Sequence record: MT446392.1
DNA from: Escherichia virus TH15
Reading direction: 5' to 3' (one strand)
Length of the DNA stretch: 64,000 nucleotides
In this document: positions 1 to 64,000 of the stretch, piece after piece
Layout of the letters: every line of letters begins with the position of its first letter
Numbering within the stretch: the stretch's first letter is position 1
Made by a program: the position numbers and the translations under genes
The notes under the pieces: model-generated
Databases searched by the model: none
The model's input: the letters and a program-made list of their open reading frames with translations, nothing else
Told to the model about the DNA's origin: nothing

Positions 1-72
1 ACTGTTTGTTCTGGATTGTTGCTCAAGAACAGTACCATCCGATTTGAATAAGGCCTTATTGCTTTAAAATAT

Positions 73-798
73 GTGACTTATAATACCTCCATGAACTTAA
101 AACAATTTATTGAAGAAAATCTTTTAACTAAAAATCCGAATAGACTAAACGGAAATTTATTTAAAAATGATTTAGAATTTGCAAAGAAATTTTGGGAAAA
201 ACATCCCGAGGAAGCAAATGCCTTTAGAGCAGAAGCACTGGAATGTCAGGGAGGTAAAAGAGAACAACATCCGTATAACGAGGTCTGTTATCGTATTTTA
301 CATGATATAAAAGGGAAAGTCCTGTGTAAGTGTGGCAAGCCTGTTAATTATCATACATTCGCGACCGGTTACCATGAATTTTGTTCAGTTAAATGCCAGG
401 GTGGTGGGGTATTTGAGGAAAAACGTATTTGCTCCATGTGTGATATTAAGTATACGGCGACTAATAGAACTCAAAAATATTGTTCAGATTCTTGTTGTCA
501 AAAGGCAAGGGATGCCAAATTGCTGGACTTATCATACAGTCATTCTATAAAGATGAAAAGACGGGATGTTCTGAAGTTAATTGAGGATACTCCGTATTGT
601 GAAATTTGTAAAATAAAACTAACAAACAATTCGTCTTCTTTATCAAAAAGCACTTGGTTCAATGTTGACCATTGTCACTCGACTGGTAAAGTCCGTGGTA
701 TTTTATGTTCAAAATGCAACATAGGACTAGGAATGTTTAAAGACAATATTGCTTCATTAGAAACCGCGATAGAATACTTGAAACAAAGCAAGGAATAA
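73..798 (+). CDS. Free-standing HNH endonuclease (endonuclease VII-type HNH motif, several Cys clusters)
   Basis: C-terminal motif VDHCHSTGKVRGILCSKCNIGLG resembles the T4 endo VII HNH core; multiple CxxC pairs. Track start 73 is GTG; first ATG at 91 has no clear SD. Confidence 0.6.
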   Translation: MTYNTSMNLKQFIEENLLTKNPNRLNGNLFKNDLEFAKKFWEKHPEEANAFRAEALECQGGKREQHPYNEVCYRILHDIKGKVLCKCGKPVNYHTFATGYHEFCSVKCQGGGVFEEKRICSMCDIKYTATNRTQKYCSDSCCQKARDAKLLDLSYSHSIKMKRRDVLKLIEDTPYCEICKIKLTNNSSSLSKSTWFNVDHCHSTGKVRGILCSKCNIGLGMFKDNIASLETAIEYLKQSKE

Positions 799-804
799 TT
801 GATT

Positions 805-2637
805 ATGATTGAAAATAAAATTGAAATGCTTTCAGATAAAGACCATTGTTTGAAACGTCCGGGAATGTACATAGGAAGTGTTTCATATGAAGAATACGAA
901 AGATTTTTATTTGGTGAATATACTAAAGTATCTTATGTGGCGGGTGTATTAAAACTAGTTGATGAGATTATTGACAACTCGGTTGATGAAGCTATACGTA
1001 CAAATTTCAAATTTGCCAATAAAATTTCCGTTGATATTTCTTTGACTGATAACAAAGTTACTGTTGAAGATAATGGCCGTGGTATTCCACAAGCTGTTGT
1101 CGTAACCCCAGAAGGGGAAGAATTGCCTGGACCGGTGGCGGCATGGACGAAAACCAAAGCGGGTGGGAATTTCGGTGATGACAAAGAACGTGTGACCGGT
1201 GGCCAAAATGGTGTGGGTTCAAGTCTTACTAATATTTTTTCAATCCTTTTTACGGGGACCACATCTGACGGTAAAAATGAGCTTCGTGTAAGTTGTTCAA
1301 ATAACGCCGATAATGTATCATGGAAAACCAAACCGACCAAATCCAATGGCACCAAGGTTGAGTTTATTCCAGACTTTAGCCATTTTGAAATGAACAGTTT
1401 TGATAAAATTTATCTGGATATTACTCTTGACCGTCTGCAGACTCTTGCTGTTGTTTATCCTGATATTGAATTCAAATTCAATGGTAAAAAGGTACAAGGT
1501 CAGTTTAAAAAGTTTGCTAAACAATATGATGATGAAATCATTATCCAGGAACAAGATAATTGCTCAATTGCAATCGGTCGGTCACCTGACGGATTCAGAC
1601 ATCTGACTTACGTCAACAACATCCACACAAAAAATGGTGGTCACCATATTGAATGTGTTATGGATGAAATGTGTGATGTGTTAATCCCAGCAATTAAACG
1701 CAAGTATAAAATTGAAGTAACCAAAGCACGCGTTAAAGAATGTATTACATTGTTGATGTTTATTCGCAATATGAAAAATATGCGGTTTGATTCCCAGACT
1801 AAAGAGCGATTGACTTCTCCGGCTGGTGAAATTAAATCACATATCCAGGTTGATGGCAAAAAGTTGGCGGGCTCGCTGTTAAAAACAGAAGCTATTCTGA
1901 TGCCCATTATTGAAGCTGCATTGGCTCGTAAATTGGCCGCAGAGAAAGCTGCAGAGACTAAGGCGAATAAGAAAGCTTCGAAGGCCAAGGTACAGAAACA
2001 TATCAAGGCTAACGAATGGGGCAATGACAAGCTGGAAACGACTCTGTTCCTGACCGAAGGAGATTCTGCAACGGGGCCATTCATCAAGGTTCGTGACCGT
2101 GAATTGCAAGGCGCTTATCCGTTACGCGGTAAGTTCAAAAACACATGGGGTCTGAAAGCTATTGAAGTTATGAAAAACGCAGAAGCCTTTGATGTGTGTG
2201 CGATTACTGGATTAACGATTGGACAACCAGCCGAGAATATGAATTACCGAAATATCGCTATCATGACAGATGCAGATGTGGATGGTGTTGGTAGTATCTA
2301 TCCATCGTTATTGGCATTTTTCAGTAACTGGCCGGAGCTGTTCCATGAAGGACGTATTCGCTTTGTGAAAACTCCTGTTATTATTGCACAACTCAAAGAT
2401 AAACAAGAATGGTTCTATTCTCTCCCTGATTATGAAGAAGCTAAGGATAAACTTCCAAAGCATACCATCAGATATATCAAGGGACTGGGTTCTCTGGAAG
2501 ATTCCGAGTACAAACGAGTATTACTCGAACCAGTATTCGAAGTTGTTCAATTACCTGACAACTGGAAAGAACTGTTCGAAATGCTTTTCGGTAAAGAACC
2601 GAAGCTGCGCAAAGATTGGATGAATGCGACGCTATAA
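805..2637 (+). CDS. 39: DNA topoisomerase II large subunit (gp39), uninterrupted
   Basis: N-terminus MIENKIEMLSDKDHCLKRPGMYIGS matches T4 gp39; GyrB-like motifs throughout; AGGA SD upstream. Track start 799 is TTG, trimmed to ATG 805. Confidence 0.9.
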   Translation: MIENKIEMLSDKDHCLKRPGMYIGSVSYEEYERFLFGEYTKVSYVAGVLKLVDEIIDNSVDEAIRTNFKFANKISVDISLTDNKVTVEDNGRGIPQAVVVTPEGEELPGPVAAWTKTKAGGNFGDDKERVTGGQNGVGSSLTNIFSILFTGTTSDGKNELRVSCSNNADNVSWKTKPTKSNGTKVEFIPDFSHFEMNSFDKIYLDITLDRLQTLAVVYPDIEFKFNGKKVQGQFKKFAKQYDDEIIIQEQDNCSIAIGRSPDGFRHLTYVNNIHTKNGGHHIECVMDEMCDVLIPAIKRKYKIEVTKARVKECITLLMFIRNMKNMRFDSQTKERLTSPAGEIKSHIQVDGKKLAGSLLKTEAILMPIIEAALARKLAAEKAAETKANKKASKAKVQKHIKANEWGNDKLETTLFLTEGDSATGPFIKVRDRELQGAYPLRGKFKNTWGLKAIEVMKNAEAFDVCAITGLTIGQPAENMNYRNIAIMTDADVDGVGSIYPSLLAFFSNWPELFHEGRIRFVKTPVIIAQLKDKQEWFYSLPDYEEAKDKLPKHTIRYIKGLGSLEDSEYKRVLLEPVFEVVQLPDNWKELFEMLFGKEPKLRKDWMNATL

Positions 2638-2679
2638 ATAGATGTGGGAGAATATTCTCCCGTCTTATAGGAGAAGTCC

Positions 2680-2832
2680 ATGAAAAAGTGGTGGGTTACG
2701 TTGTCAAATGGCGAATACGGTTATCTGTGGGCCGATACTAAACCCTTGTTTGCATCCTTTGTCACCATTATGTGTGAGACCTGGGATGGTGAATACTATA
2801 CCGCATATGGGCAAGTCTATAAAGTTGAGTAA
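2680..2832 (+). CDS. Small hypothetical protein (50 aa, Trp-rich)
   Basis: ATG preceded by AGGAG; flanked upstream by a perfect 16-nt palindrome and downstream by an intrinsic terminator. Confidence 0.3.
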   Translation: MKKWWVTLSNGEYGYLWADTKPLFASFVTIMCETWDGEYYTAYGQVYKVE

Positions 2833-2834
2833 CC

Positions 2835-2859
2835 AAAGGACCTTCGGGTCCTTTTTTAT
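2835..2859 (+). terminator. Intrinsic terminator (UUCG tetraloop hairpin plus T-run)
   Basis: aaaggaccttcgggtccttttttatt. Confidence 0.7.
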
Positions 2860-2907
2860 TATGTACAGGCCACAAAAATTGTGTTAAGATGTCCTTGAGG
2901 TGAAAAT

Positions 2908-3207
2908 ATGATTATGTCTGACGGAAGTTTAGTTAATCTGCAGAATGTCGCGCGATGCATTATGGAAGCTGGTCTGAGGAAGGTACAGGAGCTCCCAGAT
3001 AGCGACAGGAAGCGAAGTTACTTGTTGGCTGTAAGAACATCAGCCATGAGCATAAAGGATGGTCAGAAGGTCCCAGAGGAGCGAATTGAAGCACTCCTTG
3101 CATTGATATACCATGACCAAGAACATAAAGCTACCATGCGTAGTATGAGAAAAATATTGCAGGAGATTGGAAATGACGAACTTCAAAGTGAATCTGGAAC
3201 TGTTTGA
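2908..3207 (+). CDS. Hypothetical early protein
   Basis: ORF with GAGG SD; positional analogue of T4 rIIA.1-region ORFs. Confidence 0.4.
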   Translation: MIMSDGSLVNLQNVARCIMEAGLRKVQELPDSDRKRSYLLAVRTSAMSIKDGQKVPEERIEALLALIYHDQEHKATMRSMRKILQEIGNDELQSESGTV

Positions 3208-3376
3208 CAAGGTTGTCCATAAAGAATACCGTGTTATCCAACGATTTTTTGATATAAGAGAAGCTGAAGAGTTTAAAGAACGCTTCAAAGAAATCCGTAT
3301 TAAAATAGCTTCAGACACCGCAACAAAGGATGAACTTCTTGAAGTTGCAGACTTATTCAAACGTAATATAAAGTGA
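3173..3376 (+). CDS. Hypothetical protein (67 aa)
   Basis: ATG at 3173 with AGGAG SD 7 nt upstream (track start 3167 is TTG); overlaps previous ORF. Confidence 0.35.
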   Translation: MTNFKVNLELFDKVVHKEYRVIQRFFDIREAEEFKERFKEIRIKIASDTATKDELLEVADLFKRNIK

Positions 3377-3383
3377 GAAAAAC

Positions 3384-5618
3384 ATGATTTTAGAAACTGA
3401 AAAAGAAACAATCCTTGGTAATGGTGCCAAGGCATCAGCATTCACAATCCAGGCATCTCCAAAGGTGTTTAAGATTCTGACCAGCGACCTTTACACAAAT
3501 AAGGTGCGTGCAGTTGTTCGTGAGCTGATTACCAATATGATTGATGCTCATATGCTCAATGGCTGTCAGGATAAATTCATTGTTCAAGCTCCTGGTGAAC
3601 TGGACCCACGCTTTGTGTGTCGTGACTTTGGCCCAGGTATGAGTGATTTCCAGATTCGTGGTGATGAAAATACCCCAGGTCTGTATAACAGTTTCTTTGC
3701 ATCATCCAAGGCTGAATCCAATGATTTTATTGGTGGCTTTGGTCTGGGTTCTAAATCTCCGTTCAGTTATACAGAGACGTTTAGCCTGATTTCGTATCAT
3801 GATGGTCAAGTTAATGGTTATGTCGCTTATATGGATGGTGATGGTCCACAGATTAAGCCAACCTTTAGCGAACCAATGAAACCTGGCGACCGCACAGGGA
3901 TTGAAGTTGTTGTCCCGGTTGATAGTAATGATTTTGGTAAGTTCCGCCACGAGATTGCATATATCATGCGCCCATTTGCTGGACTGGCTGAAGTACAAGG
4001 CGTAGGCGAAATTAATTATTTCCCGGAATTTGATGATTATTATGCTCCAGAGCGTATTAATTATAGCAGCCCAGAACGTTATGGTCTTTATGCAATTTAC
4101 GGTGGAATTGTTTATCCAATTGCCGACGGTTATACAAAGAAAACCTGGATGACTGCCAAAAATGATGTTGTCTTTATTAAGTTCCCGATGGGTTCGTTGG
4201 ATATTGCGCCTTCTCGCGAAGCATTATCACTGGATAAACGTACGGTCGCAAATATCGTTGAACGTATTGAATCCCTTGATAAGAAAGTCATGGAAGATGA
4301 TTGTAAGAAATGGCAGGAATCAGAATGTATCCGCCACACGTATCGCGAATTACAGAGTCTGAGTTATGAAGCTCGTAATTTTCTGAAAGCTCGTAATGCT
4401 GAAACGAAATTTACGAAATCGCAATTGACCTTTAACCAGATGTATGAAATGTTCGAGCTGGACAAAGACCTTATTAATGCCGGGGTTGTCTATGATATCT
4501 ATAGCACTACCCGTCTGAAACGTCTGCGTAACTCAAGCTCGAACACGAATACTGCAAGCCTGACGAGCATGTTTGGTATTCAGAATAATACCTTGAACAT
4601 TGTTATTGACGATGCTAAAGGGCGAATTGCGATGATTCGGGGCATCAGTTCAATGCTGTATGACACCAGCGCGAAAGCCAAAAAGCTCAAAGCATCTGGT
4701 AAAGTCCCGACTGTACAAGGTAGTAGCCTATTGTTCGTTGACCCAACCAGCGAAATTCAAACACGTCTGATGGTTCAACTCCAGGAACGATTTAAAGGCG
4801 ATACAGTTAATATCTATCGTACGTCTGAACTGACTGCCCTTGTAAAAGATTGGATTCCGGTTGCGGACCCGAAAGAGCGTGTTAAGTCAAAGACTCCATC
4901 GGTGATTCGTTGGACTAAAACTAATGGTCGCTGGCAGGCTGTTGAAGAATTTACATGTGCAGCTGATGCAGAGGAAATCGATGGTTATGCTGTATTCATT
5001 AACCGCAGTAGCATTTCCCCGTTGAATCAGGATTATGGCGTCACGAACTTCGGGACCCAGACATTGTGCAAACTGGCGAATCTACTGGAAATCAATGAAT
5101 TCTGCGTTATTCGTCCACAGCTTCAGAAAAAGGTTACTAAGCTGGCGCAGTGTGATTGTTTGATTGAAGCTGCAGTCAATCGTTATGTGGAATTGATTGA
5201 TGCGGTTGATGCGGACCAGTACATTGCCGCTTCAAGCCGTTCGCGTTATTATATTCCTATCCTGTCTGAATATGCAGAACTGAATTTTATGTTCAAGTAT
5301 TTTTATGCAAAAGACGTTCAGAAAGATGTGAATACTGACTATGCCGAACTAATGCAGTTCAATAAGTTCTTTTCTTATAACGCATATAACAGCGGAACGG
5401 TTGACAAGACCATGCAGGAAACTCTGGTCCTTTGTAATAAGATTTATGACGACCTGACCAAAAACGCTTCAGTAACAAGCGATAAAATGGTTTTTGAATT
5501 TGAAAAGAATCACCCGATTGTTTCACACTTTTTATATAATCGTAACGCTATGTCAACTGAACAAGTACAGAACGTTGCTCAAATCATGAAGGCCGTGGAA
5601 GCGGCCAATAAGGAATAA
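3384..5618 (+). CDS. rIIA: rIIA membrane-associated protein (lysis-inhibition / Rex exclusion target)
   Basis: 744 aa versus T4 725 aa; position between 39 and rIIB matches T4 synteny. Confidence 0.85.
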   Translation: MILETEKETILGNGAKASAFTIQASPKVFKILTSDLYTNKVRAVVRELITNMIDAHMLNGCQDKFIVQAPGELDPRFVCRDFGPGMSDFQIRGDENTPGLYNSFFASSKAESNDFIGGFGLGSKSPFSYTETFSLISYHDGQVNGYVAYMDGDGPQIKPTFSEPMKPGDRTGIEVVVPVDSNDFGKFRHEIAYIMRPFAGLAEVQGVGEINYFPEFDDYYAPERINYSSPERYGLYAIYGGIVYPIADGYTKKTWMTAKNDVVFIKFPMGSLDIAPSREALSLDKRTVANIVERIESLDKKVMEDDCKKWQESECIRHTYRELQSLSYEARNFLKARNAETKFTKSQLTFNQMYEMFELDKDLINAGVVYDIYSTTRLKRLRNSSSNTNTASLTSMFGIQNNTLNIVIDDAKGRIAMIRGISSMLYDTSAKAKKLKASGKVPTVQGSSLLFVDPTSEIQTRLMVQLQERFKGDTVNIYRTSELTALVKDWIPVADPKERVKSKTPSVIRWTKTNGRWQAVEEFTCAADAEEIDGYAVFINRSSISPLNQDYGVTNFGTQTLCKLANLLEINEFCVIRPQLQKKVTKLAQCDCLIEAAVNRYVELIDAVDADQYIAASSRSRYYIPILSEYAELNFMFKYFYAKDVQKDVNTDYAELMQFNKFFSYNAYNSGTVDKTMQETLVLCNKIYDDLTKNASVTSDKMVFEFEKNHPIVSHFLYNRNAMSTEQVQNVAQIMKAVEAANKE

Positions 5619-5619
5619 T

Positions 5620-6594
5620 ATGTTTAATATCAAATGTATGTCTAAAGCCGAACAAGCTGATGTGGTCCAGATGTATTCAACGGGCAATTATACCCAGCCT
5701 GAATTGGCAGAATATTTTGCTGTGTCCGTTGACACCATTCGCCGCGTTTTGAAAAATGATAAAGAATCAAAATTAGCTAAAACCATTTCTGCATCACTGA
5801 AAGCAGCTGTTGGTGTGGCGATTAATGCTCCGGTGACAGTAACGGTTGAAGTTCCGGTTGTTGAAGATACAATCGGTGGAAGCCGCCCGGAAATCGTATG
5901 GAACGCATCGAGTAAATTCGTTTCCATCACTGAAGGCCGTACAGTCTGGAACGCAACAAAAGACCATAAACACTTTGATGATATTATTCAGGCATTGATT
6001 GAATTCCGTTATGAAGATGCTATTGAGTATATCTCAATCAAAGCCGCAGTGCAAAAATATGTGAAAGGTGATGTGCGTATCGAAGGCGGTAGTTTGTTCT
6101 ACCAGGGAATTGAACTGCGCTCTGGTCTGGTTACTCGTATCATCGATTCAATGCAAAATGGCGAAGACTTTGAATTCTATCTGCCATTCCTTGAGAATCT
6201 CCTTGAGAACCCGAGCGAGAAAGCCGTACAGCGTTTGTTTGACTTCCTGGTTGCGAATGATATCGAAATCACCGAAGACGGTCATTTCATCGCCTGGAAA
6301 ATGGTTCGTTCAACCTACAAAGATTGTCACTCAAACACATTCGACAACAGTCCTGGTCAATATGTTAAAATGCCACGCTCTCGTGTGAATGACAATGACG
6401 AACAGACCTGTTCAACCGGGCTGCACGTTTGTTCTAAAGGTTATATCGGAAGTGGTTTTGGTCATGGTGATGGGCGCATCGTATCCTGTAAAGTTCACCC
6501 GCGTGATGTTGTAAGCATCCCGGTGGATTATAACGATTCCAAAATGAGGGTTTGTGGTTACCTGGTTCTTGACGATGTAACTGAACAATTCTAA
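5620..6594 (+). CDS. rIIB: rIIB protein
   Basis: N-terminus MFNIKCMSKAEQADVVQMYSTGNYTQPELAE and C-terminal HPRDVVSIPVDYNDSKMR closely match remembered T4 rIIB. Confidence 0.85.
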   Translation: MFNIKCMSKAEQADVVQMYSTGNYTQPELAEYFAVSVDTIRRVLKNDKESKLAKTISASLKAAVGVAINAPVTVTVEVPVVEDTIGGSRPEIVWNASSKFVSITEGRTVWNATKDHKHFDDIIQALIEFRYEDAIEYISIKAAVQKYVKGDVRIEGGSLFYQGIELRSGLVTRIIDSMQNGEDFEFYLPFLENLLENPSEKAVQRLFDFLVANDIEITEDGHFIAWKMVRSTYKDCHSNTFDNSPGQYVKMPRSRVNDNDEQTCSTGLHVCSKGYIGSGFGHGDGRIVSCKVHPRDVVSIPVDYNDSKMRVCGYLVLDDVTEQF

Positions 6595-6627
6595 ATTAAT
6601 CGGGGCTTCGGCCCCTAATGAGGCTTT

Positions 6628-6825
6628 ATGTTAGGTTTCCAAGCACGTGTAGTTGAAGAATATGACCAACTGGTCCTAAAAATCAATGCTCTTGAAGAGT
6701 TTATTAAAGGTGGTATTTTTGAAACTCTTGATATCCGTCAACAAGGGTTACTGATTGCACAGCTGGATGCGATGGGTGCTTATGCTCATTGTTTAGCAGT
6801 TCGTATTTCTTATTTTGGTGAATAA
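6628..6825 (+). CDS. Hypothetical protein
   Basis: ORF with GAGG SD, directly after a GC hairpin downstream of rIIB. Confidence 0.3.
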   Translation: MLGFQARVVEEYDQLVLKINALEEFIKGGIFETLDIRQQGLLIAQLDAMGAYAHCLAVRISYFGE

Positions 6826-6828
6826 ATT

Positions 6829-7098
6829 ATGATTAAGCATTTCAATGTGTCAGACCGTGACATCAAAGTTTCAAATCTCCGGGGTCATCATTATGCAGGA
6901 ACAGTTTACTGTGGTAAGCTCATCAAGCATGAAGGTGATGTTCACTATGGCTGGTTGGAATGTGATGAAGTAGTTGTTGGGGAATTTCCTGACCCAGATT
7001 CTGATACATTTGATGCTAATGACCGTTTGTACTATGGCGAGCTTCATATCCGAGGAATCGTCGGTATCGATGAGGTTCAAGATGATTCAGAAGAGTAA
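6829..7098 (+). CDS. Hypothetical protein (acidic C-terminus)
   Basis: ORF of 89 aa, tightly packed after the previous ORF. Confidence 0.4.
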   Translation: MIKHFNVSDRDIKVSNLRGHHYAGTVYCGKLIKHEGDVHYGWLECDEVVVGEFPDPDSDTFDANDRLYYGELHIRGIVGIDEVQDDSEE

Positions 7099-7675
7099 AA
7101 CATGGGAGCATCTGAAAAAGATGCCCTCCTTTCTTTATACAAAGGAAGACTTAACACCCGAATCCATGCAAAAGATTGTAGACACTGCCAGGTATTCATT
7201 GCGTAAAGACCCAGCCCAGGACCGCGAGCAAGTCATGCAAAGATGTATGGTGGCTACAATGGCCGAACAAGCTATTGCCAAATGGACCTCCGGTTTCTTA
7301 TGTGGCGGCGATGAAGATTACAATAACCCGTTCTCTTTTGCATTCGATGTAGTCTCCCAGGAAGGGGTAAGAATCGAAGTTAAGACTCACCAATCTGGCT
7401 CCAAATGGATATCCGTGCATACTGGTCACCAGGGCGATTATCCACGTGGTTACGGAGTTAATCTTGGGCCCTTTATGCAACACAAGCTTGCTGACCTTAT
7501 GATTATGTTTAATGTAAAAGAGACTATCAAAGGTTATAGATTTAAACCAAAATTCCTTGCTGGACCTGGTGCTTTCGTTCCTGAGTCTGGACTTGTGCAG
7601 AAGTCACAAGGGGATGGCTGGTACCTCCGTTCTTGTTCAGAAGAAAAATTTCCCTATCACCGGTTTACAAGCTGA
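7082..7675 (+). CDS. Hypothetical protein; positional candidate for denB (endonuclease IV)
   Basis: About 197 aa from the internal ATG with GAGG SD; lies between rIIB and ndd where T4 carries denB (185 aa). Identity not verified by sequence. Confidence 0.4.
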   Translation: MIQKSKTWEHLKKMPSFLYTKEDLTPESMQKIVDTARYSLRKDPAQDREQVMQRCMVATMAEQAIAKWTSGFLCGGDEDYNNPFSFAFDVVSQEGVRIEVKTHQSGSKWISVHTGHQGDYPRGYGVNLGPFMQHKLADLMIMFNVKETIKGYRFKPKFLAGPGAFVPESGLVQKSQGDGWYLRSCSEEKFPYHRFTS

Positions 7676-7720
7676 ACCAACTGTGTAATAATGTCCTCAT
7701 ACCAACAAATGAGGACATTA
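7663..7720 (+). promoter_or_regulatory. Putative early promoter plus 12-bp SD-sequestering hairpin upstream of the ORF at 7723
   Basis: GTTTAC 7663-7668; AT-rich -10 near 7686-7691; perfect stem 7689-7700 / 7709-7720 containing GAGGA. Confidence 0.45.
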
Positions 7721-7722
7721 TC

Positions 7723-7998
7723 ATGGAACACGTTACTACTCATCACATCAAACAAATTCTTATTCAAGCACTCAAAAACAACAACATCAATTTTCCAACC
7801 CATGAAATTTTTGATGTGGTATTCAACGAAGTCCAGGGCCAAGTTGCATATTATGACGTTATCGTTTATCTTTCAGAATTTGAAGTCTACCACTTGACTG
7901 AAATCGCCTTCTATCTCTATCGCGGAACAGCAGATTTTACTGGGGTCGTGAATGCAGTTGGTGCATATAAAGAAGTTAAAGAACAAATGCACAATTAA
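7723..7998 (+). CDS. Hypothetical early protein
   Basis: ATG 3 nt after a 12-bp perfect hairpin that contains the GAGGA SD; track start 7633 is upstream of the predicted promoter. Confidence 0.45.
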   Translation: MEHVTTHHIKQILIQALKNNNINFPTHEIFDVVFNEVQGQVAYYDVIVYLSEFEVYHLTEIAFYLYRGTADFTGVVNAVGAYKEVKEQMHN

Positions 7999-8000
7999 TC

Positions 8001-8056
8001 AAAAAGTAGTGTACATCAGTATGGAGTCTATGTATAATGATTCCATACTGAGTTAC
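8001..8056 (+). promoter_or_regulatory. Early promoter cassette copy 1 (TGTACA -35, 17-nt spacer, TATAAT -10, conserved leader gattccatactgagttac)
   Basis: -35 at 8010-8015, -10 at 8033-8038; 9-bp inverted repeat (8018-8026 / 8042-8050) encloses the -10. Confidence 0.6.
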
Positions 8057-8072
8057 CAAACTGGAGAATAAA

Positions 8073-8228
8073 ATGAAACCTGCTCAATATGCAATGACTT
8101 TATACCTTGAAGTTAATGGCGATATTACTGAATTTTTTAAATTAATGCAACAGCGTGGTAAAAGTTTTGCAGTTACCGAGCGTCAATTTTACGCTTGCCG
8201 TAAAAATACATACAATCGTTACGCGTGA
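8073..8228 (+). CDS. Small hypothetical protein (51 aa)
   Basis: First ATG downstream of promoter cassette copy 1, with GGAG SD. Confidence 0.3.
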   Translation: MKPAQYAMTLYLEVNGDITEFFKLMQQRGKSFAVTERQFYACRKNTYNRYA

Positions 8229-8238
8229 GGAAAACAGA

Positions 8239-8505
8239 ATGGATATTAAATTATACTACGCCAAACACAAAGTTACAGGTATGGTTGTTGCCGCTATGTA
8301 TGATGCGTCAGGCGATGGTGATGATGTTACTACAGAATTGTCTCTTTCTGAATGTAAATTTCTTCGCCCGCTAGTTGCATCAAAGTGTGATTTAGAAAAG
8401 CTTATTGATGGAAAACTGGATAATGTTGATGGCATAGATATTCTTTATGACCTTCGCACTGCATTGCACAGGGGTCTGATTGAAATAAAAGAGGTGATAT
8501 TTTGA
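8239..8505 (+). CDS. Hypothetical protein (88 aa)
   Basis: Internal ATG with GAGGA SD; track start 8155 is probably not used. Confidence 0.4.
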   Translation: MDIKLYYAKHKVTGMVVAAMYDASGDGDDVTTELSLSECKFLRPLVASKCDLEKLIDGKLDNVDGIDILYDLRTALHRGLIEIKEVIF

Positions 8506-8596
8506 GCAGCAAAACCTGGTGCCTTATCTGGATGCTGTGTATCCCAGTAATTTGCGTTTGTTTTAGTTTATTATTAATGAAACTTGCATAAAAGAG

Positions 8597-8642
8597 TGTA
8601 CATCTCCAGTGGTTGTAGTATAATGAACCTATCAACTACTGG
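8597..8642 (+). promoter_or_regulatory. Early promoter with a hairpin whose 3' arm covers the SD
   Basis: TGTACA 8597-8602, TATAAT 8619-8624; inverted repeat ctccagt (8604-8610) / actggag (8636-8642) spans the -10 and the GGAG SD. Confidence 0.5.
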
Positions 8643-8650
8643 AGATGATT

Positions 8651-8767
8651 ATGAAAAAGTTACTTAAAGCCATTTGGAACATGTTTGTACTGTTTGTTGT
8701 CCTGAGCATTTTCCCAATTGTTTTTATGATTGACCATGTACGTGTTTACTTTAACTATTTCTTTTGA
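8651..8767 (+). CDS. Small hydrophobic peptide (38 aa, one predicted TM segment)
   Basis: ATG follows an early promoter and GGAG; hydrophobic core FVLFVVLSIFPIVFMI. Confidence 0.3.
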   Translation: MKKLLKAIWNMFVLFVVLSIFPIVFMIDHVRVYFNYFF

Positions 8768-8777
8768 GGAAAATATT

Positions 8778-8900
8778 ATGCGGTATAGTTCAAACTTTCA
8801 GAAATCCAATCGTCGCTTTGACTTTATGTTCAAGTTTATTGTGGCGATGATTATCCTGATTTTCATTGGTGCTATTGCAATGATTGGTTTCCAGGTCTAG
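8778..8900 (+). CDS. Small hydrophobic peptide (40 aa, one predicted TM segment)
   Basis: GAGGA SD; hydrophobic core FIVAMIILIFIGAIAMIGF. Confidence 0.3.
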   Translation: MRYSSNFQKSNRRFDFMFKFIVAMIILIFIGAIAMIGFQV

Positions 8901-8980
8901 ATTGCTGCTGAAGTGTTCACGCAAATCCAGGATAATGGTCTGAAGTCTGTTGTTGACGTAATTTGGAATGGAGCTAAGCA

Positions 8981-9226
8981 ATGAAACTTTTTAAAGACAT
9001 TGTAGTTGGTGAAAAATTTGTCCTTGGTAATGGTCAACAATTGATTCGCATTTCACCTTTGATGGATAACAGCGAGCGTCCTGTGCGCACTGAAAACTGT
9101 TTGGATTATCCTTTTTATCAGAAGCGTTTTGCAATTGAAAATAATACTGAGTGCTTCACAGTTGATGAACTGATGGAATCATCAGAAGAAGTTGACTTGT
9201 GGGATGGCGCGGTAGACCCTGAATAA
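8981..9226 (+). CDS. Hypothetical protein
   Basis: ORF with GGAG SD in the ndd-proximal hyperplastic region. Confidence 0.45.
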   Translation: MKLFKDIVVGEKFVLGNGQQLIRISPLMDNSERPVRTENCLDYPFYQKRFAIENNTECFTVDELMESSEEVDLWDGAVDPE

Positions 9227-9242
9227 AATTGAGGAAATCATT

Positions 9243-9587
9243 ATGTCTAAAGTCTTTTTTGGTAATCGCAACATTATGTTCTTTAAACAAATTAGCGTAT
9301 CAGAAGCATTTGATTTAAGTTATTCAGGTGGCACAAAAGTTGTTCACCTTAAAAATTTGATGTCTGCAGAATTTGCGTTCTATCAGGACCCTGAAACTGG
9401 TTTCTATAAATTTATTAAATTCCGTATGACTATGGACCGTGATTATCGCGATGTTTATTATACAAGTTATGAAAGTGTTGTGAATGCAATTCGTGAAGCT
9501 TATGGATTGGATTCATTGTCTCTTGACCGCCTGTATAATGCAAGCCTTTATACTTCTGGATTTATTTTAGAACAGCTACAAAAATAG
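9243..9587 (+). CDS. Hypothetical protein
   Basis: ORF with GAGGA SD. Confidence 0.45.
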   Translation: MSKVFFGNRNIMFFKQISVSEAFDLSYSGGTKVVHLKNLMSAEFAFYQDPETGFYKFIKFRMTMDRDYRDVYYTSYESVVNAIREAYGLDSLSLDRLYNASLYTSGFILEQLQK

Positions 9588-9630
9588 TATACAAACTCTT
9601 GGGGTCAGAGTATAATGACCCCACTGGAGC
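9588..9630 (+). promoter_or_regulatory. Early promoter (TATACA -35 / TATAAT -10) with flanking inverted repeat
   Basis: -10 at 9611-9616 flanked by ggggtca / tgacccc. Confidence 0.45.
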
Positions 9631-9660
9631 ACAAAACTTTAACTTACTGAGGAAATTAAT

Positions 9661-10110
9661 ATGACTACTTACATGACTCGTCGTGACGTACTGAATGCTG
9701 GCGCTACCACTATTGCTTACATCCATAATGGTAATTATGTTGCGGGGCGTCCAACTAAAGAAGCTATCACCCAACCAGGTTTTTATTTCGTGGTCAAAGG
9801 TGAAGGCGAATCACGTATTGTTGCCGCACGTTTTTATGTTGGTAACCAACGTTCACAACAAGGGTTTGACACTGTATTAAGTCACATCCGCAAACAGCGT
9901 TCTCAACTGTCTCGCACAATGGCGAACAATGGGGTTATCTATGAAGTCCTGTTTGTCCCGGTTTCTAAAATGAAACCTCTGACAACTGGTTATGGTAAAG
10001 GTCAAATTGCGATGGCGTTCACTCGCTCGCATAGTTCTGATTGTCAGACCCTTTCAGAAATGAATCGCATGCTTGCTGATAACTTTAAATTCATTCTGCA
10101 GAGCTATTAA
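9661..10110 (+). CDS. ndd: Nucleoid disruption protein Ndd
   Basis: 149 aa; motifs [39 protein letters not shown] and C-terminal [12 protein letters not shown] match remembered T4 Ndd. Confidence 0.8.
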
Positions 10111-10199
10111 TATGAGTAATTTCCATAACGAACATGTGATGCAATGGCATCGTCATAATCTTAAATTAACTGGCGTCTTTGGACGCCCTTGAGGAAAAT

Positions 10200-10367
10200 A
10201 TGACATCAGTCTTTTCATTCATTTATCTAGTGGCGGTCATTGTTTTAGTAACTCTTTTTGTCGCAGGTGTCTTCATCCCGCCTATGTGGTTTGTTTATTT
10301 CTTGTGTGGATGGTTTGTACTGGATGCCTTAGTTAAATTTATGGTTTCCGCGGTGAGCAATGATTAA
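10200..10367 (+). CDS. Small membrane protein (55 aa; ac/stp-region analogue)
   Basis: ATG with GAGGA SD (track start 10179 is TTG); two hydrophobic segments. Confidence 0.35.
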   Translation: MTSVFSFIYLVAVIVLVTLFVAGVFIPPMWFVYFLCGWFVLDALVKFMVSAVSND

Positions 10368-10450
10368 GAAAATCTTGGGCTACTCGTTAGCCCTTGCTGC
10401 CTTATTGGTGGCGCTGTATTATGGAATTGTGTTTGCATTAGTGCAGGTTG

Positions 10451-10475
10451 TGCTTTTTATTTCTGATGCTATAAT
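10451..10475 (+). promoter_or_regulatory. Middle promoter (MotA box TGCTTT plus TATAAT) for gene 52
   Basis: TGCTTTTTA at 10451-10459, TATAAT at 10470-10475; T4 gene 52 is also middle-transcribed. Confidence 0.5.
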
Positions 10476-10504
10476 GGCAGTACATTCACTGATATGGTAA
10501 AAAT

Positions 10505-11836
10505 ATGCAACTGAATAAACGTGATTTAAAAGACATTATTGACGTGGAAGCATTGTCATATGCTATCTACACTGTGGAAGGTCGTGCCATTCCAAACATG
10601 ATTGATGGTTTTAAACCAGTTCACAGATTTGTTATGGCGAGAGCATTAGACCTGGCTCGTGGTGATAAAAATAAATTCCATAAGGTTGCATCCATCGCAG
10701 GTGGCGTAGCTGATTATGGTTATCACCATGGTGAAGCATCAGCTGAAGAAGCAACTTCTGGTTTGGTCGCAACATATAAAAATGAATACCCTATGTTTGA
10801 TGGGCAAGGTAACTTTGGTTCCAGAATGGTGCCAGAAGCATCATCAGCTCGTTATGTATTCGCAAGGGTTTCAAAGAACTTTTACAACTTGTTTAAGGAT
10901 ACAGAATATGCTCCGGTCCATCCTGATGAAGAACATAAGCCTCCTGCTTTTTATCTTCCTGTTATTCCTACTGTATTACTTAACGCCACTTCTGGGATTG
11001 CTGTTGGCTTCGCTACTGATATTCTTCCTCATTCGTTCCAGGACGTCAAGGAAGCTGTTAAAGCTATCGTGGAAGGTCGTGAGCCGGTTGCTCCGAAAGT
11101 AAAATATCCAGAATTCCGTGGTGAAGTTGTTGAGCTGGAAGAGCCTGGTAAGTATGAGCTTCATGGCACGTACAAAATGACTTCCAGAACTCAAATGGAA
11201 ATTACTGAAATTCCAGTCCAATGGAACCTGGAAAAGTATACAAGTAAAATCCTGGACCCGCTGGAAGAGAAAGGTTTTATCACCTGGAAAGATAACTGCG
11301 GCGAACATGGTTTTGGGTTTAAGATTAAATTCCGTAAAGAATACAAGCTGGACGGCACTGAAGAAGAGAATCATGAGAAAATCATGAAAGACTTTGGTCT
11401 GATTGAAAAGCTCTCCCAGAACTTAACAGTGCTTAATCACAAAGGTAAACTGGCTGAATACACCAACACGCTTGACTTGATTCGCGATTTCGTTGATGTC
11501 CGTAAGACTTATGTCCAAGTGCGAATTGACAGTAAGATTAAAGAAACTGAAGCAGCATTTAAACTGGCCCGAGCGAAAGTTTTCTTTATTAAAGAAGTTA
11601 TTGATGGCAAGGTTGTTATCCAGGGTAAACCTCGTAAGAAGTTGATTGAGGAGCTCCAGGCAAGCGAAATATATGGCGATTATGCAGAGAAGTTAGTGGC
11701 GATGAACATCTACCATATGACCTCTGACGAAGCCAAGAAGCTTGCAGACGAAGCAAAGGCTAAGAAAGCTGAGCATGAGTACTGGAAGGCAACTGATGTT
11801 AAAACTGAATACCTTAATGACTTGGAGGCTCTATGA
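10505..11836 (+). CDS. 52: DNA topoisomerase II medium subunit (gp52, GyrA-like)
   Basis: 443 aa versus T4 442 aa; N-terminus with the active-site tyrosine region (SYAIYTVEGRAIPNMIDGFKPVHRFVM). Confidence 0.9.
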   Translation: MQLNKRDLKDIIDVEALSYAIYTVEGRAIPNMIDGFKPVHRFVMARALDLARGDKNKFHKVASIAGGVADYGYHHGEASAEEATSGLVATYKNEYPMFDGQGNFGSRMVPEASSARYVFARVSKNFYNLFKDTEYAPVHPDEEHKPPAFYLPVIPTVLLNATSGIAVGFATDILPHSFQDVKEAVKAIVEGREPVAPKVKYPEFRGEVVELEEPGKYELHGTYKMTSRTQMEITEIPVQWNLEKYTSKILDPLEEKGFITWKDNCGEHGFGFKIKFRKEYKLDGTEEENHEKIMKDFGLIEKLSQNLTVLNHKGKLAEYTNTLDLIRDFVDVRKTYVQVRIDSKIKETEAAFKLARAKVFFIKEVIDGKVVIQGKPRKKLIEELQASEIYGDYAEKLVAMNIYHMTSDEAKKLADEAKAKKAEHEYWKATDVKTEYLNDLEAL

Positions 11837-11927
11837 GCATAGAAAATGAATACGCAGTGATTTGTGCTGCTGTAGTTGGCCTGTTGATTGCCTGGGTTAT
11901 TGGCAAAGTGATTGATTCTTAAAAACT

Positions 11928-11951
11928 AGGACCCTTCGGGGTCCTTTTTTA
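11928..11951 (+). terminator. Intrinsic terminator downstream of gene 52
   Basis: aggacccttcggggtcctttttt. Confidence 0.7.
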
Positions 11952-11955
11952 TTTT

Positions 11956-12011
11956 AAAAAGTAGTGTACAAGTCCCTTGACCTGATGCATAATGATTCCA
12001 TACTGAGTTAC
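11956..12011 (+). promoter_or_regulatory. Early promoter cassette copy 2 (terminator-proximal)
   Basis: -35 TGTACA 11965-11970, -10 CATAAT 11988-11993, same 18-nt leader as the other copies. Confidence 0.6.
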
Positions 12012-12039
12012 CAAATGAATCAAACTACGGGAGAATAAA

Positions 12040-12255
12040 ATGTTTACTGCACAACAGAATGAAGGTCAAGAATACATCAACGCTAAATTCAAATCTAACA
12101 AAGAAGCTTGCTATTACTACTTTGACATGTTCAAACTGGCGAATTCTAAAGAAGAACGTAAACAAGCGATTGATGTTATTGTTTCTACTTCCCATATGAA
12201 GCGTACTGTGGTACAATCATATGCATCCAATTACATGAAATCTATTAAGGGATAA
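12040..12255 (+). CDS. Hypothetical early protein
   Basis: First ORF after promoter cassette copy 2; GGGAGA SD. Confidence 0.45.
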   Translation: MFTAQQNEGQEYINAKFKSNKEACYYYFDMFKLANSKEERKQAIDVIVSTSHMKRTVVQSYASNYMKSIKG

Positions 12256-12257
12256 TT

Positions 12258-12866
12258 ATGAACAAGTTAAATTATATCGTTAAATGCTCCCAGAACGCTC
12301 TACACGAGACTGATGTCAATGCTCTGGTGTTTGTATACAAAAACAACTTTGTTCGTCCTGAGGTTGTTTTAGACCAGCAGAACACATCAATTGATAGCGT
12401 ACAGACATTGTTGAATAACAACTATGTTGAAGCTTCTGGTGATGGTTTGATGATTACAGAAAAGGGTGTTGACCTTATTCTGGATGCAGCTGAACTTTGG
12501 GCAAATGAAAATAATCCTGACCTTCTGGAAGTAAAGAAGACAAGAACAAAACGCGGTGTGACTGATGAAATGGAAGCGACTGCAGAATATATCAAAGAGC
12601 AATTGTTGTCCATTGGTATTGACTTTAAGAGCATTTCAGAAGACCGCAGTAATTTGATTGTGAAGTTCAAGCGTGTCAAGACATTAAAACAGATTGATGT
12701 GCGCCGCGATGGTCAGATTCGTGTGCATGCGTATAATACTGAACAAAAGATAGTAAAACAGTTTACAGACGTGGGATTTAGTGTTAAAGTAGGTGGATTG
12801 AATACCTACATTGACAATCATATGTCAACTGAAAACATTCAACATGTTATTAACATCTTAAAGTGA
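12258..12866 (+). CDS. motA: Middle-transcription activator MotA
   Basis: 202 aa; segments EASGDGLMITEKG and ELWANENNPDLL parallel remembered T4 MotA; position between 52 and asiA. Confidence 0.8.
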   Translation: MNKLNYIVKCSQNALHETDVNALVFVYKNNFVRPEVVLDQQNTSIDSVQTLLNNNYVEASGDGLMITEKGVDLILDAAELWANENNPDLLEVKKTRTKRGVTDEMEATAEYIKEQLLSIGIDFKSISEDRSNLIVKFKRVKTLKQIDVRRDGQIRVHAYNTEQKIVKQFTDVGFSVKVGGLNTYIDNHMSTENIQHVINILK

Positions 12867-12873
12867 GGAAATT

Positions 12874-13206
12874 ATGAATAAGCTGAATATTGTTAATGAA
12901 TTGCGCGCTTGTGTAGAACCTACTCAAGAGGGTTGGGATGTTTGGTATCATGGCGCTTATCTTGGAACTATTATCAAGGTCAAAGCTGGTCAATATCTTA
13001 TCCATCGCCAAGATGATGCAGCAGCTCCGTTTGGTGTTCGCAAGAACTTCATGGCGGCAATTGGTGCCTTTGTTCCAGCAGCATATGAAGTCTATAAAGC
13101 TGACTACAAAGAATACCAGGAATCACAACCAGTTATTCGCTCAATTGGTGTTAATAAAGCTCAACAGAAAAGTCTGTGGCAACGTGTTAAAGGTTGGTTC
13201 AAATGA
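12874..13206 (+). CDS. Hypothetical protein
   Basis: ORF with GAGGA SD in the motA-asiA interval. Confidence 0.45.
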   Translation: MNKLNIVNELRACVEPTQEGWDVWYHGAYLGTIIKVKAGQYLIHRQDDAAAPFGVRKNFMAAIGAFVPAAYEVYKADYKEYQESQPVIRSIGVNKAQQKSLWQRVKGWFK

Positions 13207-13541
13207 TTCCTATGGAGCTAAACTGGGATGGCGAAGGCCATTCCCTTAAATTGATTGAAGAACAACGTAACGCTTGGGATGAGCGCTGCGCCCTGGTGAA
13301 TGGTATTAAGGTAATTTATAACCTTCATCTCCAGATTGATAATGTTTCTCTTGAGTTTGGTATGCAGTTATCACGTTTTCTTGAGATTATTACTATAGAA
13401 AAAGTATCTATAACTTCGTTTGGTGTATGCCAAACAGTTGATATCAAATTGACTTCTTCTGACAAAGGCGAGCTGATTGGTATTGGTGATAAAATTCATG
13501 AATTCGTGAAATATAATGGTTATAAGGTGATTATTAAATGA
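13203..13541 (+). CDS. Hypothetical protein
   Basis: ATG overlapping the previous stop (ATGA); track start 13194 is TTG. Confidence 0.4.
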
Positions 13542-14026
13542 ATCCATTAAAAGGTAAAGAATTATCCTTTAAAGACCGTATGGCCTTGTTAGATAAAGCT
13601 CTTTCTCGGGAGACTCCTGAAAGTCTCGCTGCTAAATTACAGGCATACGGTGATTACACCGAATATTCTGAACAAGATGTTCTAAAAGAAGTCCCAGAAA
13701 TCTGTTGGCAGATTGCTCATTGGAACAATAATGAAAAATATCAGCGACGGATTGTATGTGCAGCTAACCGCTTTAAGCTAAAAGATGGTGGGACTCTGGT
13801 TATTCCTGGAGCCAGACATTATTCAAAAGATATGGCAGAAGTGCTTGACCAGGTAAGTGATAAACTTGTGTCAGACCATGTTTGTGGTGATAATCAAGGA
13901 TTCATTGACCAGTACAGCAATTACTGGACTCGCGAAGAAGCAATGATTATTGCGACTTATGCAAATCAGGTGCGTATTGAACGGGGTGGTAGTGAGAAAG
14001 AACTTTATTCAGAGGACCTTTACTAA
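13538..14026 (+). CDS. Hypothetical protein
   Basis: 162-aa ORF, translationally coupled to its neighbours. Confidence 0.45.
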
Positions 14027-14304
14027 TGAACCTTAAACAACTCCAAATTGATGCGATTGAAAACCATATTAATCATATCAAACGTCTGAATACTATGATG
14101 GAAGAAAACTGGGGAACTTATGTCAACCAACCTGGTTGGGATGCTTTGGACCATGAATATATAAAGGATATTAGTGATAACACGTATAGAGTTAGAGAAG
14201 GCCTGAAGCCGTTCCTGCGTGATATGTATATCGCAACAAATAAAGCAATTATTAATTATCTTGAATACAAATTAAGGGAATTGCATGAACAACCTGGTAG
14301 CTAA
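14026..14304 (+). CDS. Hypothetical protein (92 aa)
   Basis: ORF overlapping the previous stop (TAATG). Same size as T4 Arn but no sequence evidence, so not assigned. Confidence 0.45.
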   Translation: MNLKQLQIDAIENHINHIKRLNTMMEENWGTYVNQPGWDALDHEYIKDISDNTYRVREGLKPFLRDMYIATNKAIINYLEYKLRELHEQPGS

Positions 14305-14616
14305 GCACGATTTCAATAAGGCGTCTGTCCATAAGGACAAGAAGAAAAACTTTAAAGAATCCAATCGCAAACAGAAACATAAGGGTAAAGGCTATGAGTC
14401 ATAACTTAGAGAACACCGTTACTGGTCAGCGTACACGCGAGCAAGCTTGCTTTGAGGAATTCCTTGGAGCTGATTTTAAGTTCCAGGAACCAATTGAAGA
14501 TATGTATCAGACATATGTTGTACAGATGGAAAATCATGTGTACAACCCCGAAGAATAATAGTACAATATCCTTACTGAATAATTGAATGTCTTATTGAAT
14601 ACTTGAGTAAAATAAA

Positions 14617-14892
14617 ATGACTAAATTTGAAATCGTTTCTGAAATTGTTACCGTTACTTCAATTTTGATTAAAACCGACCGGGAAGATATTACGATGAAG
14701 CGTGATGTGTTTATCGCGTTTTTGAATGAGTTGGGATTGAGGAATGAGAATGGGAATGAGTTAAACAATGTATCGTTTAACAAGTTGTTTAAAAGTTTAT
14801 CTGAAGATGAAATTGAACAAATCATTGAACAATTTAACGAAGGATTCGAAGATATACACCGATATCTGATGATGTATACCTCCGGATTCTAA
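14617..14892 (+). CDS. asiA: Anti-sigma70 factor AsiA
   Basis: 91 aa; EIVTVTSILIK, FIAFLNELG and FNEGFEDIHRYLMMYT match remembered T4 AsiA. Confidence 0.85.
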   Translation: MTKFEIVSEIVTVTSILIKTDREDITMKRDVFIAFLNELGLRNENGNELNNVSFNKLFKSLSEDEIEQIIEQFNEGFEDIHRYLMMYTSGF

Positions 14893-15542
14893 CGTGTACG
14901 CCCGAGCGTACGACCTGCTTGTCCACACATAGCAGAAAGTCTATCAAAACCAAGGTCTGGTTTCTGAACGTACCAATACAAAGAAACTGTACCTGCGTAA
15001 ACGTTCTCTAGATTAAAGAATGGGCAGCTGAACATATATGCGAAGCTGCTTTTTTTCTTTGTTGGTAAGAATACAAATTCATTACTGGATTCAAAATAAT
15101 TACCATTAACCCCCGCCAAATATTCCGCTGAAGTCTTATCTATTGGAAACCCACCCAAATTTTTCTCGTCAACTGTATCAGGCAATCTCCCTTCGTATCC
15201 AACCATATCCACAAAGTAATTAAGGTTAGTTGGTCTGAAGGAATAAATGGCTGTAAAGTCAGCTCCACTTGATGAATGGACTATCTGGATTTGCTCGATA
15301 GCTGCAATTTTAAATCTGTTGTCCTGGTCTTGCCTTATCATTTCAGTGTACGAGGCATATGAAGCATCCCTGTATGCATCTAAAATTGCATCACCTTTAT
15401 ACCAGATTACCGCCATTAAAAATAATAGAACAATAACTAGTACCCGGGAAAAGACAACTTTCCCGGTCGCATTATCTTTAAAAATTCTATCAAGAAGTCC
15501 AAAAAGTAGGTCGGGGATTGAGATTCCTACTTTTGGTTCCAT
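14889..15542 (-). CDS. t: Holin T
   Basis: 217 aa; DLLFGLLDRIFKDNATGKV, SGADFTAIYSFRPTNLNYFVD and YMFSCPFFNLENVYAGT match remembered T4 holin. Confidence 0.9.
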   Translation of the reverse strand: MEPKVGISIPDLLFGLLDRIFKDNATGKVVFSRVLVIVLLFLMAVIWYKGDAILDAYRDASYASYTEMIRQDQDNRFKIAAIEQIQIVHSSSGADFTAIYSFRPTNLNYFVDMVGYEGRLPDTVDEKNLGGFPIDKTSAEYLAGVNGNYFESSNEFVFLPTKKKSSFAYMFSCPFFNLENVYAGTVSLYWYVQKPDLGFDRLSAMCGQAGRTLGRTR

Positions 15543-15560
15543 ACTTTTCTCCTTTAAAGA

Positions 15561-15568
15561 TATTTATA
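15561..15568 (-). promoter_or_regulatory. Late promoter TATAAATA for holin t
   Basis: Minus-strand TATAAATA 18 nt upstream of the t start, followed by AGGAG. Confidence 0.55.
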
Positions 15569-15579
15569 GCGCAAAAGTA

Positions 15580-16380
15580 TTATAGCCATGGTCCATAGAT
15601 AGTACCTGTTGCTCCCCACATCGGGGATGACACTGCAACAGCTGCACCAGAACCGCCGCCGTCACCTCTTTTAAGGACAGAACCACCGTCGGACCATGCG
15701 TTTTGACCTGCGCCGCCAGCATCACCACCTCGTCCTGAGTGGGCGTTACCGTAATCATATCCGCCACCTGGGCTTTCATAAGAAGCGCCACCGCCAGAAG
15801 AACCGCCCCCACCGCCGGGGCCGAATGGTCTTCCGCCGCCGCCGCCAATATCCTGCCAGTTGGCACCAGAGTGTACTCGATAGGCAATGCCGCCACCGCC
15901 ACCGCCGCCACCGCAGATAACACCATAGTTCCAAATACGGAGTCTATGTCCTATATGGTTAACAATACAATCACCACCCCATTGCCCGTTGCCGTCACCG
16001 CCGGAGTGTGTCCAACCACCTTGCCCACCGCGTCCCCACATGTGAACTCCACCATGAATATTCAAAGTAACATATTCGTTAGGAGTATCTCCATTCATAA
16101 AGAATAACGGAACATCACGGGTATAAGATACTAAATCACCTGTGATATTAAACACTATAGGAGCACCACCGGCTTCAAAACAACGGTCACGGAACCATTG
16201 ACCATTAAAGTTATGGTCAGCTCCAAGCGTATGAATAATCTCACGAGAACGACCCGCGAATTGTGACATCCATGAAGGGTTTCCTAAACGAAGTTCCCTC
16301 GAAGCGGCCGACATCCATCTTTGCCCGGTTTCAGCGACGGCTGAAGTCCCAATCCAACCAGGAATTCCTACTACTGCCAT
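15580..16380 (-). CDS. 38: Tail-fibre adhesin gp38 (T2/S16-type, glycine-rich receptor-binding domain)
   Basis: 266 aa directly downstream of gene 37; repeated poly-Gly blocks separated by short variable segments. Confidence 0.75.
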
Positions 16381-16391
16381 ATAAACCTCCA

Positions 16392-16415
16392 GGGCCCGAA
16401 GGCCCTTTTATTATT
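16392..16415 (+). terminator. Plus-strand-oriented intrinsic terminator inside the minus-strand late operon (between 37 and 38)
   Basis: gggcccgaaggccc followed by ttttattatttt on the plus strand; the opposite strand lacks a U-run. Confidence 0.5.
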
Positions 16416-19400
16416 TTATCAATGATTTAATTAATGCTTTCAATTCAGCAATTTCAGATTTCAATTCCTTGATTTCGTCAGTATGCTCGTTGATAGTAGC
16501 AGTATTTAAACCGATAATACCGTTATAGTTTAAACGAAGTAAGCCGGTCTCTTTATCTTCAGAAACAAGTTCAGGCAATATTTCTTGAACTTCTTGAGCA
16601 ATTAAACCTGCAGATGGTTTAACTTCGTCTGTAACAGAGTTTTTAAGCAGATAAGTATAACCACCTAAGAGTTTAGATTTCTCTTGAGCGTTATCGATAA
16701 GCTTAATTTCCGACTTACAACGAATATCAGAACGGATATAAACGTCGTTAACGTCGATATTATCACGAACATACATACCAGCGTTAACGTTAAGGGCGAC
16801 GTTGCCGAATGTCTGAGCAAGCCCAGCACGGAAACTGAATACACCTTGGCCATTAGCATACGCGTTGAAAATACCGTCTGCTTCCCATACCAATCCAGTG
16901 TCGTTATCACCAATAACAATACAAGGGCCCGTCCATACCGGGTCACCGCCACCTGCTGATACTCTGTTGCTCTTAAGTAGGCTAGGGGCATAAAAAGTAC
17001 CGTTACTGTGGAATTCATAGATGGCTTGTGGGTCTGAACCGTTTTCCTGGTTGCCTACACGGATAATACCTTGTGCCCATGTATTAGTGATACGGCGCAT
17101 ACCAAAATCTACACCAGATACATAACCTTCATTAGTAATACCAGATCTTCCTTTAATAATAGGATAATAACTATCATTACCGACATTACCAAAATCCACA
17201 AACACAGGAGCTTCTTGACGCCATTGGTTTATCCAATCGCCAGCCTGGTGCGCAGCCCATTGCGAACCCTTTATATAAAGACGGTCCCTATTAAAATAAA
17301 AAGTATCCGACCCTTGAGGAGCTAAAGCAATTTCCCCACTATTATGAATATTAACGCCTGAATTGGTTCTGAAACTATAAAACGATAGAGCATTATCGGC
17401 GCCACCATTACCTACATACCAGTTATCAACGCCTGCTTTTTGTCCTTTCACATAACCAGATTCGGTTGCAGCACTGTTAATAACAATAGCATCCGAGTTG
17501 GCATTAATAGTTAAGCGACCAGTCATCGTATCGCCTTCTTTAGCCACACGGGAGGCAATAGCATCGCGAATATTTGTAGTGTCTCCTGCTGAAGTGAACG
17601 TTTTCCAGATATCAGAGAAGATGTTACCATTTTTAGCAATAGTAGCTTCGCCGCCCCCAACTTGCACGTTATCCGGGAAGTTAACTGTACCATCAGCATT
17701 AAATCTTGAGGTATGGGCTTGTGAACCATCTTCTTTCAAATGATGTAAAACAAATGTACCTGAATTAATTTCAGTACCCAAAGACCAGACAGCTTTACCA
17801 TTTAAAAACTTCTGTTTAACAATAGGATAATATTTGCTTACAGCATCATCATCAATTTCCTGGAAAATAGGAGCAGCTTGTGAATACTGAATATCATAAC
17901 CACCAGCACCCGCACCGTGTCCACCAAATTTAATAAAACCATTTTCAGCAAAAGTTGTATGGCTCAAATCCAGGTCCGGAATAACCACCTTACCGGTATC
18001 TAAAGCCAAACTAAACGGGCGAAGTGGACCGATGTCCCCAGTTTTACCTTCACCAAAGGCGGTAGGAATAATATGAAGACTTCCTTCTGAACGACGGAAA
18101 ATAGCGGCGTAATCGTCGTTCCAAATTCTAAGAGCATTGACCGCATTACCAGCAATAGTGCCGGAGACGTTAACTTCCTGACCGACATTTATACTTTCGT
18201 TTACGCCCAAAGTTCCATTTAAATGACTTTGAATAGCACCTGAAGACAGACGTTGATAATATTGAATCCAGCTAGTTGCATCAGATATTTCCATTACGTT
18301 TTTACGGTCGCCATCAACATTAGTAAAGGTATTACCCCAAACGGCGATAGTCATATTATCAACTGAACTACTTCCTGTAGTATTTCCTCTAAACATTAGT
18401 GTAGAAGCATTGTTGCGGCCGTCGATATTAACCGAACCGCCGATAACATTAATATCACCTGGGGTAACTAACAACCCACCAGCGGTGTTAACGTTTGTAG
18501 TGCCTTTACCACGGAAATAGTGGTGATAATTACCACCTTGATAATATCCTAAAAGGGTTTGACCGTCGCCGTATGCGTTATTATCGTGGTAGGTAACTAC
18601 AGTTGCCAGGGCATAGTTTTCTGCCGGTGGCGTTGTCATAAGAACCCCATCTGGAGAATATCCCATTACCATTTTTCTAAGGCTTTGGGTTTCTTCTGGG
18701 CCATAGATGAAAGTTCTTATGCCGTTGTTTACTGTATGGAAATATCCATCTTGGTGCCATTTTAAGCCTGTATCATTATCACCAAGGGCAATTGAAGCTG
18801 TTCCTAATTCGGAATATCCTTTAGGACCGTGTGGAAGACCTACAGAAACAGAATGACCCGCTTTCAACCCACCAGACCAAGTAAACGACCAAAGATATGC
18901 CTCTAATCCGTCGCCAGCATACCAGGTTATCCCATCATTGTCTTTAACCTCATGGAATATGCCAGCGCCTACAGCATTTCTCATAACACGAAGATGGTTA
19001 ATTGCTGTTTCGCTTTCGGTTAAAGGAGCATTATCAGCCATTGAATAGATGTCATAATCACCCGCCTTCTTGCCGTTGGTAATAACTTTATCGGTCAGAA
19101 TTTGTGGCGAAGAAATAGATTTCCACGCTGATACCTCAGGAGCTGTGAAAAGACCATTACCTGAAAACGCGTAAGTGCTTTCACTTCCTGCAGCGTAATC
19201 TTGGACGCGAATATTAACTACTTGATTGGTAAGACCTGCATTATTTGGCGAAAAGATAATACCGCGTTCTCGGTCATCGCCATCAAAGAAACGAAGGTGA
19301 GAAGTTGAGGCGCTCTTAGAAATCAGTTCGCCGCCTTCAGTCATTATCTGACCTGCAGCAATAATATCGCGAGTTACACGAGCAATTCCGGTTAAATTAA

Positions 19401-19656
19401 AATTACCTGTCTGAGTGAAGGTGCCATTGAGGGTATAATCGCCCGTTTGGTTGTAATTGCCTTTATGGATAACGTTACCATCAATATTGCCACCCTTAGC
19501 AAAACCAAGGTCAATAATAGCTCCGGTATCATCCTTTGTGAATAACAAGCGGTCTTTCAAGTTAATTGCGAGTTCACCTTCAGCCAATACAGTTGGGGTT
19601 GGGCGGACACCAGCAATTTTACTTCTTTTAAATTGTATTTGTTTTAAAGTAGCCAT
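16411..19656 (-). CDS. 37: Long tail fibre distal subunit gp37 with C-terminal intramolecular-chaperone-like domain
   Basis: 1081 aa, position between 36 and 38; C-terminus DIRCKSEIKLI...GLIAQEVQEILPELV plus coiled coil resembles S74-type auto-cleaving chaperone domains. Confidence 0.85.
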   Translation of the reverse strand: MATLKQIQFKRSKIAGVRPTPTVLAEGELAINLKDRLLFTKDDTGAIIDLGFAKGGNIDGNVIHKGNYNQTGDYTLNGTFTQTGNFNLTGIARVTRDIIAAGQIMTEGGELISKSASTSHLRFFDGDDRERGIIFSPNNAGLTNQVVNIRVQDYAAGSESTYAFSGNGLFTAPEVSAWKSISSPQILTDKVITNGKKAGDYDIYSMADNAPLTESETAINHLRVMRNAVGAGIFHEVKDNDGITWYAGDGLEAYLWSFTWSGGLKAGHSVSVGLPHGPKGYSELGTASIALGDNDTGLKWHQDGYFHTVNNGIRTFIYGPEETQSLRKMVMGYSPDGVLMTTPPAENYALATVVTYHDNNAYGDGQTLLGYYQGGNYHHYFRGKGTTNVNTAGGLLVTPGDINVIGGSVNIDGRNNASTLMFRGNTTGSSSVDNMTIAVWGNTFTNVDGDRKNVMEISDATSWIQYYQRLSSGAIQSHLNGTLGVNESINVGQEVNVSGTIAGNAVNALRIWNDDYAAIFRRSEGSLHIIPTAFGEGKTGDIGPLRPFSLALDTGKVVIPDLDLSHTTFAENGFIKFGGHGAGAGGYDIQYSQAAPIFQEIDDDAVSKYYPIVKQKFLNGKAVWSLGTEINSGTFVLHHLKEDGSQAHTSRFNADGTVNFPDNVQVGGGEATIAKNGNIFSDIWKTFTSAGDTTNIRDAIASRVAKEGDTMTGRLTINANSDAIVINSAATESGYVKGQKAGVDNWYVGNGGADNALSFYSFRTNSGVNIHNSGEIALAPQGSDTFYFNRDRLYIKGSQWAAHQAGDWINQWRQEAPVFVDFGNVGNDSYYPIIKGRSGITNEGYVSGVDFGMRRITNTWAQGIIRVGNQENGSDPQAIYEFHSNGTFYAPSLLKSNRVSAGGGDPVWTGPCIVIGDNDTGLVWEADGIFNAYANGQGVFSFRAGLAQTFGNVALNVNAGMYVRDNIDVNDVYIRSDIRCKSEIKLIDNAQEKSKLLGGYTYLLKNSVTDEVKPSAGLIAQEVQEILPELVSEDKETGLLRLNYNGIIGLNTATINEHTDEIKELKSEIAELKALIKSLIK

Positions 19657-19664
19657 AATGCCTC

Positions 19665-20312
19665 TTAATAATATCCAAAGTCTTGTACGGAGTCTTTAAG
19701 AACGATTTGGTCAAAACGAGGCACGTGAGCCGGGTCTGATGCAGGGTTCCTAGAGAAAAAATTGGGCGCTGACAAGTTTCCTGTCATTGATTGTAATGTA
19801 CTATTATTTAGTTCTACCTGTTGCTGGTTAGTTACATTACCAAGACCAACTTGAGCTTTCGACGGAGTGTTCCCTGGGGAAAATACACGACCCGAATCAT
19901 CATAAACTTGACGAGCCAGCGTATCACCCATAACAGTAAAACGTTTTGCTCCTGTTGTTGTATCGGGGTCAAAAATAATAAATGGTGTTCCTACTTCAGT
20001 TTCAAATCCAAACGGACCTTTTATACGGAATGAAGCCGTAAACGGTGCACCACCAGTTCTTGCTCCCAACTTAATTCCATAACCATTTGAATCGTTAAAT
20101 GTCAGACCTTGTTCGAAATATACGTTTGCTTTATAATTACCACCAAGAGCCTTTGAAACGAAATCGTTATCTACTGCCTGTGGCTTATTATATTCGGAAT
20201 AAATTTTATAAGTTTTGTAATATACATCATTACTAACTGGTGTTAAAGGGAAATTACCCTGATGCCAAAGGACTGAACCTCCAGCGGTTGAACCTAATTT
20301 TAAATCAGCCAT
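19665..20312 (-). CDS. 36: Long tail fibre distal connector gp36
   Basis: 215 aa versus T4 221 aa; synteny between 35 and 37; late promoter upstream. Confidence 0.75.
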   Translation of the reverse strand: MADLKLGSTAGGSVLWHQGNFPLTPVSNDVYYKTYKIYSEYNKPQAVDNDFVSKALGGNYKANVYFEQGLTFNDSNGYGIKLGARTGGAPFTASFRIKGPFGFETEVGTPFIIFDPDTTTGAKRFTVMGDTLARQVYDDSGRVFSPGNTPSKAQVGLGNVTNQQQVELNNSTLQSMTGNLSAPNFFSRNPASDPAHVPRFDQIVLKDSVQDFGYY

Positions 20313-20348
20313 TTCAAATCCTCTTCGGTCAGCTTATTCATTATTCAA

Positions 20349-20356
20349 TATTTATA
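20349..20356 (-). promoter_or_regulatory. Late promoter TATAAATA for genes 36-37
   Basis: Minus-strand TATAAATA immediately after the gene 35 terminator. Confidence 0.55.
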
Positions 20357-20382
20357 ACGAAAAAAGGACCCGAAGGTCCTTA
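20357..20382 (-). terminator. Intrinsic terminator downstream of gene 35
   Basis: Minus-strand reading: aggaccttcgggtccttttttcg. Confidence 0.65.
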
Positions 20383-21510
20383 TTGTTTTTCTCGAAGTTC
20401 GGCTGCATAAATCTTGCCTGCACGTGGAGCTTGTGCATCCGGGAATGTTACAATTGTATTGCCTGTATTTGTTGCATCGTTTGCATATGACATCCTTATG
20501 CCGTTGACACCAAATTCAGCTGGTTTGAAAGCAGAGTCACCTCTAGTTATCTCACCAATAACAATATTACGTATTGACCCAGTTCCGGTAGCTACAGTCC
20601 TTGATGTTACTACTGTAAAACCATCGGCACCTGCTGGAATCTCGACATATCTTTCAAAACTCGCCCATGCACCAGCTGGAACGTTTGTTGCAATATCGAT
20701 GTTTGTATTTGATATAGGAGAAGTGCTAGGGCTTTTAAAGAATCGAACCGAAGTCCTTACAGTCCCGGCAGCTTTCAGAGCAGCATCAAATGACATCTGA
20801 AACTTCAAGTAAAGCACATCCAAAGGCAAAAGGTTGTAGCCAGCCATAGGAGTCACCAGGTCCTCTCTAGGGAACCTTTTAATTGTGGTTGGTGTTCCAT
20901 CACCTGTTGATGAATACGTGCTCTCGTCTTCCGTTATGCGCACAGGATAGCCTGTTGCTCCTATATCACTAAAGGTATCATAAACAACTTCTAATGGGGT
21001 GGATACATCTTCAACAAATTTGCCATCGTTATATTTTACATGCTCGGAGACGATTACATTTCGACCAGAGATATAGAATGCCGAGTAAGATGTGTCAACT
21101 TTGTCGATTAACCATTTCTCAGGGAATGCTTTTGACCCCTTTAATCGCATCCAGTCAATTAATGTCTGTGAAGCATTTAGCTTACCGGAAGAAATAAATG
21201 CAATTAATCTTCCGGCTGGAACAGATTCCACAAAGGTAATTAATGCCTGACTGATTGCATCGTGTGTGCTGGTTAATGAATAGTTTTTCGTGTTAACAAT
21301 TTTATTCGTAGTTGTATCAATTTCCAATAGAGTCAGACCATTACCGAAGGTAGTTGGCCCGATTCGTTCGTCTTGAAATTTGATATACGATTTCACCGTG
21401 GAAAGAGTACAGCTCCCTGCTATACTCATTTTAAATTTAACGGCATTATTTTCTGATATAACTGGCGTTTGGACATATCCTTGTCCAAACTCTGCCATAA
21501 ATTTTTCCAT
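20380..21510 (-). CDS. 35: Long tail fibre hinge protein gp35
   Basis: 376 aa versus T4 372 aa; synteny. Confidence 0.75.
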   Translation of the reverse strand: MEKFMAEFGQGYVQTPVISENNAVKFKMSIAGSCTLSTVKSYIKFQDERIGPTTFGNGLTLLEIDTTTNKIVNTKNYSLTSTHDAISQALITFVESVPAGRLIAFISSGKLNASQTLIDWMRLKGSKAFPEKWLIDKVDTSYSAFYISGRNVIVSEHVKYNDGKFVEDVSTPLEVVYDTFSDIGATGYPVRITEDESTYSSTGDGTPTTIKRFPREDLVTPMAGYNLLPLDVLYLKFQMSFDAALKAAGTVRTSVRFFKSPSTSPISNTNIDIATNVPAGAWASFERYVEIPAGADGFTVVTSRTVATGTGSIRNIVIGEITRGDSAFKPAEFGVNGIRMSYANDATNTGNTIVTFPDAQAPRAGKIYAAELREKQ

Positions 21511-21518
21511 ATTACCTC

Positions 21519-24500
21519 TTATTCAACCCATTCAAACTTAACGGATTTAGTGGTCGGGTCTGGGATGATACGCACGTTACCGATACGTAACCAATCAAGA
21601 ATGGTCAAGTTCCCCATTGTTGTGTTGTCAGCCGGTAATGCACCAACATCCTCTGCAGACGGAGGGTTATCCGCGGTGTAAACCATTGCGAAAGTCGTCC
21701 AGGCTGATTTATTTTTCTGCCATGTGCGAGTATAACGAATAGTACCACCGTTTAATCCAGTAGGATAGCAAACCCAATCTTGATAGCATGAATCCAGCGT
21801 ATTACCAAACTGAGTTAATGTACCAGGATATTTAATTTGTTTATCACGAACCGAATAGTCAAACCAAGTACCACGTAATTTCTGCCCAGACGTACCAAGA
21901 ACTTCATCGCCGAAAGAACCATCATCCAAACGATAACGAATAGCAGGAGAAGCAAAAGTTCCGTTTTCAGTTAACCAACCAGAGGCATTCCAAACTTCAT
22001 CAGTCACCCCAGCAGGTTTGGTTTGAACTGTATCAATGTTTACCTGACGTTTTAACTTCATTGTCCAATAACCAGGGAACTGACTGTAAGTCGGTTCATC
22101 ATTAATATCAACAGACCAGAAGCCAACAGTATCAGCAGTTGGGGCTTGTGCGATAAGACTTGGTTTCGTACCGAATACACGGACCGGAGCATTCACACGG
22201 AGCACACCAGACATTGTATCGCCCGCTTGGTTAACAAAGTTTCTATCAACAATCTCAACAGCGTTTTTCTCGGTCAGGACTTTAAATGCACCGCCACCAT
22301 TTGCTATGATATTACCAGCATCAAGAGTTTTGAGCACCAAATTCTGCGAGTTATCACCCAGGGCCAGAGTTGCACCAGAAGCTTCACCGGTCGTGGTTGC
22401 AATAGTACGACCGTTTAGAACGTAATTATTTTTGGCTTGAACATCGTTTCCGGCACTAAGGTTGTTCAATACAGCAACATTACCCGAGGCGGTGTTTAAT
22501 GTCAATACGTTAGTCGTATCACCAATAGTCATTGTCGTTCCGGTGGAAGGAGCAGTGATTTTCCACTTGTTGGTTCCATTAACAACATTCACAGTTCCGA
22601 ACGTCGAAGTGTCAGCCGTTACATCAGTAAACACTGCAGTGCTCGTTGATACAACCGGAGCAGAGATATTTGTCTGTTTGGTGAGAGTTAACACACCTTC
22701 AACAGTCTGAGCAATATCACGACGAATAAACTGGGTCGAGTCGAGACTATCAAGTTTTTCGGCATTAACAGCCATCGCATTTATCGGTAAGAAGTTTTGC
22801 AATACGCGGTTTAATTCATAAGGCGAAACTGCATAGCCAGATTTTACATAGTTAACCAGTTTACTTGGGTCTGGGGTATATGCACCATTCTCATATGTAA
22901 ATCCTGCACCAGTCGTTGTAGTTGCGGCCGAAGTAGCTGTACCAGAAGATAAACGAACAAATCCACGCAGTGTTTCAGATGCTTCCCAAGTTGTTTCTGT
23001 TTGTGCAATATATTTCAGCGCAGACGGACTGATGGCCAGGACTTTCGATGTACCGGCAGTTGCTTCTGCATTTGTCGCGATACGAACAATACCTTCGGCA
23101 TTTTCAGTGGCTTTTTTCGACATCAATTTAAGCGGAGTAACGATTGTTTTATCGTCAGTACCGGTATTAACTTCGCCCTGAGTTGCTAATCTTGCTGTAC
23201 CACGTTGAGTCTCATTTGCTTCAAGAATATTCAGGTTATAATGGTCCCAGAGCGTCCCTGTTTCTACTAAACCACTTAATGCATTAACAGAAGTACGAGC
23301 AGTATTATTAAATCTAGTTTTAACTTTTAATGGAGTTGAGATACGAGTATCATCAGTTCCAGTATCAAATTCTGATTGCGTAGCAATCTCGGCTATGCCG
23401 GTTAACGTTTCTGATGCTTTACGGTCATTTAACGTTTTAGGAGTCACGGCTCTGGTATAATCGGTTCCTGCATTTGTTTCTGTCTGAGTAGCAATTTCGA
23501 TTAAACCGATACGGGAATCAAGAGCTGTTTTACGATGCAACATCTCCGGAGTAACAACAGCGTTTGACCAGCCAGCTTGCGATGTACCTGCAATTACTTC
23601 ACTTTCAACGGCCAGAATAACTGCGCCCTGCTGAGTGTAAGTAGCTTTGTATTGGTCAAGAGCTTTCGGAGAAATTACCAGATTAGTGGTATTCTTATTA
23701 TAAACGTTTGTACCATTTAATTCACGCGAAGTAGCTGGAGTTGCACCAGTGGTCGGGACGTAAGTCACGATACCGGACAGCGATTCTGAGCCCTGACGCG
23801 CTTGCAGTTTCTTTGGAGTGATAATTGTGGTATCATCTACACCTGCATCAGTTTCTTGCTGTGTGGCGAGTTCTGCGAGCCCACGTCTCGTTTCTGTTGC
23901 CGTACGTTCATTGAGTTTTTTCGGAGAAATAATTACATCATCAACAAATGCAAAATCACTGTTCTGATTTACTTGGGCAGTTGTTGCGATTCTGGCAATG
24001 CCTCGTTGGTTTTCTTTAGCAACACGGTTAGCCAAAGTCTGAGGAGTAATTGCTAATTCTTTTTCTGGGTTATTTTCATGGTCAACGTTTGCCTGAGTCT
24101 GGTTTGCCAGAGCAATAACACCAAGACGAGCACGCGTGGAATCATTTAATGAGTCAACTCGCTCAACAGTCGGAACGTTTTGAGCAACAACCCAATAACT
24201 TGTTCCAGACAATTTATCTTCTGCATAAGACAATTCAATAACTGGAGTATAACTGATGTTACCATTAAAGGTCAATGAATCAACCAATACCCAAGTTGAA
24301 TCTGGTGGATACTCGGAGCGTTTAGGAAATTGCAACAATTTAATGTCAGATGCAATCTTATCACCAGCAGCAGCTCTTATATTAACAGTCTGTGATTTGC
24401 GGAGATAGTTCAGTGCAATTTTAACAATGTCACCTTGCAAAACATCCGTTGGCAAATCGATATTAATCGTCGCTGGAGTTGAGTTATCTTCACCAAATAC

Positions 24501-25475
24501 AATGACACTTTCGTTCGGTAAAAGTTTAACGTTATCACGAATAACGCGAAGACGAGTTTTAAAATCACCGTCCCAAACATACCAGAGTTTTTCGGCGGCA
24601 TTATAAACAAAGAAGCCATCGCCCGTGGTGCGGAATTCCATTTGATGCTGTCCAGCTTTACCAAGACTAGAACTGGAGTCAAAGGTTTCAACCATCAGGT
24701 GGAATGTTGGCCCCAGGCCATCGATATCAACAGATTTGACAATATCGCCCTGGTTTGCATACTTAGGAAGAATGAAAGTAATCGGTGCACCAGTTGTATA
24801 ACGACGCATAATAAAGTCGCCGGCTTGTGCATGGAAACGACCAGTTGATGGTTCTACTCTGATGCCACGTTCTTCGTTGCCAGCTTCCCAAAATTGCCAT
24901 AAGCGGTTTGAAAAGATAAGCATGTTATAAGAGAACGGTTTGGTAATTAAAACTTCTGAATACTGATTACCAAAACGAACAATCTTTTGGTTACCGCCGC
25001 CTGGTACGTTGCTTGACTGCACTTTAATTTCGTTGTAACCAACATTGCCGCCGATATCTTTAATAACGATGGTATCGCCATCGACCGGGTTTGTAGGCAA
25101 TGTAAATGTGGTAAAGCTTGCAGCAGAGTCAACTGCGATAAATTCACCCGAATTAAGCTGACGAGTCGGAGATGCAACAGTTTCCCATTTAGGGTCAGTA
25201 CGAGTTGCTAACCAATACTGAGGGGTAAATGCTCCTGCTGGAGCATCAATATCACGTTGAGCAACCCAAATACGGTTATCATTAATAACTGCGAAGTTCT
25301 TTTTGTATCCACGCGTTGCATCATATTGTTGAACTGTGTTTTCTTCTATAAAGAAATCTACGTTAACGCCGTCTGACAAAACTGAGTAATCAGCTTTCGC
25401 GACATTAATGACTTTCTCACCAGCGGCATCGAGACCGGATGTTGCTCTGAATGCTGGTTTTAAAATATCGGCCAT
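21519..25475 (-). CDS. 34: Long tail fibre proximal subunit gp34
   Basis: 1318 aa versus T4 1289 aa; repetitive beta-rich sequence; late promoter upstream; adjacent to rnh as in T4. Confidence 0.85.
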   Translation of the reverse strand: MADILKPAFRATSGLDAAGEKVINVAKADYSVLSDGVNVDFFIEENTVQQYDATRGYKKNFAVINDNRIWVAQRDIDAPAGAFTPQYWLATRTDPKWETVASPTRQLNSGEFIAVDSAASFTTFTLPTNPVDGDTIVIKDIGGNVGYNEIKVQSSNVPGGGNQKIVRFGNQYSEVLITKPFSYNMLIFSNRLWQFWEAGNEERGIRVEPSTGRFHAQAGDFIMRRYTTGAPITFILPKYANQGDIVKSVDIDGLGPTFHLMVETFDSSSSLGKAGQHQMEFRTTGDGFFVYNAAEKLWYVWDGDFKTRLRVIRDNVKLLPNESVIVFGEDNSTPATINIDLPTDVLQGDIVKIALNYLRKSQTVNIRAAAGDKIASDIKLLQFPKRSEYPPDSTWVLVDSLTFNGNISYTPVIELSYAEDKLSGTSYWVVAQNVPTVERVDSLNDSTRARLGVIALANQTQANVDHENNPEKELAITPQTLANRVAKENQRGIARIATTAQVNQNSDFAFVDDVIISPKKLNERTATETRRGLAELATQQETDAGVDDTTIITPKKLQARQGSESLSGIVTYVPTTGATPATSRELNGTNVYNKNTTNLVISPKALDQYKATYTQQGAVILAVESEVIAGTSQAGWSNAVVTPEMLHRKTALDSRIGLIEIATQTETNAGTDYTRAVTPKTLNDRKASETLTGIAEIATQSEFDTGTDDTRISTPLKVKTRFNNTARTSVNALSGLVETGTLWDHYNLNILEANETQRGTARLATQGEVNTGTDDKTIVTPLKLMSKKATENAEGIVRIATNAEATAGTSKVLAISPSALKYIAQTETTWEASETLRGFVRLSSGTATSAATTTTGAGFTYENGAYTPDPSKLVNYVKSGYAVSPYELNRVLQNFLPINAMAVNAEKLDSLDSTQFIRRDIAQTVEGVLTLTKQTNISAPVVSTSTAVFTDVTADTSTFGTVNVVNGTNKWKITAPSTGTTMTIGDTTNVLTLNTASGNVAVLNNLSAGNDVQAKNNYVLNGRTIATTTGEASGATLALGDNSQNLVLKTLDAGNIIANGGGAFKVLTEKNAVEIVDRNFVNQAGDTMSGVLRVNAPVRVFGTKPSLIAQAPTADTVGFWSVDINDEPTYSQFPGYWTMKLKRQVNIDTVQTKPAGVTDEVWNASGWLTENGTFASPAIRYRLDDGSFGDEVLGTSGQKLRGTWFDYSVRDKQIKYPGTLTQFGNTLDSCYQDWVCYPTGLNGGTIRYTRTWQKNKSAWTTFAMVYTADNPPSAEDVGALPADNTTMGNLTILDWLRIGNVRIIPDPTTKSVKFEWVE

Positions 25476-25506
25476 GTGCTTTATCCTTATTGATTTGGTA
25501 TATGTG

Positions 25507-25514
25507 TATTTATA
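25507..25514 (-). promoter_or_regulatory. Late promoter TATAAATA for gene 34
   Basis: Minus-strand TATAAATA about 32 nt upstream of the gene 34 ATG. Confidence 0.55.
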
Positions 25515-25571
25515 TTGCTTTAAAATTTTTATGCTAATATAATTGAGTTAACTACTTGTACAGAGGTACAT

Positions 25572-26516
25572 ATGAATTTAGATTTCTTACTCCCTGAAGA
25601 AGACCGTCAAAAAGAAGGTTTTCAGTTACTCGATTTTAGTCAGCTCATCATGGCTGCAGCCTTCCAGGAATTCGGCAAAGACGCTGGTTATCCAAAGGTA
25701 ACAACCGCAATGACCCGGCACCTGGTTCTGAACTCCATCAGAAAAAATATTGTGCAGTTCAAGAAGCTCGGTTATACGATTCCAATTATTTGTGTTGATA
25801 ACTCGAAGAATGGTTATTGGCGTCGAACAAAATCTTATTATTATAAGAAAAACCGTGCGAAAGCTCGTGAAGAGTCCCAATTCGATTGGGAAGGTCTACA
25901 TGCTGCCATGCACATCATCATTGATGAAATGGAAAAATACATGCCTTACATCTTGATGAATATGGATAAAGTTGAGGCAGACGACCATATTGCAGTCTTA
26001 ACGAAGTTGCTCACCGGTCTCGGACATCCGGTTATGATTGTTTCTTCGGATGGTGACTTTACCCAGTTGCATAAATTCCCTGGGGTAAAACAATGGTCCC
26101 CGATGCAGAAAAAATATGTAAAAACAAAATCTGGCGATGCTCTTATGGATTGCGTAACAAAAGTTGTTAAAGGCGACAAAAAAGATAACGTGTCAAGCAT
26201 CAAAGTTCGTGGTGATTTTTATTACACTCACGAAGAAGGTGAACGTACTCCACCGACCCGTGCTGCTGAACTTGAGCAAATTGCACTCAACTATTACGAC
26301 CACGATGTTTTGAAAACGCTTTTAACGGAAGAGCAATATAATAGATTCTGTGAAAACCAATTGCTGATTGATATGGACTTTATCCCAACGGAAATATCCG
26401 CTTCAATCTTAGAACGATATAATAACTACGTTATTCCAGCAAAAAGTAAAGTTTATCCTTACTTTGTTAAGTCTGGTCTGTCTAAACTAACTGCAAATAT
26501 TGCTGAATTTTATTAA
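25572..26516 (+). CDS. rnh: RNase H (5'-3' exonuclease / FEN family)
   Basis: 314 aa versus T4 305 aa; N-terminal LLDFSQLIMAAAFQ and acidic metal-binding motifs; AGAGG SD. Confidence 0.85.
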   Translation: MNLDFLLPEEDRQKEGFQLLDFSQLIMAAAFQEFGKDAGYPKVTTAMTRHLVLNSIRKNIVQFKKLGYTIPIICVDNSKNGYWRRTKSYYYKKNRAKAREESQFDWEGLHAAMHIIIDEMEKYMPYILMNMDKVEADDHIAVLTKLLTGLGHPVMIVSSDGDFTQLHKFPGVKQWSPMQKKYVKTKSGDALMDCVTKVVKGDKKDNVSSIKVRGDFYYTHEEGERTPPTRAAELEQIALNYYDHDVLKTLLTEEQYNRFCENQLLIDMDFIPTEISASILERYNNYVIPAKSKVYPYFVKSGLSKLTANIAEFY

Positions 26517-26524
26517 GGTATATT

Positions 26525-26794
26525 ATGAAAGAGAAAAAAGTGAAAGTTGAATTTTGTCCTGATACCCACGGCGCTGAACTGGCCAAGCTGATTAAAGCTG
26601 CTTCCGATACTAAATTAAAAATGGAAGCATACGCGGACGAAATTAAAGACCTTAAAGATAAGGCAAAAACTGAATTAGGTGTTGACGGCAAGATGTTCAA
26701 TACGCAGCTCGGCCTGTATCATAAAGGCACTCGTGAACGTTTTGAAGATGAAAAAACCGAAGCTGTGGAGCTCTATGATGTCCTCTTTAGTTAA
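26525..26794 (+). CDS. dsbA: dsDNA-binding protein DsbA (late transcription enhancer)
   Basis: 89 aa, same size as T4 DsbA, located between rnh and gene 33. Confidence 0.6.
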   Translation: MKEKKVKVEFCPDTHGAELAKLIKAASDTKLKMEAYADEIKDLKDKAKTELGVDGKMFNTQLGLYHKGTRERFEDEKTEAVELYDVLFS

Positions 26795-27068
26795 TTTCGA
26801 TACACAGAAAACTGAATCGCCTTCCGGGGCGATTAGTAAACAGCAAAACGGGCTTGATATTGAAGCCATGGTTGAGTCAACTGAAATGTCTTATCTGGAA
26901 GCTACGACTGCCTGGTTGGAAGAACGTGGTGTTCCTGAGGGTAATTTTGCTCGATATATCCCGGCAGGAATCATTGATAAGATTATGAATGAAGCATATG
27001 ATGATAACCTGCTTCGTCCGAGTATGTCTCGTACACAGAAAACTAATACGCTGGACTTTTTGTTATGA
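26775..27068 (+). CDS. 33: Late-promoter transcription co-activator gp33
   Basis: Internal ATG with GGAG SD; C-terminus EATTAWLEERGVPEGNFARYIPAGIIDKIMNEAYDDNLLRPS...KTNTLDFLL matches remembered T4 gp33. Confidence 0.8.
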   Translation: MMSSLVNFDTQKTESPSGAISKQQNGLDIEAMVESTEMSYLEATTAWLEERGVPEGNFARYIPAGIIDKIMNEAYDDNLLRPSMSRTQKTNTLDFLL

Positions 27069-27718
27069 TTACGATTCGCATGCCTCCAAATAACAACCGA
27101 TACATAAATGGTAAATCAGTATATCAACTGTACTTATCCATCAAACAGCATTTTTCGGGTCGTTATGATATTATCAAATATAACTGGACCATGCGAATCT
27201 CCGATAGTGCTTATCAAAAACGTCGTGACAAGTATTTTTTCGAAAAGCTTAGCGATAAGTACACTCTCAAAGAATTAACGTTAATATTCATGTCAAACCT
27301 GGTCGCGAACCAGGATGCATGGATAGGTGATATAAGTGATGCCGATGCTCTTATATTTTATAGGGAATACATCGGCAGACTTAAAAGAATTAAACAAGTA
27401 TACGAAGATGATATAAAGAACATCTATTACTTCAGTAAGAAAGTCGAAGTCAAATCGCTTCAAGAGATTTTCGAGTATAATACTAAAGTGAACACAAGTT
27501 ATATTTTCAAACTTCTCCAATCAAATGTTATTTCATTTGAAACGTTTTGTTTGCTTGATTCATTTTTAGACATTATAAATAAACATGATGAACAGACTAA
27601 CGACTTGGTTTGGGAAAAGTATTCGACCAAACTAACTGCCTATAAGAAAATCTTAAATATAGATTCTCTTGAAGCTCGTAAATTGTTCATCGAGACCGTT
27701 AAAGGGTGTAAGTTTTGA
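27065..27718 (+). CDS. 59: Helicase loader gp59
   Basis: 217 aa as in T4; DKYFFEKLSDKYTLKELTLIFMSNLVANQDAWIGDISDADALIFYREYIGRLK is near-identical to remembered T4 gp59. Confidence 0.9.
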   Translation: MITIRMPPNNNRYINGKSVYQLYLSIKQHFSGRYDIIKYNWTMRISDSAYQKRRDKYFFEKLSDKYTLKELTLIFMSNLVANQDAWIGDISDADALIFYREYIGRLKRIKQVYEDDIKNIYYFSKKVEVKSLQEIFEYNTKVNTSYIFKLLQSNVISFETFCLLDSFLDIINKHDEQTNDLVWEKYSTKLTAYKKILNIDSLEARKLFIETVKGCKF

Positions 27719-28386
27719 ATGTTGTATATTGGTTTACATTTGAAACTCGTCTGAAAAATAAAACGCCTCCTTATTTTTACATTGGGTCAAAGCATAATTG
27801 TGCTTTTGAAAATGGTGTTATAATTGATTTGAAATACACGTCAAGAAGAGAATATTGGTCCTCCTGTGAGCAACCTGATTTTCTTGAAGCTATTCAACTC
27901 GAAAAGCCGACAGTCAAAATACTTGATGTCTGCGAAGATGTTTTGGACGAGGAAGAGTGGTACCACGCCCATTATAATATACCAAAATCCCCGCTATTCT
28001 TTAATAAAGCAACGGCTCGTGGTGTATTCGGTGGTGCTGGTGAACGTGCTCCAAGATATGGAATGAAAAATTCCGCACATACAAATAAATGCATTTCGGA
28101 AGCACAAAAAGATGTTCCAAAAAGTATGGAGCATAAGAAATCAATTTCTGAAGGCCTAAATCGCTTTTATGAAAAAGATGATAAAATAAATAACATCAGA
28201 GGTAATGAAGTGATAAAAACTCTTAGTGATTCTGCTAAGCGTCGTTACTCAAACCCTGATAATATTCATCCCAAAGGGTTTAAAGGTAAAAAATTACCAA
28301 GAGTTATTTGTGATTTATGTGGATATGAAACATCTATAAATCATTTAAAACGTCATCGTGATAAATGCGCTTTAAATAAAAAGTAA
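27715..28386 (+). CDS. GIY-YIG homing endonuclease (segG-like, free-standing) with NUMOD-like repeats and C-terminal zinc finger
   Basis: N-terminal VYWFTF...YFYIGSK (GIY-YIG); repeated (I/L)SEAQK-type helices; CDLCGYETSINHLKRHRDKC. Sits between 59 and 32 as T4 segG does. Only in-frame start is TTG. Confidence 0.7.
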   Translation: MNVVYWFTFETRLKNKTPPYFYIGSKHNCAFENGVIIDLKYTSRREYWSSCEQPDFLEAIQLEKPTVKILDVCEDVLDEEEWYHAHYNIPKSPLFFNKATARGVFGGAGERAPRYGMKNSAHTNKCISEAQKDVPKSMEHKKSISEGLNRFYEKDDKINNIRGNEVIKTLSDSAKRRYSNPDNIHPKGFKGKKLPRVICDLCGYETSINHLKRHRDKCALNKK

Positions 28387-28444
28387 TATAATTAATACGT
28401 AATCAAAACAACTGTTAAAAATCAAATAATCTAAGGAAAATCAT

Positions 28445-29356
28445 ATGTCTATGTTTAAACGTCGTAACCCAGCTGACCTCGCCGCTTCCCTGAATGCACT
28501 TAAAGGTGGTTCTGGTTTCTCTTCTGACGATAAAAAAGAATGGAAACTGAAAGATACTGATGGCGTCGGCTCTGCGGTTATTCGTTTCCTGCCTTCCAAG
28601 AATGAAGAAAATCCATCTCCGTTCATCAAGCTCGTTAACCACGGCTTTAAAAATGGCGGTCAATGGTATATTGAAAACTGTACTTCCACTCACGGCGATT
28701 ATGAAAACTGCCCTGTGTGTGCGTACATGAATAAGAATGACCTGTACAACACAAACGAATCCGAATATCGTAAACTGAAGCGTAATACTTCTTACTGGGC
28801 TAACATCCTGGTCATTAAAGACCCTGCTGTTCCGTCTAACGAAGGTCAAGTATTCAAATATCGCTTCGGCAAGAAAATCATGGACAAAATCAACCAGATG
28901 GTTGAAGTCGATGTTGACATGGGCGAAACAGCTATTGACGTAACTTGTCCTTTTGAAGGTGCAAACTTTGTACTGAAATCTAAACTGGTTTCCGGTTATA
29001 AAAACTACGATGATTCCAAATTCATGAACCAGTCCGAAATCGCTGGTATCAATGATGAAGCATTCCAGAAAAAACTTTGGGACGAAATGTCTGACCTGAA
29101 TGAATTGCTGGTGTTTAAATCCCTTGAAGAGAATCAGAAGAAATTCTCTAAAGTAATGGGTACGGCTGCTCTCGGCGGTGCTGCTTCTAAAGCTGCTGCA
29201 CAAGCTGATAAACTGGGCGCTGACCTGGACGATTTTGATAAAGATATGGAAGATTTCACTTCCAGTAAACCTGCTAAGTCTGAACGCACTGCGACTGCTC
29301 CAAGCACTCCAGAGCCTTCTGATGATGGTCTTGACGACCTTCTGGCTGGCCTTTAA
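28445..29356 (+). CDS. 32: ssDNA-binding protein gp32
   Basis: 303 aa; [24 protein letters not shown], zinc-site region [10 protein letters not shown], and acidic C-terminus ending DDLLAGL match T4 gp32. Confidence 0.95.
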
Positions 29357-29360
29357 TATA

Positions 29361-29390
29361 AGGGGACCTTCGGGTCCCTTTTTTATTTTC
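29361..29390 (+). terminator. Intrinsic terminator downstream of gene 32
   Basis: aggggaccttcgggtcccttttttatttt. Confidence 0.8.
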
Positions 29391-29446
29391 AAAAAGTAGT
29401 GTACAAGTCCTTTGAGCTAAGGCATAATGATTCCATACTGAGTTAC
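29391..29446 (+). promoter_or_regulatory. Early promoter cassette copy 3 (after the gene 32 terminator)
   Basis: aaaaagtagtgtacaagtcc...gcataatgattccatactgagttac; -35 29400-29405, -10 29423-29428. Confidence 0.6.
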
Positions 29447-29471
29447 ACGATAAACAACCGAGGAAATTAAA

Positions 29472-29843
29472 ATGATGGAAACTGGTAAATTTTATACATT
29501 AGACCCTGCTGCCAAAAAACAATTCATCGCTGGTAGTCCTGATGACAATTCGCGCATGGTCAAGCTGATGGGACAACATGGCAGTTCCTTCAAAGTCCTG
29601 GATATGTGCTATATTGATGGCGATTATTTTGTCGAAAAAGTTGAAATGAAAGATGGCACCATCCTTGATAGTATGGATGGTGCTGATGAGTACTTTGAAC
29701 TCGCTGAGTGGGAATTCCGTCACTTCCTGGAAGTGGATGAAGCTCCAGCTCCTGTTGTTGACACGCAAACCATTCATGTGCAAGTCAATCACAAAAATGC
29801 TGCTGAAGTCATTGCCCTGATTAAAGCTACCTTTGGAATTTAA
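29472..29843 (+). CDS. Hypothetical early protein (paralog family member A)
   Basis: GKFYTLDPAAKKQFIAG and DEYFELAEWEF shared with the ORFs at 30166 and 43181; own promoter cassette upstream. Confidence 0.5.
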   Translation: MMETGKFYTLDPAAKKQFIAGSPDDNSRMVKLMGQHGSSFKVLDMCYIDGDYFVEKVEMKDGTILDSMDGADEYFELAEWEFRHFLEVDEAPAPVVDTQTIHVQVNHKNAAEVIALIKATFGI

Positions 29844-30106
29844 TATGACTAAAGATGATTTCCTGGATGCAGTAGAAAAAGCCAGCGAACAGTTTGAAGT
29901 GATGGGTGTACGTGTCCATAAAGACCGAAATTACGGACTTGATGTTCAAACGTATTCTCTATGGCTTGTAGGGCGAGCATAGTCTTGTAACCACTTTAGT
30001 TATGGGTGTAGATACTTATCCTTTGTTAGTCAAGTTCAGAAGTCTGGAAAAAGCTACTAAAGAAATGACCAAACTTGGTAAATGGCTCGACAAAATTTAA
30101 AAAGTT

Positions 30107-30135
30107 GTTTACAATATCTTTAAACATGATATTAT
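30107..30135 (+). promoter_or_regulatory. Early promoter (GTTTAC -35, 17-nt spacer, TATTAT -10)
   Basis: Matches the T4 early-promoter -35 consensus; followed by the agacctatcaa leader also seen at 30562. Confidence 0.55.
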
Positions 30136-30165
30136 AGACCTATCAAAACAAATGAGGAAATTAAA

Positions 30166-30528
30166 ATGGAAATCGGCAAAAAATATGAGTTCAATCCACA
30201 TCGTATTAAATCTTTCATTGATATTAGTTCATCAAATGCTAATATGGTCGACATCATCCAAGAAAATGGCGGTTGGTTTGAAGTTAAATCAATATCAAGT
30301 GCAGACGGTTATGATTATGTAACCGAAGTCATTTTTGCTAATGGCACAATCTATAATGATGATGGTATGGGTGACGAGTATTTTGAACTTAGTGAAGAAG
30401 AGTTTTATTGCTTCCGCGAATACTCCAGTTATACAAAAACACCTTCAGGAGCGGTTTCTATTAATTGTGTTGTAGATGCTAATAACGTTGACCAAATCAT
30501 TGAACTTCTACAAAAAGCTTTCAAATAG
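30166..30528 (+). CDS. Hypothetical early protein (paralog family member B)
   Basis: GKKYEFNP...DEYFELSEEEF and C-terminal IIELLQKAF parallel the ORF at 29472; own GTTTAC/TATTAT promoter. Confidence 0.5.
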   Translation: MEIGKKYEFNPHRIKSFIDISSSNANMVDIIQENGGWFEVKSISSADGYDYVTEVIFANGTIYNDDGMGDEYFELSEEEFYCFREYSSYTKTPSGAVSINCVVDANNVDQIIELLQKAFK

Positions 30529-30530
30529 CA

Positions 30531-30561
30531 GTTTACAAAGGGTCTATGGTTGAGATATTAT
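30531..30561 (+). promoter_or_regulatory. Early promoter (GTTTAC / TATTAT) with inverted repeat ggtctat / atagacc
   Basis: Sequence gtttacaaagggtctatggttgagatattatagacc. Confidence 0.5.
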
Positions 30562-30590
30562 AGACCTATCAATTACATGAGGAAAATAAA

Positions 30591-30818
30591 ATGGCTAAAG
30601 TTAATATTGATATCGTTGATTTTGAATACACTTATGAAGTTATCCGTAATCGTTATCCTTCTTTGAGTATGACTTACATCAAAGATACCCAATTCTTTAG
30701 TATCCAAATTGAAATCCAAGGTCCTCTTGAAGACCTGACTCGTTTTATGGCTGACGAGTATTGTGATGGTATGCATGCTGAAGATGCTGAATTTTATATG
30801 GGCTTAATCCAAAAATAA
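30591..30818 (+). CDS. Hypothetical early protein
   Basis: ORF with GAGGA SD and its own early promoter. Confidence 0.45.
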
Positions 30819-30820
30819 AT

Positions 30821-30851
30821 GTTTACAACAGGGCTATGGTAGTGATACTAT
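30821..30851 (+). promoter_or_regulatory. Early promoter (GTTTAC / TACTAT) with inverted repeat ggctat / atagcc
   Basis: Sequence gtttacaacagggctatggtagtgatactatagcc. Confidence 0.5.
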
Positions 30852-30877
30852 AGCCTTACCAACTTGAGGAGAATAAA

Positions 30878-31117
30878 ATGAAATTAAAACGTGAGAGCAT
30901 CAAAGATTCAGAAGTTAAAGGTAAATGGTACTTCACAATCCAGGGTAACAATCCTGAAGCTCTGGAAAAAGCAGAAGAAACTTTGTGTGCAATGGGTTGG
31001 AAAGATGAGTGTGATGGTTGTCCTCTTTATGAAGATGGTAGCTCATCTGGTTTCTGGATTCACCACTCTGATGTTGACCAATTTAAAGCTGACTGGAAAA
31101 TCGCTAAGAAAGCGTGA
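30878..31117 (+). CDS. Hypothetical early protein
   Basis: ORF with GAGGAG SD and its own early promoter. Confidence 0.45.
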   Translation: MKLKRESIKDSEVKGKWYFTIQGNNPEALEKAEETLCAMGWKDECDGCPLYEDGSSSGFWIHHSDVDQFKADWKIAKKA

Positions 31118-31127
31118 GGAAAATATA

Positions 31128-32903
<1,776 letters not shown>

Positions 32904-32904
<1 letters not shown>

Positions 32905-33107
32905 TGAATATTCGTATAGTAAACAATAGATACGGCACCCGTGAGGTGCTGTTTGAAAAAATGAATATAAGTCTCGATGAACTGCCTAAAGAGAAAACAA
33001 CGATTTTTGTTCAGGGTAAAGAACTTTATGTTATGCGTGTGATTAAATCATATGAATATCACGATTTAACCCAGCACCAGTCTATCTGGTTTATTGTCGA
33101 GGTCTAA
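32904..33107 (+). CDS. Hypothetical protein
   Basis: 67-aa ORF coupled to the td stop. Confidence 0.35.
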
Positions 33108-33168
33108 TGAAAATTCAAATTGCCGGTATTTTATTTCTGGTCGTAATGGTCGGACTTAACTTCCTACT

Positions 33169-33468
33169 ATGAAAGCCTGTCGGGTTGTTAACAAATATCA
33201 ATCCGACTTTGATGTGAATATTCAACGGGGTACCATGTGGGGAAACCCATATAAAGATGGTACCCGAGAAGAAAACATAAAGAACTTTAAAGAATATTTC
33301 ATATCAAAGATTAAATCGGGTGAAATCAAAAGAGAACACCTTGAAACCCTACGCGGAATGCGATTGGCCTGTACATGCAAACCAAAAGCATGCCATGGCG
33401 ATGTTATCGCCCTGGTCGTTAACAAACTTTTCAAAGATACCTTTTCGCTCGAGGATTTGGGAGCATAA
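33169..33468 (+). CDS. Small conserved protein with CTC...CHGD motif (possibly DUF4326-like)
   Basis: 99 aa; RVVN...GTMWGNPY...LACTCKPKACHGDVIALV pattern recalled from DUF4326-type proteins; assignment from memory only. Confidence 0.45.
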   Translation: MKACRVVNKYQSDFDVNIQRGTMWGNPYKDGTREENIKNFKEYFISKIKSGEIKREHLETLRGMRLACTCKPKACHGDVIALVVNKLFKDTFSLEDLGA

Positions 33469-33527
33469 ATACGATTCCGCTTCAGGGCACTGTGATATAA
33501 TTATTTAAAATTTAATGAGAGGAAATT

Positions 33528-33773
33528 ATGAATTTACGATTTAAACGCCAGACTGGCGAAGTCATTTTTGAAATGCTGCAATTTACCGAACAGGATTTAC
33601 CGGCACCAAATTCTTATATCACTATTGACGGAATCAAATTTCTGGCCAAACGTCATGAACGTGTCTACTGTCATGATTCAGCCGGTGACGTCCAGTCATA
33701 TTTTGACATCACCATCCAGTCAGAAGAAGAATATAATGATGAAATGTCTTCGGAACTGCCAGAGTCAATTTAA
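33528..33773 (+). CDS. Hypothetical protein (acidic)
   Basis: ORF with GAGAGG SD. Confidence 0.45.
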   Translation: MNLRFKRQTGEVIFEMLQFTEQDLPAPNSYITIDGIKFLAKRHERVYCHDSAGDVQSYFDITIQSEEEYNDEMSSELPESI

Positions 33774-33806
33774 GGTTCCCAACCCTTTTGAACTATAGAG
33801 GAAAAC

Positions 33807-36062
33807 ATGCAAGTACAAAAAAGTAGTGGTGTCTCTCAAGATTTTGATGGCCAGAAAATTATTAAAGTTCTTTCCTGGTCATGTGAAGGAACTAATATCG
33901 ACCCGTATGAATTATACGAAACAATCAAACCACATCTGCGCGATGGTATGACTACCCGCGATATTCAGACGGTTATCATCAAAGTGTCTGCTGGGCTTAT
34001 TTCGGTCGAAGAACCGGATTATCAATATGTTGCAGCGAAGGCTACGATGTTTGCTCTGCGTAAAGATGTTTATGGGCAATTCGAGCCACGTTCTTTTATT
34101 GACCAGATTTCTTATTGTGTTAATGAAGGCAAATATGACCCGGAACTGTTGTCAAGCTACTCCGCCGAAGAGATTACTTATCTGGAATCTCGTATCAAGC
34201 ACGAACGCGATTTTGACCTGACTTATGCAGGCGCGATGCAGTTGAAAGAGAAATACCTGGTTAAAGATAAAACCACTGGTAAAATCTACGAGACTCCACA
34301 ATTCGCTATCATGGCTATCGGCATGGCACTGTACCAGGATGAACCAACGGACCGTCTGAAGCACATTTGCCGTTTTTATGATGCAGTATCCACAAGACAG
34401 GTTTCGTTGCCCACACCTATCATGGCGGGCGCCAGAACACCCACCAGGCAGTTCAGTTCCTGCGTGGTTATCGAAGCTGCAGACTCCCTGAAGTCAATCA
34501 ATAAGACTGCCAATTCAATCATCGAATATATCAGTAAGCGTGCGGGTATCGGCATCAACGTTGGTATGATTCGTGCTGAAGGTTCGAAAATCGGTATGGG
34601 TGAAGTTCGTCATACTGGTGTTATTCCGTTCTGGAAACATTTCCAAACGGCTGTTAAATCCTGTTCACAAGGTGGAATCCGTGGCGGCGCTGCTACTGCT
34701 TATTATCCTTTATGGCATTTGGAAGTTGAAAATTTACTCGTTCTGAAGAACAACAAGGGCGTTGAAGAAAACCGCATCAGACATATGGACTATGGTGTCC
34801 AGTTGAATAACATGATGATGGAACGTCTGGCTAAGAATGATTACATCACTCTGTTTAGTCCACATGAAGCTGGTGGTGAATTGTATTATTCATATTTTGA
34901 TAACCCGGATAAATTCCGCGAGTTATATGAAGCCTTAGAAAAAGACCCGACAGTTCGTAAGAAACGTATCAAAGCAAAAGACCTGTTCGAATTATTCATG
35001 ACCGAACGTTCCGGCACTGCCCGAGTTTATCCACAGTTCGTTGATAACGTGAATGACTATACTCCGTTCATCCGCGATAAGGCTCCGATTCGTCAATCAA
35101 ACCTTTGTTGTGAAATTGCAATCCCGACTACTGATGTAAACAGCGAAGATGCTGAAATCGGATTGTGCACATTGTCTGCATTTGTTCTGGATAGTTTTGA
35201 CTGGCAGGACCAAGATAAGATTAACGAGCTGGCTGAAGTTCAAGTTCGTGCTCTTGATAATCTGTTGGACTACCAAGGTTATCCGGTTAAAGAAGCTCTG
35301 AAAGCCAAAAAACGTCGCAACTTGGGCGTTGGTGTTACCAACTACGCTGCATGGCTGGCAAGCAATTTCGCTTCCTACGCCGATGCAAACGATTTAACCC
35401 ATGAATTATTTGAGAGATTACAATATGGCCTTATCCGAGCATCCATCAAGCTCGCCAAAGAAAAAGGACCTTGCGAATATTATTCAGACACTCGTTGGGC
35501 TCGAGGCGAATTACCTATCGACTGGTACAATAAAAAGATTGACCAAATCGCAGCTCCAAACTACGTTTGTGACTGGGCGCAGCTGCGGGAAGACCTGGTT
35601 GCACATGGCATCCGTAATAGCACCTTATCTGCGCTCATGCCTTGCGAGTCGAGCAGCCAAGTTTCAAATAGTACCAACGGTATCGAACCTCCGCGTGGTC
35701 CAGTAAGTATTAAGGAAAGTAAAGAAGGTTCCTTTAACCAGGTTGTTCCAAATATCGAGCATAATAAAGGATTGTACGATTACGCATGGGTACTGGCTAA
35801 ACAAGGTAATAAACCTTATCTGACTCAAGTCGCGATTATGTTGAAATGGATTTGTCAGTCAGCATCAGCAAACACTTATTATGACCCGCAGAATTATCCG
35901 AAAGGAAAAGTTCCGATGTCAGTTATGCTTGACGACTTGATGTACGGTTGGTATTATGGAATCAAGAATTTTTACTATCACAATACTCGTGATGGCTCGG
36001 GAACTGACGATTACGAATTGGAAATGCCAAAAGCTGATGATTGCTCGGCATGTAAACTGTAA
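33807..36062 (+). CDS. nrdA: Ribonucleotide reductase class Ia large subunit
   Basis: 751 aa versus T4 754 aa; ATP-cone N-terminus and catalytic-site motifs (NLCCEI, PCESSSQ). Confidence 0.95.
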   Translation: MQVQKSSGVSQDFDGQKIIKVLSWSCEGTNIDPYELYETIKPHLRDGMTTRDIQTVIIKVSAGLISVEEPDYQYVAAKATMFALRKDVYGQFEPRSFIDQISYCVNEGKYDPELLSSYSAEEITYLESRIKHERDFDLTYAGAMQLKEKYLVKDKTTGKIYETPQFAIMAIGMALYQDEPTDRLKHICRFYDAVSTRQVSLPTPIMAGARTPTRQFSSCVVIEAADSLKSINKTANSIIEYISKRAGIGINVGMIRAEGSKIGMGEVRHTGVIPFWKHFQTAVKSCSQGGIRGGAATAYYPLWHLEVENLLVLKNNKGVEENRIRHMDYGVQLNNMMMERLAKNDYITLFSPHEAGGELYYSYFDNPDKFRELYEALEKDPTVRKKRIKAKDLFELFMTERSGTARVYPQFVDNVNDYTPFIRDKAPIRQSNLCCEIAIPTTDVNSEDAEIGLCTLSAFVLDSFDWQDQDKINELAEVQVRALDNLLDYQGYPVKEALKAKKRRNLGVGVTNYAAWLASNFASYADANDLTHELFERLQYGLIRASIKLAKEKGPCEYYSDTRWARGELPIDWYNKKIDQIAAPNYVCDWAQLREDLVAHGIRNSTLSALMPCESSSQVSNSTNGIEPPRGPVSIKESKEGSFNQVVPNIEHNKGLYDYAWVLAKQGNKPYLTQVAIMLKWICQSASANTYYDPQNYPKGKVPMSVMLDDLMYGWYYGIKNFYYHNTRDGSGTDDYELEMPKADDCSACKL

Positions 36063-36790
36063 TGAATTATCAAAACATTTATAATAATTTAATATCCCGG
36101 GGTAAAACCCGGGAACCTTTAGCCGAATATAAAGAGATTCATCATATTATCCCAAGATGTATGGGTGGTACTGATGAAAAGACAAACCTTGTCGAGTTAA
36201 CAGCTCGAGAACATTTTATTGCTCATTTACTTTTATGCAAAATAAATCCCGGTCATTTTGGATTAGTCTCGGCCCTAACTTTAATGGCAACAGATAAAGC
36301 TGGAAATCGTATTAATAATAAATTGTATAGTTTCCATCGAAAGCTATTTGCCAAAGCAAATTCCGAATTCTTTAAGGAACACTGGAAAAATAACCCACAC
36401 CCCCGCGGTATGTTGGGTAAGCATCACAGTGAAGAATCTAAACAAATTGTAAGCGAAAAGAATAAGTTAGCTGTTCCATCTACAGAAATTTATCAATTTA
36501 CTCTCGATGGTGAATTTGTTGAAAAATTTAGGTCATTACAAGAGGCGGCGAGGACTGTAAATGGAAACGCGTCAAACATCAAGTATTGTGCAAGTGGAAA
36601 ATTTCAATATGCGTATGGATTTAGATGGTCATATTCGCTTCAACCCACATTTGATAAAATAACTCCACGACAATATAAAGGTGCCCGTGGTAAAATCTGT
36701 ATTAATGACGGGTTTACAAATAAATTAATTGAATCCTCTGAAATTATCCCCGATGGATGGGTCAGAGGAAGGATAAAGGTTAATAAATGA
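36062..36790 (+). CDS. HNH homing endonuclease (mobE-like, free-standing between nrdA and nrdB)
   Basis: HHIIPRCMGGTDEKTNLVELTAREHFIAH HNH motif near the N-terminus; C-terminal DNA-binding-type repeats; same location as T4 mobE. Confidence 0.7.
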   Translation: MNYQNIYNNLISRGKTREPLAEYKEIHHIIPRCMGGTDEKTNLVELTAREHFIAHLLLCKINPGHFGLVSALTLMATDKAGNRINNKLYSFHRKLFAKANSEFFKEHWKNNPHPRGMLGKHHSEESKQIVSEKNKLAVPSTEIYQFTLDGEFVEKFRSLQEAARTVNGNASNIKYCASGKFQYAYGFRWSYSLQPTFDKITPRQYKGARGKICINDGFTNKLIESSEIIPDGWVRGRIKVNK

Positions 36791-37965
36791 GTACAGTTTT
36801 TAACACCAAACAAGTCGATGTTTTGGAGGAGCCGATGTTCTTCGGTTCCGGATTGGGCATCGCCCGTTATGATATCCAACGTCATAAGGTATTTGAAGAA
36901 CTTACTGAAAAATCCCTCTCATTTTTCTGGCGGCCAGAGGAAGTCAACCTGATGATGGATGGAGCCCAATTTAATAAGCTTCCTGAACATCAACAAAATA
37001 TTTTTACCAACAACCTGAAATACCAATCACTTCTGGATAGTATCCAGGGTCGTGCTCCAGCTGCAGCATTAGCCGCATTAGTTTCCGACCCAAGTCTTGA
37101 TACATGGATTCAGACCTGGACATTCAGCGAGACAATTCACTCTCGTTCTTATACGCACATAATGCGAAATCTCTATACGGACCCGGCGAAGGTATTCGAC
37201 GAAATCCTGTTAGATGATGCAATTATGAAGCGCGCAGAATCTATCGGTCATTACTATGATGATGTTCTGAATAAAACTCGTCAATGGCAAAACCAGATTG
37301 CTTTTGTTGAACTGGCCAAAGAAACTCCCGAAGCGGACGAACGTTTGGAACGAGCTATCAAACAAGAAGCTATTGCCAAACGAGCATTGATGAAGTCTCT
37401 TTATCTCTGTCTGCACGTTATTAACGCCCTGGAAGCTATTCGTTTTTATGTATCTTTTGCTTGTACTTTCAACTTCCATAAAAACATGGAAATCATGGAA
37501 GGTAATGCGAAGATAATGAAGTTCATCGCCCGTGATGAACAGCTCCACCTTAAGGGGACCCAATATATTCTTCGTCAGTTGCAGACTGGCACCGACGGTG
37601 ACGAATGGGTTAAAATTGCTCAAGAATGTGAAGCAGAAGCCGCAGCTATTTTCATGGAAGTTAATCGCCAGGAAAAAGAATGGGCCGTGCATCTGTTTAA
37701 AGATGGTGGACTCCCTGGGCTGAGCGTCGAGATTCTTAACCGGTTCATCGATTACCTGACAGTTTCTCGTATGAAGCAATGCGGTCTCCCTTGTGAAATC
37801 GTGTTAGAATCTACTAAGCACCCGATTCCATGGATTCGCGAATATCTCAATTCTGATAATGTGCAATCAGCACCACAAGAAGTTGAGTTGTCCGCTTACC
37901 TGGTAGCCCAGATTGACAATGACGTCGATGAGAATGTTCTTGCTGGTTTCCGTAAATATCTATAA
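36787..37965 (+). CDS. nrdB: Ribonucleotide reductase small subunit, intron-less
   Basis: 392 aa versus T4 388 aa; di-iron ligand motifs (E..H) and conserved C-terminus. Confidence 0.95.
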   Translation: MSTVFNTKQVDVLEEPMFFGSGLGIARYDIQRHKVFEELTEKSLSFFWRPEEVNLMMDGAQFNKLPEHQQNIFTNNLKYQSLLDSIQGRAPAAALAALVSDPSLDTWIQTWTFSETIHSRSYTHIMRNLYTDPAKVFDEILLDDAIMKRAESIGHYYDDVLNKTRQWQNQIAFVELAKETPEADERLERAIKQEAIAKRALMKSLYLCLHVINALEAIRFYVSFACTFNFHKNMEIMEGNAKIMKFIARDEQLHLKGTQYILRQLQTGTDGDEWVKIAQECEAEAAAIFMEVNRQEKEWAVHLFKDGGLPGLSVEILNRFIDYLTVSRMKQCGLPCEIVLESTKHPIPWIREYLNSDNVQSAPQEVELSAYLVAQIDNDVDENVLAGFRKYL

Positions 37966-37967
37966 GG

Positions 37968-37988
37968 AAAGGGCTTCGGCCCTTTTTG
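37968..37988 (+). terminator. Intrinsic terminator downstream of nrdB
   Basis: aagggcttcggccctttttg. Confidence 0.65.
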
Positions 37989-37991
37989 TCT

Positions 37992-38402
37992 ATGAAACAA
38001 ATCGCTGACGAATACAGTTTTATAAAATATGCGGAGTTAGAGTTAGTCGATGGTAAAATCCCTATCCTTACTCTCGCAAACAAGAAAAATGTTATCTACG
38101 CTATTTCAGTTGACGACGAACTAGTGTATATTGGTAAGACGAACAACCTGAAGAAGCGAATCAATTATTACCGGACTGCAATCAATCGTATAGAACAAAC
38201 GAGTGATTCAAACAAATCCCGGATGATACATGAAGCTTTACAAGAAGGCAAAAAGGTGGTATTCTATGCACGACAATGTTTCAATCTGTCAATGACCAAT
38301 GAACTTGGTACGATGTCAGTCGAAACGATGTCTCTGGAAGAGCCGATGTTCATCAAGCTTTTTAATCCCCCGTGGAATTACCAACATAAGGTGAAGAAAT
38401 GA
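37992..38402 (+). CDS. denA: Endonuclease II (GIY-YIG)
   Basis: IADEYSFIKYAELEL, VIYAISVDDELVYIGKTNNLKKRINYYRTAINR and FYARQCFNLSMTNELGT are near-identical to remembered T4 DenA. Track start 37986 is TTG. Confidence 0.9.
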   Translation: MKQIADEYSFIKYAELELVDGKIPILTLANKKNVIYAISVDDELVYIGKTNNLKKRINYYRTAINRIEQTSDSNKSRMIHEALQEGKKVVFYARQCFNLSMTNELGTMSVETMSLEEPMFIKLFNPPWNYQHKVKK

Positions 38403-39535
38403 TTGAATTATATGATAACTTAATGAAGCTTTGCGCTGAATCCGATAAAGGTAAGTTTTTCTATACGGATTTTGTTTCTCCATTTGAAACTAAGTTCCGC
38501 ATCTTTAGCTATAACTATGCTTCCTATAGCGATTGGCTCCTTGATGATGCATTAGAGTGCCGCGGCATTATGTTTGAAATGGATGCAGATGGCCCAGTTC
38601 GTATTGCAGCTCGTCCTATGGAAAAGTTCTTTAACTTGGGCGAAAATCCGTTGACCATGGATATCAATATGGATGAAGTTGCGCTGGTCATGACCAAGGC
38701 TGATGGCTCTCTTGTCTCCACTTATATGGACCAGACCAACATTGCCTTTAAATCAAAGGGGTCAATCAAAAGCTCCCAGGCAGCAGAAGCACTACAGGTA
38801 TTCAAACAAGAACACCGTATAGCTTTCCGTGAGCGCGTAACTGAAATTACTGAAGCTGGTTATACATGCAATATGGAATATGTTGCACCAACCAACCGCA
38901 TTGTTTTGCCTTACCAGGAACGTGACCTGATTTTACTGAACGTTCGCCATAATGAAACTGGTGAATATATCCCTTATCAGGATTTGTTTAAAGATGCCGC
39001 GCTTCGCCCATTCCTGGTTGAAGCATATGACCCGGCTACAATTGAAAACGTCCGTGATATGAAAGAGATTGAAGGCTTTGTCTATGAGCTGGCTGACGGT
39101 CGCAAATTTAAAGTTAAGACAGAATGGTATTGTGCTTTACACCATACCAAGGATTCTGTTAACAATAACCAGCGTCTTTTTGAAGTTGTTGTTGCAGGCG
39201 GTGCAGATGATGTTATTGCCATGTTTACTGGCGATGATTATGCTCGTGAAAAAGTTAATGCCTTTACCATTGCACATCTGGATTATCTGTCCAATACCCT
39301 GGGACTGTTGCTTGATGCCCAGAAACAGTTGGCGGGAAAAGACCGACGCGAGTTTGCGATTAAAGGTCAAGAGTTGTGTAAACCATATCCGGGTTTGTTC
39401 TCCGTATTAATGAACACCTATCAACGTCCCCAGGAAACAGAGCAAACCATCGCTCAAATCAATAATGTTTTCCTTAAAAATCATAAACTTTACATCCCGG
39501 TGGACTACCAAGCGGATGTAATCCTGCCTGAATAA
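38399..39535 (+). CDS. 63: RNA ligase 1 (T4 gene 63 product)
   Basis: 378 aa versus T4 374 aa; FRIFSYNYASYSDWLLDDALECRGIMFEMD, lysine-nucleotidyl motif TKADGSLVSTYMD. Confidence 0.9.
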   Translation: MIELYDNLMKLCAESDKGKFFYTDFVSPFETKFRIFSYNYASYSDWLLDDALECRGIMFEMDADGPVRIAARPMEKFFNLGENPLTMDINMDEVALVMTKADGSLVSTYMDQTNIAFKSKGSIKSSQAAEALQVFKQEHRIAFRERVTEITEAGYTCNMEYVAPTNRIVLPYQERDLILLNVRHNETGEYIPYQDLFKDAALRPFLVEAYDPATIENVRDMKEIEGFVYELADGRKFKVKTEWYCALHHTKDSVNNNQRLFEVVVAGGADDVIAMFTGDDYAREKVNAFTIAHLDYLSNTLGLLLDAQKQLAGKDRREFAIKGQELCKPYPGLFSVLMNTYQRPQETEQTIAQINNVFLKNHKLYIPVDYQADVILPE

Positions 39536-39545
39536 TAAAAAGGGG

Positions 39546-39574
39546 TGTACAAGCCCCTTCTTTCTATACATAAT
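39546..39574 (+). promoter_or_regulatory. Early promoter whose -35 (TGTACA) lies in the loop of the preceding terminator hairpin
   Basis: Hairpin ggggtgtacaagcccc; CATAAT at 39569-39574 with 17-nt spacer. Confidence 0.5.
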
Positions 39575-39605
39575 GGTTCCATCAACTACTGATGAGGACC
39601 AAACC

Positions 39606-39839
39606 ATGTTAAACTTAATTACAAATGACAGAGTTACAAAGGCATATGGTGACAGAAATGATGGAATCTATGTCTACAAGGGAGACCGCCGGATTGGTTT
39701 CATTACTGACCTGAAGGCCAAATTGTTAAAAGAACTGAAAGACCAAACAGGTGATTCTGGGTTTAGAGCAAGAGCTAAAAAGAAAGATGAGCGCCTGGGT
39801 GCAAACTCTTTTGGTCCTAGAGGTTATAACCGCTATTGA
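39606..39839 (+). CDS. Small protein paralogous to the N-terminal segment of the downstream alc-position protein
   Basis: 77 aa; shares YGDRxDGIYVYKG...GF(I/L)TDL(K/R)xKL with the ORF at 39850; GAGGA SD; preceded by a promoter. Confidence 0.4.
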   Translation: MLNLITNDRVTKAYGDRNDGIYVYKGDRRIGFITDLKAKLLKELKDQTGDSGFRARAKKKDERLGANSFGPRGYNRY

Positions 39840-39849
39840 GGAAAATATT

Positions 39850-40353
39850 ATGAATATGCAACTGATTTCAAATGATATGATTGTTGATGTATATGGTGAC
39901 CGCCATGACGGAATCTATGTTTATAAGGGTTCCAAAAATGTTGGGTTCCTTACTGACTTAAGAAAGAAACTGGCGTCTGATAATAAGTTGAAGACCAAAC
40001 AGAAGGAATATCGCAATAAGAAATCAGAAGAGCGGAAAGAAGCCCTTCATGAATCTGTTCCAGAAATGGTTGACTTCTTAAAGAACCATTTGGTTAAATA
40101 TGATGCAGAAGTGTTCATCAATCAGACCCAACCTAATGTGCATATCAATGGATGTGTTTGTTATGTTGTGGTTGAACCCCTGACACTTCAACACCGCCTG
40201 GGAATTAAACACCCAGTGTTAACCCAGGATGATATGGCGGATGAAGTTGGTAATCAGTTCCGCATTTCAGCATCTGACAGTACAAATCACATCCTCCTGA
40301 ATGGTTTATCCCAGGATGATATTGTTGAGGTAATCATCAAGTTATGCAAATAA
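39850..40353 (+). CDS. alc: Alc-position protein (candidate host-transcription terminator Alc)
   Basis: Exactly 167 aa like T4 Alc and located directly after RNA ligase 1 as in T4; sequence identity not verified from memory. Confidence 0.55.
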   Translation: MNMQLISNDMIVDVYGDRHDGIYVYKGSKNVGFLTDLRKKLASDNKLKTKQKEYRNKKSEERKEALHESVPEMVDFLKNHLVKYDAEVFINQTQPNVHINGCVCYVVVEPLTLQHRLGIKHPVLTQDDMADEVGNQFRISASDSTNHILLNGLSQDDIVEVIIKLCK

Positions 40354-40697
40354 GTAATCTAACTGCAGGGCTTATGCTCGCCCTGGTAGTAACTGCTGGT
40401 AGTGGTTTCTATCTAAAAGCAAAAGTGGATAATCTCAAGACAGAGGTGGCTGCGGTCACCAAAGTTGCAGAAGATAACGCGAAAAATCTACAATCAATAA
40501 AAGACCAGGTTAATCAAATTAATCTCCTTGACCAGGAGCGCCAGGAATATGTTGAACTTCTGCAAAAGGAAAATGATAAACTTCGTGCAGACGCAAAACG
40601 TGCTAAGGTTGTGGCGGCTAAGCCTAAATTAGTTGAAAAACAGATTAATCAGTCCTTTGATAAGTTTGCCCAGGACTTCCAGGAGCTCACCAAATGA
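40344..40697 (+). CDS. i-spanin (Rz-like, pseT.3 analogue)
   Basis: N-terminal TM helix followed by a long charged coiled-coil; overlaps the following lipoprotein gene. Confidence 0.6.
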   Translation: MQISNLTAGLMLALVVTAGSGFYLKAKVDNLKTEVAAVTKVAEDNAKNLQSIKDQVNQINLLDQERQEYVELLQKENDKLRADAKRAKVVAAKPKLVEKQINQSFDKFAQDFQELTK

Positions 40698-40984
40698 TGA
40701 AATCTATCATGGCAGTATGTTTGGCTATTGGACTTGTTTCATGCGCCCAGAAGCCTGTTGTGGAGCCCACAATTCAAGTTCATCCTAATTGGCCACAGAC
40801 ATTAATGGAATACCGTCAGCAATGGGAAGTGAAGGTAATTGACGGTCAACCATGGGTTGGTATGCCTTTTGAAGCATCGCAAGAATTCCGGATTTGGATG
40901 AATGATGTAAAAAGGTATGTACATGACCAAAAAGGTATGTTATGTTATTATCGTTCTGAACTAAAAGAGGAGCGTTGCAAATGA
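40694..40984 (+). CDS. o-spanin outer-membrane lipoprotein (Rz1-like, pseT.2 analogue)
   Basis: Signal peptide with lipobox LVSC; small Cys-containing periplasmic domain. Confidence 0.6.
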   Translation: MMKSIMAVCLAIGLVSCAQKPVVEPTIQVHPNWPQTLMEYRQQWEVKVIDGQPWVGMPFEASQEFRIWMNDVKRYVHDQKGMLCYYRSELKEERCK

Positions 40985-41088
40985 TAGAGACCTGTAGCCT
41001 TGGTTGGGATATTGTTAGATTTGGTGCATTCTGTTTTTGTTTTGGGATTGCGGCCACTTTATGTGTTCAAGGTCTTTTTGGAAAGTAG

Positions 41089-41117
41089 TGTACAAACTCA
41101 TGGGAGCAGAGTATAAT
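41089..41117 (+). promoter_or_regulatory. Early promoter (TGTACA / TATAAT) with inverted repeat ggagc / gctcc around the -10
   Basis: 17-nt spacer; drives the ORF at 41149 and pseT. Confidence 0.5.
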
Positions 41118-41148
41118 GCTCCTACGGATAATAATTGAGGAAATAATT

Positions 41149-42364
<1,216 letters not shown>

Positions 42365-42365
<1 letters not shown>

Positions 42366-42565
42366 TGAACAATATCGAAAAGATTTTTCGCAAGATTGAA
42401 GAAATTGAAAAAGGTTATGAATACTTTTTCAGCGTATGGCCGCTAACTGATGGACGTATCGGTCTGGATGTGATGGACTATCAAGATGAAGACAAGGTTG
42501 ATGGCGGTATCTTTACCTCCGCCACGGCCCTCCTGGACTTCCTGGAAGAGCATTATGTACGATAA
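42365..42565 (+). CDS. Hypothetical protein
   Basis: ORF coupled to the pseT stop. Confidence 0.4.
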
Positions 42566-42770
42566 ACACGATGAAATTAAAGAGGAAGCATACGGCTTCC
42601 TTAACAAACTAGCTGGGCAAGGAATGTCACCTGCCCTGATTAATGAACTGGTAAAAATTCGTAATGATATGAACACAAGATATAAAGGTGAATATCATGT
42701 AGAGTTTGCACCGCTGGTCGAAATCACCGACCGATTCGTTGTTGATGTTCGGGTTCACACCGTTCATTAA
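42555..42770 (+). CDS. Hypothetical protein
   Basis: Internal ATG overlapping the previous ORF end. Confidence 0.35.
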   Translation: MYDKHDEIKEEAYGFLNKLAGQGMSPALINELVKIRNDMNTRYKGEYHVEFAPLVEITDRFVVDVRVHTVH

Positions 42771-42841
42771 CGCTTTAAAAATTTTATGTTATAATGGGTC
42801 TAGGTCCTTTGGATAACCCCAATAACTAAGCGAGAAAAGAA

Positions 42842-43120
42842 ATGTTTCCTACATATTCTGAAATTGTTAAAGTAGTTTTTAGTCAGATTGTATCTGACTA
42901 TCTATACGAAAGCGTCGACGTGTCGACTGAACTAAAAGTGCACGGTCGTTTGTCTGCTATTCTGGAAATCATGTTCCCGGATGCAGTTGATGCAATCACT
43001 GTTCAACTCACGCCTGGTGCGGCATTTGCAATTGTTCCATTTAAAATCGATAACCACATTTTGGCTATTTCATGCAAAATGGACTTCCAGAAACAAACGG
43101 TAGTTGTCGAAGCAATTTAA
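42842..43120 (+). CDS. Hypothetical protein
   Basis: ORF downstream of a middle-type promoter. Confidence 0.4.
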   Translation: MFPTYSEIVKVVFSQIVSDYLYESVDVSTELKVHGRLSAILEIMFPDAVDAITVQLTPGAAFAIVPFKIDNHILAISCKMDFQKQTVVVEAI

Positions 43121-43122
43121 GT

Positions 43123-43151
43123 GTTTACTTTCACCATGGATGGTGTATAAT
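43123..43151 (+). promoter_or_regulatory. Early promoter (GTTTAC / TATAAT, 17-nt spacer) with palindromic spacer caccatggatggtg
   Basis: Consensus -35 and -10 hexamers upstream of the ORF at 43181. Confidence 0.55.
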
Positions 43152-43180
43152 GAATTTCATCAACACATGAGGAAAACAAA

Positions 43181-43723
43181 ATGAGTAATTTCTTTGAAGA
43201 AGGTAAGTTTTACAAATTTGTATCTGAAAATGCCAAAAAACAGTTTGTCGCTGGTGGATGGGCAGCTAATTACCAAATTGCTAGATACATCGGTATGACT
43301 CCGTTTGAAGTTAAGATTGTCCCTGATAATATTAGCGGCGGAAGAAAGGTTTGTGAGATTCGTTTGATTGATGAAAATAATTTTGTGGATTTGGCAAAAA
43401 TATCTGATGCACAAAACAGACATCATGGAGCAATATTTGTTTCCAATGGTCCTTTGTCAGATGAATTTGAATATTTCATCCAGGTAGAAGTTGGTATTAA
43501 GCCAGAAGTTGAGCCTGTACCAGCGAAACTTGCATCAGTTTGGAAATTGCTTGTGGTTAAAAATGGCAAGATTGAGATTAACTCTCGTCATACGTCAAAA
43601 GAATACGCGGAAGACGAAGCAGAGCGGCTGTTAAACCGTGGTACTGCAGAAGATTGCTATATTATCAAGGGCGATATCACAAAAGCTTCTATCGTTAAAC
43701 AAGTAAAACAGGAGACAATCTGA
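43181..43723 (+). CDS. Hypothetical early protein (paralog family member C, extended)
   Basis: N-terminal GKFYKFVSENAKKQFVAG and DEFEYFIQVE resemble the ORFs at 29472 and 30166; own promoter with GAGGA SD. Confidence 0.5.
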   Translation: MSNFFEEGKFYKFVSENAKKQFVAGGWAANYQIARYIGMTPFEVKIVPDNISGGRKVCEIRLIDENNFVDLAKISDAQNRHHGAIFVSNGPLSDEFEYFIQVEVGIKPEVEPVPAKLASVWKLLVVKNGKIEINSRHTSKEYAEDEAERLLNRGTAEDCYIIKGDITKASIVKQVKQETI

Positions 43724-43956
43724 TGCTTAGCGAAACCCCAATTACTGTTGAAGAGTTTCACGAAAAAGTGAAGGCATTTGCTCAAGCGATGATTAACCAC
43801 GTATCACAGCGATTTCCTGATGCGACTCTGAAAGTTATTCAGGAATCTGCACGCAGTTTTATGATTGTCATTAATCCAAAAGATGGTGACCAGTTTACTC
43901 AATTGAAATTGGGTTCTGACGGTCTGGTTGAAGCACAGCGAGTGTACATTCAATGA
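43723..43956 (+). CDS. Hypothetical protein
   Basis: Translationally coupled ORF. Confidence 0.4.
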   Translation: MLSETPITVEEFHEKVKAFAQAMINHVSQRFPDATLKVIQESARSFMIVINPKDGDQFTQLKLGSDGLVEAQRVYIQ

Positions 43957-44288
43957 TGAATTTGATGGATATTTTCCAGGAAGCACTTAAAAATGATTTA
44001 GGTGACCATCGTAAGTTGGACCCGGAGACAACTGCATTTATCAAAGTAACGCTTGCAAATGATGCTCTGTTTAAAAGTATTCACCCAAGTAATTATGATG
44101 CGGTTGTTATTACAGAAGCTCCTGTAGAAATTGGTGAGCGAATGTTTGGGGTGATTTTTGATGATAAGAAAAAACGCTTCAGTGATGGTGATAGTATAAT
44201 TACAACACATGTTAAGAGCATTACTAAATTGCGACATGAATTATATCGTGTTGAAACTATTAAAACCAATTATCTCGTGGTGATGTAA
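43953..44288 (+). CDS. Hypothetical protein
   Basis: Translationally coupled ORF. Confidence 0.4.
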   Translation: MMNLMDIFQEALKNDLGDHRKLDPETTAFIKVTLANDALFKSIHPSNYDAVVITEAPVEIGERMFGVIFDDKKKRFSDGDSIITTHVKSITKLRHELYRVETIKTNYLVVM

Positions 44289-44870
44289 ATGAAACCAACT
44301 ACTGTTCTGCAAATCGCGTACCTTGTATCTCAAGAATCAAAATGCTGCTCCTGGAAAGTGGGAGCTGTTATTGAAAAGAATGGACGCATTATTTCTACAG
44401 GGTATAATGGTTCCCCTGCGGGTGGGGTCAACTGTTGCGAGCATGCGGAAGAGCAAGGTTGGTTACTGAATAAACCTAAACCTGTTCTCGTCCCCGGCCA
44501 CAAGCCAGAATGTGTGAGATTCAGTAAGGTTGACCGTTTTGTATTGGCGAAAGCCCATCGCGAAGAACATTCTGCATGGTCAAAGAACAATGAAATCCAC
44601 GCAGAACTTAATGCAATTTTGTTTGCGGCAAGGATGGGGTCGTCAATTGAGGGAGCGACTATGTACGTGACGCTTTCTCCTTGTCCTGATTGCGCAAAGG
44701 CAATTTCGCAATCAGGAATCAAGAAATTGGTTTACTGTGAAACGTATGACAAGAATATTCCTGGTTGGGATGATATCCTGAAGAATGCAGGAATTGAGGT
44801 GTTCAATGTGCCTAAGCGTAGTCTAGACAAATTGAACTGGGAAAACATTAACGAATTTTGTGGTGAATAA
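44289..44870 (+). CDS. cd: dCMP deaminase
   Basis: 193 aa as in T4; zinc-binding motifs HAE...E and SPCPDCAK. Confidence 0.9.
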   Translation: MKPTTVLQIAYLVSQESKCCSWKVGAVIEKNGRIISTGYNGSPAGGVNCCEHAEEQGWLLNKPKPVLVPGHKPECVRFSKVDRFVLAKAHREEHSAWSKNNEIHAELNAILFAARMGSSIEGATMYVTLSPCPDCAKAISQSGIKKLVYCETYDKNIPGWDDILKNAGIEVFNVPKRSLDKLNWENINEFCGE

Positions 44871-45103
44871 TGAAATTTCGATTAGTTAAGTTTTCAGGTC
44901 TGAACTCAAAAGGCGAAAGCTTAGTAGCCTATTCAGTAGAATACAAAAAGTACTTTTTCTCTCGCTGGAAATCGTACTATAAATCCGAGTGGGTTCGCCC
45001 CGAAATGAACTATAAAACGGTGCCTATTCTTGAAAATTGTCATAGCCTATTAAGAGCTCTAAAAGAGCGTAATGCAACAACCATTAAAACTGTTTTGGAA
45101 TAA
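44870..45103 (+). CDS. Hypothetical protein
   Basis: Translationally coupled ORF. Confidence 0.4.
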   Translation: MKFRLVKFSGLNSKGESLVAYSVEYKKYFFSRWKSYYKSEWVRPEMNYKTVPILENCHSLLRALKERNATTIKTVLE

Positions 45104-45105
45104 TT

Positions 45106-45405
45106 ATGATTTTAACTGAACAAGAAACAATTCGTCTCCGTGAAAAAGTCAAGACTATCTTGTCTGTTGGCTTTCACGAAGTTCTGTTTGAAAAAGCAGA
45201 TGGCAGCATCCGTCGTATGACTTGTACTCGCGACCTGGACCTGCTGCCGTATAAAGAAATCCAGGCCCCTGGGCCAGAAGCTAGTAAAGAACCGGTTAGC
45301 TATATCCGGGTATTTGATACCAAGCTTAATGAGTGGCGTTCATTTTGTTTCAATAAATTGGTTTCTGTGAATGGATTACAGACCGAGACTCTGCTCGTCC
45401 TTTAA
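45106..45405 (+). CDS. Hypothetical protein
   Basis: 99-aa ORF. Confidence 0.45.
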   Translation: MILTEQETIRLREKVKTILSVGFHEVLFEKADGSIRRMTCTRDLDLLPYKEIQAPGPEASKEPVSYIRVFDTKLNEWRSFCFNKLVSVNGLQTETLLVL

Positions 45406-45436
45406 TGCTTCAAACAACGCGTGTTATTATTAATAC

Positions 45437-45784
45437 ATGACCAAACAACATGGATTAAATATGGAATTACCAATTAAAGCAGTAGGTGAATATATTATTT
45501 TGGTTTCTGAGCCAAAGCAAGCTGGCGATGAAGAAACTACGGCATCAGGTATCGTTATCGGAAAACTCCATCAGGGTGAAATCCCAGAGATGTGTGAAGT
45601 ATTTTCGATTGGTCAAGATGTTCCTGAAGGCTTCTGTGAAGTAGGCGATTTGACTCCTCTTCCGGTTGGCAAGATTGCAAACGTTCCACATCCTCTGGTT
45701 GCTCTGGGGCTTAAGCAGGCTAAAGAAGTTAAGCAGAAATTTGTGACCTGCCATTATAAAGCTGTTCCTTGTCTTTATAAGTAA
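45437..45784 (+). CDS. 31: Co-chaperonin gp31 (GroES-like)
   Basis: [21 protein letters not shown] and C-terminus [51 protein letters not shown] near-identical to T4 gp31. Alternative start at 45461. Confidence 0.9.
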
Positions 45785-45941
45785 AATTAGCGTTATAAAT
45801 AATAATATGGATTGGCTGCCGGACCAGTTAGTTAACCGGAGAATCCTAAACGGTGGACTACAACTGAGAGACTTGCCGAAAGGAAGTGAAATTCAGAAGA
45901 ACGTGTCCACCAAATATTCACCTCATATTGAGGCTTCTAAA

Positions 45942-46196
45942 ATGTCTTTAAACAAACAATTACAACACGCTCTTGAACTGCAACGCACTGCATGGAATAA
46001 CGGTCACGAAAACTATGGCGCATCTATTGATGTTGAAGCCGAAGCACTGGAAATTCTGCAGTATTTCAAACATCTTAACCCGGTACAAACCGACCTTCGC
46101 GCTGTACTCGAAGCTAAAGATGAATTGAAATATGCTAAGCCGCTGGCATCTGCTGCGCGTAAAGCTGTTCGACATTTTGTCGTTACTCTGAAGTAA
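45942..46196 (+). CDS. rIII: Lysis-inhibition accessory protein rIII
   Basis: Internal ATG with GAGG SD; LQRTAWNNGHENYGASIDVEAEALEIL and C-terminus KYAKPLASAARKAVRHFVVTLK match remembered T4 rIII. Confidence 0.8.
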   Translation: MSLNKQLQHALELQRTAWNNGHENYGASIDVEAEALEILQYFKHLNPVQTDLRAVLEAKDELKYAKPLASAARKAVRHFVVTLK

Positions 46197-46594
46197 GTTT
46201 TAGGTGATTCGCTACCTTAAGTGCGGCTAGAAAATCGAGGAGCCGTCGAACTGTCTGATTAATGATTTGCGAATCATTATAGTTTTAAGACCCCGGCAGT
46301 TTTACGGTGTACCTCTTGAATGTTATTTTATAGCGGCAAGTGCATGCTACCCCGAGGTGATGGCCAATCGGGAGTACGCCTCAAGGCCTATATATCCATC
46401 AGTATATATCTTATCCTCGAGTAATCGGACCCGGAACCTTTAAGCTAACGGTGTGCAACAGATAAGAGCTATAAAGTATGATGGCGAGGTTTATGGTTAT
46501 CCTGCCGTTAAATATCCGAAACCTAATGTTCCCTTCGAGGGCTTGCGCAGGCAATGTCAATAAGTCCTGCATTCTATTTTAAAGAGAATTTAAT
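46197..46594 (+). other. ORF-free, relatively GC-rich structured intergenic region (candidate non-coding RNA or leader)
   Basis: About 400 nt with stops in all frames; several local inverted repeats (for example aatgatt-tgcg-aatcatt at 46261-46278, cccttcgaggg near 46540). Confidence 0.35.
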
Positions 46595-46756
46595 ATGGCT
46601 AAGAAAGAAGTTAAAGTTGTTGATGGCTCCTCCAAACGCGCTGGTTACAAGCGTGCGTCCAACAAGCGAATCAATCAGGTGGCTGATAAACTTCAGGCTC
46701 GTGCTCGTGCGGTATTGCGTGCCGATGCAGCTTGCTTTGGTAAGCCGAAAGCGTAA
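46595..46756 (+). CDS. Small basic protein (53 aa)
   Basis: ATG ORF rich in K/R/A, ending directly at a strong intrinsic terminator; codon usage typical of highly expressed genes (cgt, gct, aaa). Confidence 0.35.
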   Translation: MAKKEVKVVDGSSKRAGYKRASNKRINQVADKLQARARAVLRADAACFGKPKA

Positions 46757-46760
46757 GTTC

Positions 46761-46790
46761 AGGGACTCTTCGGAGTCCCTTTTTTTTATT
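46761..46790 (+). terminator. Intrinsic terminator downstream of the small basic ORF
   Basis: agggactcttcggagtccct followed by eight T. Confidence 0.8.
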
Positions 46791-46793
46791 TTC

Positions 46794-46849
46794 ATAAAAG
46801 AGTGTACAACAGGATTTGCCCAGTGCATAATGATTCCATACTGAGTTAC
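46794..46849 (+). promoter_or_regulatory. Early promoter cassette copy 4
   Basis: -35 TGTACA 46803-46808, -10 CATAAT 46826-46831, identical leader 46832-46849. Confidence 0.6.
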
Positions 46850-46872
46850 ACAATAAAACACTGGAGAATAAA

Positions 46873-47241
46873 ATGAAAATCAATCTTAACTCATACATCA
46901 AAGGCAAAGACCACGACGGTTACAAAGCCATTGAAACTAAAGAGATGCAATGGCACTTGTATAAAGAACAGTTTGAATTTGTTGGTTGCATGACTCCTGA
47001 AGGTCCTTCTGATGACTTCTCTTGGAAAATTATGGTAACAAACTTTTTTACTGGTGATACCTACGAACTGAAAACTTTGATTTTGGGTAAGATTCGTTGT
47101 AAGACCTATGAAGATGAAGAAACTGGTTATTCTGAAGATGTTACATGGTATCAAAATGGTCGCACTACTGCTGATGATTTGATTGAAAAAATGAAAGCTA
47201 ATGGTGAATTAAATTTAGATAATTGGATTAAAGTCGCATAA
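46873..47241 (+). CDS. Hypothetical early protein
   Basis: First ORF after promoter cassette copy 4; GGAG SD. Confidence 0.45.
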   Translation: MKINLNSYIKGKDHDGYKAIETKEMQWHLYKEQFEFVGCMTPEGPSDDFSWKIMVTNFFTGDTYELKTLILGKIRCKTYEDEETGYSEDVTWYQNGRTTADDLIEKMKANGELNLDNWIKVA

Positions 47242-47245
47242 AACA

Positions 47246-47274
47246 GTTTACTTTGGTACAGGTTATGATATTAT
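47246..47274 (+). promoter_or_regulatory. Early promoter (GTTTAC / TATTAT) with inverted repeat ggtacaggt / acctgtacc
   Basis: 17-nt spacer; hairpin arms flank the -10. Confidence 0.55.
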
Positions 47275-47312
47275 AGACCTGTACCAACAAATGAAAACAA
47301 CTGGAGAATAAA

Positions 47313-47678
47313 ATGAACTACATCAACTTTGAACGCAAATATGTTTCCAACTGCATCCCAGGTTCTTCTGAAGTTATTTGCTTGTGGAAACATCAAAACG
47401 GTTCAGTGTGTGAAATTGAACAATATATGACTCCTAACTACGTTTATATGCGATTTGAAAATGGTATCACTCTTTCAATTACTAAGGAAGGTTCCAACTT
47501 TAAAATCGCATTAGATGATGATTTCCGTGAACGTGATTTAGGGACTCATCCTTGCTGGAATGGTGTTAATCGCAAGCTCCTGGTTAAAACTTGGATTCGT
47601 CACATCCTGAGCAGCAAAGTAAAACCTGAACACCTGGAAGCAATCTTTGATGTAGTTCTTAATGAATTTGATATCTAA
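47313..47678 (+). CDS. Hypothetical early protein
   Basis: Own GTTTAC/TATTAT promoter; GGAG SD. Confidence 0.45.
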   Translation: MNYINFERKYVSNCIPGSSEVICLWKHQNGSVCEIEQYMTPNYVYMRFENGITLSITKEGSNFKIALDDDFRERDLGTHPCWNGVNRKLLVKTWIRHILSSKVKPEHLEAIFDVVLNEFDI

Positions 47679-47715
47679 TCTTAAATGGGGCGAAAGCCCC
47701 CTTGAGGAAAATACT

Positions 47716-48003
47716 ATGTTTATGACTACTTACTTTGATACACGTAAAAATTTCTGTGAAGTTGTTTTCTCTAAAGCTGGTCCAGGTGTACCTGCTGATA
47801 AGCAACCAACTAAAGAATCTATTAAAAACTATGTGGATATAGTTTGCCCGGTAGAATTTCGTACTGTTAATGGACGTGATACCCTGGCAATCACCAAGCT
47901 CAACCATGATATCAATATCGACTCAAGTGTTGCCCGTGAAGTCAATACCTCTGATATTAATGGCGGTAATGTTAAATCACACGGTTTCCAGATGAGGTTT
48001 TAA
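47716..48003 (+). CDS. Hypothetical protein
   Basis: ATG with GAGGA SD just after a GC hairpin. Confidence 0.4.
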   Translation: MFMTTYFDTRKNFCEVVFSKAGPGVPADKQPTKESIKNYVDIVCPVEFRTVNGRDTLAITKLNHDINIDSSVAREVNTSDINGGNVKSHGFQMRF

Positions 48004-48197
48004 TGCAACTATTCTTATCACAAACAGTTCAGTTAAAAGGTGTGGGTATTCCTGGAATGATTTCAAAGGTCCTGCCTGCGTTTAAATTAGACAATACCCA
48101 AATTAAAGAAGCATATGCAGTCTTGTGGGTTGACGGAACTGAAGACGTTCGCATGGGTGGTGAGTTGTCTGTAATCAAATGTTTAAAGCGAGGATAA
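48003..48197 (+). CDS. Hypothetical protein
   Basis: Coupled ORF (TAATG). Confidence 0.35.
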   Translation: MQLFLSQTVQLKGVGIPGMISKVLPAFKLDNTQIKEAYAVLWVDGTEDVRMGGELSVIKCLKRG

Positions 48198-48198
48198 T

Positions 48199-48411
48199 AT
48201 GTTTAAGAAACTGATTCAGAAAATTTTGGGAACAGAAATGGTTGAAGTGACTTATCGCGTGACTGACGTAAGTCCATGGGCCCGAAATACTGAACCATAT
48301 ACTAAAACAATTAAAATGCTGAAATCTGACGGCGGATTATCTATTAAAGACCGTCTACCTGGTTATGGTCATTGGGCTGATGTAGATATTATCAGTGTCA
48401 AAGATGTCTGA
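48199..48411 (+). CDS. Hypothetical protein
   Basis: ORF with GAGGA SD. Confidence 0.35.
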   Translation: MFKKLIQKILGTEMVEVTYRVTDVSPWARNTEPYTKTIKMLKSDGGLSIKDRLPGYGHWADVDIISVKDV

Positions 48412-48862
48412 GTTAGAAATCAGAAGTAATTTTCCGTGGCCATCATGTGCATTAAGCAACTTTGCTAAATGGCCTTTTGTTATGGAGGGTATCCAGTTTG
48501 GAGGTCTTGAAGGCTTCTTACAAGGGTGCAAGGTGAGAAATCATGAACAACAAAAACGTATATTTGGGATGTCCGGATTGGCCGCCCAGCAAAGTGGAAG
48601 AGCTTATGCAAGAGCTGCGGACCGTGGGACGCTTTTCTGGCTTGGAATTCCCTTTTCAAGATACTCTGCAGCATGGAAAGAGTTGTATACAAATGCATAT
48701 TTTGAAGCAGCGCTCCAGAACCAAGGATTCCGCGATGCGTTACAATCCACAAAAGGCAAAGTTTTAAAGCATTCGATGGCGAGTCACCTTACTGTTCATG
48801 ATACAATATTGACTGAACAAGAATTTATTGACATACTTAACCAATTGAGAGATGCATTATGA
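48404..48862 (+). CDS. NADAR-like (YbiA/DUF1768-like) protein, candidate ADP-ribose-processing enzyme
   Basis: SNFAKWP followed by E-x-F-x-Q-x-x-K resembles the NADAR signature recalled from E. coli YbiA (FSNFAAWP ... SEHYFQAQK). Track start 48395 is GTG. Confidence 0.5.
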   Translation: MSELEIRSNFPWPSCALSNFAKWPFVMEGIQFGGLEGFLQGCKVRNHEQQKRIFGMSGLAAQQSGRAYARAADRGTLFWLGIPFSRYSAAWKELYTNAYFEAALQNQGFRDALQSTKGKVLKHSMASHLTVHDTILTEQEFIDILNQLRDAL

Positions 48863-49683
48863 AACCCGTTATTTTAACAGATATTGATGGCGTATGTTTG
48901 TCATGGCAGTCTGGCTTGCCTTATTTCGCTCAAAAATATAATTTACCCCTGGAACACATCCTTAAGATGATTCAGGATGAAAAATTTGTGACCCCTGGTA
49001 AACTCTTCAATTGTGATGAAGAGTTGGGCGCGCAGTTGATTGAAAAATATAACTGTTCGGACTTTATTCGCTATTTGTCTCCTTATGCGGATGCATTAAG
49101 GGTTATTAATAACATCAAAGAGCAATATGATTTTGTGGCTGTAACAGCCCTGGGTGATTCTATTGATGCTCGCCTGAATCGTCAATTCAACCTGAATGCT
49201 TTGTTCCCTGGGGCATTTAAAGAAGTGATGATGTGTGGTCATACAGCCTCTAAAGAGGAGTTATTTCAGAAGGCAAAAGACAAATATAATGTCATTTGTT
49301 ATATTGATGACCTTGCGCACCATTGCGACCATGCGAGTGAAATTCTTGAGGTTCCGGTTTATTGGATGGCCCGCGGTGAACGTGATGCTATTCCTAAAAC
49401 AGCTTCCAAAGTTTTTAATTGGGACGATGTTGCCGGACAGCTTAAACTGAAACACAAAGATGAACCGGTCAAACCAGAATTCACCCCAGATGAACTCCGT
49501 AAACTGGAAGAGCTGTTTCGTGAAACTCGCCGTCTTCAACAACAAATGCAACAAGGCTGGCAGCCAGGTCAACAATGGACTCCTGGATATAATCCAGCAT
49601 ATCCATATCAATATGGTCAGCGCGTAGGTACTGGCATTGAATACTGGTACAATCAACCAACTGGTGGACAAGGGGGTAATTGA
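48859..49683 (+). CDS. HAD-superfamily phosphatase / nucleotidase-like protein with Q/G/Y-rich C-terminal tail
   Basis: N-terminal ILTDIDGV (HAD motif I); C-terminal 45 aa low complexity (QQQMQQGWQPGQQWTPGYNPAYPYQYGQ...GGQGGN). Confidence 0.55.
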   Translation: MKPVILTDIDGVCLSWQSGLPYFAQKYNLPLEHILKMIQDEKFVTPGKLFNCDEELGAQLIEKYNCSDFIRYLSPYADALRVINNIKEQYDFVAVTALGDSIDARLNRQFNLNALFPGAFKEVMMCGHTASKEELFQKAKDKYNVICYIDDLAHHCDHASEILEVPVYWMARGERDAIPKTASKVFNWDDVAGQLKLKHKDEPVKPEFTPDELRKLEELFRETRRLQQQMQQGWQPGQQWTPGYNPAYPYQYGQRVGTGIEYWYNQPTGGQGGN

Positions 49684-49961
49684 TGTTTGTCGTTCATACT
49701 ATTTCAGACCGTGGTCCTGTCACCACAATGGATTACGGTCATGTTAACCAGTTTATTCGTCATGTGAATCATAATTACTCGTTTGATATTAATCCGGCAA
49801 AAGATAATCCCGTTTGGCGTGAATGTGTTGAGCAAGGATTTATCTATGTTCACTTCATGACTAAAATGAAACCAGATGGTGCCACGAAATTTGTGTTCAC
49901 TTATCATAAGCGTCTGGATTTGCTTTTGGAAGACGTGGCATATAATAGAGCCAACGACTAA
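49680..49961 (+). CDS. Hypothetical protein
   Basis: Coupled ORF upstream of the ligase gene. Confidence 0.4.
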   Translation: MMFVVHTISDRGPVTTMDYGHVNQFIRHVNHNYSFDINPAKDNPVWRECVEQGFIYVHFMTKMKPDGATKFVFTYHKRLDLLLEDVAYNRAND

Positions 49962-49971
49962 GAGGTGATTA

Positions 49972-51504
49972 ATGATTTTAGATATTTTAAATGAAATTGC
50001 TGCAACCGATTCTACGAAAGAGAAACAAGCTATCCTGGAATCGTATTCTGAAAATGAAACGCTTAAACGTGTGTATCGTTTGACATATTCCAAAGGTATT
50101 CAGTTTTATATCAAGAAATGGCCAAAACCTGGGACAACGACTCAAAGCTTTGGCATGTTGAATATAAGTGATATGCTTGACTTTATCGAATTCACATTAG
50201 CACCTCGTAAATTAACAGGTAATGCTGCAATCGAGGAATTATCGGGTTATATTGCTGATGGTAAAAAAGCAGATGTTGAAGTCCTGCGCCGTGTGATGAT
50301 GCGTGACCTGGAATGTGGTGCATCCGTATCGATTGCGAATAAAGTTTGGAAAGGCTTAATTCCTGAACAACCGCAGATGCTCGCTTCTTCCTATGATGAA
50401 GCTGGTATTGCCAAGAACATTAAGTTCCCGGCCTTTGCGCAATTGAAAGCCGACGGCGCTCGGTGCTTTGCAGAAGTTCGTGGCGATGAGTTGGATGATG
50501 TTCGATTGTTATCCCGAGCCGGTAACGAATACCTCAAGCTTGACCTTCTTAAAAAGGAATTGATTGAAGCCACCCGTGAAGCGCGTGAGAGACATCCTGA
50601 GGGCGTTTTGATTGATGGCGAGTTAGTATATCATGAACAGAAAACAGTTGCCCAGGATGATGGTTTGGCCTTTCTTTTTGACGATACAGAGCAAGCCGAG
50701 ACTCAAATTGAATCTGCGGAATCTCGTACTAAGTCAAACGGTCTAGCGAACAAATCATTAAAAGGAACTATCACTGCGGTTGAAGCAGCTGGCATGAAAT
50801 TCCAGGTCTGGGATTATGTTCCGTTGATTGAAGTGTATTCAGATGTTAAAATTCTTAACCCTCTGAAATATGATGTGCGGTTCGCGGTATTAGAGAAGAT
50901 GATTGCAGATAACGTGGTGCTTCATGGCTACGACCGTATGATTCTGATTGAAAACCACGTGGTTAATAACCTCGAAGAAGCCAAAGCCATCTATAAGAAA
51001 TATATTGCTTTAAAGCTCGAAGGTATTATTCTTAAAAACACTGCAGCTCCTTGGGAAAACAAGCGCTCTAAGAATATGTACAAGTTCAAAGAAGTTATTG
51101 ACATCGCTTTGGAAATTATCGGATTCTATGAGCACGAGAAAGACCCAAATAAAATTGGTGGTGTTGTGCTTCAATCTTCTTGCGGTAAAATTGTTACCAA
51201 TTGTGGGTCAGGCTTCAAAGATACAACACAAGTCAAAGACCCGAAGACTAAGAAATGGACTATTATCCCAATTGATGAGCGTCATGAAATGGACCGCGAA
51301 GCTCTTATGATTAAGGCTTGCAAAGGTGAATTAGTTGGAATGATTGCTGATTGTGAATGTAATGGTTGGTTAACTTCTGAAACTCGTAAAGATAATACTG
51401 TTAAACTGTTTCTTCCGATTATCAAAGGGTTCAGATTCGATAAAGATAAGGCAGATACTTTCGAAGAAGTATTTGGCGACTGGTCACAGACGGGGTTAAA
51501 ATAA
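49972..51504 (+). CDS. 30: ATP-dependent DNA ligase
   Basis: 510 aa; long stretches identical to remembered T4 ligase, including adenylation lysine motif QLKADGARCFAEVRGDELDDVRLLSRAGNEYL. Confidence 0.95.
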   Translation: MILDILNEIAATDSTKEKQAILESYSENETLKRVYRLTYSKGIQFYIKKWPKPGTTTQSFGMLNISDMLDFIEFTLAPRKLTGNAAIEELSGYIADGKKADVEVLRRVMMRDLECGASVSIANKVWKGLIPEQPQMLASSYDEAGIAKNIKFPAFAQLKADGARCFAEVRGDELDDVRLLSRAGNEYLKLDLLKKELIEATREARERHPEGVLIDGELVYHEQKTVAQDDGLAFLFDDTEQAETQIESAESRTKSNGLANKSLKGTITAVEAAGMKFQVWDYVPLIEVYSDVKILNPLKYDVRFAVLEKMIADNVVLHGYDRMILIENHVVNNLEEAKAIYKKYIALKLEGIILKNTAAPWENKRSKNMYKFKEVIDIALEIIGFYEHEKDPNKIGGVVLQSSCGKIVTNCGSGFKDTTQVKDPKTKKWTIIPIDERHEMDREALMIKACKGELVGMIADCECNGWLTSETRKDNTVKLFLPIIKGFRFDKDKADTFEEVFGDWSQTGLK

Positions 51505-51507
51505 CAA

Positions 51508-51528
51508 AAGGGCTTCGGCCCTTTTTTA
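51508..51528 (+). terminator. Intrinsic terminator downstream of DNA ligase
   Basis: aaagggcttcggcccttttttag. Confidence 0.75.
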
Positions 51529-51529
51529 G

Positions 51530-51537
51530 TATAAATA
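51530..51537 (+). promoter_or_regulatory. Late promoter TATAAATA for alt
   Basis: TATAAATA directly after the ligase terminator, 25 nt upstream of the alt ATG. Confidence 0.6.
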
Positions 51538-51562
51538 CATCATATTTTATAAGGAACCTATT

Positions 51563-53614
51563 ATGTCTGAACAATTAAATGAACTCTTTGACAAATATAT
51601 CGAAACCTTCGGTTATCCTGTCATTAATATGAATCCAAAATACAAGGTCCCACAGGTTTGGCAATTCGGTGTTCCTGGGACCAATTCTCTTATGGCCCGT
51701 TTGATGCAATTCACGGGCAAAGAAACAGTTAAACAATATAAACGTGGTGATGCAATTGCCGAGGTATTCCTGCTCTCCGGGACTTCACACGGTCATGCTG
51801 TTCCTCTGAAGGGTGGCCTAGGTGAAAAACCTCTTGATGCGATTAACCTGATTTTTACCACAGTCTGGGAAAGTATCAAACTAGGCAAACCTGATGTAGT
51901 CTTGTTCCGTTTCCCCTCCAAAAAGATGAAAGGTCAAGAGCAAGCTGTTATTCGTATTATGAATCGACTGATTCAAATGAAAACTTCCGGGCGTTATCAT
52001 GTTCTTCCGAATGCATCTGGTCTCGGTAAAAAGAACGCTTATGTAATTATGTACAAAAAGGGTGTTGACCTACTGTCGGTTGATGGTATGCCTCCAGTCC
52101 CTGAGAAATATCAAAAAGTCACAACAAAAGTTGGCGACGTATTCACCAATAAAGATAACGGTGCACAAGTCTCCAAACAAGAAATCGCAGCCGAAGTTCT
52201 GATTGATGCCGCAAACAAAAAGACCGATGCTTCTGTTGCACAGAAAACTAAAATCAGTCGCCGAGCTATTGCACAAGCCCAGTATGCACCAAATGAGAAT
52301 GTCCCAGAAGGTTGGGATGAAATTGATGCAGAAGCTGCTAAATTTAGTCGACCTGCGACTGCTGAATTAATTGATGATGCCGAAGAACTGGAAATTTTTG
52401 TTCGACCTTCTGAAACGAATACTATGGCACGTATGCGCGCAGCAGATATGGCTATGCGAGCAAATGGTGTTTGGAAAGAAGAAATTCGTGTTGAAGACAC
52501 TGACCCAATTTTTAACCGTATGCACCGTGAACTTAAACGTGCTCCAGTCGGCAGTATGAAGCAGATGCAGATTTTTGCCGAATCATGTGCAGAAATTCTT
52601 AACCTTCGTAAAGCTGCATTTATCGAAAGAAAAATGAATGATGCTCCCCCTAACCTGGATGCAGCCACTTATGCAGCCACGCTCTGGGAAGAAGAATACA
52701 CAAGCGCCATTCGTGTTGCAGTTAAAGACTTTGCCGAAGAAGCATCAGAAAATACTCTTAATTTCACAGCAGGGTATACTGACAACCGTTTCCATTATGG
52801 CCAGCGAGAAGCAATTGCAGATTATTGTGGAGCAAACTATGTCGATATTAATAATTATTTGATGGGTAATTATTATGAAGAAGATGCTGAATTCCTAAAT
52901 CTGGACAGAGTTGTCGAAACAATTAAGGAATTGGATTCGGCCTTTGAAATTGGACATAAGTTGCCACCCGATACAACTCTTTGGCGTGGTCAATATTTAA
53001 ATGTTCCTACATTTAATAAAATTAAGCAATCGAAATTATTTTATTTCAGGAACTATGTATCAACGTCGTTTAAACCGATTATCTTTGGTGGCTGGGTGGC
53101 GAACGTTGCTATGGCCGCAGTTCATCAGGACTATCGTGATGGGACATCTTTCCAGGCTGATGACGAAATTGTTTTACCAAATATTCCGGGTGCAAACCCA
53201 GATAACGCAATGATTCATGTTGGTTGGAAAATTTCTGGGGCGGACTTAATTAACGTAATTGTTCCCGGCGAATTGTCAGGAAACCCGACCGAGCAAGAAG
53301 TTATTCTTCCTCGTGGAACTATAGTTAAGATTACAAAGATTACGGATGCGTCGTATCAAGGAAATGCGAACGTCAAAATGCTGGAAGCGGATATCCAGAC
53401 CACTGACCAACTGGATGAAAATGCAGTTATCTATGATGGTGATGTGTTGATGGAAACTGGCGAGCTTGTCGTTTATAAAGGCGAGGAACCAGAAGAATCT
53501 GTTGACTTCGCATCGTTTGCATCCTCCAGGGTGACGAAGAAAGTCAACCAAGGCCTTGGTATTCTTGCTAGTTGTATTAATTTGGAAAGTATTCCTCCTA
53601 AATTCCTTTCATAG
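51563..53614 (+). CDS. alt: ADP-ribosyltransferase Alt-like (virion-packaged ART)
   Basis: 683 aa versus T4 682 aa, adjacent to ligase as in T4; late promoter upstream; C-terminal ART-type R / STS / ExE motifs (FRNYVSTSF, EQEVILPRG). Confidence 0.75.
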   Translation: MSEQLNELFDKYIETFGYPVINMNPKYKVPQVWQFGVPGTNSLMARLMQFTGKETVKQYKRGDAIAEVFLLSGTSHGHAVPLKGGLGEKPLDAINLIFTTVWESIKLGKPDVVLFRFPSKKMKGQEQAVIRIMNRLIQMKTSGRYHVLPNASGLGKKNAYVIMYKKGVDLLSVDGMPPVPEKYQKVTTKVGDVFTNKDNGAQVSKQEIAAEVLIDAANKKTDASVAQKTKISRRAIAQAQYAPNENVPEGWDEIDAEAAKFSRPATAELIDDAEELEIFVRPSETNTMARMRAADMAMRANGVWKEEIRVEDTDPIFNRMHRELKRAPVGSMKQMQIFAESCAEILNLRKAAFIERKMNDAPPNLDAATYAATLWEEEYTSAIRVAVKDFAEEASENTLNFTAGYTDNRFHYGQREAIADYCGANYVDINNYLMGNYYEEDAEFLNLDRVVETIKELDSAFEIGHKLPPDTTLWRGQYLNVPTFNKIKQSKLFYFRNYVSTSFKPIIFGGWVANVAMAAVHQDYRDGTSFQADDEIVLPNIPGANPDNAMIHVGWKISGADLINVIVPGELSGNPTEQEVILPRGTIVKITKITDASYQGNANVKMLEADIQTTDQLDENAVIYDGDVLMETGELVVYKGEEPEESVDFASFASSRVTKKVNQGLGILASCINLESIPPKFLS

Positions 53615-53616
53615 GG

Positions 53617-53646
53617 GTTTACAAGCACAAGGAAGTGCGATACAAT
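53617..53646 (+). promoter_or_regulatory. Early promoter (GTTTAC / TACAAT)
   Basis: 18-nt spacer; upstream of the ORF at 53678. Confidence 0.45.
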
Positions 53647-53677
53647 GTTCATATCAATTGTACATGAGGAAAACAAA

Positions 53678-53968
53678 ATGAAATCATCTTTTCGCTTTAA
53701 TGGTCAGGAACTGGTAGTTGAGAATGTTATCCCAGCTTCAGAAGAGTTTGACAGCGCAGTGGGTAATGAATTACGCCGCGTGTTTGGTGAAGATAAGAAG
53801 TTTGACCTTCGCCCTGTTGAAAACTTTGTAAATTCTGAACAAACAGAAAATATTTTTAATGGTATAGTAACTGGGCAGCTTGAATCTGAAACGCCAATTG
53901 CGATTACAGTCTTTGTTAAGAAAGAAGCTGTAATGACTGTAGCAGGTTTCATTTCATTCCGCAAATAA
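53678..53968 (+). CDS. Hypothetical protein
   Basis: ORF with GAGGA SD ending at a bidirectional terminator. Confidence 0.45.
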   Translation: MKSSFRFNGQELVVENVIPASEEFDSAVGNELRRVFGEDKKFDLRPVENFVNSEQTENIFNGIVTGQLESETPIAITVFVKKEAVMTVAGFISFRK

Positions 53969-53998
53969 AAAAGGGACCTTCGGGTCCCTTTCTTTTTA
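53966..53998. terminator. Bidirectional intrinsic terminator between convergent plus-strand ORF and gene 54
   Basis: aaaaagggaccttcgggtccctttcttttt: hairpin flanked by A-run and T-run. Confidence 0.75.
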
Positions 53999-54955
53999 TA
54001 ATATACGTTGACTTCCACCAGAGACTGCTCTCCCAGAACCAGTGAACGTATTGTACAGACTTGTTAATCCAGATTGGGCACCAGACAGGCGACTCAATTT
54101 GGCAACTTCTGCGTTCAAGTTGTTATCTGAACTAATACCAGATACACCCTTAATAACCTTATCTTCCAACCATTCTAATGCAGCATTTCTTCCCACCGCC
54201 CCAGTTGACATAACGCGATAAGCAAAAGTCACATCAAATGTAGCTATCTGATTATCCCCTTCATAGCTCAATTCAGGCGCAGATACACTTACAGGAACAC
54301 AACCAGTTAACATAACAACCGTGTGTGGCAATCCATTACGTGAGTGAAGGTTGACCTGAATATCTGCTTCAACATCTTCAGGCAAAGCTCTTAGCTGGGT
54401 AACTGGGTCCTGTACAGAGTTAACCCAATCGTTAAATGCTCTGAAGTTCCCTGCCTCTGAATCCATTCTAAAGCTTAATACCAACGGAGAATATTCTCTC
54501 CCTGTTATCTTGATATTTGGTGCGTTATGGTTAAGGTCCATTTCGTAGTTCAATGTGTTGTCCGGAAGCTTAACGGAGTGAACTAATAGCCCGGCCGTTG
54601 GATAAGCCATATTAAAGAAATCAAGCAGGTAAGTACCAACCTCAAATTCCCCTAATAATGATTGCACAACACGGTTACTCATTGCCCCAATAAGATATTT
54701 GCTTATACCGGATTTACGAATAAGCTTTTGAGTTCCTGCAGTAACAAGAGTTGTTATTCCCTGGGTTAAGTCGCCTTGTGTTAAACCAAACCAATCCGAG
54801 TTAACAGGAAGGTTGCTGAATAATGCACCACCGAACTGGTCCAGAAGATTCTGGGATTTAGAGGAAGGCGCGGTCGCGAAGACCACGCTAAAAAGGTTAT
54901 TCCTCTGCAAGTCGATATTAATCGCTTGTGTTTGAAATTCTTGTAAAGTAAACAT
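53996..54955 (-). CDS. 54: Baseplate tail-tube initiator gp54
   Basis: 319 aa versus T4 320 aa; position downstream of gene 48. Confidence 0.85.
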   Translation of the reverse strand: MFTLQEFQTQAINIDLQRNNLFSVVFATAPSSKSQNLLDQFGGALFSNLPVNSDWFGLTQGDLTQGITTLVTAGTQKLIRKSGISKYLIGAMSNRVVQSLLGEFEVGTYLLDFFNMAYPTAGLLVHSVKLPDNTLNYEMDLNHNAPNIKITGREYSPLVLSFRMDSEAGNFRAFNDWVNSVQDPVTQLRALPEDVEADIQVNLHSRNGLPHTVVMLTGCVPVSVSAPELSYEGDNQIATFDVTFAYRVMSTGAVGRNAALEWLEDKVIKGVSGISSDNNLNAEVAKLSRLSGAQSGLTSLYNTFTGSGRAVSGGSQRIL

Positions 54956-56049
54956 TAGAAACCTTCCGCATATAATGAGCCACGGTTAAGCGTAATGATT
55001 TCACGGAAAGTGATTTCAAGTACAAAAGTCGATGGCAGGTTAGGAGCAATAGCTAATCCACCGAAATGACCATCCGGAGATTTATCGAATCTTATGCTCT
55101 GAATCTGACATGGCCCAAATAGCTCACCACGGCCATCGTATGAGCTTGTATCACCAAAGTTACGGATATACCAGATAGTAGGGTTAGAGACCACCAGAAC
55201 GTTCGTTAAGAAGCTTGTTATCTCTTCACCGAGCAACTTACCGTCAAAGTTATCGATTGCTTCCTTTTTGAAGGTGGATTTATACCACGTATCGATTTTA
55301 TCTTTCAGCTCGGAAGCAAACGAACTTTTACCGGTTTCCCCATATGAGTAATAGTTAAAAATCTCGTATATCTTCACTATCTGGATTAAGTCTTGCGCGC
55401 TACGTGGAGTCATTTCCCATGTGTAAACTTTTGTCCTGTTATCCGGACCAGCATACATGCTTCTTGCCGTTGTGTAAATCTGTTCGCCATGGTCGGCCAT
55501 TACACCGTTTGTAACTGATTCGAGTGCGCCAAAAACTGCAGTCGATGCGATGTTACTAAGAATACCAGTAGCTGAGCCGCCGCCTTTCGTAATAAGAGAT
55601 TCGCCAACATCATTGAATCGATGCGATACGGATTCTACATCAGACTTCGAACGAGGCAACAGGATATTTGCAACAGCGTTCGAATCAAAACTTTTACCTG
55701 TTGAACCGGAACCGGTTAATTTTGATTTAGCAAAAGATGTTAAACTTTTAACCGGGTTAAATGAAGCACCATTGGAAACTTTCTTTAATGAAGTCAATTG
55801 GCTTGACCGGTCTGAGCGTAATTCCGGAGATGTTCTTGAACTGAAATTGTATGCCGTGAATAACAGACCATTTTTATAAAGGTCATTAACTCGCATATCA
55901 TCTGAAGAATCATTACCGGAAGCTCGTTCTGCTGGATATTGTGCCACAATAGTAGCTTGAGTCTGGGCAGCTTTTGACTGCCCAGCGGAGGTCTTAGAAC
56001 CTCCGTTAAATAAACCCGCAATATCTAAATCGAGTTCTTTTACTTTCAT
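54955..56049 (-). CDS. 48: Baseplate tail-tube cap gp48
   Basis: 364 aa as in T4; synteny 29-48-54. Confidence 0.85.
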   Translation of the reverse strand: MKVKELDLDIAGLFNGGSKTSAGQSKAAQTQATIVAQYPAERASGNDSSDDMRVNDLYKNGLLFTAYNFSSRTSPELRSDRSSQLTSLKKVSNGASFNPVKSLTSFAKSKLTGSGSTGKSFDSNAVANILLPRSKSDVESVSHRFNDVGESLITKGGGSATGILSNIASTAVFGALESVTNGVMADHGEQIYTTARSMYAGPDNRTKVYTWEMTPRSAQDLIQIVKIYEIFNYYSYGETGKSSFASELKDKIDTWYKSTFKKEAIDNFDGKLLGEEITSFLTNVLVVSNPTIWYIRNFGDTSSYDGRGELFGPCQIQSIRFDKSPDGHFGGLAIAPNLPSTFVLEITFREIITLNRGSLYAEGF

Positions 56050-56057
56050 GTTATTCC

Positions 56058-57803
56058 TTAGTTAATTCTCGTGGCCTGTCTCATGCCAGGGGCAGGGGTT
56101 GAACTTTGAGGAGGCATATTGTATTGCGTCCTGGAAGTCTTCTGAATATTATTGACTGTGTTAATTTGGGCCTGAGCCGGTGCATCCTTGTATTTATTTT
56201 CTTTGGCCTTCATACCTTCGTCAACCTTCGCAGCTTGTTGTGCGTCCGGAGAAGTCTTAACATCTGGCGGTTTAACTTTCGGTTCGTCTTTGAACTTCTC
56301 AAGAGACTTATCGAGTTTTTCCAACAGGGCGCGCATATTCAGGTCTTTCGGAGCTCCACCTTTTGCCATAGCAGGGTCAGCTAATTGTTTTTCAATGTTA
56401 GCTCTCATTTCCAGCGCATTCTTTTTATCGGTTGCGTCTGGCTTCATTAGGTTGTCGGCAGTTTGGGTCAAACGAATAATATCAGCCTGCGCTTTGTCAC
56501 GCTTCTTGAAATAGTCCAGACGTTCTTCTTCCGGAAGGTCTCTGAAGCTTGTGTCAATACCACCCGCGCGAAGCTGGTCAGCTTGTTCCTTGGTAAGGTT
56601 ACCATATTTTTCGGCTTGATTAATTAGTTCAGGTTTATCCTTATACTTCTTATTCATCTTCTCTGCAGCTTCCATTGCTTCGGCCGAACGTTTGTCATGA
56701 TATTTTGCTATCTTGGTTTGGTCTTCATCATCCAGAGTTGCCCCTGTATTTTGCTGATAAGACATCAAAGCTGAGGCCTCCACATTATCTGCTAAATCGC
56801 CCATCCCAGGGATTTTACTTAAGATAGCCGAGATTAATTTTGAAATACCAAGCATAAGAAGTTGAGCCATATTCTTCGTTAAGTTAACCATCCCACGGAT
56901 AATAGCTTCTGCCAGCCCAAGCCAATTTCTTTCACTAAACATTGCTTCAGCATTCTTAGCCCAAGTCATTAATCCTTCGAGTAATGGCCCCCATTCTTTG
57001 AACTTATCATTAAATTCTTTCCAACCAGCTTCAAATTGCTTCATGAAATACTGGAAGTAAACTCGTATTGCATCGATGCCGAATACCAACAACAATAATC
57101 CGCCTATTAATTTAGCTGCTTCAGCTGCCGCAGTTATTGTGTATTTGAACAACATCCCTGAGATTCGGTCGGCTACAGAAACCGATGCCTTAAATCCTTT
57201 TTCGGTTATCTTCGAAAGAGTGTCAAGCTTATCGCCGAGAGACCAAGTATTAGTCTCTTTACCTTCTGCATCATTCTTTGGCTGCTCCGGTTCCGGTATG
57301 AAGTCTGCATCTGGCTTTTGTTCTTCGGGTGGTATAAGCGCTGGAACGCTCGCTGTGGGCTTATTCTCTTCAGGCTCTGGTAATGCATCCTCAACGGGTT
57401 TAAGGCTTTCAGAACCAGCCATAGGAGACGTGACGCCTATTTTACCGCTTATCATTGCGCTGAGTTTGTCGAGCTTATCCGAGAGAATATCCGTGAGGTT
57501 TTTAATCCCTTGTTGAGTCTTCTCGGTGGCTTCAGCCGTCAGTTCGACCCCAGCACTGATATCCTGGAGGACTCCATTATTGGTTTGGATATTCTCGATA
57601 ATCTGATTACCCTTATCCTCAATAGCTTCCGATACAAGTTCGGTCGCAGCCTGAGTATTTGTAAGAGTCGTATTCAGATTCGATAGTTCATCATTCTGTT
57701 CAGCAGAGAGGGCTTCCGCCCTCCTTTGTGGTGCTAATTCTTCGATAAGCTTTTTATTCGGTCCACCGCGTCTGAAGCTCGTTTGTTCGGAGTTCTTATT
57801 CAT
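56058..57803 (-). CDS. 29: Tail tape-measure / baseplate hub protein gp29
   Basis: 581 aa versus T4 590 aa; extended alpha-helical repeats with a central hydrophobic segment. Confidence 0.8.
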   Translation of the reverse strand: MNKNSEQTSFRRGGPNKKLIEELAPQRRAEALSAEQNDELSNLNTTLTNTQAATELVSEAIEDKGNQIIENIQTNNGVLQDISAGVELTAEATEKTQQGIKNLTDILSDKLDKLSAMISGKIGVTSPMAGSESLKPVEDALPEPEENKPTASVPALIPPEEQKPDADFIPEPEQPKNDAEGKETNTWSLGDKLDTLSKITEKGFKASVSVADRISGMLFKYTITAAAEAAKLIGGLLLLVFGIDAIRVYFQYFMKQFEAGWKEFNDKFKEWGPLLEGLMTWAKNAEAMFSERNWLGLAEAIIRGMVNLTKNMAQLLMLGISKLISAILSKIPGMGDLADNVEASALMSYQQNTGATLDDEDQTKIAKYHDKRSAEAMEAAEKMNKKYKDKPELINQAEKYGNLTKEQADQLRAGGIDTSFRDLPEEERLDYFKKRDKAQADIIRLTQTADNLMKPDATDKKNALEMRANIEKQLADPAMAKGGAPKDLNMRALLEKLDKSLEKFKDEPKVKPPDVKTSPDAQQAAKVDEGMKAKENKYKDAPAQAQINTVNNIQKTSRTQYNMPPQSSTPAPGMRQATRIN

Positions 57804-58356
57804 TTAGGAGTTCCATTATTTTCAGTAACCCCTTAACAGGACCATTCGGGCCCGGGATTGCTAATGTGCTTGTGATATCGTCTGCCCACTTAGCAACAAA
57901 AGCAGGCATATCCAGAAAGTCTGGAACATCTTCCCCGAGATAAAGAGTCTCCAGAAGATTGTCAACTGGTCCGAATTCTTCATACGGTTTATTCGAGCGG
58001 AATTTAAATGTCTTTCCTTGATAAGAGAATTCAAGACGCTGGCAGATATAAACATCATCCAGCTTATATGTAAATCCATTAATCTCGCGTTTGTCTTTTA
58101 GCTTACCATTGAATTCCAGAAGATGTAAGGATACAAAGTCGGATTCGGCTGCTGTAAGATTAGGGAATATCGATTGCATAACCTTTCTTAATGCAGCGTA
58201 AGGGTTGGCCTCGTTTTTAATCAGATTGTGATGCTTGAGTCCAAGCTTAGGAACGTGAATCTCTTTATCACCCAGCTGTATTTTCTTCGTCGGCAGAATC
58301 AGTTTTAAGTTCATTTTTAACCTTCGGTGGTTCTTCAACTTCGATAGGCTTACCAT
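57796..58356 (-). CDS. 28: Baseplate hub distal subunit gp28
   Basis: Synteny between 27 and 29; likely true start at internal Met (about 58314), giving about 172 aa versus T4 177 aa. Confidence 0.7.
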
Positions 58357-59437
58357 TGGTAAACATATAGAGGTTTGTAATTGATGTATTGTTACTCACT
58401 TCATGAATAACTTCGTCTACGTAAAAATCATATTTGAATTGGTTCTTAGGGTCAAAGAAATTTATCTTATCACCCGGGGTTAATTCAAAGTTCCCGTACG
58501 TTTTGCAATGTGCGTAACCGTCATACTGAGACATGGTTATTAATCGTTGTGCTTCCTCGAAACCATTTCGGTACGTGTAATCCGAATAGCCTCCGGAACG
58601 AGATACCAGAATACTGTTTTGACCTTCCCCAAAAGTTATTCTGGTTGCATTCTTGTCAAGGAATGAATGTGCATACACGGTTGCGTTTTCGTATGGTTTT
58701 CTTGTGTGTTGGTTTGCCTTTGTTAACCATTCAAAATCGAAGGCTAACGGAGCATCGAGGTTTTGCACGAATTGGCCAATCAATCGAGGTTCACCCACCA
58801 CAAAATTAATTGGCTCTTGGGCGGTTAACCATTCATAATCCTGGATACTTATGCCATCGATATCTTCCCATACAAAAACAAATTTATCGGTTTCTACGGC
58901 CAGGCCAACTTCCCTTATGAATTCCATATATTGGTTCATCGAATCACACCATGGAACATTAGGAGCATAAACGTTTATGCCGTTTATCGGAGGAGCAAGT
59001 AATGGTCGGTCCTGATAAATTACCCCGGTCATTTCGACTAATGTTTCTTGTACACTCGGGTAAAACATACGACTAAATTTCAGGTCTTCAATTTCGTGAA
59101 TCGGCGCCAGTTGAATTGTAATTATGTTATCACCCTTTGAATCCACAGAAACCGCAAAGTGCTTGCTTCCGTATATCCTGGATTGGGTTCGGTCAGAGTT
59201 GGCATTCTTAACAGAAATCTGAATAATTTGTTCACCATTCATTTTTGTATGTAAATTCTTTGTGTCGTAGAATTGCAACAGCCCTTCGTTTCTTCCATAA
59301 AGGGAATCACGCATGGTTAACGTTGTAAATGTTGCAGCCAGTTCTACAAAACGGTGTTCAAGCCAGGCATCATAATCTTCATAAAGGCGTATGCTGATAT
59401 TAGGAAAGCCTTCGCGCTGCATAGATTTAGCTGTCAT
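58268..59437 (-). CDS. 27: Baseplate hub protein gp27
   Basis: 389 aa versus T4 391 aa; synteny. Confidence 0.85.
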
Positions 59438-60186
59438 TTCTTCAAGTCCTTCTCAACTAACGATAAAGCGATACCTCGCTCGATAGGAATCATGTGCATG
59501 ATGCTATCCAGTGAATATTGATTCTTTACCAGCAAGTGGTTAATTTGATAAAATACAAAGACTTCATCCGGGTTAAGGATAAGCTTAAAGACATCAATCA
59601 AGTCTGTATATTCGGTTTTGTGCTTTTCGCAACAACCATATGTAAATGGAAGATAAATCGAGTGCATTTTCTTAAGGAGCTCTTCGAGACTCTCTATATC
59701 AATTGCATCGATAACTTGCATCTTCGTTTCTTCAGGAAGGTCTTCCCAATTGTACTTTTGTTCTGAGTCTTCGACAGTCTGGATGGTGTTTAGAACAAGC
59801 TCCGACTTATCTTTATATTCCACTTCAGGGAACTTAAATTGTATTTTTATCCCTGCGGTTTCCATCGTTGGATTTATCAATGGACCTTGACTCATGTTAA
59901 ACAAAGTCTGCTTTGTCTTTTTACATTTTTGACATTCGAACGCTACCGGGACTTTTGTCTTGCCGATAGAGGAAGTGAATACCTTCAGGAATATGTAAGG
60001 TCTCCATGCTTTCGGATACTCTCCAAAATAATCTTCTAACAGTTCGTCTAATAATTGTTTTTGTTCTTCGACGGGTTTGTTGTTCATGTCGTTTCGCACA
60101 AGCAGTAAATCACGGTAATCAGCGACTGTAAACGGTTTGAAACGATGAACTCCGTCTGGCATTTCACATCTTACGATATTGGCCAT
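59434..60186 (-). CDS. 51: Baseplate hub assembly catalyst gp51
   Basis: 250 aa versus T4 249 aa; first gene of the minus-strand hub operon, with a late promoter immediately upstream. Confidence 0.8.
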
Positions 60187-60210
60187 AGAATCCCCTTTTA
60201 TCTTTATTGA

Positions 60211-60222
60211 TATTTATAAATA
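60211..60222. promoter_or_regulatory. Overlapping divergent late promoters (TATTTATAAATA) for gene 51 (minus) and gene 26 (plus)
   Basis: The 12-mer reads TATAAATA on both strands, offset by 4 nt. Confidence 0.6.
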
Positions 60223-60239
60223 CAGTAAAGGAGCAAATT

Positions 60240-60863
60240 ATGACTTATGAATTTATTGTCCAAATTAAAAATAAAACTATAAATTGTAGGGCTTTTACCT
60301 TGCGCGAATATAAAGATTTGCTTCAGGCAAAATTAGAAAAGCGTATGGAACCTGCAATAATTGAACTGCTTAATAAATGCACTGATGCTAAAGGGTTAAA
60401 CAAACAGGAAGCCGAGCTGCTTCTTATTAATCTCTGGGCAAATAGTCTCGGAGCTGTCAACGTCGAGCATACATGGGTATGTGAGTGTGGAAAGGAACAA
60501 GATATTCCGGTAACGATTAGCCGTGCGAGCATCGTGGACGAGTCTGAAGTTATTCGTGATTTTGGGTCGTTTAAAATTAAATTCCGTTATCCTGGACTGT
60601 TTGAAGACGGTGATAAAGGAAAAATGATTGCTTGTTGCATTGAATATATTATCACGGAAGGTGGCGAGCGCATCGTGGTTGATGACTTAAATGAAGCCGA
60701 AATCGAGGACCTGTACAACGCAATTACCCTCGATGATATCAATGCACTAACGGAAGAACTTCTCAAGCCACAGGTCCAAATGGCTATTCCTATCTCTTGT
60801 GAGTGTGGAGCGCATTCTGTCCATGTAATTAAGGGGCTTAAAGAATTCTTTAAGTTTATGTAA
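60240..60863 (+). CDS. 26: Baseplate hub subunit gp26
   Basis: 207 aa versus T4 208 aa; ATG with AGGAG SD downstream of a late promoter; track start 60207 is TTG upstream of the promoter. Confidence 0.8.
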   Translation: MTYEFIVQIKNKTINCRAFTLREYKDLLQAKLEKRMEPAIIELLNKCTDAKGLNKQEAELLLINLWANSLGAVNVEHTWVCECGKEQDIPVTISRASIVDESEVIRDFGSFKIKFRYPGLFEDGDKGKMIACCIEYIITEGGERIVVDDLNEAEIEDLYNAITLDDINALTEELLKPQVQMAIPISCECGAHSVHVIKGLKEFFKFM

Positions 60864-61253
60864 ATGAATATAAACAAAATGTATAGCGATGTGTCTCCTG
60901 ACTTGTCAATGAGTTGGGATAAAGACGTTGCTAAAGTAACTGGTGCAAGGTCTGTTAAGAACAGTCTTCTGGGAATAATCACCACAAGAAAAGGGTCAAG
61001 GCCTTTTATGCCTGAATTTGGATGTGATATAAGTAATCAGCTTTTTGAGAATATCACTCCATTAATCACAGATACCATTAAACGCAACATCGTCTCCGCT
61101 GTGCGGAACTTCGAACCAAGGATAAGCAATTTGCAGGTTGCAGTTGTCCCTATGTATGATGATAACTCCATCATCGTAACGGTTCAGTTCAGCATTGTTG
61201 ATGACCCTGACACCCTCGAACAAATCAGGATTCAGTTAAGTCAAAACGGTTAA
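60864..61253 (+). CDS. 25: Baseplate wedge protein gp25 (GPW/gp25 lysozyme-like fold)
   Basis: 129 aa versus T4 132 aa; conserved ITTRKGSRPFMPEFGCDI segment; between 26 and uvsY. Confidence 0.85.
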   Translation: MNINKMYSDVSPDLSMSWDKDVAKVTGARSVKNSLLGIITTRKGSRPFMPEFGCDISNQLFENITPLITDTIKRNIVSAVRNFEPRISNLQVAVVPMYDDNSIIVTVQFSIVDDPDTLEQIRIQLSQNG

Positions 61254-61278
61254 TGCTTTAATTTTATGGCTGTATAAT
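61252..61278 (+). promoter_or_regulatory. Middle promoter (MotA box aaTGCTTTA plus TATAAT) for uvsY
   Basis: MotA box 61252-61260, -10 61273-61278, 12-nt spacing. Confidence 0.6.
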
Positions 61279-61306
61279 GGTTCTAGACCCTTACATTGGA
61301 TACATT

Positions 61307-61741
61307 ATGAAAACAGAGATTGAATATAAGTTGGAAGTATTTCAGGATGAGTTGGATGCAGATTTAAAAATTGATGGTACACAAATTCAATATGAAACAC
61401 AAAACAACGTTTTGTTGCATAGCAAATGGTTGAGATTGTATACCAACTGCAAGAAAGAAATAATGCGTCTTGAGATTCAGAAGAAAACTGCACTGAAAAA
61501 ACGACTAGACCATTATACAGGAAGGGGTGACCCAGGGGAAGAAGTATGCATGGATGTGTACGAGAAGTCAGAATTGAAAACAGTCATGGCCGCAGATTCA
61601 AGCGTGCTTAAGATTGATACTTCAATTCAATATTGGGCACTGCTCCAGGACTTCTGTAGCGCTGCATTAGATGGTGTTAAGTCGCGAAGTTTCGCACTTA
61701 AACATATGTTAGAAATAAGACAATTCGAGGCAGGTAAATGA
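61307..61741 (+). CDS. uvsY: Recombination mediator UvsY
   Basis: LHSKWLRLYTNCKKEIMRLEIQKKTALKKRLDHYTGRGD and C-terminal ALKHMLEIRQFEAGK match remembered T4 UvsY; middle promoter upstream. Confidence 0.9.
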   Translation: MKTEIEYKLEVFQDELDADLKIDGTQIQYETQNNVLLHSKWLRLYTNCKKEIMRLEIQKKTALKKRLDHYTGRGDPGEEVCMDVYEKSELKTVMAADSSVLKIDTSIQYWALLQDFCSAALDGVKSRSFALKHMLEIRQFEAGK

Positions 61742-62099
61742 TTGGTTGTCGTAAAGCAAATATTAGAAAACCATTAAAACCTTCTGAAGAGAAGATGCGT
61801 AAATTTCAACAGTTTATTAATGCCGCATTAAAGAAGCACTAAATAGATATGTAAGTTTAACTGAGGAGACAATCATGTCAGATAAGATTTGTGTTGTCTG
61901 TAAAACTCCAATCGATTCTGCATTGGTTGTGGATACAGACCAAGGTCCGGTGCATCCGGGCGCCTGTTATAATTATGTTCAGAGTTTGCCAGTTACGGAA
62001 AATACAGAAGAGCAACTGAACGAGACCCAACTTTTAATTTAGCTAGTGTTGTTAACCATTTTGGTTTTGCCCCTTCCTTTTTGGTTGGGGCCTTTTTAT

Positions 62100-62327
62100 T
62101 TAGAAATCTTCGTCTTCTTCGTCGTCCATATCCTCAAGCTCGGCACGTTTACCTGCTAGAGCATCGCGAACACTGATATCATCGGAATCTTTCAATTCAG
62201 CTTCTTTGCTGCGCTTTTTATAATAACTTTCCAGCTCCTTCAGACCGTCCATAGTCTGACAAGAACCTATCTTAGACATGAAGCTTTCAATTGTCGCTTC
62301 ATACATAATTTCTTCAAATGACTTCAT
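62100..62327 (-). CDS. UvsW.1-like small acidic protein
   Basis: 75 aa immediately downstream of uvsW, as T4 UvsW.1 (76 aa). Confidence 0.6.
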   Translation of the reverse strand: MKSFEEIMYEATIESFMSKIGSCQTMDGLKELESYYKKRSKEAELKDSDDISVRDALAGKRAELEDMDDEEDEDF

Positions 62328-63826
62328 TATATTTCCACCTGTTTAATGATATAATTGAATTTTTCGTCTGCATACCGCTGAATACGTTCTAATGCATGTT
62401 TCAGTGCAAAGTTCAAGTGAACATATTTCTTTTTAGCGTTTGCTGTTTTAGGTTTGACCCCCATGTCGTCCACGATGTCCCACACGTTTGCGGTCGATTT
62501 GGATTCATGTTTTCGAAGTACACGACCAATTGTCTGGAGTACAATTACCTTTGACTTGACCGGGTGAGCGAAAATAATATGATGGAGGTTTTTAACGGAA
62601 ATCCCCGTCGAGAATACACCATATGAAGCTACAACGATAATTCCCTTTCCATTCTCTGCCATGACCTTTAATGCGTTACGTGTTTCTGTATCAACTTCCC
62701 CGGAAACATAATACACTTTCTCATGACCTGCTTCCTTAAGCATTTCAAACATCGATTTACCGTGCTCGATATTCTTAAACATCAAAAAGACGTTTTCATC
62801 TTTTTTAGCAAGCTTGAGCGCAAGGTTTGTTACCCATTTATTTCGGCGTGTAGCTTTTGTAATTACCTTGATTTCATCTTGGTAAGATTTGCCTTTCATT
62901 TTAACGGTGAATTCATCAGGGTAACGAAGGAAAATACTATTTATCTTAAGGTCAGTAACTTGGCCTTCATCCATTAATTGGGATGTGGATACTGGTTTAA
63001 AGATATCACCAAACAGACCCATATATTGCATAAGGTTTGCTTTGCCGTCACGGAGAGAACCAGAGAGACCAAATTTAAACATACAATTAGTCAGGCCTTC
63101 GATAACAGTCGAAATGGATTTACCAGTAGCCATATGGCATTCATCATTCATAAACTGACCGAACTGTGAAAACCATTCTTTAGGTTGTTTTACTGCCGTC
63201 TGATAAGTAGACACATAAATCATTGCATCCGAATCACGTTTAGTTCCGGAACGGATACCGAGACAAGCTTCTCGAGGGAACAATCTATAATCAACAAAGT
63301 CATTAATCATCTGGTCAACGAGCGCAGTTGTAGGTACAAGGATAAGAACCTTGCCTTCATAGTTCTCAAGATAATATCGCGCCAGAAGCGCCTGGATGAG
63401 GCTTTTACCTGCAGACGTAGGTAAGTTCAATATTTTTCTTCTGTTGACCAGACCGTCGTATACGGCGTCTGTTTGGTACCAATGGGGAGTAATCTTGGTA
63501 TGGCCTGAATAGATTTCTTTTGACTCGACCCATTTATCAAAATCCGCACGAGAGATTTCCTCTTTCTCGGTGATTTGAGGGTCAATCCAAAATGAATAAC
63601 CAAACTGGTCAGCGAATTTTTTAATCTGGTTAACTAAGCCGTACGGTAATTTACGGTTATAATCCAGGAGACGGATACGTCCGTCCCAAACTCCCGCTTT
63701 GAATTTAGGGTTAAACCGATAGTTTTCGGCTTCAAAACTGAAATAGTCACGGAGTTCATAGAAGATACTATCTTCACATTCAACATGTACATGACTAAAA
63801 TTTAAAAAGTTGATTTTGATATCCAT
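62327..63826 (-). CDS. uvsW: DNA/RNA helicase UvsW (SF2)
   Basis: About 499 aa versus T4 about 503 aa; helicase motifs (Walker A LPTSAGKS, DEAH-type MNDECH); start chosen at the Met downstream of a minus-strand late promoter. Confidence 0.9.
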   Translation of the reverse strand: MDIKINFLNFSHVHVECEDSIFYELRDYFSFEAENYRFNPKFKAGVWDGRIRLLDYNRKLPYGLVNQIKKFADQFGYSFWIDPQITEKEEISRADFDKWVESKEIYSGHTKITPHWYQTDAVYDGLVNRRKILNLPTSAGKSLIQALLARYYLENYEGKVLILVPTTALVDQMINDFVDYRLFPREACLGIRSGTKRDSDAMIYVSTYQTAVKQPKEWFSQFGQFMNDECHMATGKSISTVIEGLTNCMFKFGLSGSLRDGKANLMQYMGLFGDIFKPVSTSQLMDEGQVTDLKINSIFLRYPDEFTVKMKGKSYQDEIKVITKATRRNKWVTNLALKLAKKDENVFLMFKNIEHGKSMFEMLKEAGHEKVYYVSGEVDTETRNALKVMAENGKGIIVVASYGVFSTGISVKNLHHIIFAHPVKSKVIVLQTIGRVLRKHESKSTANVWDIVDDMGVKPKTANAKKKYVHLNFALKHALERIQRYADEKFNYIIKQVEI

Positions 63827-63854
63827 GATGATTCCAAGGTAATAAATATATCTA

Positions 63855-63862
63855 TATTTATA
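63855..63862 (-). promoter_or_regulatory. Late promoter TATAAATA for uvsW
   Basis: Minus-strand TATAAATA about 29 nt upstream of the uvsW ATG. Confidence 0.5.
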
Positions 63863-63880
63863 CAATAACCGAGGTTCATT

Positions 63881-64000
63881 ATGATTGATAAGAACTATAT
63901 TGAGGAAATTCGTGTCCTCGAGAAAAAAGAAGCCAAAGAAAAATTAGCTGAATATGCATCATCGCTTGGTGTTGATGTTAAGAAAACAAAAACTTTCGAT
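63881..64000 (+). CDS. Hypothetical protein, 5' fragment (runs off the window)
   Basis: ATG with GAGG SD; ORF continues past the window end. Confidence 0.3.
   Translation, partial: MIDKNYIEEIRVLEKKEAKEKLAEYASSLGVDVKKTKTFD

Follow-up and report, generated by a model that had tools for sequence, protein, structure and literature searches.

Promoter-early-stem-loop elements (PeSLs) are known from RB49/phi1 (Arbiol 2010, PMC2839356) and from T4/PST and KVP40/nt-1 (Comeau 2014, PMC4122927); in phi1, reporter assays addressed their promoter and terminator activity, and recombination between neighbouring elements yields excised mini-circles (PMC2839356). The window analysed here, the whole stretch of 64,000 nucleotides, contains four cassettes that share with PeSLs a stem-loop, a sigma-70-type early promoter with an AT-rich upstream region, and a Shine-Dalgarno sequence (SD) and start codon at the end. 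Shared too are the many intergenic copies per genome, their location where close relatives differ by indels, replacements or displaced ORFs, and the position classes of the stem-loop, among them ‘upstream of -35’ and ‘overlapping the -10’. The cassettes differ in genus (Gaprivervirus, plus Gualtarvirus MP1), in their -35, which is TGTACA, and in their hairpins, which are C(UUCG)G-looped whereas those of published PeSLs have polyG/polyC stems. The PeSL papers report no invariant initial transcribed sequence, no pair of interchangeable start families and no terminator-or-spacer-hairpin relation; these three features go beyond the published description.

The T4 early ‘uber’ UP/-35/TGn/-10 promoters (Hinton 2010, PMC2988021) are also comparable: they are used very strongly by the host RNA polymerase, have a GTTTAC-type -35, an A-rich UP region and ‘additional regions of consensus’, and serve immediate-early genes such as motA; however, the review describes no 12-nt invariant transcribed block, and TG lies at -14/-13 in our cassettes versus the canonical -15/-14. 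Judging from sequence, we put at about three in four the probability that the four copies belong to one subfamily, here called type A, of Gaprivervirus early-gene cassettes equivalent in kind to the PeSLs of other T4-type phages.

Anatomy and spread of the type-A cassettes

The window belongs to the genus Gaprivervirus (VR7/SP18-like T4-type phages) and is 94-97% identical to VR7, VR25, VR26 and UPEC01. T4-type early genes are read from the + strand, which is the early-gene strand here. At least 14 sites in the window look like early promoters, every one of them on that strand, and the four copies are among these. The 23-nt sequence ATAATGATTCCATACTGAGTTAC has exactly four + strand matches, starting at 8034, 11989, 29424 and 46827 (chance expectation 0.00 from shuffles); allowing up to three mismatches on both strands of the window added nothing to these four copies. 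Their alignment gave an unbroken invariant run from the -10 through the end of an 18-nt block, with GTGTACA before it, and almost no bases common to all four in the 17-nt spacer. All four copies carry an A-tract and TGTACA-17-(C/T)ATAAT 5' of the block (TATAAT in copy 1, CATAAT in copies 2-4), and an SD and ATG 3' of it.

The repeat itself, with its invariant -10-to-leader run, is as originally predicted. The longer upstream sequence said to be shared, aaaagtagtgtacaa, is exact in copies 2 and 3 only; copy 1 reads ...gtgtacaT and copy 4 aaaag-agtgtacaa. Likewise, the proposed 18-nt transcribed leader is an identical block, but only about 12 of its 18 bases are probably transcribed: with +1 predicted at the A seven bases past the -10 (8045, 12000, 29435 and 46838), GATTCC is the discriminator of type-A cassettes. 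Directly 5' of copies 2-4 lie TTCG-looped G+C hairpins, each followed by a T-run (11928-11945, 29360-29381 and 46761-46780), in agreement with the claim that three copies follow a UUCG-loop terminator, while copy 1 is preceded by the stop codon of the upstream ORF and has no terminator. The features, all on the + strand, are as follows.

8001-8056, +: type-A cassette 1; A-tract 8001-8006, -35 TGTACA 8010-8015, spacer 8016-8032, -10 TATAAT 8033-8038, discriminator GATTCC 8039-8044, start region ATACTGAGTTAC 8045-8056
8016-8051, +: inverted repeat across the cassette 1 -10; TCAGTATGGAGTC (8016-8028) pairs with GATTCCATACTGA (8039-8051)
8063-8228, +: SD GGAG 8063-8066 and 51-aa ORF 8073-8228, predicted to be driven by cassette 1; no PHROG family
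11928-11951, +: predicted intrinsic terminator at the end of the gp52/ORF278 unit, directly before cassette 2; AGGACCC-TTCG-GGGTCCT and T-run
11956-12011, +: type-A cassette 2; -35 11965-11970, -10 CATAAT 11988-11993, discriminator 11994-11999, start 12000-12011
11977-11982, +: TTGACC in the cassette 2 spacer, 16 nt 5' of the -10-like CATACT
12029-12866, +: operon predicted to be driven by cassette 2; SD GGGAG 12029-12033, 71-aa VR7ORF277c-like ORF 12040-12255, motA 12258-12866
29360-29387, +: predicted intrinsic terminator after gene 32; AAGGGGACC-TTCG-GGTCCCTTT and T-run
29391-29446, +: type-A cassette 3; -35 29400-29405, -10 29423-29428, discriminator 29429-29434, start 29435-29446
29460-29843, +: SD GAGG 29460-29463 and frd.2b-like ORF 29472-29843, the first unit of the cassette block at 29.4-30.9 kb
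46761-46788, +: predicted intrinsic terminator after gene 30.9; AGGGACTC-TTCG-GAGTCCCT and T-run
46794-46849, +: type-A cassette 4; -35 46803-46808, -10 46826-46831, discriminator 46832-46837, start 46838-46849
46863-47241, +: SD GGAG 46863-46866 and gene 30.8 46873-47241, predicted to be driven by cassette 4

Across 34 Gaprivervirus records, each genome carries 11-15 cassettes; in VR7 they lie in the denB-ndd, motA, 30.x, e.x, nrdC.x, dmd and srd regions. Morganella phage MP1, from the genus Gualtarvirus, has five, annotated ‘promoter’, and the MP1 paper only lists promoters, derived by MEME. The Dhakavirus fDHCT2 has a single copy, as does IME341. Scans of IMG/VR (with a 16-mer and with ATAAT-N5-CATACTGAGTTA) and of one metagenome returned only chance coding matches plus Gaprivervirus, MP1 and IME341, and a search of the available literature for a description of VR7 early promoters gave nothing usable.

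Gene exchange at the cassettes

The cassettes are dispersed, conserved, intergenic repeats before small ORFs, one of them an ORFan, and at three of the four sites in the window relatives show insertions, replacements or order permutations with junctions inside the cassettes. The slot behind copy 1 holds four alternative gene contents among relatives: the 51-aa ORF is missing in VR7, VR20 and VR25, and VR26 and SP18 have a replacement for it. Next to copy 3 lies a block in which frd.2a, frd.2b and frd.3 are permuted among relatives, with breakpoints in promoter cassettes, and at the copy 4 site SP18 has an extra gene, 30.6A, inserted between two UUCG hairpins. Copy 2, upstream of the ORF277c-like ORF and motA, is syntenic everywhere, with no rearrangement. 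The mobile-cassette, PeSL-type reading of the original prediction therefore holds on every point that comparison of sequences can address, and the link to breakpoints that it proposed to check in related genomes is present at copies 1, 3 and 4.

Each cassette consists, from 5' to 3', of a stem-loop (an upstream C(UUCG)G intrinsic terminator or, alternatively, an inverted repeat across the -10), a UP-like A-tract, -35 TGTACA, a 17-nt unconstrained spacer, -10 (C/T)ATAAT, GATTCC, ATACTGAGTTAC, a 5'UTR, GGAG and ATG. Host E-sigma70 would fire these promoters immediately after infection, and the stem-loop would insulate each unit from transcription coming from upstream. The conserved blocks recur around the genome, so that homologous recombination between cassettes would insert, delete, replace and permute the genes behind them, as comparison of relatives indicates; against such shuffling, the shared identity spans just 23-32 bp, which is short for homologous recombination to be efficient. 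In VR26 one cassette is a chimera, its promoter half coming from one copy and its leader half from another. Chimeric cassettes also occur in metagenome contigs, some of which could be assembly artefacts; we kept these out of the evidence, since assemblies can be mis-joined at a repeat of 25-32 nt.

Conservation of the start region and the stem-loops

In 49 distinct cassettes, conservation is higher over the predicted first 12 transcribed bases, ATACTGAGTTAC, than in the -35 and -10 hexamers: the block from -10 to +12 has near-maximal information and the spacer near zero. The -35 occurs as TGTACA, TATACA or TTTACA and the -10 as CATAAT, TATAAT or TATTAT, whereas the start region has one A-to-G change and otherwise varies only at +12. 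MP1 cassettes keep 11-12 of the 12 bases, and the MP1 genes behind type-A promoters are 45-61% identical in protein sequence to VR7ORF145c and ORF147c, which likewise stand behind type-A promoters. The -10 always lies directly 5' of the start block, which is never uncoupled from it, and the block is followed by a short, C/A-rich, unstructured 5'UTR, the distance to the ATG being 16 to about 35 nt. A type-B family has a different conserved start, ATCAACTACTGA, and can take the place of type A at the same locus: at the copy 3 promoter, VR7, SP18, VR20 and VR25 have the type-B start ATCAACT... after GATTCCAT, so that the two starts are exchanged at one promoter with the switch exactly after that sequence.

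Intercistronic regions of T4 carry C(UUCG)G hairpins, and T4 hairpins hide translation starts in long transcripts (e, soc, 49, I-TevI). The UUCG-loop terminators before three of our copies resemble the former, and like the latter the -10-spanning hairpins found here (8016-8051, 8601-8647 and about 47253-47286) form only in read-through RNA. That of cassette 1, with 13 bp and a fold of -24.9 kcal/mol (z -3.18), can form only in read-through RNA or single-stranded DNA; unlike the T4 hairpins it covers the start region rather than the SD, which is sequestered only at the neighbouring type-B promoter, 8597. Among 50 cassettes, an upstream terminator and a spacer/start hairpin are mutually exclusive: a spacer complement of at least 8 nt to the start (null probability 0.004) occurs in 10 of 29 terminator-less cassettes versus 0 of 21 with a terminator. 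It appears in four independent registers, and one of these shows a compensatory change; all this speaks for the stem-loop being an obligatory part of the cassette. Leaders of the primary transcripts fold no better than shuffles (z 0.08, 1.14, 1.40 and -0.07) and an Rfam scan of the window found no match, on which grounds we rejected a structured cis-regulatory RNA leader such as a riboswitch or attenuator. An antisense partner in the phage was also rejected: with up to four mismatches allowed, and both strands scanned in the window and in VR7, the 18-mer met only spacer arms and chance coding matches.

Readings of the invariant start

The T5 N25 discriminator and start read AGATTC-ATA, resembling the GATTCC-ATA of type-A cassettes. 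T5 N25-type promoters are strong and escape-limited, and changes from +3 to +20 alter their productive output about 10-fold (PMC12464699, Heyduk and Heyduk 2018 PMC5961368); libraries of initial transcribed sequences span about 3 orders of magnitude in output (PMC5961368). The original prediction held that conservation past the -10 exceeds what promoter function requires, which is too strong a premise, since output at strong phage promoters is known to depend on the initial transcribed sequence (PMC5961368, PMC12464699). We tentatively favour, at somewhat less than even odds, reading the invariant 12 nt as mainly a part of the promoter in a wide sense, acting at the level of RNA polymerase. 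As an initial transcribed sequence it would set escape or early elongation at very strong, escape-limited phage promoters, with purifying selection maintaining it and short-patch gene conversion spreading it. Three points stand against this polymerase-level role: invariance over 12 consecutive bases is more than any known RNA polymerase contact in an initial transcribed region demands, the -10 and -35 themselves are less conserved than the start block, and T+5/G+6 resembles slow-escape, not fast-escape, motifs (PMC5961368), a difference from N25-type promoters.

That the block outconserves the -35 and -10, and is kept across genera despite the divergence of neighbouring proteins, would also be expected if it were an RNA-level tag, the alternative raised in the original prediction, the cassette still being a PeSL: a trans-acting phage or host RNA-binding protein or nuclease would recognise 5'-terminal AUACUGAGUUAC and, through mRNA stability or translation, co-regulate an immediate-early regulon (ORF277c-motA, srd, the dmd operon, 30.8 and several ORFans). 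Unstructured leaders would leave such a tag accessible in primary transcripts, and under possible read-through the block would be terminator-separated or hairpin-sequestered and thus free only as a 5' end. We nevertheless think this unlikely: apart from the spacer arms it has no complement elsewhere in the window or VR7 at up to four mismatches, it matches nothing in Rfam, its variable distance to SD and ATG shows that it is no translational operator, it is never seen apart from a -10, and no candidate binding protein was identified. Similarly unlikely is the broader proposal that ATACTGAGTTAC is a dedicated recognition signal, read as DNA by RNA polymerase, sigma70 or a phage factor or else as a 5' RNA tag, that marks a Gaprivervirus-Gualtarvirus immediate-early regulon (the motA operon, srd, the dmd operon and ORFans), is module-exchangeable with ATCAACTACTGA and falls ‘silent’ when internal through the terminator or spacer hairpin.

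CATACT (-1 to +5) nearly repeats the -10, 11 bp further downstream (CATAaTGAtT / CATAcTGAgT), and could be a second sigma-70 contact, either a lambdoid PR'-like sigma-dependent pause element or the -10 of an overlapping promoter; we hold this to be quite improbable. The A at position 2 and the T at position 6, both critical, are retained in all copies, with TATACT in one VR26 copy; a promoter scan finds TTGACC-16-CATACT in copy 2, and CCTTGACC is invariant in copy-2 orthologues while the adjoining spacer bases vary. Yet most copies have no -35-like hexamer in the spacer, and a -10-like element would not need all 12 bases invariant. To our knowledge, T4-type phages have no Q-like factor or antiterminator to exploit a sigma-dependent pause. 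A -10 repeat directly past the start, as in the lambdoid PR' pause element, does induce such pauses (PMC5001585, PMC9191641), but only about 1 in 5 sequences support one and the cassettes lack the downstream T-N-Y-G consensus (PMC9191641) that stabilises the scrunched pause: at its expected place, about +13 to +16, they have CCAAA or CACAA, +12 to +17 being CCAAAC, CCAAAT, CACGAT or CACAAT. The initial-transcription pause consensus was dropped as well, T-N-Y-G being absent from +2 to +12.

Least probable, in our view, is that the block has no function of its own, its identity reflecting only concerted evolution, with gene conversion keeping young copies alike. Short-patch exchange does occur, as chimeric cassettes and the A/B exchange at one locus show, and the single copies in fDHCT2 and IME341 indicate lateral spread. 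The copies, however, are not young, since the spacer is essentially random among paralogues and drifts among orthologues; MP1 retains the block beside proteins so diverged, and compensatory spacer changes track it. We know of no good fit of the start block to the NAD-capping promoter consensus, an IHF site, a cold-box or 16S complementarity, nor of the mini-ORF ATG-ATT-CCA-TAC-TGA inside it.

The PeSL-type reading of the four copies would extend shuffling cassettes to another widespread group of T4-like coliphages, therapy candidates included, and provide clean natural cases in which genes are inserted, replaced or reordered at promoter cassettes. The question it raises is why, at strong phage early promoters, the start sequence is steadier than the -35 and -10, and why there are two interchangeable versions of it. 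Should the start block be a true recognition signal, it would mark out a set of immediate-early genes regulated together; as a promoter-escape element, it would be a natural, evolution-optimised initial transcribed sequence of possible use in promoter engineering.

Early-promoter cassettes in the window

At 94-97% identity, the window matches Escherichia phages VR7, VR25, VR26, UPEC01 and others, which belong to the T4-type genus Gaprivervirus; it is reversed relative to the deposited records, so that + is the early-gene strand. With a relaxed -35/-10 pattern we located at least 14 early-promoter-like sites in the window, all on the + strand and each followed by a Shine-Dalgarno sequence (SD) and an ATG. 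The four-copy repeat of the original prediction is real: the 23-mer ATAATGATTCCATACTGAGTTAC has exact + strand matches at 8034, 11989, 29424 and 46827, no further match at up to three mismatches was found on either strand of the window, and shuffles expect none.

Cassettes, genes behind them and TTCG-loop stems in the window
8001-8056, +: copy 1
8073-8228, +: 51-aa ORF behind copy 1
11956-12011, +: copy 2
12040-12866, +: ORF277c-like gene and motA, behind copy 2
29391-29446, +: copy 3
29472-29843, +: frd.2b-like gene behind copy 3
46794-46849, +: copy 4
46873-47241, +: gene 30.8 behind copy 4
8597-8660; also 39546, 30108, 30532, 43124, 53618: second start family (type B)
2838, 6602, 11930, 29364, 37970, 46764, 51509, 53974, +: TTCG-loop stems
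20379, 16405, -: TTCG-loop stems

Alignment of the four copies gave an invariant run from the -10 to the end of the predicted 18-nt leader, preceded by GTGTACA, with a 17-nt spacer between the two that is essentially unrelated among copies; the upstream 15-mer thought to be shared is exact in copies 2 and 3 and inexact in copies 1 and 4. The leader is indeed identical in all four, but a start placed by the usual 7-nt distance from the -10 falls on the A of ATACTG (8045, 12000, 29435 and 46838), so GATTCC is the discriminator and only ATACTGAGTTAC is predicted to be transcribed. Three copies have, as expected, a terminator-like hairpin immediately before them: one with a TTCG loop and a T-run precedes each of copies 2, 3 and 4, and no such hairpin directly precedes copy 1. 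Ten perfect stems of at least 5 bp with a TTCG loop occur in the window, and they look like T4-type C(UUCG)G terminators since T-runs follow most of them. A mini-ORF, ATG ATT CCA TAC TGA, lies inside the conserved block (8036-8050, with the same bases in copies 2-4); it would exist in read-through RNA only and is probably coincidental.

Conservation of the start region across phages

A 33-nt probe matched each of the 34 Gaprivervirus records at 11-15 places, a Dhakavirus at one, and also Morganella phage MP1 (genus Gualtarvirus), where the copies are annotated as MEME-derived promoters and five type-A promoters, the subfamily of copies 1-4, lie within one hyperplastic region; IME341 has one further single copy. 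From the window, VR7 (all except ~7 kb of late genes), VR20, VR25, VR26, SP18, IME341 and MP1 we collected 49 distinct cassettes. Their information content approaches its maximum over the whole stretch that begins with the -10 hexamer and ends at +12, is moderate at the A-tract and -35, and is approximately zero in the spacer. The -35 varies as TGTACA/TATACA/TTTACA, the -10 as CATAAT/TATAAT/TATTAT and the discriminator as GATTCC, GTTCCC, TATCCC, GATTTC, AAACCC or GGTCCC; in ATACTGAGTTA there is just one substitution, A to G, and C, A and T all occur at +12. The start block was never found without a -10, and its distance to the ATG ranges from 16 to ~35 nt.

The MP1 proteins behind type-A promoters are 45-61% identical to VR7ORF145c and ORF147c, which likewise sit behind type-A promoters, arguing that the start block is held by purifying selection across a divergence great enough to saturate neutral sites. 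Outside Gaprivervirus, single type-A cassettes occur in IME341 (L053) and the Dhakavirus fDHCT2 (record 59122-60050). In fDHCT2 identity to the window is 88% all the way from denB to copy 1, and in IME341 the gene behind the cassette opens with bases that also begin MP1 and SP18 genes located behind type-A cassettes, which suggests that cassette and gene moved together by lateral transfer.

VR7 carries 11 type-A promoters, ~13 type-B promoters with the start region ATCAACTACTG(A/G), which usually runs directly into the SD, and a few others. At the gene 32/frd.2 junction, the terminator and promoter to GATTCCAT are common to all phages; there follows ACTGAGTTAC in the window, VR26, ECML-359 and TH57, and CAACT(A/G)CTGA in VR7, SP18, VR20 and VR25. 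This common promoter with two alternative starts indicates that the start region is an exchanged module, apparently swapped by short patch with the junction at +2/+3.

Rearrangements at cassettes

The original prediction had called for a check on whether the element is associated with gene-order breakpoints; it is at copies 1, 3 and 4, and copy 2 is syntenic in all Gapriverviruses. In the window, as in 15 further genomes, the slot behind copy 1 holds the 51-aa ORFan; it is empty in VR7, VR20 and VR25, and is filled by a 68-aa RB14-gp266-like ORF in VR26 and by an RB69ORF270c-like gene in SP18, PSD2001 and P479, where homology to the window ends at the ATG. The 51-aa ORF (8073-8228) has no PHROG family; it occurs in about half of Gapriverviruses and elsewhere is absent or replaced. 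At copy 3, the order of units between gene 32 and frd.1 differs among phages, with all junctions in promoter cassettes. Window 29391-30880 has four consecutive cassettes (29400, 30108, 30532, 30822) separating frd.2b+254, frd.2a, frd.3 and frd.1, and the order of these units in SP18, VR20, VR7 and VR25 differs from that of the window.

Order of units from gene 32 to frd.1
Window: frd.2b+254 / frd.2a / frd.3
VR20: frd.2a / frd.3 / frd.2b+254
SP18: frd.2a / frd.2b+254
VR7: frd.2b+254 / frd.3

At copy 4, SP18 and three other phages have ~380 extra nt, which in SP18 are gene 30.6A with a UUCG hairpin on either side; the Dhakavirus orthologue shares the terminator and promoter of this site and has a different start region. 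VR26 contains a chimera of two cassettes, its promoter half coming from that of nrdC.8 and its leader half from that of ORF098c, with the upstream gene replaced. Chimeric type-A cassettes also occur in metagenome contigs L100, L127 and L123, joining halves up to 18 kb apart in VR7; these may be genuine recombinants, or contigs wrongly joined during assembly at the 25-32 nt repeat.

The copy-2 5'UTR has TGAATCACAAA in VR7 (record ~162560), VR20, VR25 and VR26, and TGAATCAAAC in the window (12016-12025); TGAATCACAAA presumably matches an 11-nt stretch of the idealised 'downstream box', which is the complement of 16S rRNA 1469-1483. In the copy-2 spacer, CCTTGACC (11977-11982) is invariant in orthologues (L001, L010, L020, L038, L116) while adjacent spacer bases vary, and the VR7 cassette at 65.6 kb has the same ATTGACC as this spacer.

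These insertions, replacements, permutations and the chimera at present cassettes match signatures described for promoter-early stem-loops (PeSLs) of T4-type phages (PMC2839356, PMC4122927). Judged by sequence and comparison, the elements are repeated composite terminator/promoter/5'UTR cassettes under selection at recombination junctions, and the proposed PeSL interpretation is supported.

Stem-loops and the invariant start

An upstream terminator is present in 21 cassettes, and in these no complement between the spacer and the start region exceeds 5 nt, the same as for shuffled spacers; in the 29 without one, the longest complement reaches 8-11 nt in ten (null probability of at least 8 nt, 0.004). 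These ten use four independent registers: TCAGTATGGAGTC in copy 1, TCAGTATGGGA paired to a correspondingly changed GTTCCCATACTGA in VR7 nrdC.8, and AACTCAGTATG and GGTAACTCAG in MP1. The copy-1 hairpin (-24.9 kcal/mol, z -3.18) forms only when transcription enters from upstream, and transcripts predicted to start at the promoter show no structure (z 0.08 to 1.40). The stem-loop thus appears obligatory, its position being either/or: upstream terminator or spacer/start hairpin.

Upstream of gene 30.7 (47247-47290), a promoter of the same design as copy 1 carries GGTACAGGT within its spacer, and this pairs with ACCTGTACC on the other side of the -10 (-18.8 kcal/mol, z -3.60). The type-B promoter at 8597 has a spacer complementary both to its start region and to the SD (CTGGAGA) of an ORF that begins at 8645/8651; the resulting hairpin, at 8601-8647 (-28.1 kcal/mol, z -4.36) would hide this SD solely in transcripts entering from upstream, as in T4 genes e, soc and 49.

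We envisage that host E-sigma70 would fire the cassettes immediately after infection, that the stem-loop would insulate each unit, and that the repeated conserved blocks could supply the homology through which modules are exchanged. As to the invariant start itself, we tentatively favour a role at the level of RNA polymerase (probability roughly 0.4), because the block is in rigid register with the -10 and not with the ribosome-binding site, because a second conserved start family exists, and because initial transcribed sequences strongly affect the output of escape-limited phage promoters (PMC12464699, PMC5961368). That the block is instead a 5'-terminal RNA tag seems unlikely. We consider it more doubtful still that it provides a second sigma-70 contact through the -10-like CATACT: TTGACC lies 16 nt upstream of CATACT and is conserved at copy 2, but most spacers have no -35-like hexamer and the T-N-Y-G pause motif is lacking (PMC9191641). 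Pure concerted evolution is the least probable explanation: the unconstrained spacer and the persistence of the block in different genera both contradict it.

To the known PeSL kind these cassettes add, modestly, an invariant, exchangeable start region and a terminator-or-hairpin rule, both worth an experiment.

Follow-up and report, generated by a model that had tools for sequence, protein, structure and literature searches.

The stretch of DNA analysed here (the window) covers 64,000 nucleotides of Escherichia virus TH15 (sequence record MT446392.1). Two tail fibre genes, g37 and g38, lie on its minus strand and are flanked upstream by g36, g35 and g34 and downstream by the t holin gene, giving the gene order 34-35-36-37-38-t. 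The extents of both ORFs are those given in an earlier, sequence-only reading of this DNA.

16411..19656, minus strand: g37 ORF, 1081 aa
15580..16380, minus strand: g38 ORF, 266 aa
16386..16406, minus strand: 37-38 spacer element, a hairpin followed by a ribosome-binding site
20349..20356, minus strand: T4 late-promoter motif TATAAATA upstream of g36 (motif match)

g38 is located directly downstream of g37 (30-nt spacer) and upstream of t, which lies 37 nt further on; this is the position expected for a gp38 adhesin, and the g37-g38-t synteny is identical in VR26, JS98, ABTNLS3, UGJNEcP4, AV111 and LHE83. A hairpin in the spacer (GGGCC-UUCG-GGCCC, 16391–16406) abuts a GGAGG ribosome-binding site (16386–16390) positioned 5 nt ahead of the g38 ATG; we note it as a putative element, its folding z-score of only −1.04 lending no support to a function. 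The g37-g38 interval itself gave no match in the late-promoter motif search. The TATAAATA motif upstream of g36 recurs upstream of g34 (25507–25514) and of t (15561–15568), and these motifs stand at the expected places in the gene order. A late transcript carrying g36, g37 and g38 is likely to start at the copy upstream of g36, and the three genes would then probably be co-transcribed. The exact gp37 and gp38 proteins are already present in NCBI.

The g37 product is the precursor of the long tail fibre distal subunit (1081 aa), matching phrog_1699 (PHROG family: distal subunit) over its full length (E value 0). A PDB search returned only S16 gp37 and gp34 chains for this protein: aa 912–1081 matched the S16 gp37 tip (6f45_A, E value 4.7e-30) and aa 418–561 matched gp34 structures, with no match to a T4-type gp37 needle tip. 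The segment ahead of the C-terminal domain is homologous to the trimeric beta-helix of S16 gp37.

16732..19656, minus strand: predicted mature gp37, aa 1–975, ending DVYIR975
16414..16731, minus strand: Peptidase S74/intramolecular chaperone auto-cleaving domain, aa 976–1081 (106 aa)
16714..16731, minus strand: catalytic motif S976-D-I-R-C-K981 (Ser/Lys dyad; placed by motif and alignment)
16417..16527, minus strand: long C-terminal helix of the chaperone domain, aa ~1044–1080

The sequence-only reading had likened the C-terminus of gp37 to auto-cleaving chaperone domains, and the resemblance is borne out. Peptidase_S74 (PF13884) matched aa 976–1031 over profile positions 1–57 of 58 (45.9 bits, E value 7e-12, gathering cut-off 22 bits), and the catalytic Ser and Lys are both present. 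The stretch DIRCKSEIKLI begins at aa 977, within an S-D-x-R-x-K context that holds S976 and K981; among aligned relatives the Asp and Lys of this motif occur in 152/152 and the Ser in 150/152. All invariant S74 positions are intact (S976, D977, K981 and G999, together with G1017, A1020, Q1021 and P1028, which are spanned by GLIAQEVQEILPELV). The motif aligns with (A)DLRAK of MyRF (7dc3), and by alignment S976/K981 is equivalent to MyRF S587/K592 and endoNF S911/K916, the matching catalytic dyads of proteins that are cut N-terminal to the Ser (PMC8326128). The context DVYIR|SD aligns with the S16 site DLNVS|SDRRIKK and is the same as that predicted to be cleaved in the fPS phages (PMC7917993). 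From these alignments we infer that gp37 is cleaved at R975|S976, and release of the S74 domain after trimerisation is predicted. Autoproteolysis and release of the domain have been shown for S16, as reported in PMC7917993, and processing of T2 gp37 is the topic of Drexler 1986, as cited in PMC3157838.

The S74 domain extends to the last residue of gp37, the extreme C-terminal place expected on a trimeric fibre or spike; in 152 relatives a median of 3 residues follow the domain, and in 16,328 cluster representatives that contain it, it is almost always C-terminal. An AF2 model of the domain (pLDDT 91.2, a monomer model only) shows the beta-strand ring and long C-terminal helix of the family. 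Foldseek matched this model to the MyRF ICA (7DC3, TM 0.72–0.74, probability 1.00) and the endoNF chaperone (3GW6, probability 0.91–1.00). The helix is assigned by DSSP at model residues 85–121 (pLDDT 96–98) and corresponds to what the earlier reading had called a coiled coil; in MyRF, trimerisation is driven by a triple coiled coil (PMC8326128).

It is very improbable that this tail is instead a degenerate, non-cleaving remnant retained on the fibre. The x positions of S-D-x-R-x-K hold I and C, the latter outside the six most frequent residues there, a point in favour of such a remnant; however, every invariant position is preserved, the DNA of the domain is 94–99 % conserved among relatives while the neighbouring shaft drops to 44–60 %, and a retained domain would occupy the surface needed for gp38 docking in the S16 model. 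Under the preferred reading of a functional S74 domain, the DVYIR975 end of mature gp37 would form that docking surface.

16246..16380, minus strand: gp38 N-terminal attachment domain, aa 1–45, a three-helix bundle with W9, W22 and W37
15640..16041, minus strand: gp38 specificity domain, aa 114–247, in which glycine-rich motifs (GRMs) alternate with hypervariable segments (HVSs)

The gp38 protein matched profiles for both the adhesin body (PF05268, GP38: 217.5 bits, E value 2.7e-64) and the N-terminal attachment domain (PF21721, Gp38_N: 73.2 bits, E value 1.6e-20, aa 1–42), the curated cut-off being 25 for each. The profile search proposed in the sequence-only reading, for S74 and the gp38 adhesin family, has thus returned both, and the Peptidase_S74, GP38 and Gp38_N matches are far beyond chance, all exceeding their curated Pfam cut-offs. 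Further matches were to phrog_2056 ('host specificity', E value 4e-107), to S16 gp38 (6f45_D, E value 1.5e-51, full-length alignment) and to PP01 gp38 (9v85, E value 1.5e-61). Both chains of the S16 structure 6F45 are the best PDB relatives of gp37 and gp38. The AF2 model of gp38 (pLDDT 89.6) had only two significant fold matches in the PDB, 6F45_D (TM 0.80/0.85) and 9V85 (TM 0.72/0.85), which at the level of overall fold points to the three-domain architecture with a polyglycine sandwich. N-terminal helices are modelled at residues 10–18, 23–29 and 38–41, and in the alignment W9, W22 and W37 fall on the tryptophans of S16 gp38, which act as prongs docking into gp37 (PMC6851490). Across 91 gp38 homologues, conservation reaches at least 90 % at W9 and at W22, and at position 37 Trp is the majority residue.

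These data bear on the possibility that gp38 serves, as in T4, as an assembly chaperone that leaves the fibre, with gp37 itself binding the receptor. Several database records do name homologues 'distal long tail fiber assembly catalyst', a legacy annotation derived from T4. Nevertheless, such a role is hardly credible for a protein that matches PF05268 and PF21721, aligns over its full length to an S16 gp38 crystallised bound to gp37 and has a fold matching the S16 and PP01 adhesins only. In addition, gp37 is without the T4-type needle tip and ends in a removable S74 domain, and antiserum against the LHE83 protein (89 % identical) stops adsorption. The earlier assignment of gp38 as a T2-type adhesin rather than a T4 chaperone is therefore upheld by the two profile matches. 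Virion presence and receptor binding of gp38 have been shown for close relatives, and the TH15 protein is by analogy expected in the virion.

The 266-aa gp38 had also been described as carrying poly-Gly blocks separated by short variable segments, and both are seen. Gly content is 26 % overall (37 % in aa 114–266 vs 12 % in aa 1–113), with runs of 8, 5, 5, 3, 3 and 3 residues, and the variable segments lie at aa 122–131, 165–178, 194–204, 208–215 and 227–240. Local GC content rises to 54 % vs about 40 % elsewhere. Column entropy across the 91 homologues was 0.35–1.1 bits in the glycine motifs and 1.65–2.57 bits in the variable segments, reproducing the published alternation of conserved GRMs with HVSs. 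Conservation of the glycine motifs is due mainly to their role in building the polyglycine-II core; it is the hypervariable loops, rather than the repeats, that determine the specificity of gp38.

Comparison of these loops with phages of known receptor, another check proposed earlier, gave HVS-only identities of 84 % to FL08 and 86 % to AV119, both OmpA-dependent, and 7–21 % to the T6, S16-like and UGJNEcP4 classes, a bimodal distribution that places the TH15 loops in the class of OmpA-dependent phages. Overall, gp38 is 89.1 % identical to that of the OmpA-using phage LHE83. The OmpA dependence of LHE83, FL08 and AV119 is experimental. By loop similarity, the receptor of TH15 gp38 is probably OmpA, likely as the primary receptor. 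Several points weigh against this assignment: adsorption of LHE83 to BL21 delta-ompA fell by only about 50 %, single HVS substitutions can change the receptor, as for Q206L (OmpF to OmpW; bioRxiv 10.64898/2026.04.02.716166), and the nearest gp38s (93 % identity) include one of a Salmonella phage.

We are therefore highly confident that these genes specify the end of a T2/T6/S16-type long tail fibre that recognises the receptor, the phage being a T-even (Tevenvirinae, VR26/JS98-like). This tip would comprise a gp37 predicted to be processed by its S74 domain and a gp38 adhesin that probably targets OmpA. In the mechanism we propose, gp37 would be synthesised as a 1081-aa precursor whose last 106 residues serve as a Peptidase-S74 intramolecular chaperone driving trimerisation of the beta-helical fibre. 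Next, the Arg975–Ser976 bond would be cut by the Ser976/Lys981 dyad; departure of the chaperone would expose the DVYIR end of the gp37 trimer, into which one copy of gp38 would plug via its three-helix bundle and Trp9/Trp22/Trp37. The docked gp38 would display a polyglycine-II 'sandwich', and the hypervariable loops of this sandwich would attach to a protein of the outer membrane, OmpA being the most probable one.

The closest structural counterpart is the (gp37)3-gp38 tip of S16 (PDB 6F45; Dunne et al. 2018), with which TH15 shares the same two genes in the same order, a homologous gp37 C-terminus with an S74 chaperone and SD-R-K cleavage motif, a gp38 homologous over its full length, Trp prongs, a poly-Gly8 helix and the GRM/HVS layout. 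However, the gp38 proteins are just ~44 % identical, with unrelated HVS loops (17 % to the S16-like allele), and S16 binds Salmonella OmpC whereas OmpA is predicted for TH15. The predicted released fragment is 106 aa in TH15 vs 113 aa in S16, and mature gp37 would end in DVYIR rather than DLNVS.

In sequence, the nearest gp38s are those of the OmpA-type class (VR26, MX01, AV111, LHE83, FL08 and AV119; 77–93 % protein identity), with HVS loops 81–89 % identical to those of TH15 and equal length and motif order; TH15 gp38 shares a 90 % cluster with VR26, MX01 and ABTNLS3. Specificity-domain DNA is nonetheless at best 84.7 % identical, with many synonymous changes and 11–22 non-synonymous C-domain codon differences from TH15, and these could tune which OmpA loop variant gp38 recognises.

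The T2/T6 gp37-gp38 system (Riede 1987; Drexler 1986; Trojet 2011) likewise combines a gp38 tip adhesin with a C-terminally processed gp37, as proposed here; five classical GRMs and four HVSs are also common to both, as is recombination at or near conserved motifs. T6 gp38, which binds Tsx, is 61 % identical to TH15 gp38 overall but 16 % in the HVS loops. The endoNF (K1F endosialidase) and MyRF ICA domains (3GW6, 7DC3) belong to the same S74 Pfam family and share the S-x4-K dyad spacing, the cut N-terminal to Ser and a beta 'donut' with a long trimerising helix, which is likewise modelled in gp37, at only 12–24 % sequence identity to the gp37 domain. Their passengers differ: endoNF is a tailspike enzyme and MyRF a transcription factor, whereas the gp37 passenger is a tail-fibre beta-helix that later receives a separate adhesin. 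T4 has the same genomic position, gene names and homologous gp37 N-terminal/shaft architecture, including gp34-like repeats. However, in T4 it is gp37 that contacts the receptor, and T4 gp38 is a chaperone unrelated to the adhesins; neither holds for TH15. A T4-type tip (gp37 needle domain plus gp38 chaperone) was rejected as a candidate, the PDB search having returned no T4 gp37 tip and gp38 being of the adhesin family.

The module is textbook, its structure, processing and modular evolution having already been published (Trojet 2011, PMC3157838; Drexler 1986; Dunne 2018). The discovery value is small; what the analysis confirms is that sequence alone is enough for a reader to recognise a host-range module of the T2/S16 type. 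In practice it offers an annotation, namely the predicted R975|S976 cleavage and the likely receptor OmpA, for use in phage cocktail design and adhesin swaps.

Sequence comparison indicates that the tail-fibre tip locus is mosaic, with a crossover apparently located just before the first glycine motif. The gp38 N-terminal domain is nearer to a different allele class (97 % to UGJNEcP4), and similarity to the UGJNEcP4-type allele drops away sharply once the first glycine motif is passed, hence the placement of a putative crossover zone:

16049..16083, minus strand: putative crossover zone, the final long stretch of DNA identical to the UGJNEcP4-type allele (35 nt, aa 100–111)

Many megablast relatives lose similarity at ~16025–16058. 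The sequence-only reading had proposed that Gly-codon DNA repeats are recombination hotspots that set receptor specificity. The repeats exist (direct repeats of 11–19 nt at 79–100 % identity, with only 17–19 nt arrays found by TRF), and the hotspot role is weakly supported at this locus because they are only 11–19 nt long; the part that ascribed specificity to them gives way to the hypervariable loops. The recombination idea itself dates from 1996–2011, in Trojet 2011 (PMC3157838) as it cites Tetart 1996 and 1998.

A quite plausible account, though not the one we lean towards, is that the glycine motifs are kept purely for structure, as polyglycine-II helices, and that mosaicism arises by ordinary homologous recombination anywhere in the conserved flanks, the Gly-codon repeats being no special hotspots. 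Exact tracts between allele classes in the specificity domain, Gly-codon tracts included, reach just 11–15 nt, and exact self-repeats only 11 nt; the single crossover that could be resolved terminates at aa 111, in the 35-nt tract upstream of the first glycine motif; the g37 shaft also shows larger exchanges far from any Gly run; and the C-domain has more synonymous than non-synonymous changes, which indicates an old, constrained allele class. Yet the 11–15 nt tracts that do exist map to conserved glycine motifs or to the intervening framework (MWGR, WNYG, CGGGGG, PGGG), and an engineered swap resolved 'from HVS2 onwards' (bioRxiv 10.64898/2026.04.02.716166), as a hotspot role would have it.

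In this mosaic the fibre base is VR26-type, the gp37 shaft Dhakavirus-type and the gp38 attachment domain UGJNEcP4-type; the specificity domain is OmpA-class and differs at 11–22 codons from characterised alleles. It is possible, although unlikely, that this combination gives a receptor or host profile unpredictable from any single relative. Were this true, both Escherichia and Salmonella OmpA variants might be recognised, an example suggested by the fact that, of the two closest gp38s (93 % identity), one belongs to a Salmonella phage, or another porin might be reached via one of the HVS substitutions.

The tail fibre locus follows the canonical T-even order (g34, g35, g36, g37, g38 and t), with the neighbours of g37 and g38 assigned accordingly by PHROG and Pfam; for g37 and g38 themselves, the coordinates from the ORF search are those of the sequence-only reading.

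Tail fibre locus
21519-25475, g34 (PHROG and Pfam)
20380-21510, g35 (PHROG and Pfam)
19665-20312, g36 (PHROG and Pfam)
16411-19656, minus strand, g37, encoding a 1081-aa protein (ORF search)
15580-16380, minus strand, g38, encoding a 266-aa protein (ORF search)
14889-15542, t, holin gene (PHROG and Pfam)

Over its backbone, the window shares 93-95 % identity with Escherichia phages VR26 and RZ and thus belongs to a Tevenvirinae phage. No tRNA genes or Rfam families at the gathering threshold were detected across the 64-kb window (1-64000). The gp35 protein (20380-21510) shows a weak Pfam match to ILEI (interleukin-like EMT inducer/FAM3 fold; aa 57-127, 26.1 bits against a cut-off of 27), and the same weak match is precomputed for the identical gene of a Logan contig.

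The 266-aa product of g38, with its poly-Gly blocks, had been taken for a T2-type adhesin rather than the T4 chaperone, and this assignment is upheld. Pfam returned GP38 (217.5 bits) and Gp38_N (73.2 bits), PHROG 2056 ('host specificity') covers the full length, and the alignments to S16 gp38 (6F45_D, E 1.5e-51) and to 9V85 (E 1.5e-61), identified as the PP01 gp38 receptor-binding domain (PMC12892980), extend over the entire protein. In the S16 alignment, W9, W22 and W37 fall on the tryptophans that are inserted into gp37 (PMC6851490). Glycine makes up 26 % of the protein and 37 % of aa 114-266, forming runs of 8, 5, 5, 3, 3 and 3 residues. Across 91 aligned homologues, column entropies are 0.35-1.1 bits in the glycine-rich motifs (GRMs) against 1.65-2.57 bits in the hypervariable segments (HVSs) between them, which is the architecture given by Trojet et al. 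2011 (PMC3157838) and Dunne et al. 2018. An AlphaFold2 model (pLDDT 89.6) matches only 6F45_D (TM 0.80/0.85) and 9V85 across the whole PDB. On the strength of these families, alignments, tryptophans, the GRM/HVS pattern and the model, gp38 is an adhesin of the T2/T6/S16 kind; a T4-type chaperone is ruled out by the adhesin family matches, the S16 and PP01 alignments and the restriction of the model's matches to 6F45_D and 9V85. Three ORFs lying within g38, of 120 aa (15564-15926, minus strand), 122 aa (15739-16107, plus strand) and 74 aa (15696-15920, plus strand), are in alternative frames or antisense and were rejected as genes, since the runs of GGN codons and the local GC content (up to 54 % in the glycine-rich DNA, against a background of ~40 %) create stop-free frames. 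One protein from outside the window (P0080, 303 aa, annotated 'tail fiber domain-containing protein' in an E. coli assembly) combines Peptidase_S74, Gp38_N and GP38; this fusion of a gp37 end to gp38 probably arose as an artefact of gene calling or of read-through over the short 37-38 spacer. The Bacillus cereus label of another gp38 cluster (P0057) probably stems from contamination.

The chaperone-like domain proposed for the C-terminus of gp37 is borne out by a match to Pfam Peptidase_S74 ('chaperone of endosialidase') at aa 976-1031 (45.9 bits; gathering score 22), which starts precisely at S976 in the motif S976-D-I-R-C-K981. When 1.84 billion representatives were scanned in full by HMMER with aa 960-1081, 16,328 proteins were returned (E ≤ 1e-3), in which the domain nearly always forms the extreme C-terminus (median of 3 residues beyond). 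In the 152 aligned stretches from the best 150 of these 16,328 proteins, Ser976 is kept in 150, and both Asp977 and Lys981 in all 152; conservation extends to G999, G1017, A1020, Q1021 and P1028. The gp37 peptides quoted in the sequence-only reading are present, and the last four of these residues lie within one of them, GLIAQEVQEILPELV. A phmmer search against the PDB aligned the motif with (A)DLRAK in 7DC3, the ICA domain of MyRF, where S587 and K592 form the catalytic dyad and cleavage occurs on the N-terminal side of the serine, the endosialidase equivalents being S911 and K916 (PMC8326128). The AlphaFold2 model of aa 960-1081 (pLDDT 91.2) contains a small beta unit and, at the C-terminus, a helix of 37 residues, the 'coiled coil' of the sequence-only reading. 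Foldseek matched the model to 7DC3 (TM 0.72-0.74) and to 3GW6, the chaperone of endosialidase (probability up to 1.00).

Among solved structures, the S16 gp37 tip (6F45_A, E 4.7e-30) is the best match to gp37 aa 912-1081. Autocleavage of the last 113 residues of S16 gp37 has been reported at DLNVS^SDRRIKK, and DVYIR^SDGRLKI is the predicted site in the fPS phages (PMC7917993); processing of T2 gp37 was described by Drexler et al. (1986), as cited in Trojet et al. 2011. By comparison with the S16 and fPS sites, gp37 (DVYIR-SDIRCK) is predicted to be cut at R975|S976, which would release 106 residues rather than the 113 of S16.

Further upstream, gp37 aa 418-561 (17974-18405) are homologous to the proximal fibre gp34 (PDB 4UXE, 5NXF and 5NXH, E ~1e-10). 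The sub-threshold matches to the Pfam families Gp34_trimer (20.7 bits, cut-off 27) and gp37_trimer (19.8 bits, cut-off 21.7) are not taken as membership; the relationship to gp34 is still supported by the PDB matches. This segment is a fibre-shaft module common to distal and proximal half-fibres. The PDB search detected no T4-type needle tip on gp37.

Comparison of the gp38 variable segments with those of other gp38 proteins gave a bimodal distribution: HVS identity is 81-89 % to the class containing MX01, AV111, FL08 and AV119, but falls to 7-21 % for the T6 (Tsx), S16-like (OmpC) and UGJNEcP4 classes. FL08 and AV119 require OmpA (PMC12032242). The gp38 of LHE83 is 89 % identical to that of the window; LHE83 selects ompA frameshift mutants and its adsorption is blocked by anti-gp38 serum, with just about half of adsorption lost on BL21 ΔompA (PMC10987938). 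Based on the shared HVS class and the identity to LHE83 gp38, OmpA is predicted by homology to be the primary receptor. A single substitution in an HVS can be enough to change the porin recognised (bioRxiv 10.64898/2026.04.02.716166).

Sliding-window DNA comparison with VR26, ABTNLS3 and JS98 revealed a patchwork. Identity to VR26 is 96-100 % in g36, the g37 N-terminus and t; in the g37 shaft (~18400-17300), it is 44-60 %, against 74-97 % for the Dhakavirus phages ABTNLS3 and JS98, apparently an exchange of the shaft between genera. Conservation of the S74 domain reaches 94-99 % across the three phages, and DNA identity in the gp38 specificity domain (aa 114-247) is 78-87 % for VR26 and ABTNLS3 but 50-63 % for JS98. 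At the protein level, the gp38 N-terminal domain is 97 % identical to that of UGJNEcP4, whose loops share just 19 %, while the specificity domain is 93 % identical to that of AV111, whose N-domain shares just 78 %; with different closest relatives for its two domains, the comparison shows recombination inside g38. At codon resolution, UGJNEcP4/JS98-type similarity falls from 82-100 % to 24-27 % right after the first glycine motif; the final long exact tract shared with UGJNEcP4-type g38 is 35 nt (aa 100-111), and many megablast relatives lose similarity at 16025-16058. Codon differences in the specificity domain are far more often synonymous (44-67) than non-synonymous (11-22), which indicates an old allele class under purifying selection.

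The Gly-codon repeats had also been proposed as recombination hotspots that set receptor specificity. The repeats exist, as TRF and direct-repeat searches found intragenic Gly-codon repeats of 11-19 nt in g38, with no larger repeat architecture or inverted repeats. Exact tracts of at least 11 nt between allele classes reach only 11-15 nt in the specificity domain and sit in conserved glycine motifs or the intervening framework (MWGR, WNYG, CGGGGG and PGGG). The g38 mosaicism data do not point to the Gly codons in particular as hotspots, and receptor specificity is set by the loops rather than by the repeats.

The exact gp37 and gp38 sequences are present in NCBI and Logan (171,591-bp contig). 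The gp38 protein belongs to a 37-member cluster at 90 % identity, including VR26, MX01 and ABTNLS3, and 761 records of the phage collection carry a homologue; at the 90 % level, the mosaic gp37 forms a cluster of its own. Every element of the sequence-only interpretation is established in the literature: the module was correctly read and is an ordinary one.

The T4 late motif TATAAATA has 10 matches in the window against 4.4 expected by chance (2/100 shuffles reached 10).

Candidate expression signals
25507-25514, minus strand, TATAAATA upstream of g34 (motif match only)
20349-20356, minus strand, TATAAATA upstream of g36 (motif match only)
15561-15568, minus strand, TATAAATA upstream of t (motif match only)
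16391-16406, minus strand, UUCG-tetraloop hairpin between the g37 stop and the g38 ribosome-binding site
20364-20381, minus strand, UUCG-tetraloop hairpin past the g35 stop, with a trailing U-run

With TATAAATA before g34, g36 and t and no match between g37 and g38, this arrangement suggests that g36, g37 and g38 share a late transcript and that t has a late start of its own. Predicted sigma-70 promoters (16 against 16.2 expected) and terminators (7 against 5.0) were at chance level and were discarded. In the 30-nt 37-38 spacer, a GGGCC-UUCG-GGCCC hairpin adjoins a GGAGG ribosome-binding site (both motif matches only), and its folding energy is unexceptional (z = -1.04). The hairpin at 20364-20381 looks like a terminator.

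Follow-up and report, generated by a model that had tools for sequence, protein, structure and literature searches.

A conserved intercistronic hairpin between tail-fibre genes 37 and 38 of a JS98-like T-even phage: probable late-mRNA element and possible antisense terminator

INTRODUCTION

The C(UUCG)G hairpin carries an extraordinarily stable tetraloop and was first found in the mRNA of bacteriophage T4 (PMC4371310). The T4 hairpins of this kind (Tuerk et al., 1988, as recounted in PMC4371310) have a UUCG loop closed by a C-G pair, are intercistronic and lie in the sense orientation, and the hairpin described here is like them in all of these respects. In T4 gene 38 a hairpin is located between the Shine-Dalgarno (SD) sequence and the AUG and cuts the spacing between them from 22 to 5 nt, an arrangement described as a 'split' SD-AUG (Nivinskas et al., reviewed in PMC3014915). 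T4 gene 25 is a parallel to gene 38 and mutations that destabilise the hairpin lower initiation (PMC3014915).

Two further kinds of element are relevant to hairpins between phage genes. For T4-type phages it has been suggested that stem-loops of the form GGGG...CCCC serve as sites of recombination; the promoter-early plus stem-loop (PeSL) cassettes of these phages contain a GC-rich GGG..CCC intergenic stem-loop able to terminate or attenuate transcription (PMC2839356), and Rho-dependent termination is treated in PMC2988021.

The T4 gene 38 hairpin and the intercistronic C(UUCG)G hairpins are already known; what is added here is a member at a T2-type gene 37/38 junction. The DNA that we have analysed, referred to as the window, is a stretch of 64,000 nt from Escherichia virus TH15 (MT446392.1).

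METHODS

The junction sample consisted of 43 IMG/VR loci encoding relatives of gp38, together with T4, T2 and T6. There were only two T4-type gp38 loci in IMG/VR, so the T4-type sample is small (T4 and the loci L056 and L057). The hairpin census covered every GC-rich tetraloop hairpin in the window, of which ten have a TTCG loop.

RESULTS AND DISCUSSION

Gene arrangement around the 37/38 junction

The window is a portion of a T-even phage genome with a JS98/Dhakavirus-like character. The backbone is nearest to Dhakavirus/JS98-like phages, with 94% identity to vB_EcoM_RZ across the first 12 kb of the window, and BLAST, with roughly 200 or more matching T-even genomes, shows 86-89% identity with VR26, JS98 and ABTNLS3 in the tail-fibre region. 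No phage record exceeds about 94% identity to the backbone. The strand that is called 'early' in T4 corresponds to the plus strand of the window. The genes and promoters that concern us here are as follows; the identities of asiA, t, 38 and 37 are confirmed.

14617-14892, plus strand: asiA, the nearest plus-strand gene upstream of the hairpin, with its stop codon 1.5 kb before the hairpin
14889-15542, minus strand: holin gene t
15561-15568, minus strand: late promoter TATAAATA ahead of t
15580-16380, minus strand: gene 38, a T2-type tail-fibre adhesin of 266 aa (PF05268 and PF21721)
16411-19656, minus strand: gene 37, the distal long tail-fibre subunit of 1081 aa, with a C-terminal Peptidase_S74 chaperone domain
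20349-20356, minus strand: late promoter TATAAATA before gene 36, from which the late transcript of 36, 37 and 38 probably starts

The genes for gp36 and gp35 are located further along, beyond gp37. The hairpin is in the 30 nt that separate the stop codon of gp37 from the start codon of gp38. As there are late promoters before gene 36 and before t, the hairpin is expected to be internal to the 36-37-38 late transcript.

The Peptidase_S74 domain at the C-terminus of gp37 (16411-17400, minus strand) is an endosialidase-type intramolecular chaperone domain. Together with the T2-type adhesin gp38 it makes the receptor-recognition module T2-like, on a JS98/Dhakavirus-like backbone. There is also a plus-strand ORF that overlaps the hairpin (16263-16430, 55 aa, GTG start); it is antisense to gp38 and gp37 and shows no sign of being a gene.

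A C(UUCG)G hairpin precedes the gene 38 SD sequence

The features within and next to the 37/38 gap are these.

16378-16380, minus strand: ATG start codon of gene 38
16386-16390, minus strand: SD sequence GGAGG of gene 38, which begins at the first base past the stem, with 5 nt between it and the AUG
16391-16406, minus strand: intercistronic hairpin of 6 bp, 5 of them G-C, reading AGGGCC-UUCG-GGCCCU in the late sense and AGGGCC-CGAA-GGCCCU in the plus sense
16397-16400, minus strand: tetraloop, UUCG on the late strand and closed by a C-G pair, CGAA on the plus strand
16408-16413, minus strand: tandem in-frame TAA TAA stop codons of gene 37, which give the TTATTA of the plus-strand T-run
16407-16417, plus strand: T-rich tract TTTATTATTTT immediately following the hairpin on its 3' side; as RNA it is a candidate U-tract for intrinsic termination in the antisense direction

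The sequence GGGCCCGAAGGCCC occupies 16392-16405 and one further A-T pair extends the hairpin to 16391-16406. Its CUUCGG is at 16401-16396 on the minus strand, where the hairpin is followed by GGAGGTTTATATG and the T-run is absent. The preliminary description had reported a hairpin followed by a T-run on just one strand, the plus strand, opposite the late tail-fibre genes, and this is what the sequence contains.

The stem is perfectly complementary, and it is only in the tetraloop bonus that the folds of the two strands differ, with a ΔG of -11.2 kcal/mol in the late sense against -10.3 kcal/mol in the plus sense; the CGAA loop of the plus strand has no special stability. In a 180 nt late-mRNA context the pair probability of the hairpin is approximately 1.0, and in the nascent plus-strand RNA it is 0.81-1.0 with 40-150 nt of upstream RNA. 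Searches with the Rfam 15 covariance models gave no match at the hairpin up to E = 10 and no match at the gathering score across the whole window.

The census suggests on which strand the hairpin is used. All ten GC-rich UUCG hairpins of the window carry the loop in the sense orientation of the genes beside them; eight are on the plus strand among plus-strand genes and two are on the minus strand among the late tail-fibre genes. The hexamer CTTCGG is itself enriched twofold in the window (37 occurrences against 18.9 ± 4.0 expected). By the rule that UUCG lies on the sense strand, the 37/38 hairpin would be an element of the late mRNA. The C(UUCG)G class is, however, defined by thermodynamics and not by one function, and some members are terminators (those at 11928 and 46761 in the window) while others are not.

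The hairpin is conserved and covaries in related phages

In 35 of 47 junctions, those of T2, T4 and T6 among them, a GC hairpin at least as stable as -8.9 kcal/mol separates the stop codon of gene 37 from the ribosome-binding site of gene 38. The close relative vB_EcoM_VR26 has the same junction as the window. More distant phages, in which genes 37 and 38 are directly adjacent, lack the hairpin. Stem sequences vary from lineage to lineage (GGGCC/GGCCC, GGGGC/GCCCC, AGAGGGC/GCCCTCT, TGGGGC/GCCCCA and GGGAC/GTCCC). In an alignment of 12 sequences 94% of the cells pair, changes on both sides were found in four of the seven pairs, and none of 500 shuffles reached the observed covariation.

Covariation alone does not give the strand, but three asymmetries do: the UUCG loop, the G.U pairs and the stability in the late sense. 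At least 11 different junction sequences have UUCG when read in the late sense, and no junction has a stable-tetraloop motif in the early sense. The G.U pairs of T4, of the L022 type and of L057 form in the late sense only and are C.A mismatches on the early strand. Additionally, every UUCG form is more stable in the late sense (for T4, -13.0 kcal/mol against -8.2 kcal/mol in the early sense). In the T2-type junctions the SD sequence begins 0-3 nt past the stem.

In two relatives the 37/38 hairpin is followed by a U-run on the late strand. In L057, which has a T4-type gp38, the junction (approximately 1465-1500) reads GUCCCUUUUU AUAAU AUG with the hairpin between the SD sequence and the AUG, and in L033 (approximately 1440-1480) it reads GGGGC UUUUCUUGUG. 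To judge by their sequences, the hairpins at these two junctions look like late-strand attenuators.

Comparison with the T4 gene 38 hairpin

The counterpart at the 37/38 junction of T4 reads TAAGGAGAGGGGCTTCGGCCCTTCTAAATATG, and when counted in the T4 sequence the spacing from SD to AUG is exactly 22 nt. By sequence and location, the hairpin in the window corresponds in position to the one published for T4 gene 38. Each of them follows the stop codon of gene 37 directly and precedes the AUG of gene 38; each has a G/C stem of 6-8 bp that is closed in the late mRNA by a C(UUCG)G tetraloop, and neither has a U-tract on the late strand.

The two junctions differ in other respects. The order in T4 is GGAG, hairpin, 7 nt and AUG, whereas the order in the window is hairpin, GGAGG, 5 nt and AUG. 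The gp38 proteins are unrelated, that of T4 being an assembly chaperone and that of the window an adhesin, and the T4 junction has no T-run on either strand whereas the window has one on the plus strand. The window therefore shares with the split SD-AUG genes a stable hairpin in the 37-38 late mRNA, but this hairpin is not between the SD sequence and the start codon. As the window has a canonical SD sequence after the hairpin, the spacing mechanism of T4 cannot apply as such.

A proposed role in the late mRNA

Taken together, the data suggest, with a probability that we put at roughly 65%, that the element is a conserved intercistronic GC hairpin of the T-even 36-37-38 late transcript that is selected as an RNA structure in the minus-strand mRNA. 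The preliminary description had proposed that in the late 37-38 mRNA the hairpin does not terminate and may stabilise the message or tune gene 38, and this proposal now draws good support from the C(UUCG)G loop, the adjacency of the SD sequence, the compensatory changes and the T4 counterpart. For the phage of the window, an effect on gene 38 translation or on mRNA stability is inferred.

The hairpin is predicted to fold autonomously as a C(UUCG)G tetraloop with its stem ending where GGAGG begins, and may in this way be a part of the gene 38 translation-initiation region. The G/C-rich spacer would be locked into local structure, which would leave the SD sequence and the AUG in an open, AU-rich stretch that is insulated from the gene 37 coding sequence. 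In the 180 nt ensemble the unpaired probabilities of the SD bases are 0.43, 0.95, 0.96, 0.40 and 0.11; the SD sequence is only partly open, and insulation is put forward as a proposal. The hairpin might also be a barrier to nucleases, either as a stop to 3' exonucleases for the 36-37 message or as a 5' hairpin for a processed 38 message. Late transcription would not be terminated by it. A late-strand terminator in the window was considered and rejected, since the tail GGAGGUUUAU has a T-score of only 0.24. A literature search found no experiment on the phage of the window or on any T2-type junction.

Terminator-like features of the plus strand

The consensus scan lists the site as terminator-like on the plus strand, with six pairs (five G-C) and a 4 nt loop. 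The hairpin (ΔG -10.3) with UUUAUUAUUUU has a d-score of +16.5 in the style of d'Aubenton-Carafa, a score that serves here only for ranking within this data set. Among the UUCG hairpins of the window five are terminator-like on the sense strand (36.5, 51.3, 13.0, 2.6 and -1.0), and the plus-strand site ranks above three of these. The antisense T-score of 3.92 is the highest among the ten UUCG hairpins. The other co-directional hairpins have values of 0.25-2.36 and the convergent one (53970-53991) has 3.52. A T-score of 3.92 is attained by 0.25% of all 15-mers in the window and by 2-4% of the antisense tails at 93 gene ends.

The T-run at 16407-16417 is built largely from codons: after a 1 nt spacer, six of its 11 bases are the TAA TAA stop codons and three more are a Lys codon, AAA. 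The explanation that the T-run is merely stop and Lys codons was tried and is only partly sufficient, as so few of the 93 gene ends reach the same T-score, which suggests that the T-run is stronger than a codon by-product alone would predict. The A-rich tract 5' of the hairpin in the late mRNA is stronger than gene ends in general would lead one to expect, which a role in the late mRNA does not account for on its own.

Alternative explanations

The main alternative is that the hairpin and the T-run have been selected as an intrinsic terminator on the plus strand, at which early or middle transcription from asiA, running antisense through t and 38, is halted before gene 37. Such a terminator would limit 'anti-late' RNA, and as the same hairpin would be harmless in the late mRNA this reading is compatible with a late-mRNA role (dual use). 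The scores given above are consistent with it, as are the formation of the hairpin in the nascent plus-strand RNA (probability approximately 1.0), its place as the first terminator-like site on the plus strand past asiA, and the T-scores of most T2-type relatives (2.2-4.5, against a gene-end mean of approximately 1.4). Conservation of the hairpin does not extend to the T-run, however: the T4-type junctions have T-scores of 0.8-1.4 and no U-tract, the T-runs of T2 (UUUACAUAAG) and T6 (UUGUUGUUAG) are weak, and JS98 has a T-score of 2.84, so that high values are confined to some T2-type lineages. Nor is there a terminator-like site anywhere on the T4 early strand from asiA to gene 37, which suggests that such a block is no general need of T-even phages. 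The composition of the T-run from codons, the CGAA loop and the change of G.U pairs to C.A mismatches in relatives all disfavour the plus-strand RNA as the selected molecule, and no plus-strand gene ends at the hairpin. Rho-dependent termination is expected on untranslated RNA that is rich in C and poor in G. The site is 1.5 kb past asiA, across RNA of this kind on which Rho could act:

14893-16390, plus strand: untranslated antisense stretch opposite t and 38, with 411 C against 282 G and a C/G ratio of up to 3.25 in windows along it; rut-like

A literature search gave no usable mapping of transcript 3' ends or of anti-late or antisense RNA across t, 38 and 37 in T4 or any T-even phage. Selection as a plus-strand terminator is in our view possible but rather unlikely. 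As the preliminary description proposed, the plus-strand hairpin and U-tract have the sequence of an intrinsic terminator, but the T-run is not kept with the hairpin. Plus-strand termination is credible by sequence as a secondary, lineage-specific property and would be at most a side effect.

A role at the level of DNA, in which the GC palindrome would serve as a short homology patch or cruciform that aids the exchange of gene 38/gene 37-tip cassettes among T-even phages in the manner of the PeSL stem-loops, is very improbable. It could account for the 16 nt (AGAGGGGCTTCGGCCC) that T4 and the T2-type phages have in common at the junction although neither their gp38 proteins nor their gp37 C-termini are related. 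However, GGGGCTTCGGCCCC is also present at an unrelated junction in the window (6602-6615), suggesting that the shared 16 nt may be convergence. The BLAST blocks common to many relatives span the hairpin, from inside gp38 (approximately 16025) into gp37, which puts it within a conserved segment rather than at a mosaic boundary, and recombination is for this reason rejected as the main explanation. There is no early promoter attached to the hairpin, the nearest plus-strand promoter-like match being 84 nt away within gene 37 (16490-16518), and such matches occur at chance frequency. A DNA-level role would also leave the strand asymmetry of the loop and of the G.U pairs unexplained. That the hairpin is a chance palindrome in an AT-rich spacer with no function is hardly credible. 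Loose terminator-like patterns are indeed common, with 17 sites in the 14 kb consensus scan against 10.9 ± 3.4 in shuffled sequence, but the exact palindrome GGGCCNNNNGGCCC is rare (one match against 0.03 expected in the 64 kb window), and the conserved position and covarying stems across distant T-even phages contradict an origin by chance.

Bidirectional terminators at convergent junctions, such as that at 53970-53991, resemble the 37/38 site in having a GC hairpin, a T-run opposite the UUCG strand and a similar antisense T-score (3.52 against 3.92). In contrast with these, the genes that flank the 37/38 hairpin are co-directional, there is no T-run on the sense strand and no plus-strand gene ends nearby, asiA being 1.5 kb upstream. 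The PeSL cassettes (PMC2839356) are alike in their stem-loop, but the 37/38 hairpin has no adjacent early promoter, is not in a hyperplastic region and is not at a mosaic boundary.

Implications

The 37/38 hairpin known from T4 recurs generally in the tail-fibre operons of T-even phages. It has outlasted the exchange between two unrelated types of gene 38, with a changed relation to the SD sequence, which is before the hairpin in T4 and after it in the T2-type junctions. This is a small case in which an RNA structure has been kept and the ribosome-binding site rebuilt around it. When gp37/gp38 cassettes are engineered for host range, the hairpin should stay with the junction. Beyond annotation its importance is slight.

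For the JS98/VR26-like lineage we tentatively raise the less probable idea that the late-mRNA hairpin has been co-opted as a one-sided 'reverse' terminator. The gene 37 stop codons, the Lys codon and the spacer would have been kept A-rich so as to supply an antisense U-tract, shielding gene 37 from anti-late transcription out of the asiA/motA early region. If so, one 16 nt hairpin would serve two RNAs: the late mRNA, in ribosome binding or stability, and the early antisense RNA, which it would terminate. The effect of such a dual-use hairpin in limiting anti-late RNA would probably be modest and lineage-specific.

Other hairpins in the window and in T4

The genes asiA (plus strand) and t (minus strand) overlap tail to tail by 4 nt (14889-14912). 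Just past the asiA stop codon there is a 7 bp hairpin, TGTACGC-CCGA-GCGTACG, with no T-run. No intrinsic-terminator-like site was found on the plus strand between asiA and 16391, and none is listed on the minus strand just downstream of t. In T4 there is a 14 bp hairpin inside asiA (L001, 8921-8953) that resembles a late terminator of t.

The hairpin at 53970-53991 is the sole case at a convergent junction among the ten UUCG hairpins. It has T-runs on both strands (CTTTTTATAATA and TTTATTTGCGGA), which is the sequence layout of a bidirectional terminator. At the 35/36 junction (20349-20381, minus strand) the hairpin AAGGACC-UUCG-GGUCCUU is followed by UUUUCGUUAUAAAUA. This hairpin is terminator-like on the late strand and its tail leads straight into the gene 36 late promoter TATAAATA; the tail on the plus strand, AUUGUUUUUCUC, is also fairly T-rich.

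Finally, there is a C(UUCG)G hairpin on the plus strand (37963-37994) at the junction of an nrdB-like gene (36787-37965, PF00268) and a gene for a denA-like GIY-YIG protein of 136 aa (37992-38402). The junction reads TAAGGAAAGGGCTTCGGCCCTTTTTGTCTATG, with an SD-like AAGGA, the hairpin and an AUG 4 nt past the stem, and thus has the same 'split' SD-AUG layout as T4 gene 38.

Follow-up and report, generated by a model that had tools for sequence, protein, structure and literature searches.

NrdA.1 of bacteriophage T4 (NP_049846.1) is among the many conserved genes of T4-type phages without known function, and its domain is classified as DUF4326 (Pfam PF14216). A link between this domain and ADP-ribose and nucleotide domains has been published by the Aravind group (Iyer/Burroughs/Aravind 2021, 2022; PMC9503650, PMC7824862), with the rhodanese-phosphatase clade predicted in these articles to process terminal phosphates on the ribose in ADP-ribose or its breakdown products. 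According to a 2025 preprint, amoeba viruses encode homologs of ORF83, a SLOG-like anti-Avs protein, that have DUF4326 as their C-terminal domain. A search of the literature for biochemical or genetic experiments on any DUF4326 protein returned none. The clade comprising RapZ-C, DUF488 and DUF4326 is reportedly defined in work by Burroughs and Aravind from 2023 in NAR Genom Bioinform.

The window analysed here is the whole stretch of 64,000 nucleotides from Escherichia virus TH15. The gene of interest was found between td (32044-32904) and nrdA (33807-36062), where the initial annotation had placed it, with NrdA.2-like ORFs on both of its sides:

32904-33107, plus strand: upstream ORF of 67 aa, a distant paralog of the NrdA.2-like gene (BLASTP E=1e-4 to 33528-33773 and to Sf21 NrdA.2).

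33169-33468, plus strand: NrdA.1-type DUF4326 coding sequence of 99 aa, from ATG to TAA with the stop codon included (ORF, Pfam PF14216, VR26 annotation, and codon changes versus UPEC07).

33528-33773, plus strand: NrdA.2-like gene (DUF5496), which usually accompanies nrdA.1 in T4-like phages (Pfam DUF5496 E=1.4e-8, VR26 annotation, and BLASTP E=2e-13 to Sf21 NrdA.2).

The 67-aa ORF gave no match in the Pfam scan. The 99-aa product of the central ORF is MKACRVVNKYQSDFDVNIQRGTMWGNPYKDGTREENIKNFKEYFISKIKSGEIKREHLETLRGMRLACTCKPKACHGDVIALVVNKLFKDTFSLEDLGA, which contains every string that had been quoted for it (RVVN, GTMWGNPY and LACTCKPKACHGDVIAL). This ORF is the Gaprivervirus ortholog of T4 nrdA.1 and encodes a stand-alone, single-domain DUF4326 protein, with the same size, td-nrdA position and domain as T4 NrdA.1 and the orthologs from Straboviridae. 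The DNA of the region is 98.5% identical to that of vB_EcoM_VR26, a T4-like Escherichia phage from the genus Gaprivervirus, whose copy of the gene carries the annotation 'similar to bacteriophage T4 NrdA.1'; annotations in Sf21 and Slocum, as well as in VR26, likewise tie it to the T4 gene. At the protein level, identity amounts to 67-68% with the Tequatrovirus copies, 98% with VR26 and 100% with UPEC07, and the gene is kept in the td-nrdA interval in VR26, UPEC07 and Sf21. The order in TH15 is frd-td-ORF67-nrdA.1-nrdA.2-like-nrdA, whereas Sf21, which belongs to Tequatrovirus, the genus of T4, shows td-nrdA.2-nrdA.1-nrdA; the Sf21 copy also reads WGNYVG where that of TH15 reads WGNPY. The TH15 and UPEC07 genes differ in 13 codons, each time by a synonymous change at the third position and never by a non-synonymous one, and the ORF is therefore a real, conserved phage gene under purifying selection. 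Promoter scanning around the gene gave sites no more numerous than in shuffled sequence, and nothing useful adjoining the ORF emerged from the combined promoter and terminator scan.

The DUF4326 assignment of the initial annotation was borne out by an HMM search against Pfam, in which the protein matched PF14216 end to end (E=7e-22, 78.3 bits versus a cutoff of 25, profile positions 1-81 of 82). All signature residues of the family, i.e. VVN, I-x-R-G, W-G-N-P and C-x-C-x-P-x-x-C-H-G-D, are present in the ORF, with no difference of substance from the Pfam family, and the protein is a clear member of DUF4326. It further matches PHROG 464 ('unknown function') with E=4.6e-45, while NCBIfam and PADLOC contain no model for it. 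A second PHROG label, 'ribonucleotide reductase NrdA-like' (phrog_24867, E=6e-7), was rejected as most likely a naming artefact of the neighbouring gene. A DUF4326 profile search of 1.84 billion cluster representatives returned 17,836 matches at E <= 0.001, corresponding to a family of ~17,800 clusters counted at 50% identity. Homologs were detected by tblastn in 2130 of 50,697 phage records (~4%) from many genera, and giant viruses, bacteria and archaea have the domain as well. Within this family, the TH15 protein belongs to the minimal, single-domain members; of the best 150 representatives, ~30% are longer and multidomain.

The signature residues were invariant or nearly so in both alignments computed, A1 and A2. 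In A1, which comprises 54 relatives, N8, D15, I18, G25, N26, C68, C70, P72, C75, H76 and G77 are invariant, and R20, P27, K73 and D78 nearly so. Across 270 DUF4326 members, the exact C-x-C-x-P-x-x-C-H spacing was found in 265, followed by G-D in 250, and GNP was present in 230. Three segments of the gene encode these residues:

33184-33192, plus strand: codons V6-V7-N8, which close the first β-strand and of which N8 is invariant (alignment A1; DSSP strand 5-8 in the AlphaFold2 model).

33226-33249, plus strand: codons R20-G-T-M-W-G25-N26-P27, the 'RG..WGNP' loop, with G25 and N26 invariant and R20 nearly so (alignment A1; GNP in 230/270).

33370-33402, plus strand: codons C68-T-C70-K-P72-K-A-C75-H76-G77-D78, forming the signature loop between strand and helix, a putative catalytic or metal-binding site (sequence, motif count of 265/270, model, and DUF488 alignment).

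A confident structural model computed with AlphaFold2 from 54 sequences (pLDDT 94.2, pTM 0.85) consists of a compact α/β domain with a strand at 5-8, a short bridge at 16-17, helices at 33-50 and 55-59, a strand at 65-68, a helix at 76-87 and a short terminal helix. As modelled, the strand 65-68 would end at C68 and be followed by loop 69-75 and helix 76-87, an arrangement of secondary-structure elements that matches the position of the active site in rhodanese-phosphatases. The conserved polar set (N8, D15, R20, G25-N26 and C68-x-C70-x-P72-K-x-C75-H76-G-D78) is likewise predicted to map to the strand ends and the strand-to-helix loop. A Foldseek search of the model against the PDB gave nothing below E=0.6, and sequence and profile searches of solved structures returned chance matches only (ComFB at E=0.29, and designed TPR proteins via 'GN.Y..G...EAI..Y').

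Profile-profile comparison was performed with hhalign. When shallow alignments were used, the probability of the match to DUF488 (PF04343) was 6%, and the comparison became informative after a broader DUF4326 alignment of 278 domains and a set of controls had been included. The broad alignment then scored 30.4 against DUF488 (P=1.6e-4, probability 50%) across 53 columns that begin at the long helix and continue to the end, and exceeded all 33 controls (reversed, DuOB, mSLOG and 30 column-shuffled profiles), which scored <=18.2. DUF4326 shows profile-level homology, over its C-terminal half, to a family with a rhodanese-phosphatase-type fold. In the alignment, the signature loop of DUF4326 is superposed on the C-x-x-H-x-P-x-x-C-H-R segment of DUF488, with C68 paired to Cys, C70 to His, P72 to Pro, C75 to Cys and H76 to His, so that both families share C-x(1,2)-[CH]-x-P-x-x-C-H between a strand and a helix. 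DUF488 is, however, the larger domain, at ~145 aa and with additional strands and helices, and retains an Arg after C-H where DUF4326 has Gly, and its model gave clear phosphatase-fold matches, whereas that of DUF4326 gave none such.

The C-terminal sequence of E. coli RapZ was not significantly similar to DUF4326 (E=0.34 and 0.75), and the RapZ C-terminal domain (PDB 5O5S/5O5Q) has a canonical Cys-x5-Arg loop, C-T-G-G-K-H-R-S, and lacks the two extra cysteines of DUF4326. RapZ-C binds glucosamine-6-phosphate as a sensor and is not known to act as an enzyme. In the TH15 protein, the corresponding stretch reads C68-T-C-K-P-K-A-C-H-G and contains no arginine, with Gly77 at the place where DUF488 and RapZ have Arg. 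Compared with PTEN, the DUSPs and laforin, which have the tyrosine/dual-specificity phosphatase fold, DUF4326 is short (~85 residues), has a longer loop and lacks Cys-x5-Arg; unlike these cysteine phosphatases, it conserves three cysteines and one histidine. Overall, placement of DUF4326 in the tyrosine-phosphatase/rhodanese-type fold group, as published, receives moderate and indirect support from these comparisons.

The same loop lends itself to another explanation, namely that Cys68, Cys70, Cys75 and His76 constitute a site for zinc or another metal, and that the protein is a metal-dependent hydrolase or a non-catalytic nucleotide- or nucleic-acid-binding module rather than an enzyme operating through a cysteine-phosphate intermediate. 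We consider this the main rival, albeit an unlikely one. The tetrad is exact in the 265 of 270 members mentioned above; at the position of C70, DUF488 has His and keeps the other three residues, a Cys/His swap that is typical of metal ligands; and there is no counterpart of the Cys-x5-Arg arginine. In post-SET domains, cysteines spaced as C-x-C-x4-C bind zinc, and the protein bears a weak local likeness to the cysteine-rich segment of ComFB, a zinc-binding protein (PDB 4WAI, E=0.29; NCBIfam, E=0.0054, far below the cutoff). However, neighbouring residues such as C75 and H76 seldom ligate one ion, the other invariant polar residues (N8, D15, R20, N26 and D78) point to a substrate pocket over a purely structural site, and the fold of DUF488 is of phosphatase type.

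The domains with which DUF4326 is fused were surveyed in a Pfam scan of 52 longer, multidomain relatives, which revealed YAcAr-SLOG in seven, mSLOG in four and DprA-type SLOG in three, counts that may overlap among the three SLOG types, as well as NADAR in one. Single fusions with a Dam methylase, RNase H, a family A DNA polymerase and a phage-type RNA polymerase were also found. The earlier statement that DUF4326 is sometimes found with ADP-ribose-processing domains was thus confirmed by the SLOG and NADAR fusions, in addition to being in print, and DUF4326 as a family is genuinely associated with ADP-ribose and nucleotide domains.

Another possibility is that the TH15 protein is itself a truncated NADAR relative and works as a glycohydrolase, taking ADP-ribose off bases or cleaving N-glycosidic bonds. 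Weak structural similarity suggests such a relationship, but the TH15 protein did not match the NADAR profile (PF08719), and NADAR proteins (PDB 8BAU, 2B3W) have a C-terminal signature unlike that of DUF4326. We regard this explanation as highly improbable and as weaker than that of a metal site.

In bacteria and archaea, 45 of the 80 best loci, selected with one genome per species, encode a ~200-aa protein with an N-terminal mSLOG and a C-terminal DUF4326 domain. Its gene closes a conserved cassette of three genes, DuOB-DUF488-mSLOG-DUF4326, with the DUF488 gene directly upstream in 39 and the DuOB gene upstream of that in 43 of the 45 loci; the flanks outside the cassette are unrelated. The DuOB and DUF488 genes correspond in PADLOC to the candidate defence system PDC-M45, for which, as for PF14216, no paper was found in the literature. 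For E. coli, the cassette was detected in 13 of 5426 complete genomes, strain 2017-02-1CC being one carrier, and the E. coli copy examined has overlapping genes and lies between a resolvase on one side and an integrase on the other. The DUF4326 domain of this E. coli copy is 51% identical to the TH15 protein and has the same motif. The bacterial protein is thus SLOG-fused, translationally coupled to DuOB and DUF488 genes and located in a small mobile island, whereas the phage gene is alone, and none of the DuOB, DUF488 and SLOG partners of the bacterial cassette was detected beside it.

Phage contexts are varied. The DUF4326 gene lies between nrdD and nrdG in jumbo phage K64-1, within a tRNA cluster in a T5-like phage and after an SbcCD-type nuclease in a Kuttervirus; in other phages it is found near a tRNA-His guanylyltransferase, an RNA ligase, or rII genes and a polynucleotide kinase. 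In N4-like viral contigs it belongs to the early region; one contig has a SLOG gene at a distance of two genes, and another a faint Macro match at a distance of four. When the two nearest genes on either side were classified by Pfam in 33 diverse viral contigs, counts were low and no partner dominated (anaerobic reductase in 2-3, and T4-type RNA ligase, NAMPT, PhoH, DuOB plus DUF488, and IMPDH-type genes in two each). What these contexts have in common is an early region of auxiliary genes for nucleotide, NAD and RNA-end metabolism, not a specific ADP-ribosylation module.

In TH15, too, the immediate neighbours are the nucleotide-synthesis genes frd, td, nrdA and nrdB, not ADP-ribose genes. 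The product of nrdA.1 might be an accessory factor of deoxynucleotide synthesis, either a redox-active thiol protein or a small regulator of ribonucleotide reductase or the dNTP complex. Its fixed td-nrdA position in T4-like phages, the location between nrdD and nrdG in K64-1, which is unrelated, and its relatives, the ThyX and IMPDH/GMP-reductase-type genes among the viral neighbours, and the three conserved cysteines are all consistent with such a role. Most DUF4326 members are nevertheless found away from reductase genes (in tRNA clusters, N4-like early regions and DuOB/DUF488 cassettes, or by an SbcCD-type nuclease, RNA ligase or rII), the recurrent fusions are with SLOG and not with reductase or thioredoxin-type domains, and the 'NrdA-like' PHROG label most likely stems from the name of the neighbouring gene and not from homology. 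A role of this kind appears improbable and, like that of a NADAR glycohydrolase, is a weaker rival than the metal site.

The initial annotation had also raised the possibility of an extended ADP-ribosylation toolkit made up of the 99-aa gene, Alt and a NADAR-like gene. Alt is indeed encoded in the window (51563-53614; ADPrib_exo_Tox, E=3e-19), in ordinary T4 synteny, 18 kb and some 30 ORFs downstream of nrdA.1. The NADAR-like gene was not recovered, as none of the ~40 window ORFs scanned by Pfam, some at E up to 10, matched NADAR, and these ORFs gave no match to Macro or SLOG either. A phmmer search with an E. coli YbiA sequence entered by hand, run against every ORF in the window of 40 aa or more, returned nothing; the same query picked up the NADAR part of a fusion relative. 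The gp30.3 protein (48395-48862) matched its own family only, and no solved structure. Given that Alt is 18 kb away and no NADAR was found in the ORFs scanned, the notion of a local toolkit is unsupported.

On this toolkit reading, nrdA.1 would work with Alt, and with ModA/ModB, for example in trimming or recycling the products of protein or RNA ADP-ribosylation. Alt lies within the window, and the DUF4326 family has the published predicted link to ADP-ribose derivatives. Against such a partnership, the two genes are not adjacent, the window scans found no NADAR gene, homologs occur in many phage groups of widely different gene content, and no ADP-ribosyltransferase is among the 25 most frequent neighbour families in the 33 diverse viral contigs. 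We consider it very unlikely.

Taken together with the fold comparison, the reading that we prefer is that the T4 nrdA.1 ortholog is a small enzyme of phosphatase-fold type acting on phosphorylated ribose, to which we tentatively assign a probability of about 0.45, with both chemistry and substrate being predicted. The DUF4326 domain would be a minimal, derived member of the fold group that includes DUF488 and the RapZ C-terminal domain, and its Cys/His loop would take the place of the phosphate-binding loop in those enzymes. The strand ends (N8 and D15), the RG..WGNP loop and the Cys/His loop may form a pocket, in which phosphorylated ribose would be bound and its phosphate removed or transferred. 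We infer an NAD/ADP-ribose-derived nucleotide or a nucleic-acid end as the substrate because SLOG, NADAR, DUF488 and DuOB partners recur; in other genomes, these and Macro proteins would make or handle such substrates. In TH15, nrdA.1 would be expressed together with the early nucleotide-metabolism genes, and since no SLOG, NADAR, Macro, DUF488 or DuOB partner was detectable near it, its target would be a host-derived or pool metabolite, for salvage or counter-defence.

Several observations weigh against a phosphatase-type enzyme. The Cys-Cys-Cys-His tetrad, with its Cys/His swap in DUF488, looks more like a metal site than a thiol nucleophile; Cys-x5-Arg is absent and the loop is longer; and the comparison with the RapZ C-terminal domain was not significant. 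Moreover, the phage contexts are heterogeneous (reductase genes, tRNA clusters, RNA ligase, NAMPT and a recombination nuclease), and the TH15 window yielded no SLOG, Macro or NADAR partner. A more specific and more speculative proposal, which we judge to be a long shot, is that the stand-alone phage DUF4326 protein is a counter-defence enzyme with a catalytic centre of a new kind, in which a Cys3-His site, perhaps metal-dependent, would be set on a minimal phosphatase fold, and which would destroy or undo a host-made phospho-ribosyl or ADP-ribose-derived product or a nucleic-acid-end modification.

The gene and the family name were already known, and the family-level functional idea has been in print since 2021-2023; as the gene is a known T4 nrdA.1 ortholog, there is nothing new in kind, and for the TH15 window the outcome is mainly a confirmed annotation. 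Should the predicted activity on phosphorylated ribose, in NAD/ADP-ribose derivatives or at the ends of nucleic acids, be real, a further class of enzyme would enter the conflict between phage and host over NAD-derived molecules, and the candidate bacterial system of DuOB, DUF488, SLOG and DUF4326 would become easier to explain. If the counter-defence proposal were correct, the host target could be the DuOB-DUF488-mSLOG-DUF4326 cassette, with its 51% identical DUF4326 domain, and T4-like phages would carry a captured copy of the last enzyme of a host immune module.

Comparison of the alignment of 54 DUF4326 relatives (A1) with that of DUF488 (A4) placed C70, the second cysteine of the C68-x-C70-x-P72-x-x-C75-H76 signature, opposite an almost invariant histidine of DUF488, with the remaining Cys, Pro, Cys and His positions of the signature kept in both families. 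A Cys/His exchange of this kind is typical of metal ligands, and a simple cysteine-phosphatase model does not account for it. Among the representatives are relatives with two or three DUF4326 domains in tandem (P0123, 352 aa; P0151, 1411 aa). P0151 has lost the first two signature cysteines to other residues (ACADGECHGE), a change that may indicate a domain copy with altered or no activity.

The two families also meet in bacteria, within a conserved three-gene cassette composed of a dual-OB gene (DuOB), a DUF488 gene and a fusion of a minimal SLOG domain with DUF4326 (mSLOG-DUF4326), as established from 45 of the extracted loci L024–L085 together with L096 (4339-6034; E. coli AP027759.1). The genes of the cassette overlap, while its flanks vary; the E. 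coli copy that was inspected, in AP027759.1, has a resolvase gene on one side and an integrase gene on the other. Of 5426 complete E. coli genomes, 13 carry the cassette, two of them at full length and 11 with matches covering 60% at 82-86% identity. The first two genes correspond to the candidate defence system PDC-M45 of PADLOC, which holds no model for the third, mSLOG-DUF4326.

The initial annotation had tentatively linked nrdA.1, the DUF4326 gene of the window, to Alt and to a NADAR-like gene. The latter could not be located; about 40 window ORFs gave no Pfam match to NADAR, Macro or SLOG. The product of gp30.3 (48395-48862) matched its own family only, and a search for a matching solved structure found none. 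The following genes were recorded elsewhere in the window:

73-798, + strand, start of the window: 241-aa ORF with an Endonuclease VII domain at its C-terminus (E=5e-18)
29472-29843, + strand, upstream of frd: FRD2-family gene (Pfam E=7e-33)
30166-30528, + strand, upstream of frd: FRD2-family gene (Pfam E=5e-36)
36062-36790, + strand, between nrdA and nrdB: 242-aa ORF with HNH and NUMOD1 domains (homing-endonuclease type)
45106-45405, + strand, cd-to-gene-31 region: 99-aa ORF with a match (E=3e-11) to WYL_2, an Sm-like SH3 barrel

Ligand sensing in defence contexts is a frequent role of WYL-type domains. The two FRD2-family genes are nearby paralogs. The HNH/NUMOD1 ORF overlaps the 3' end of nrdA and looks like a mobile endonuclease insertion, in a position comparable to that of T4 mobE. 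Phage VR26 lacks a gene at this site and has nrdB directly after nrdA. The Endonuclease VII-domain ORF may be another mobile nuclease gene.

Directly 3' of td, a 67-aa ORF (32904-33107, +) is distantly paralogous to the NrdA.2-like DUF5496 gene (33528-33773, +; BLASTP E=1e-4), so that two related small genes flank nrdA.1. Of the upstream ORF, only a shorter, 48-aa version is annotated in VR26. The order in the Tequatrovirus Sf21 is td-nrdA.2-nrdA.1-nrdA. In Alcyoneusvirus-type jumbo phages (Klebsiella phage K64-1, L002 3462-3809; L146; L157), the DUF4326 gene is inserted between nrdD, encoding the anaerobic reductase, and the activase gene nrdG, with a small glycyl-radical ORF accompanying nrdD. 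This is a second, independent adjacency of a DUF4326 gene to ribonucleotide reductase genes.
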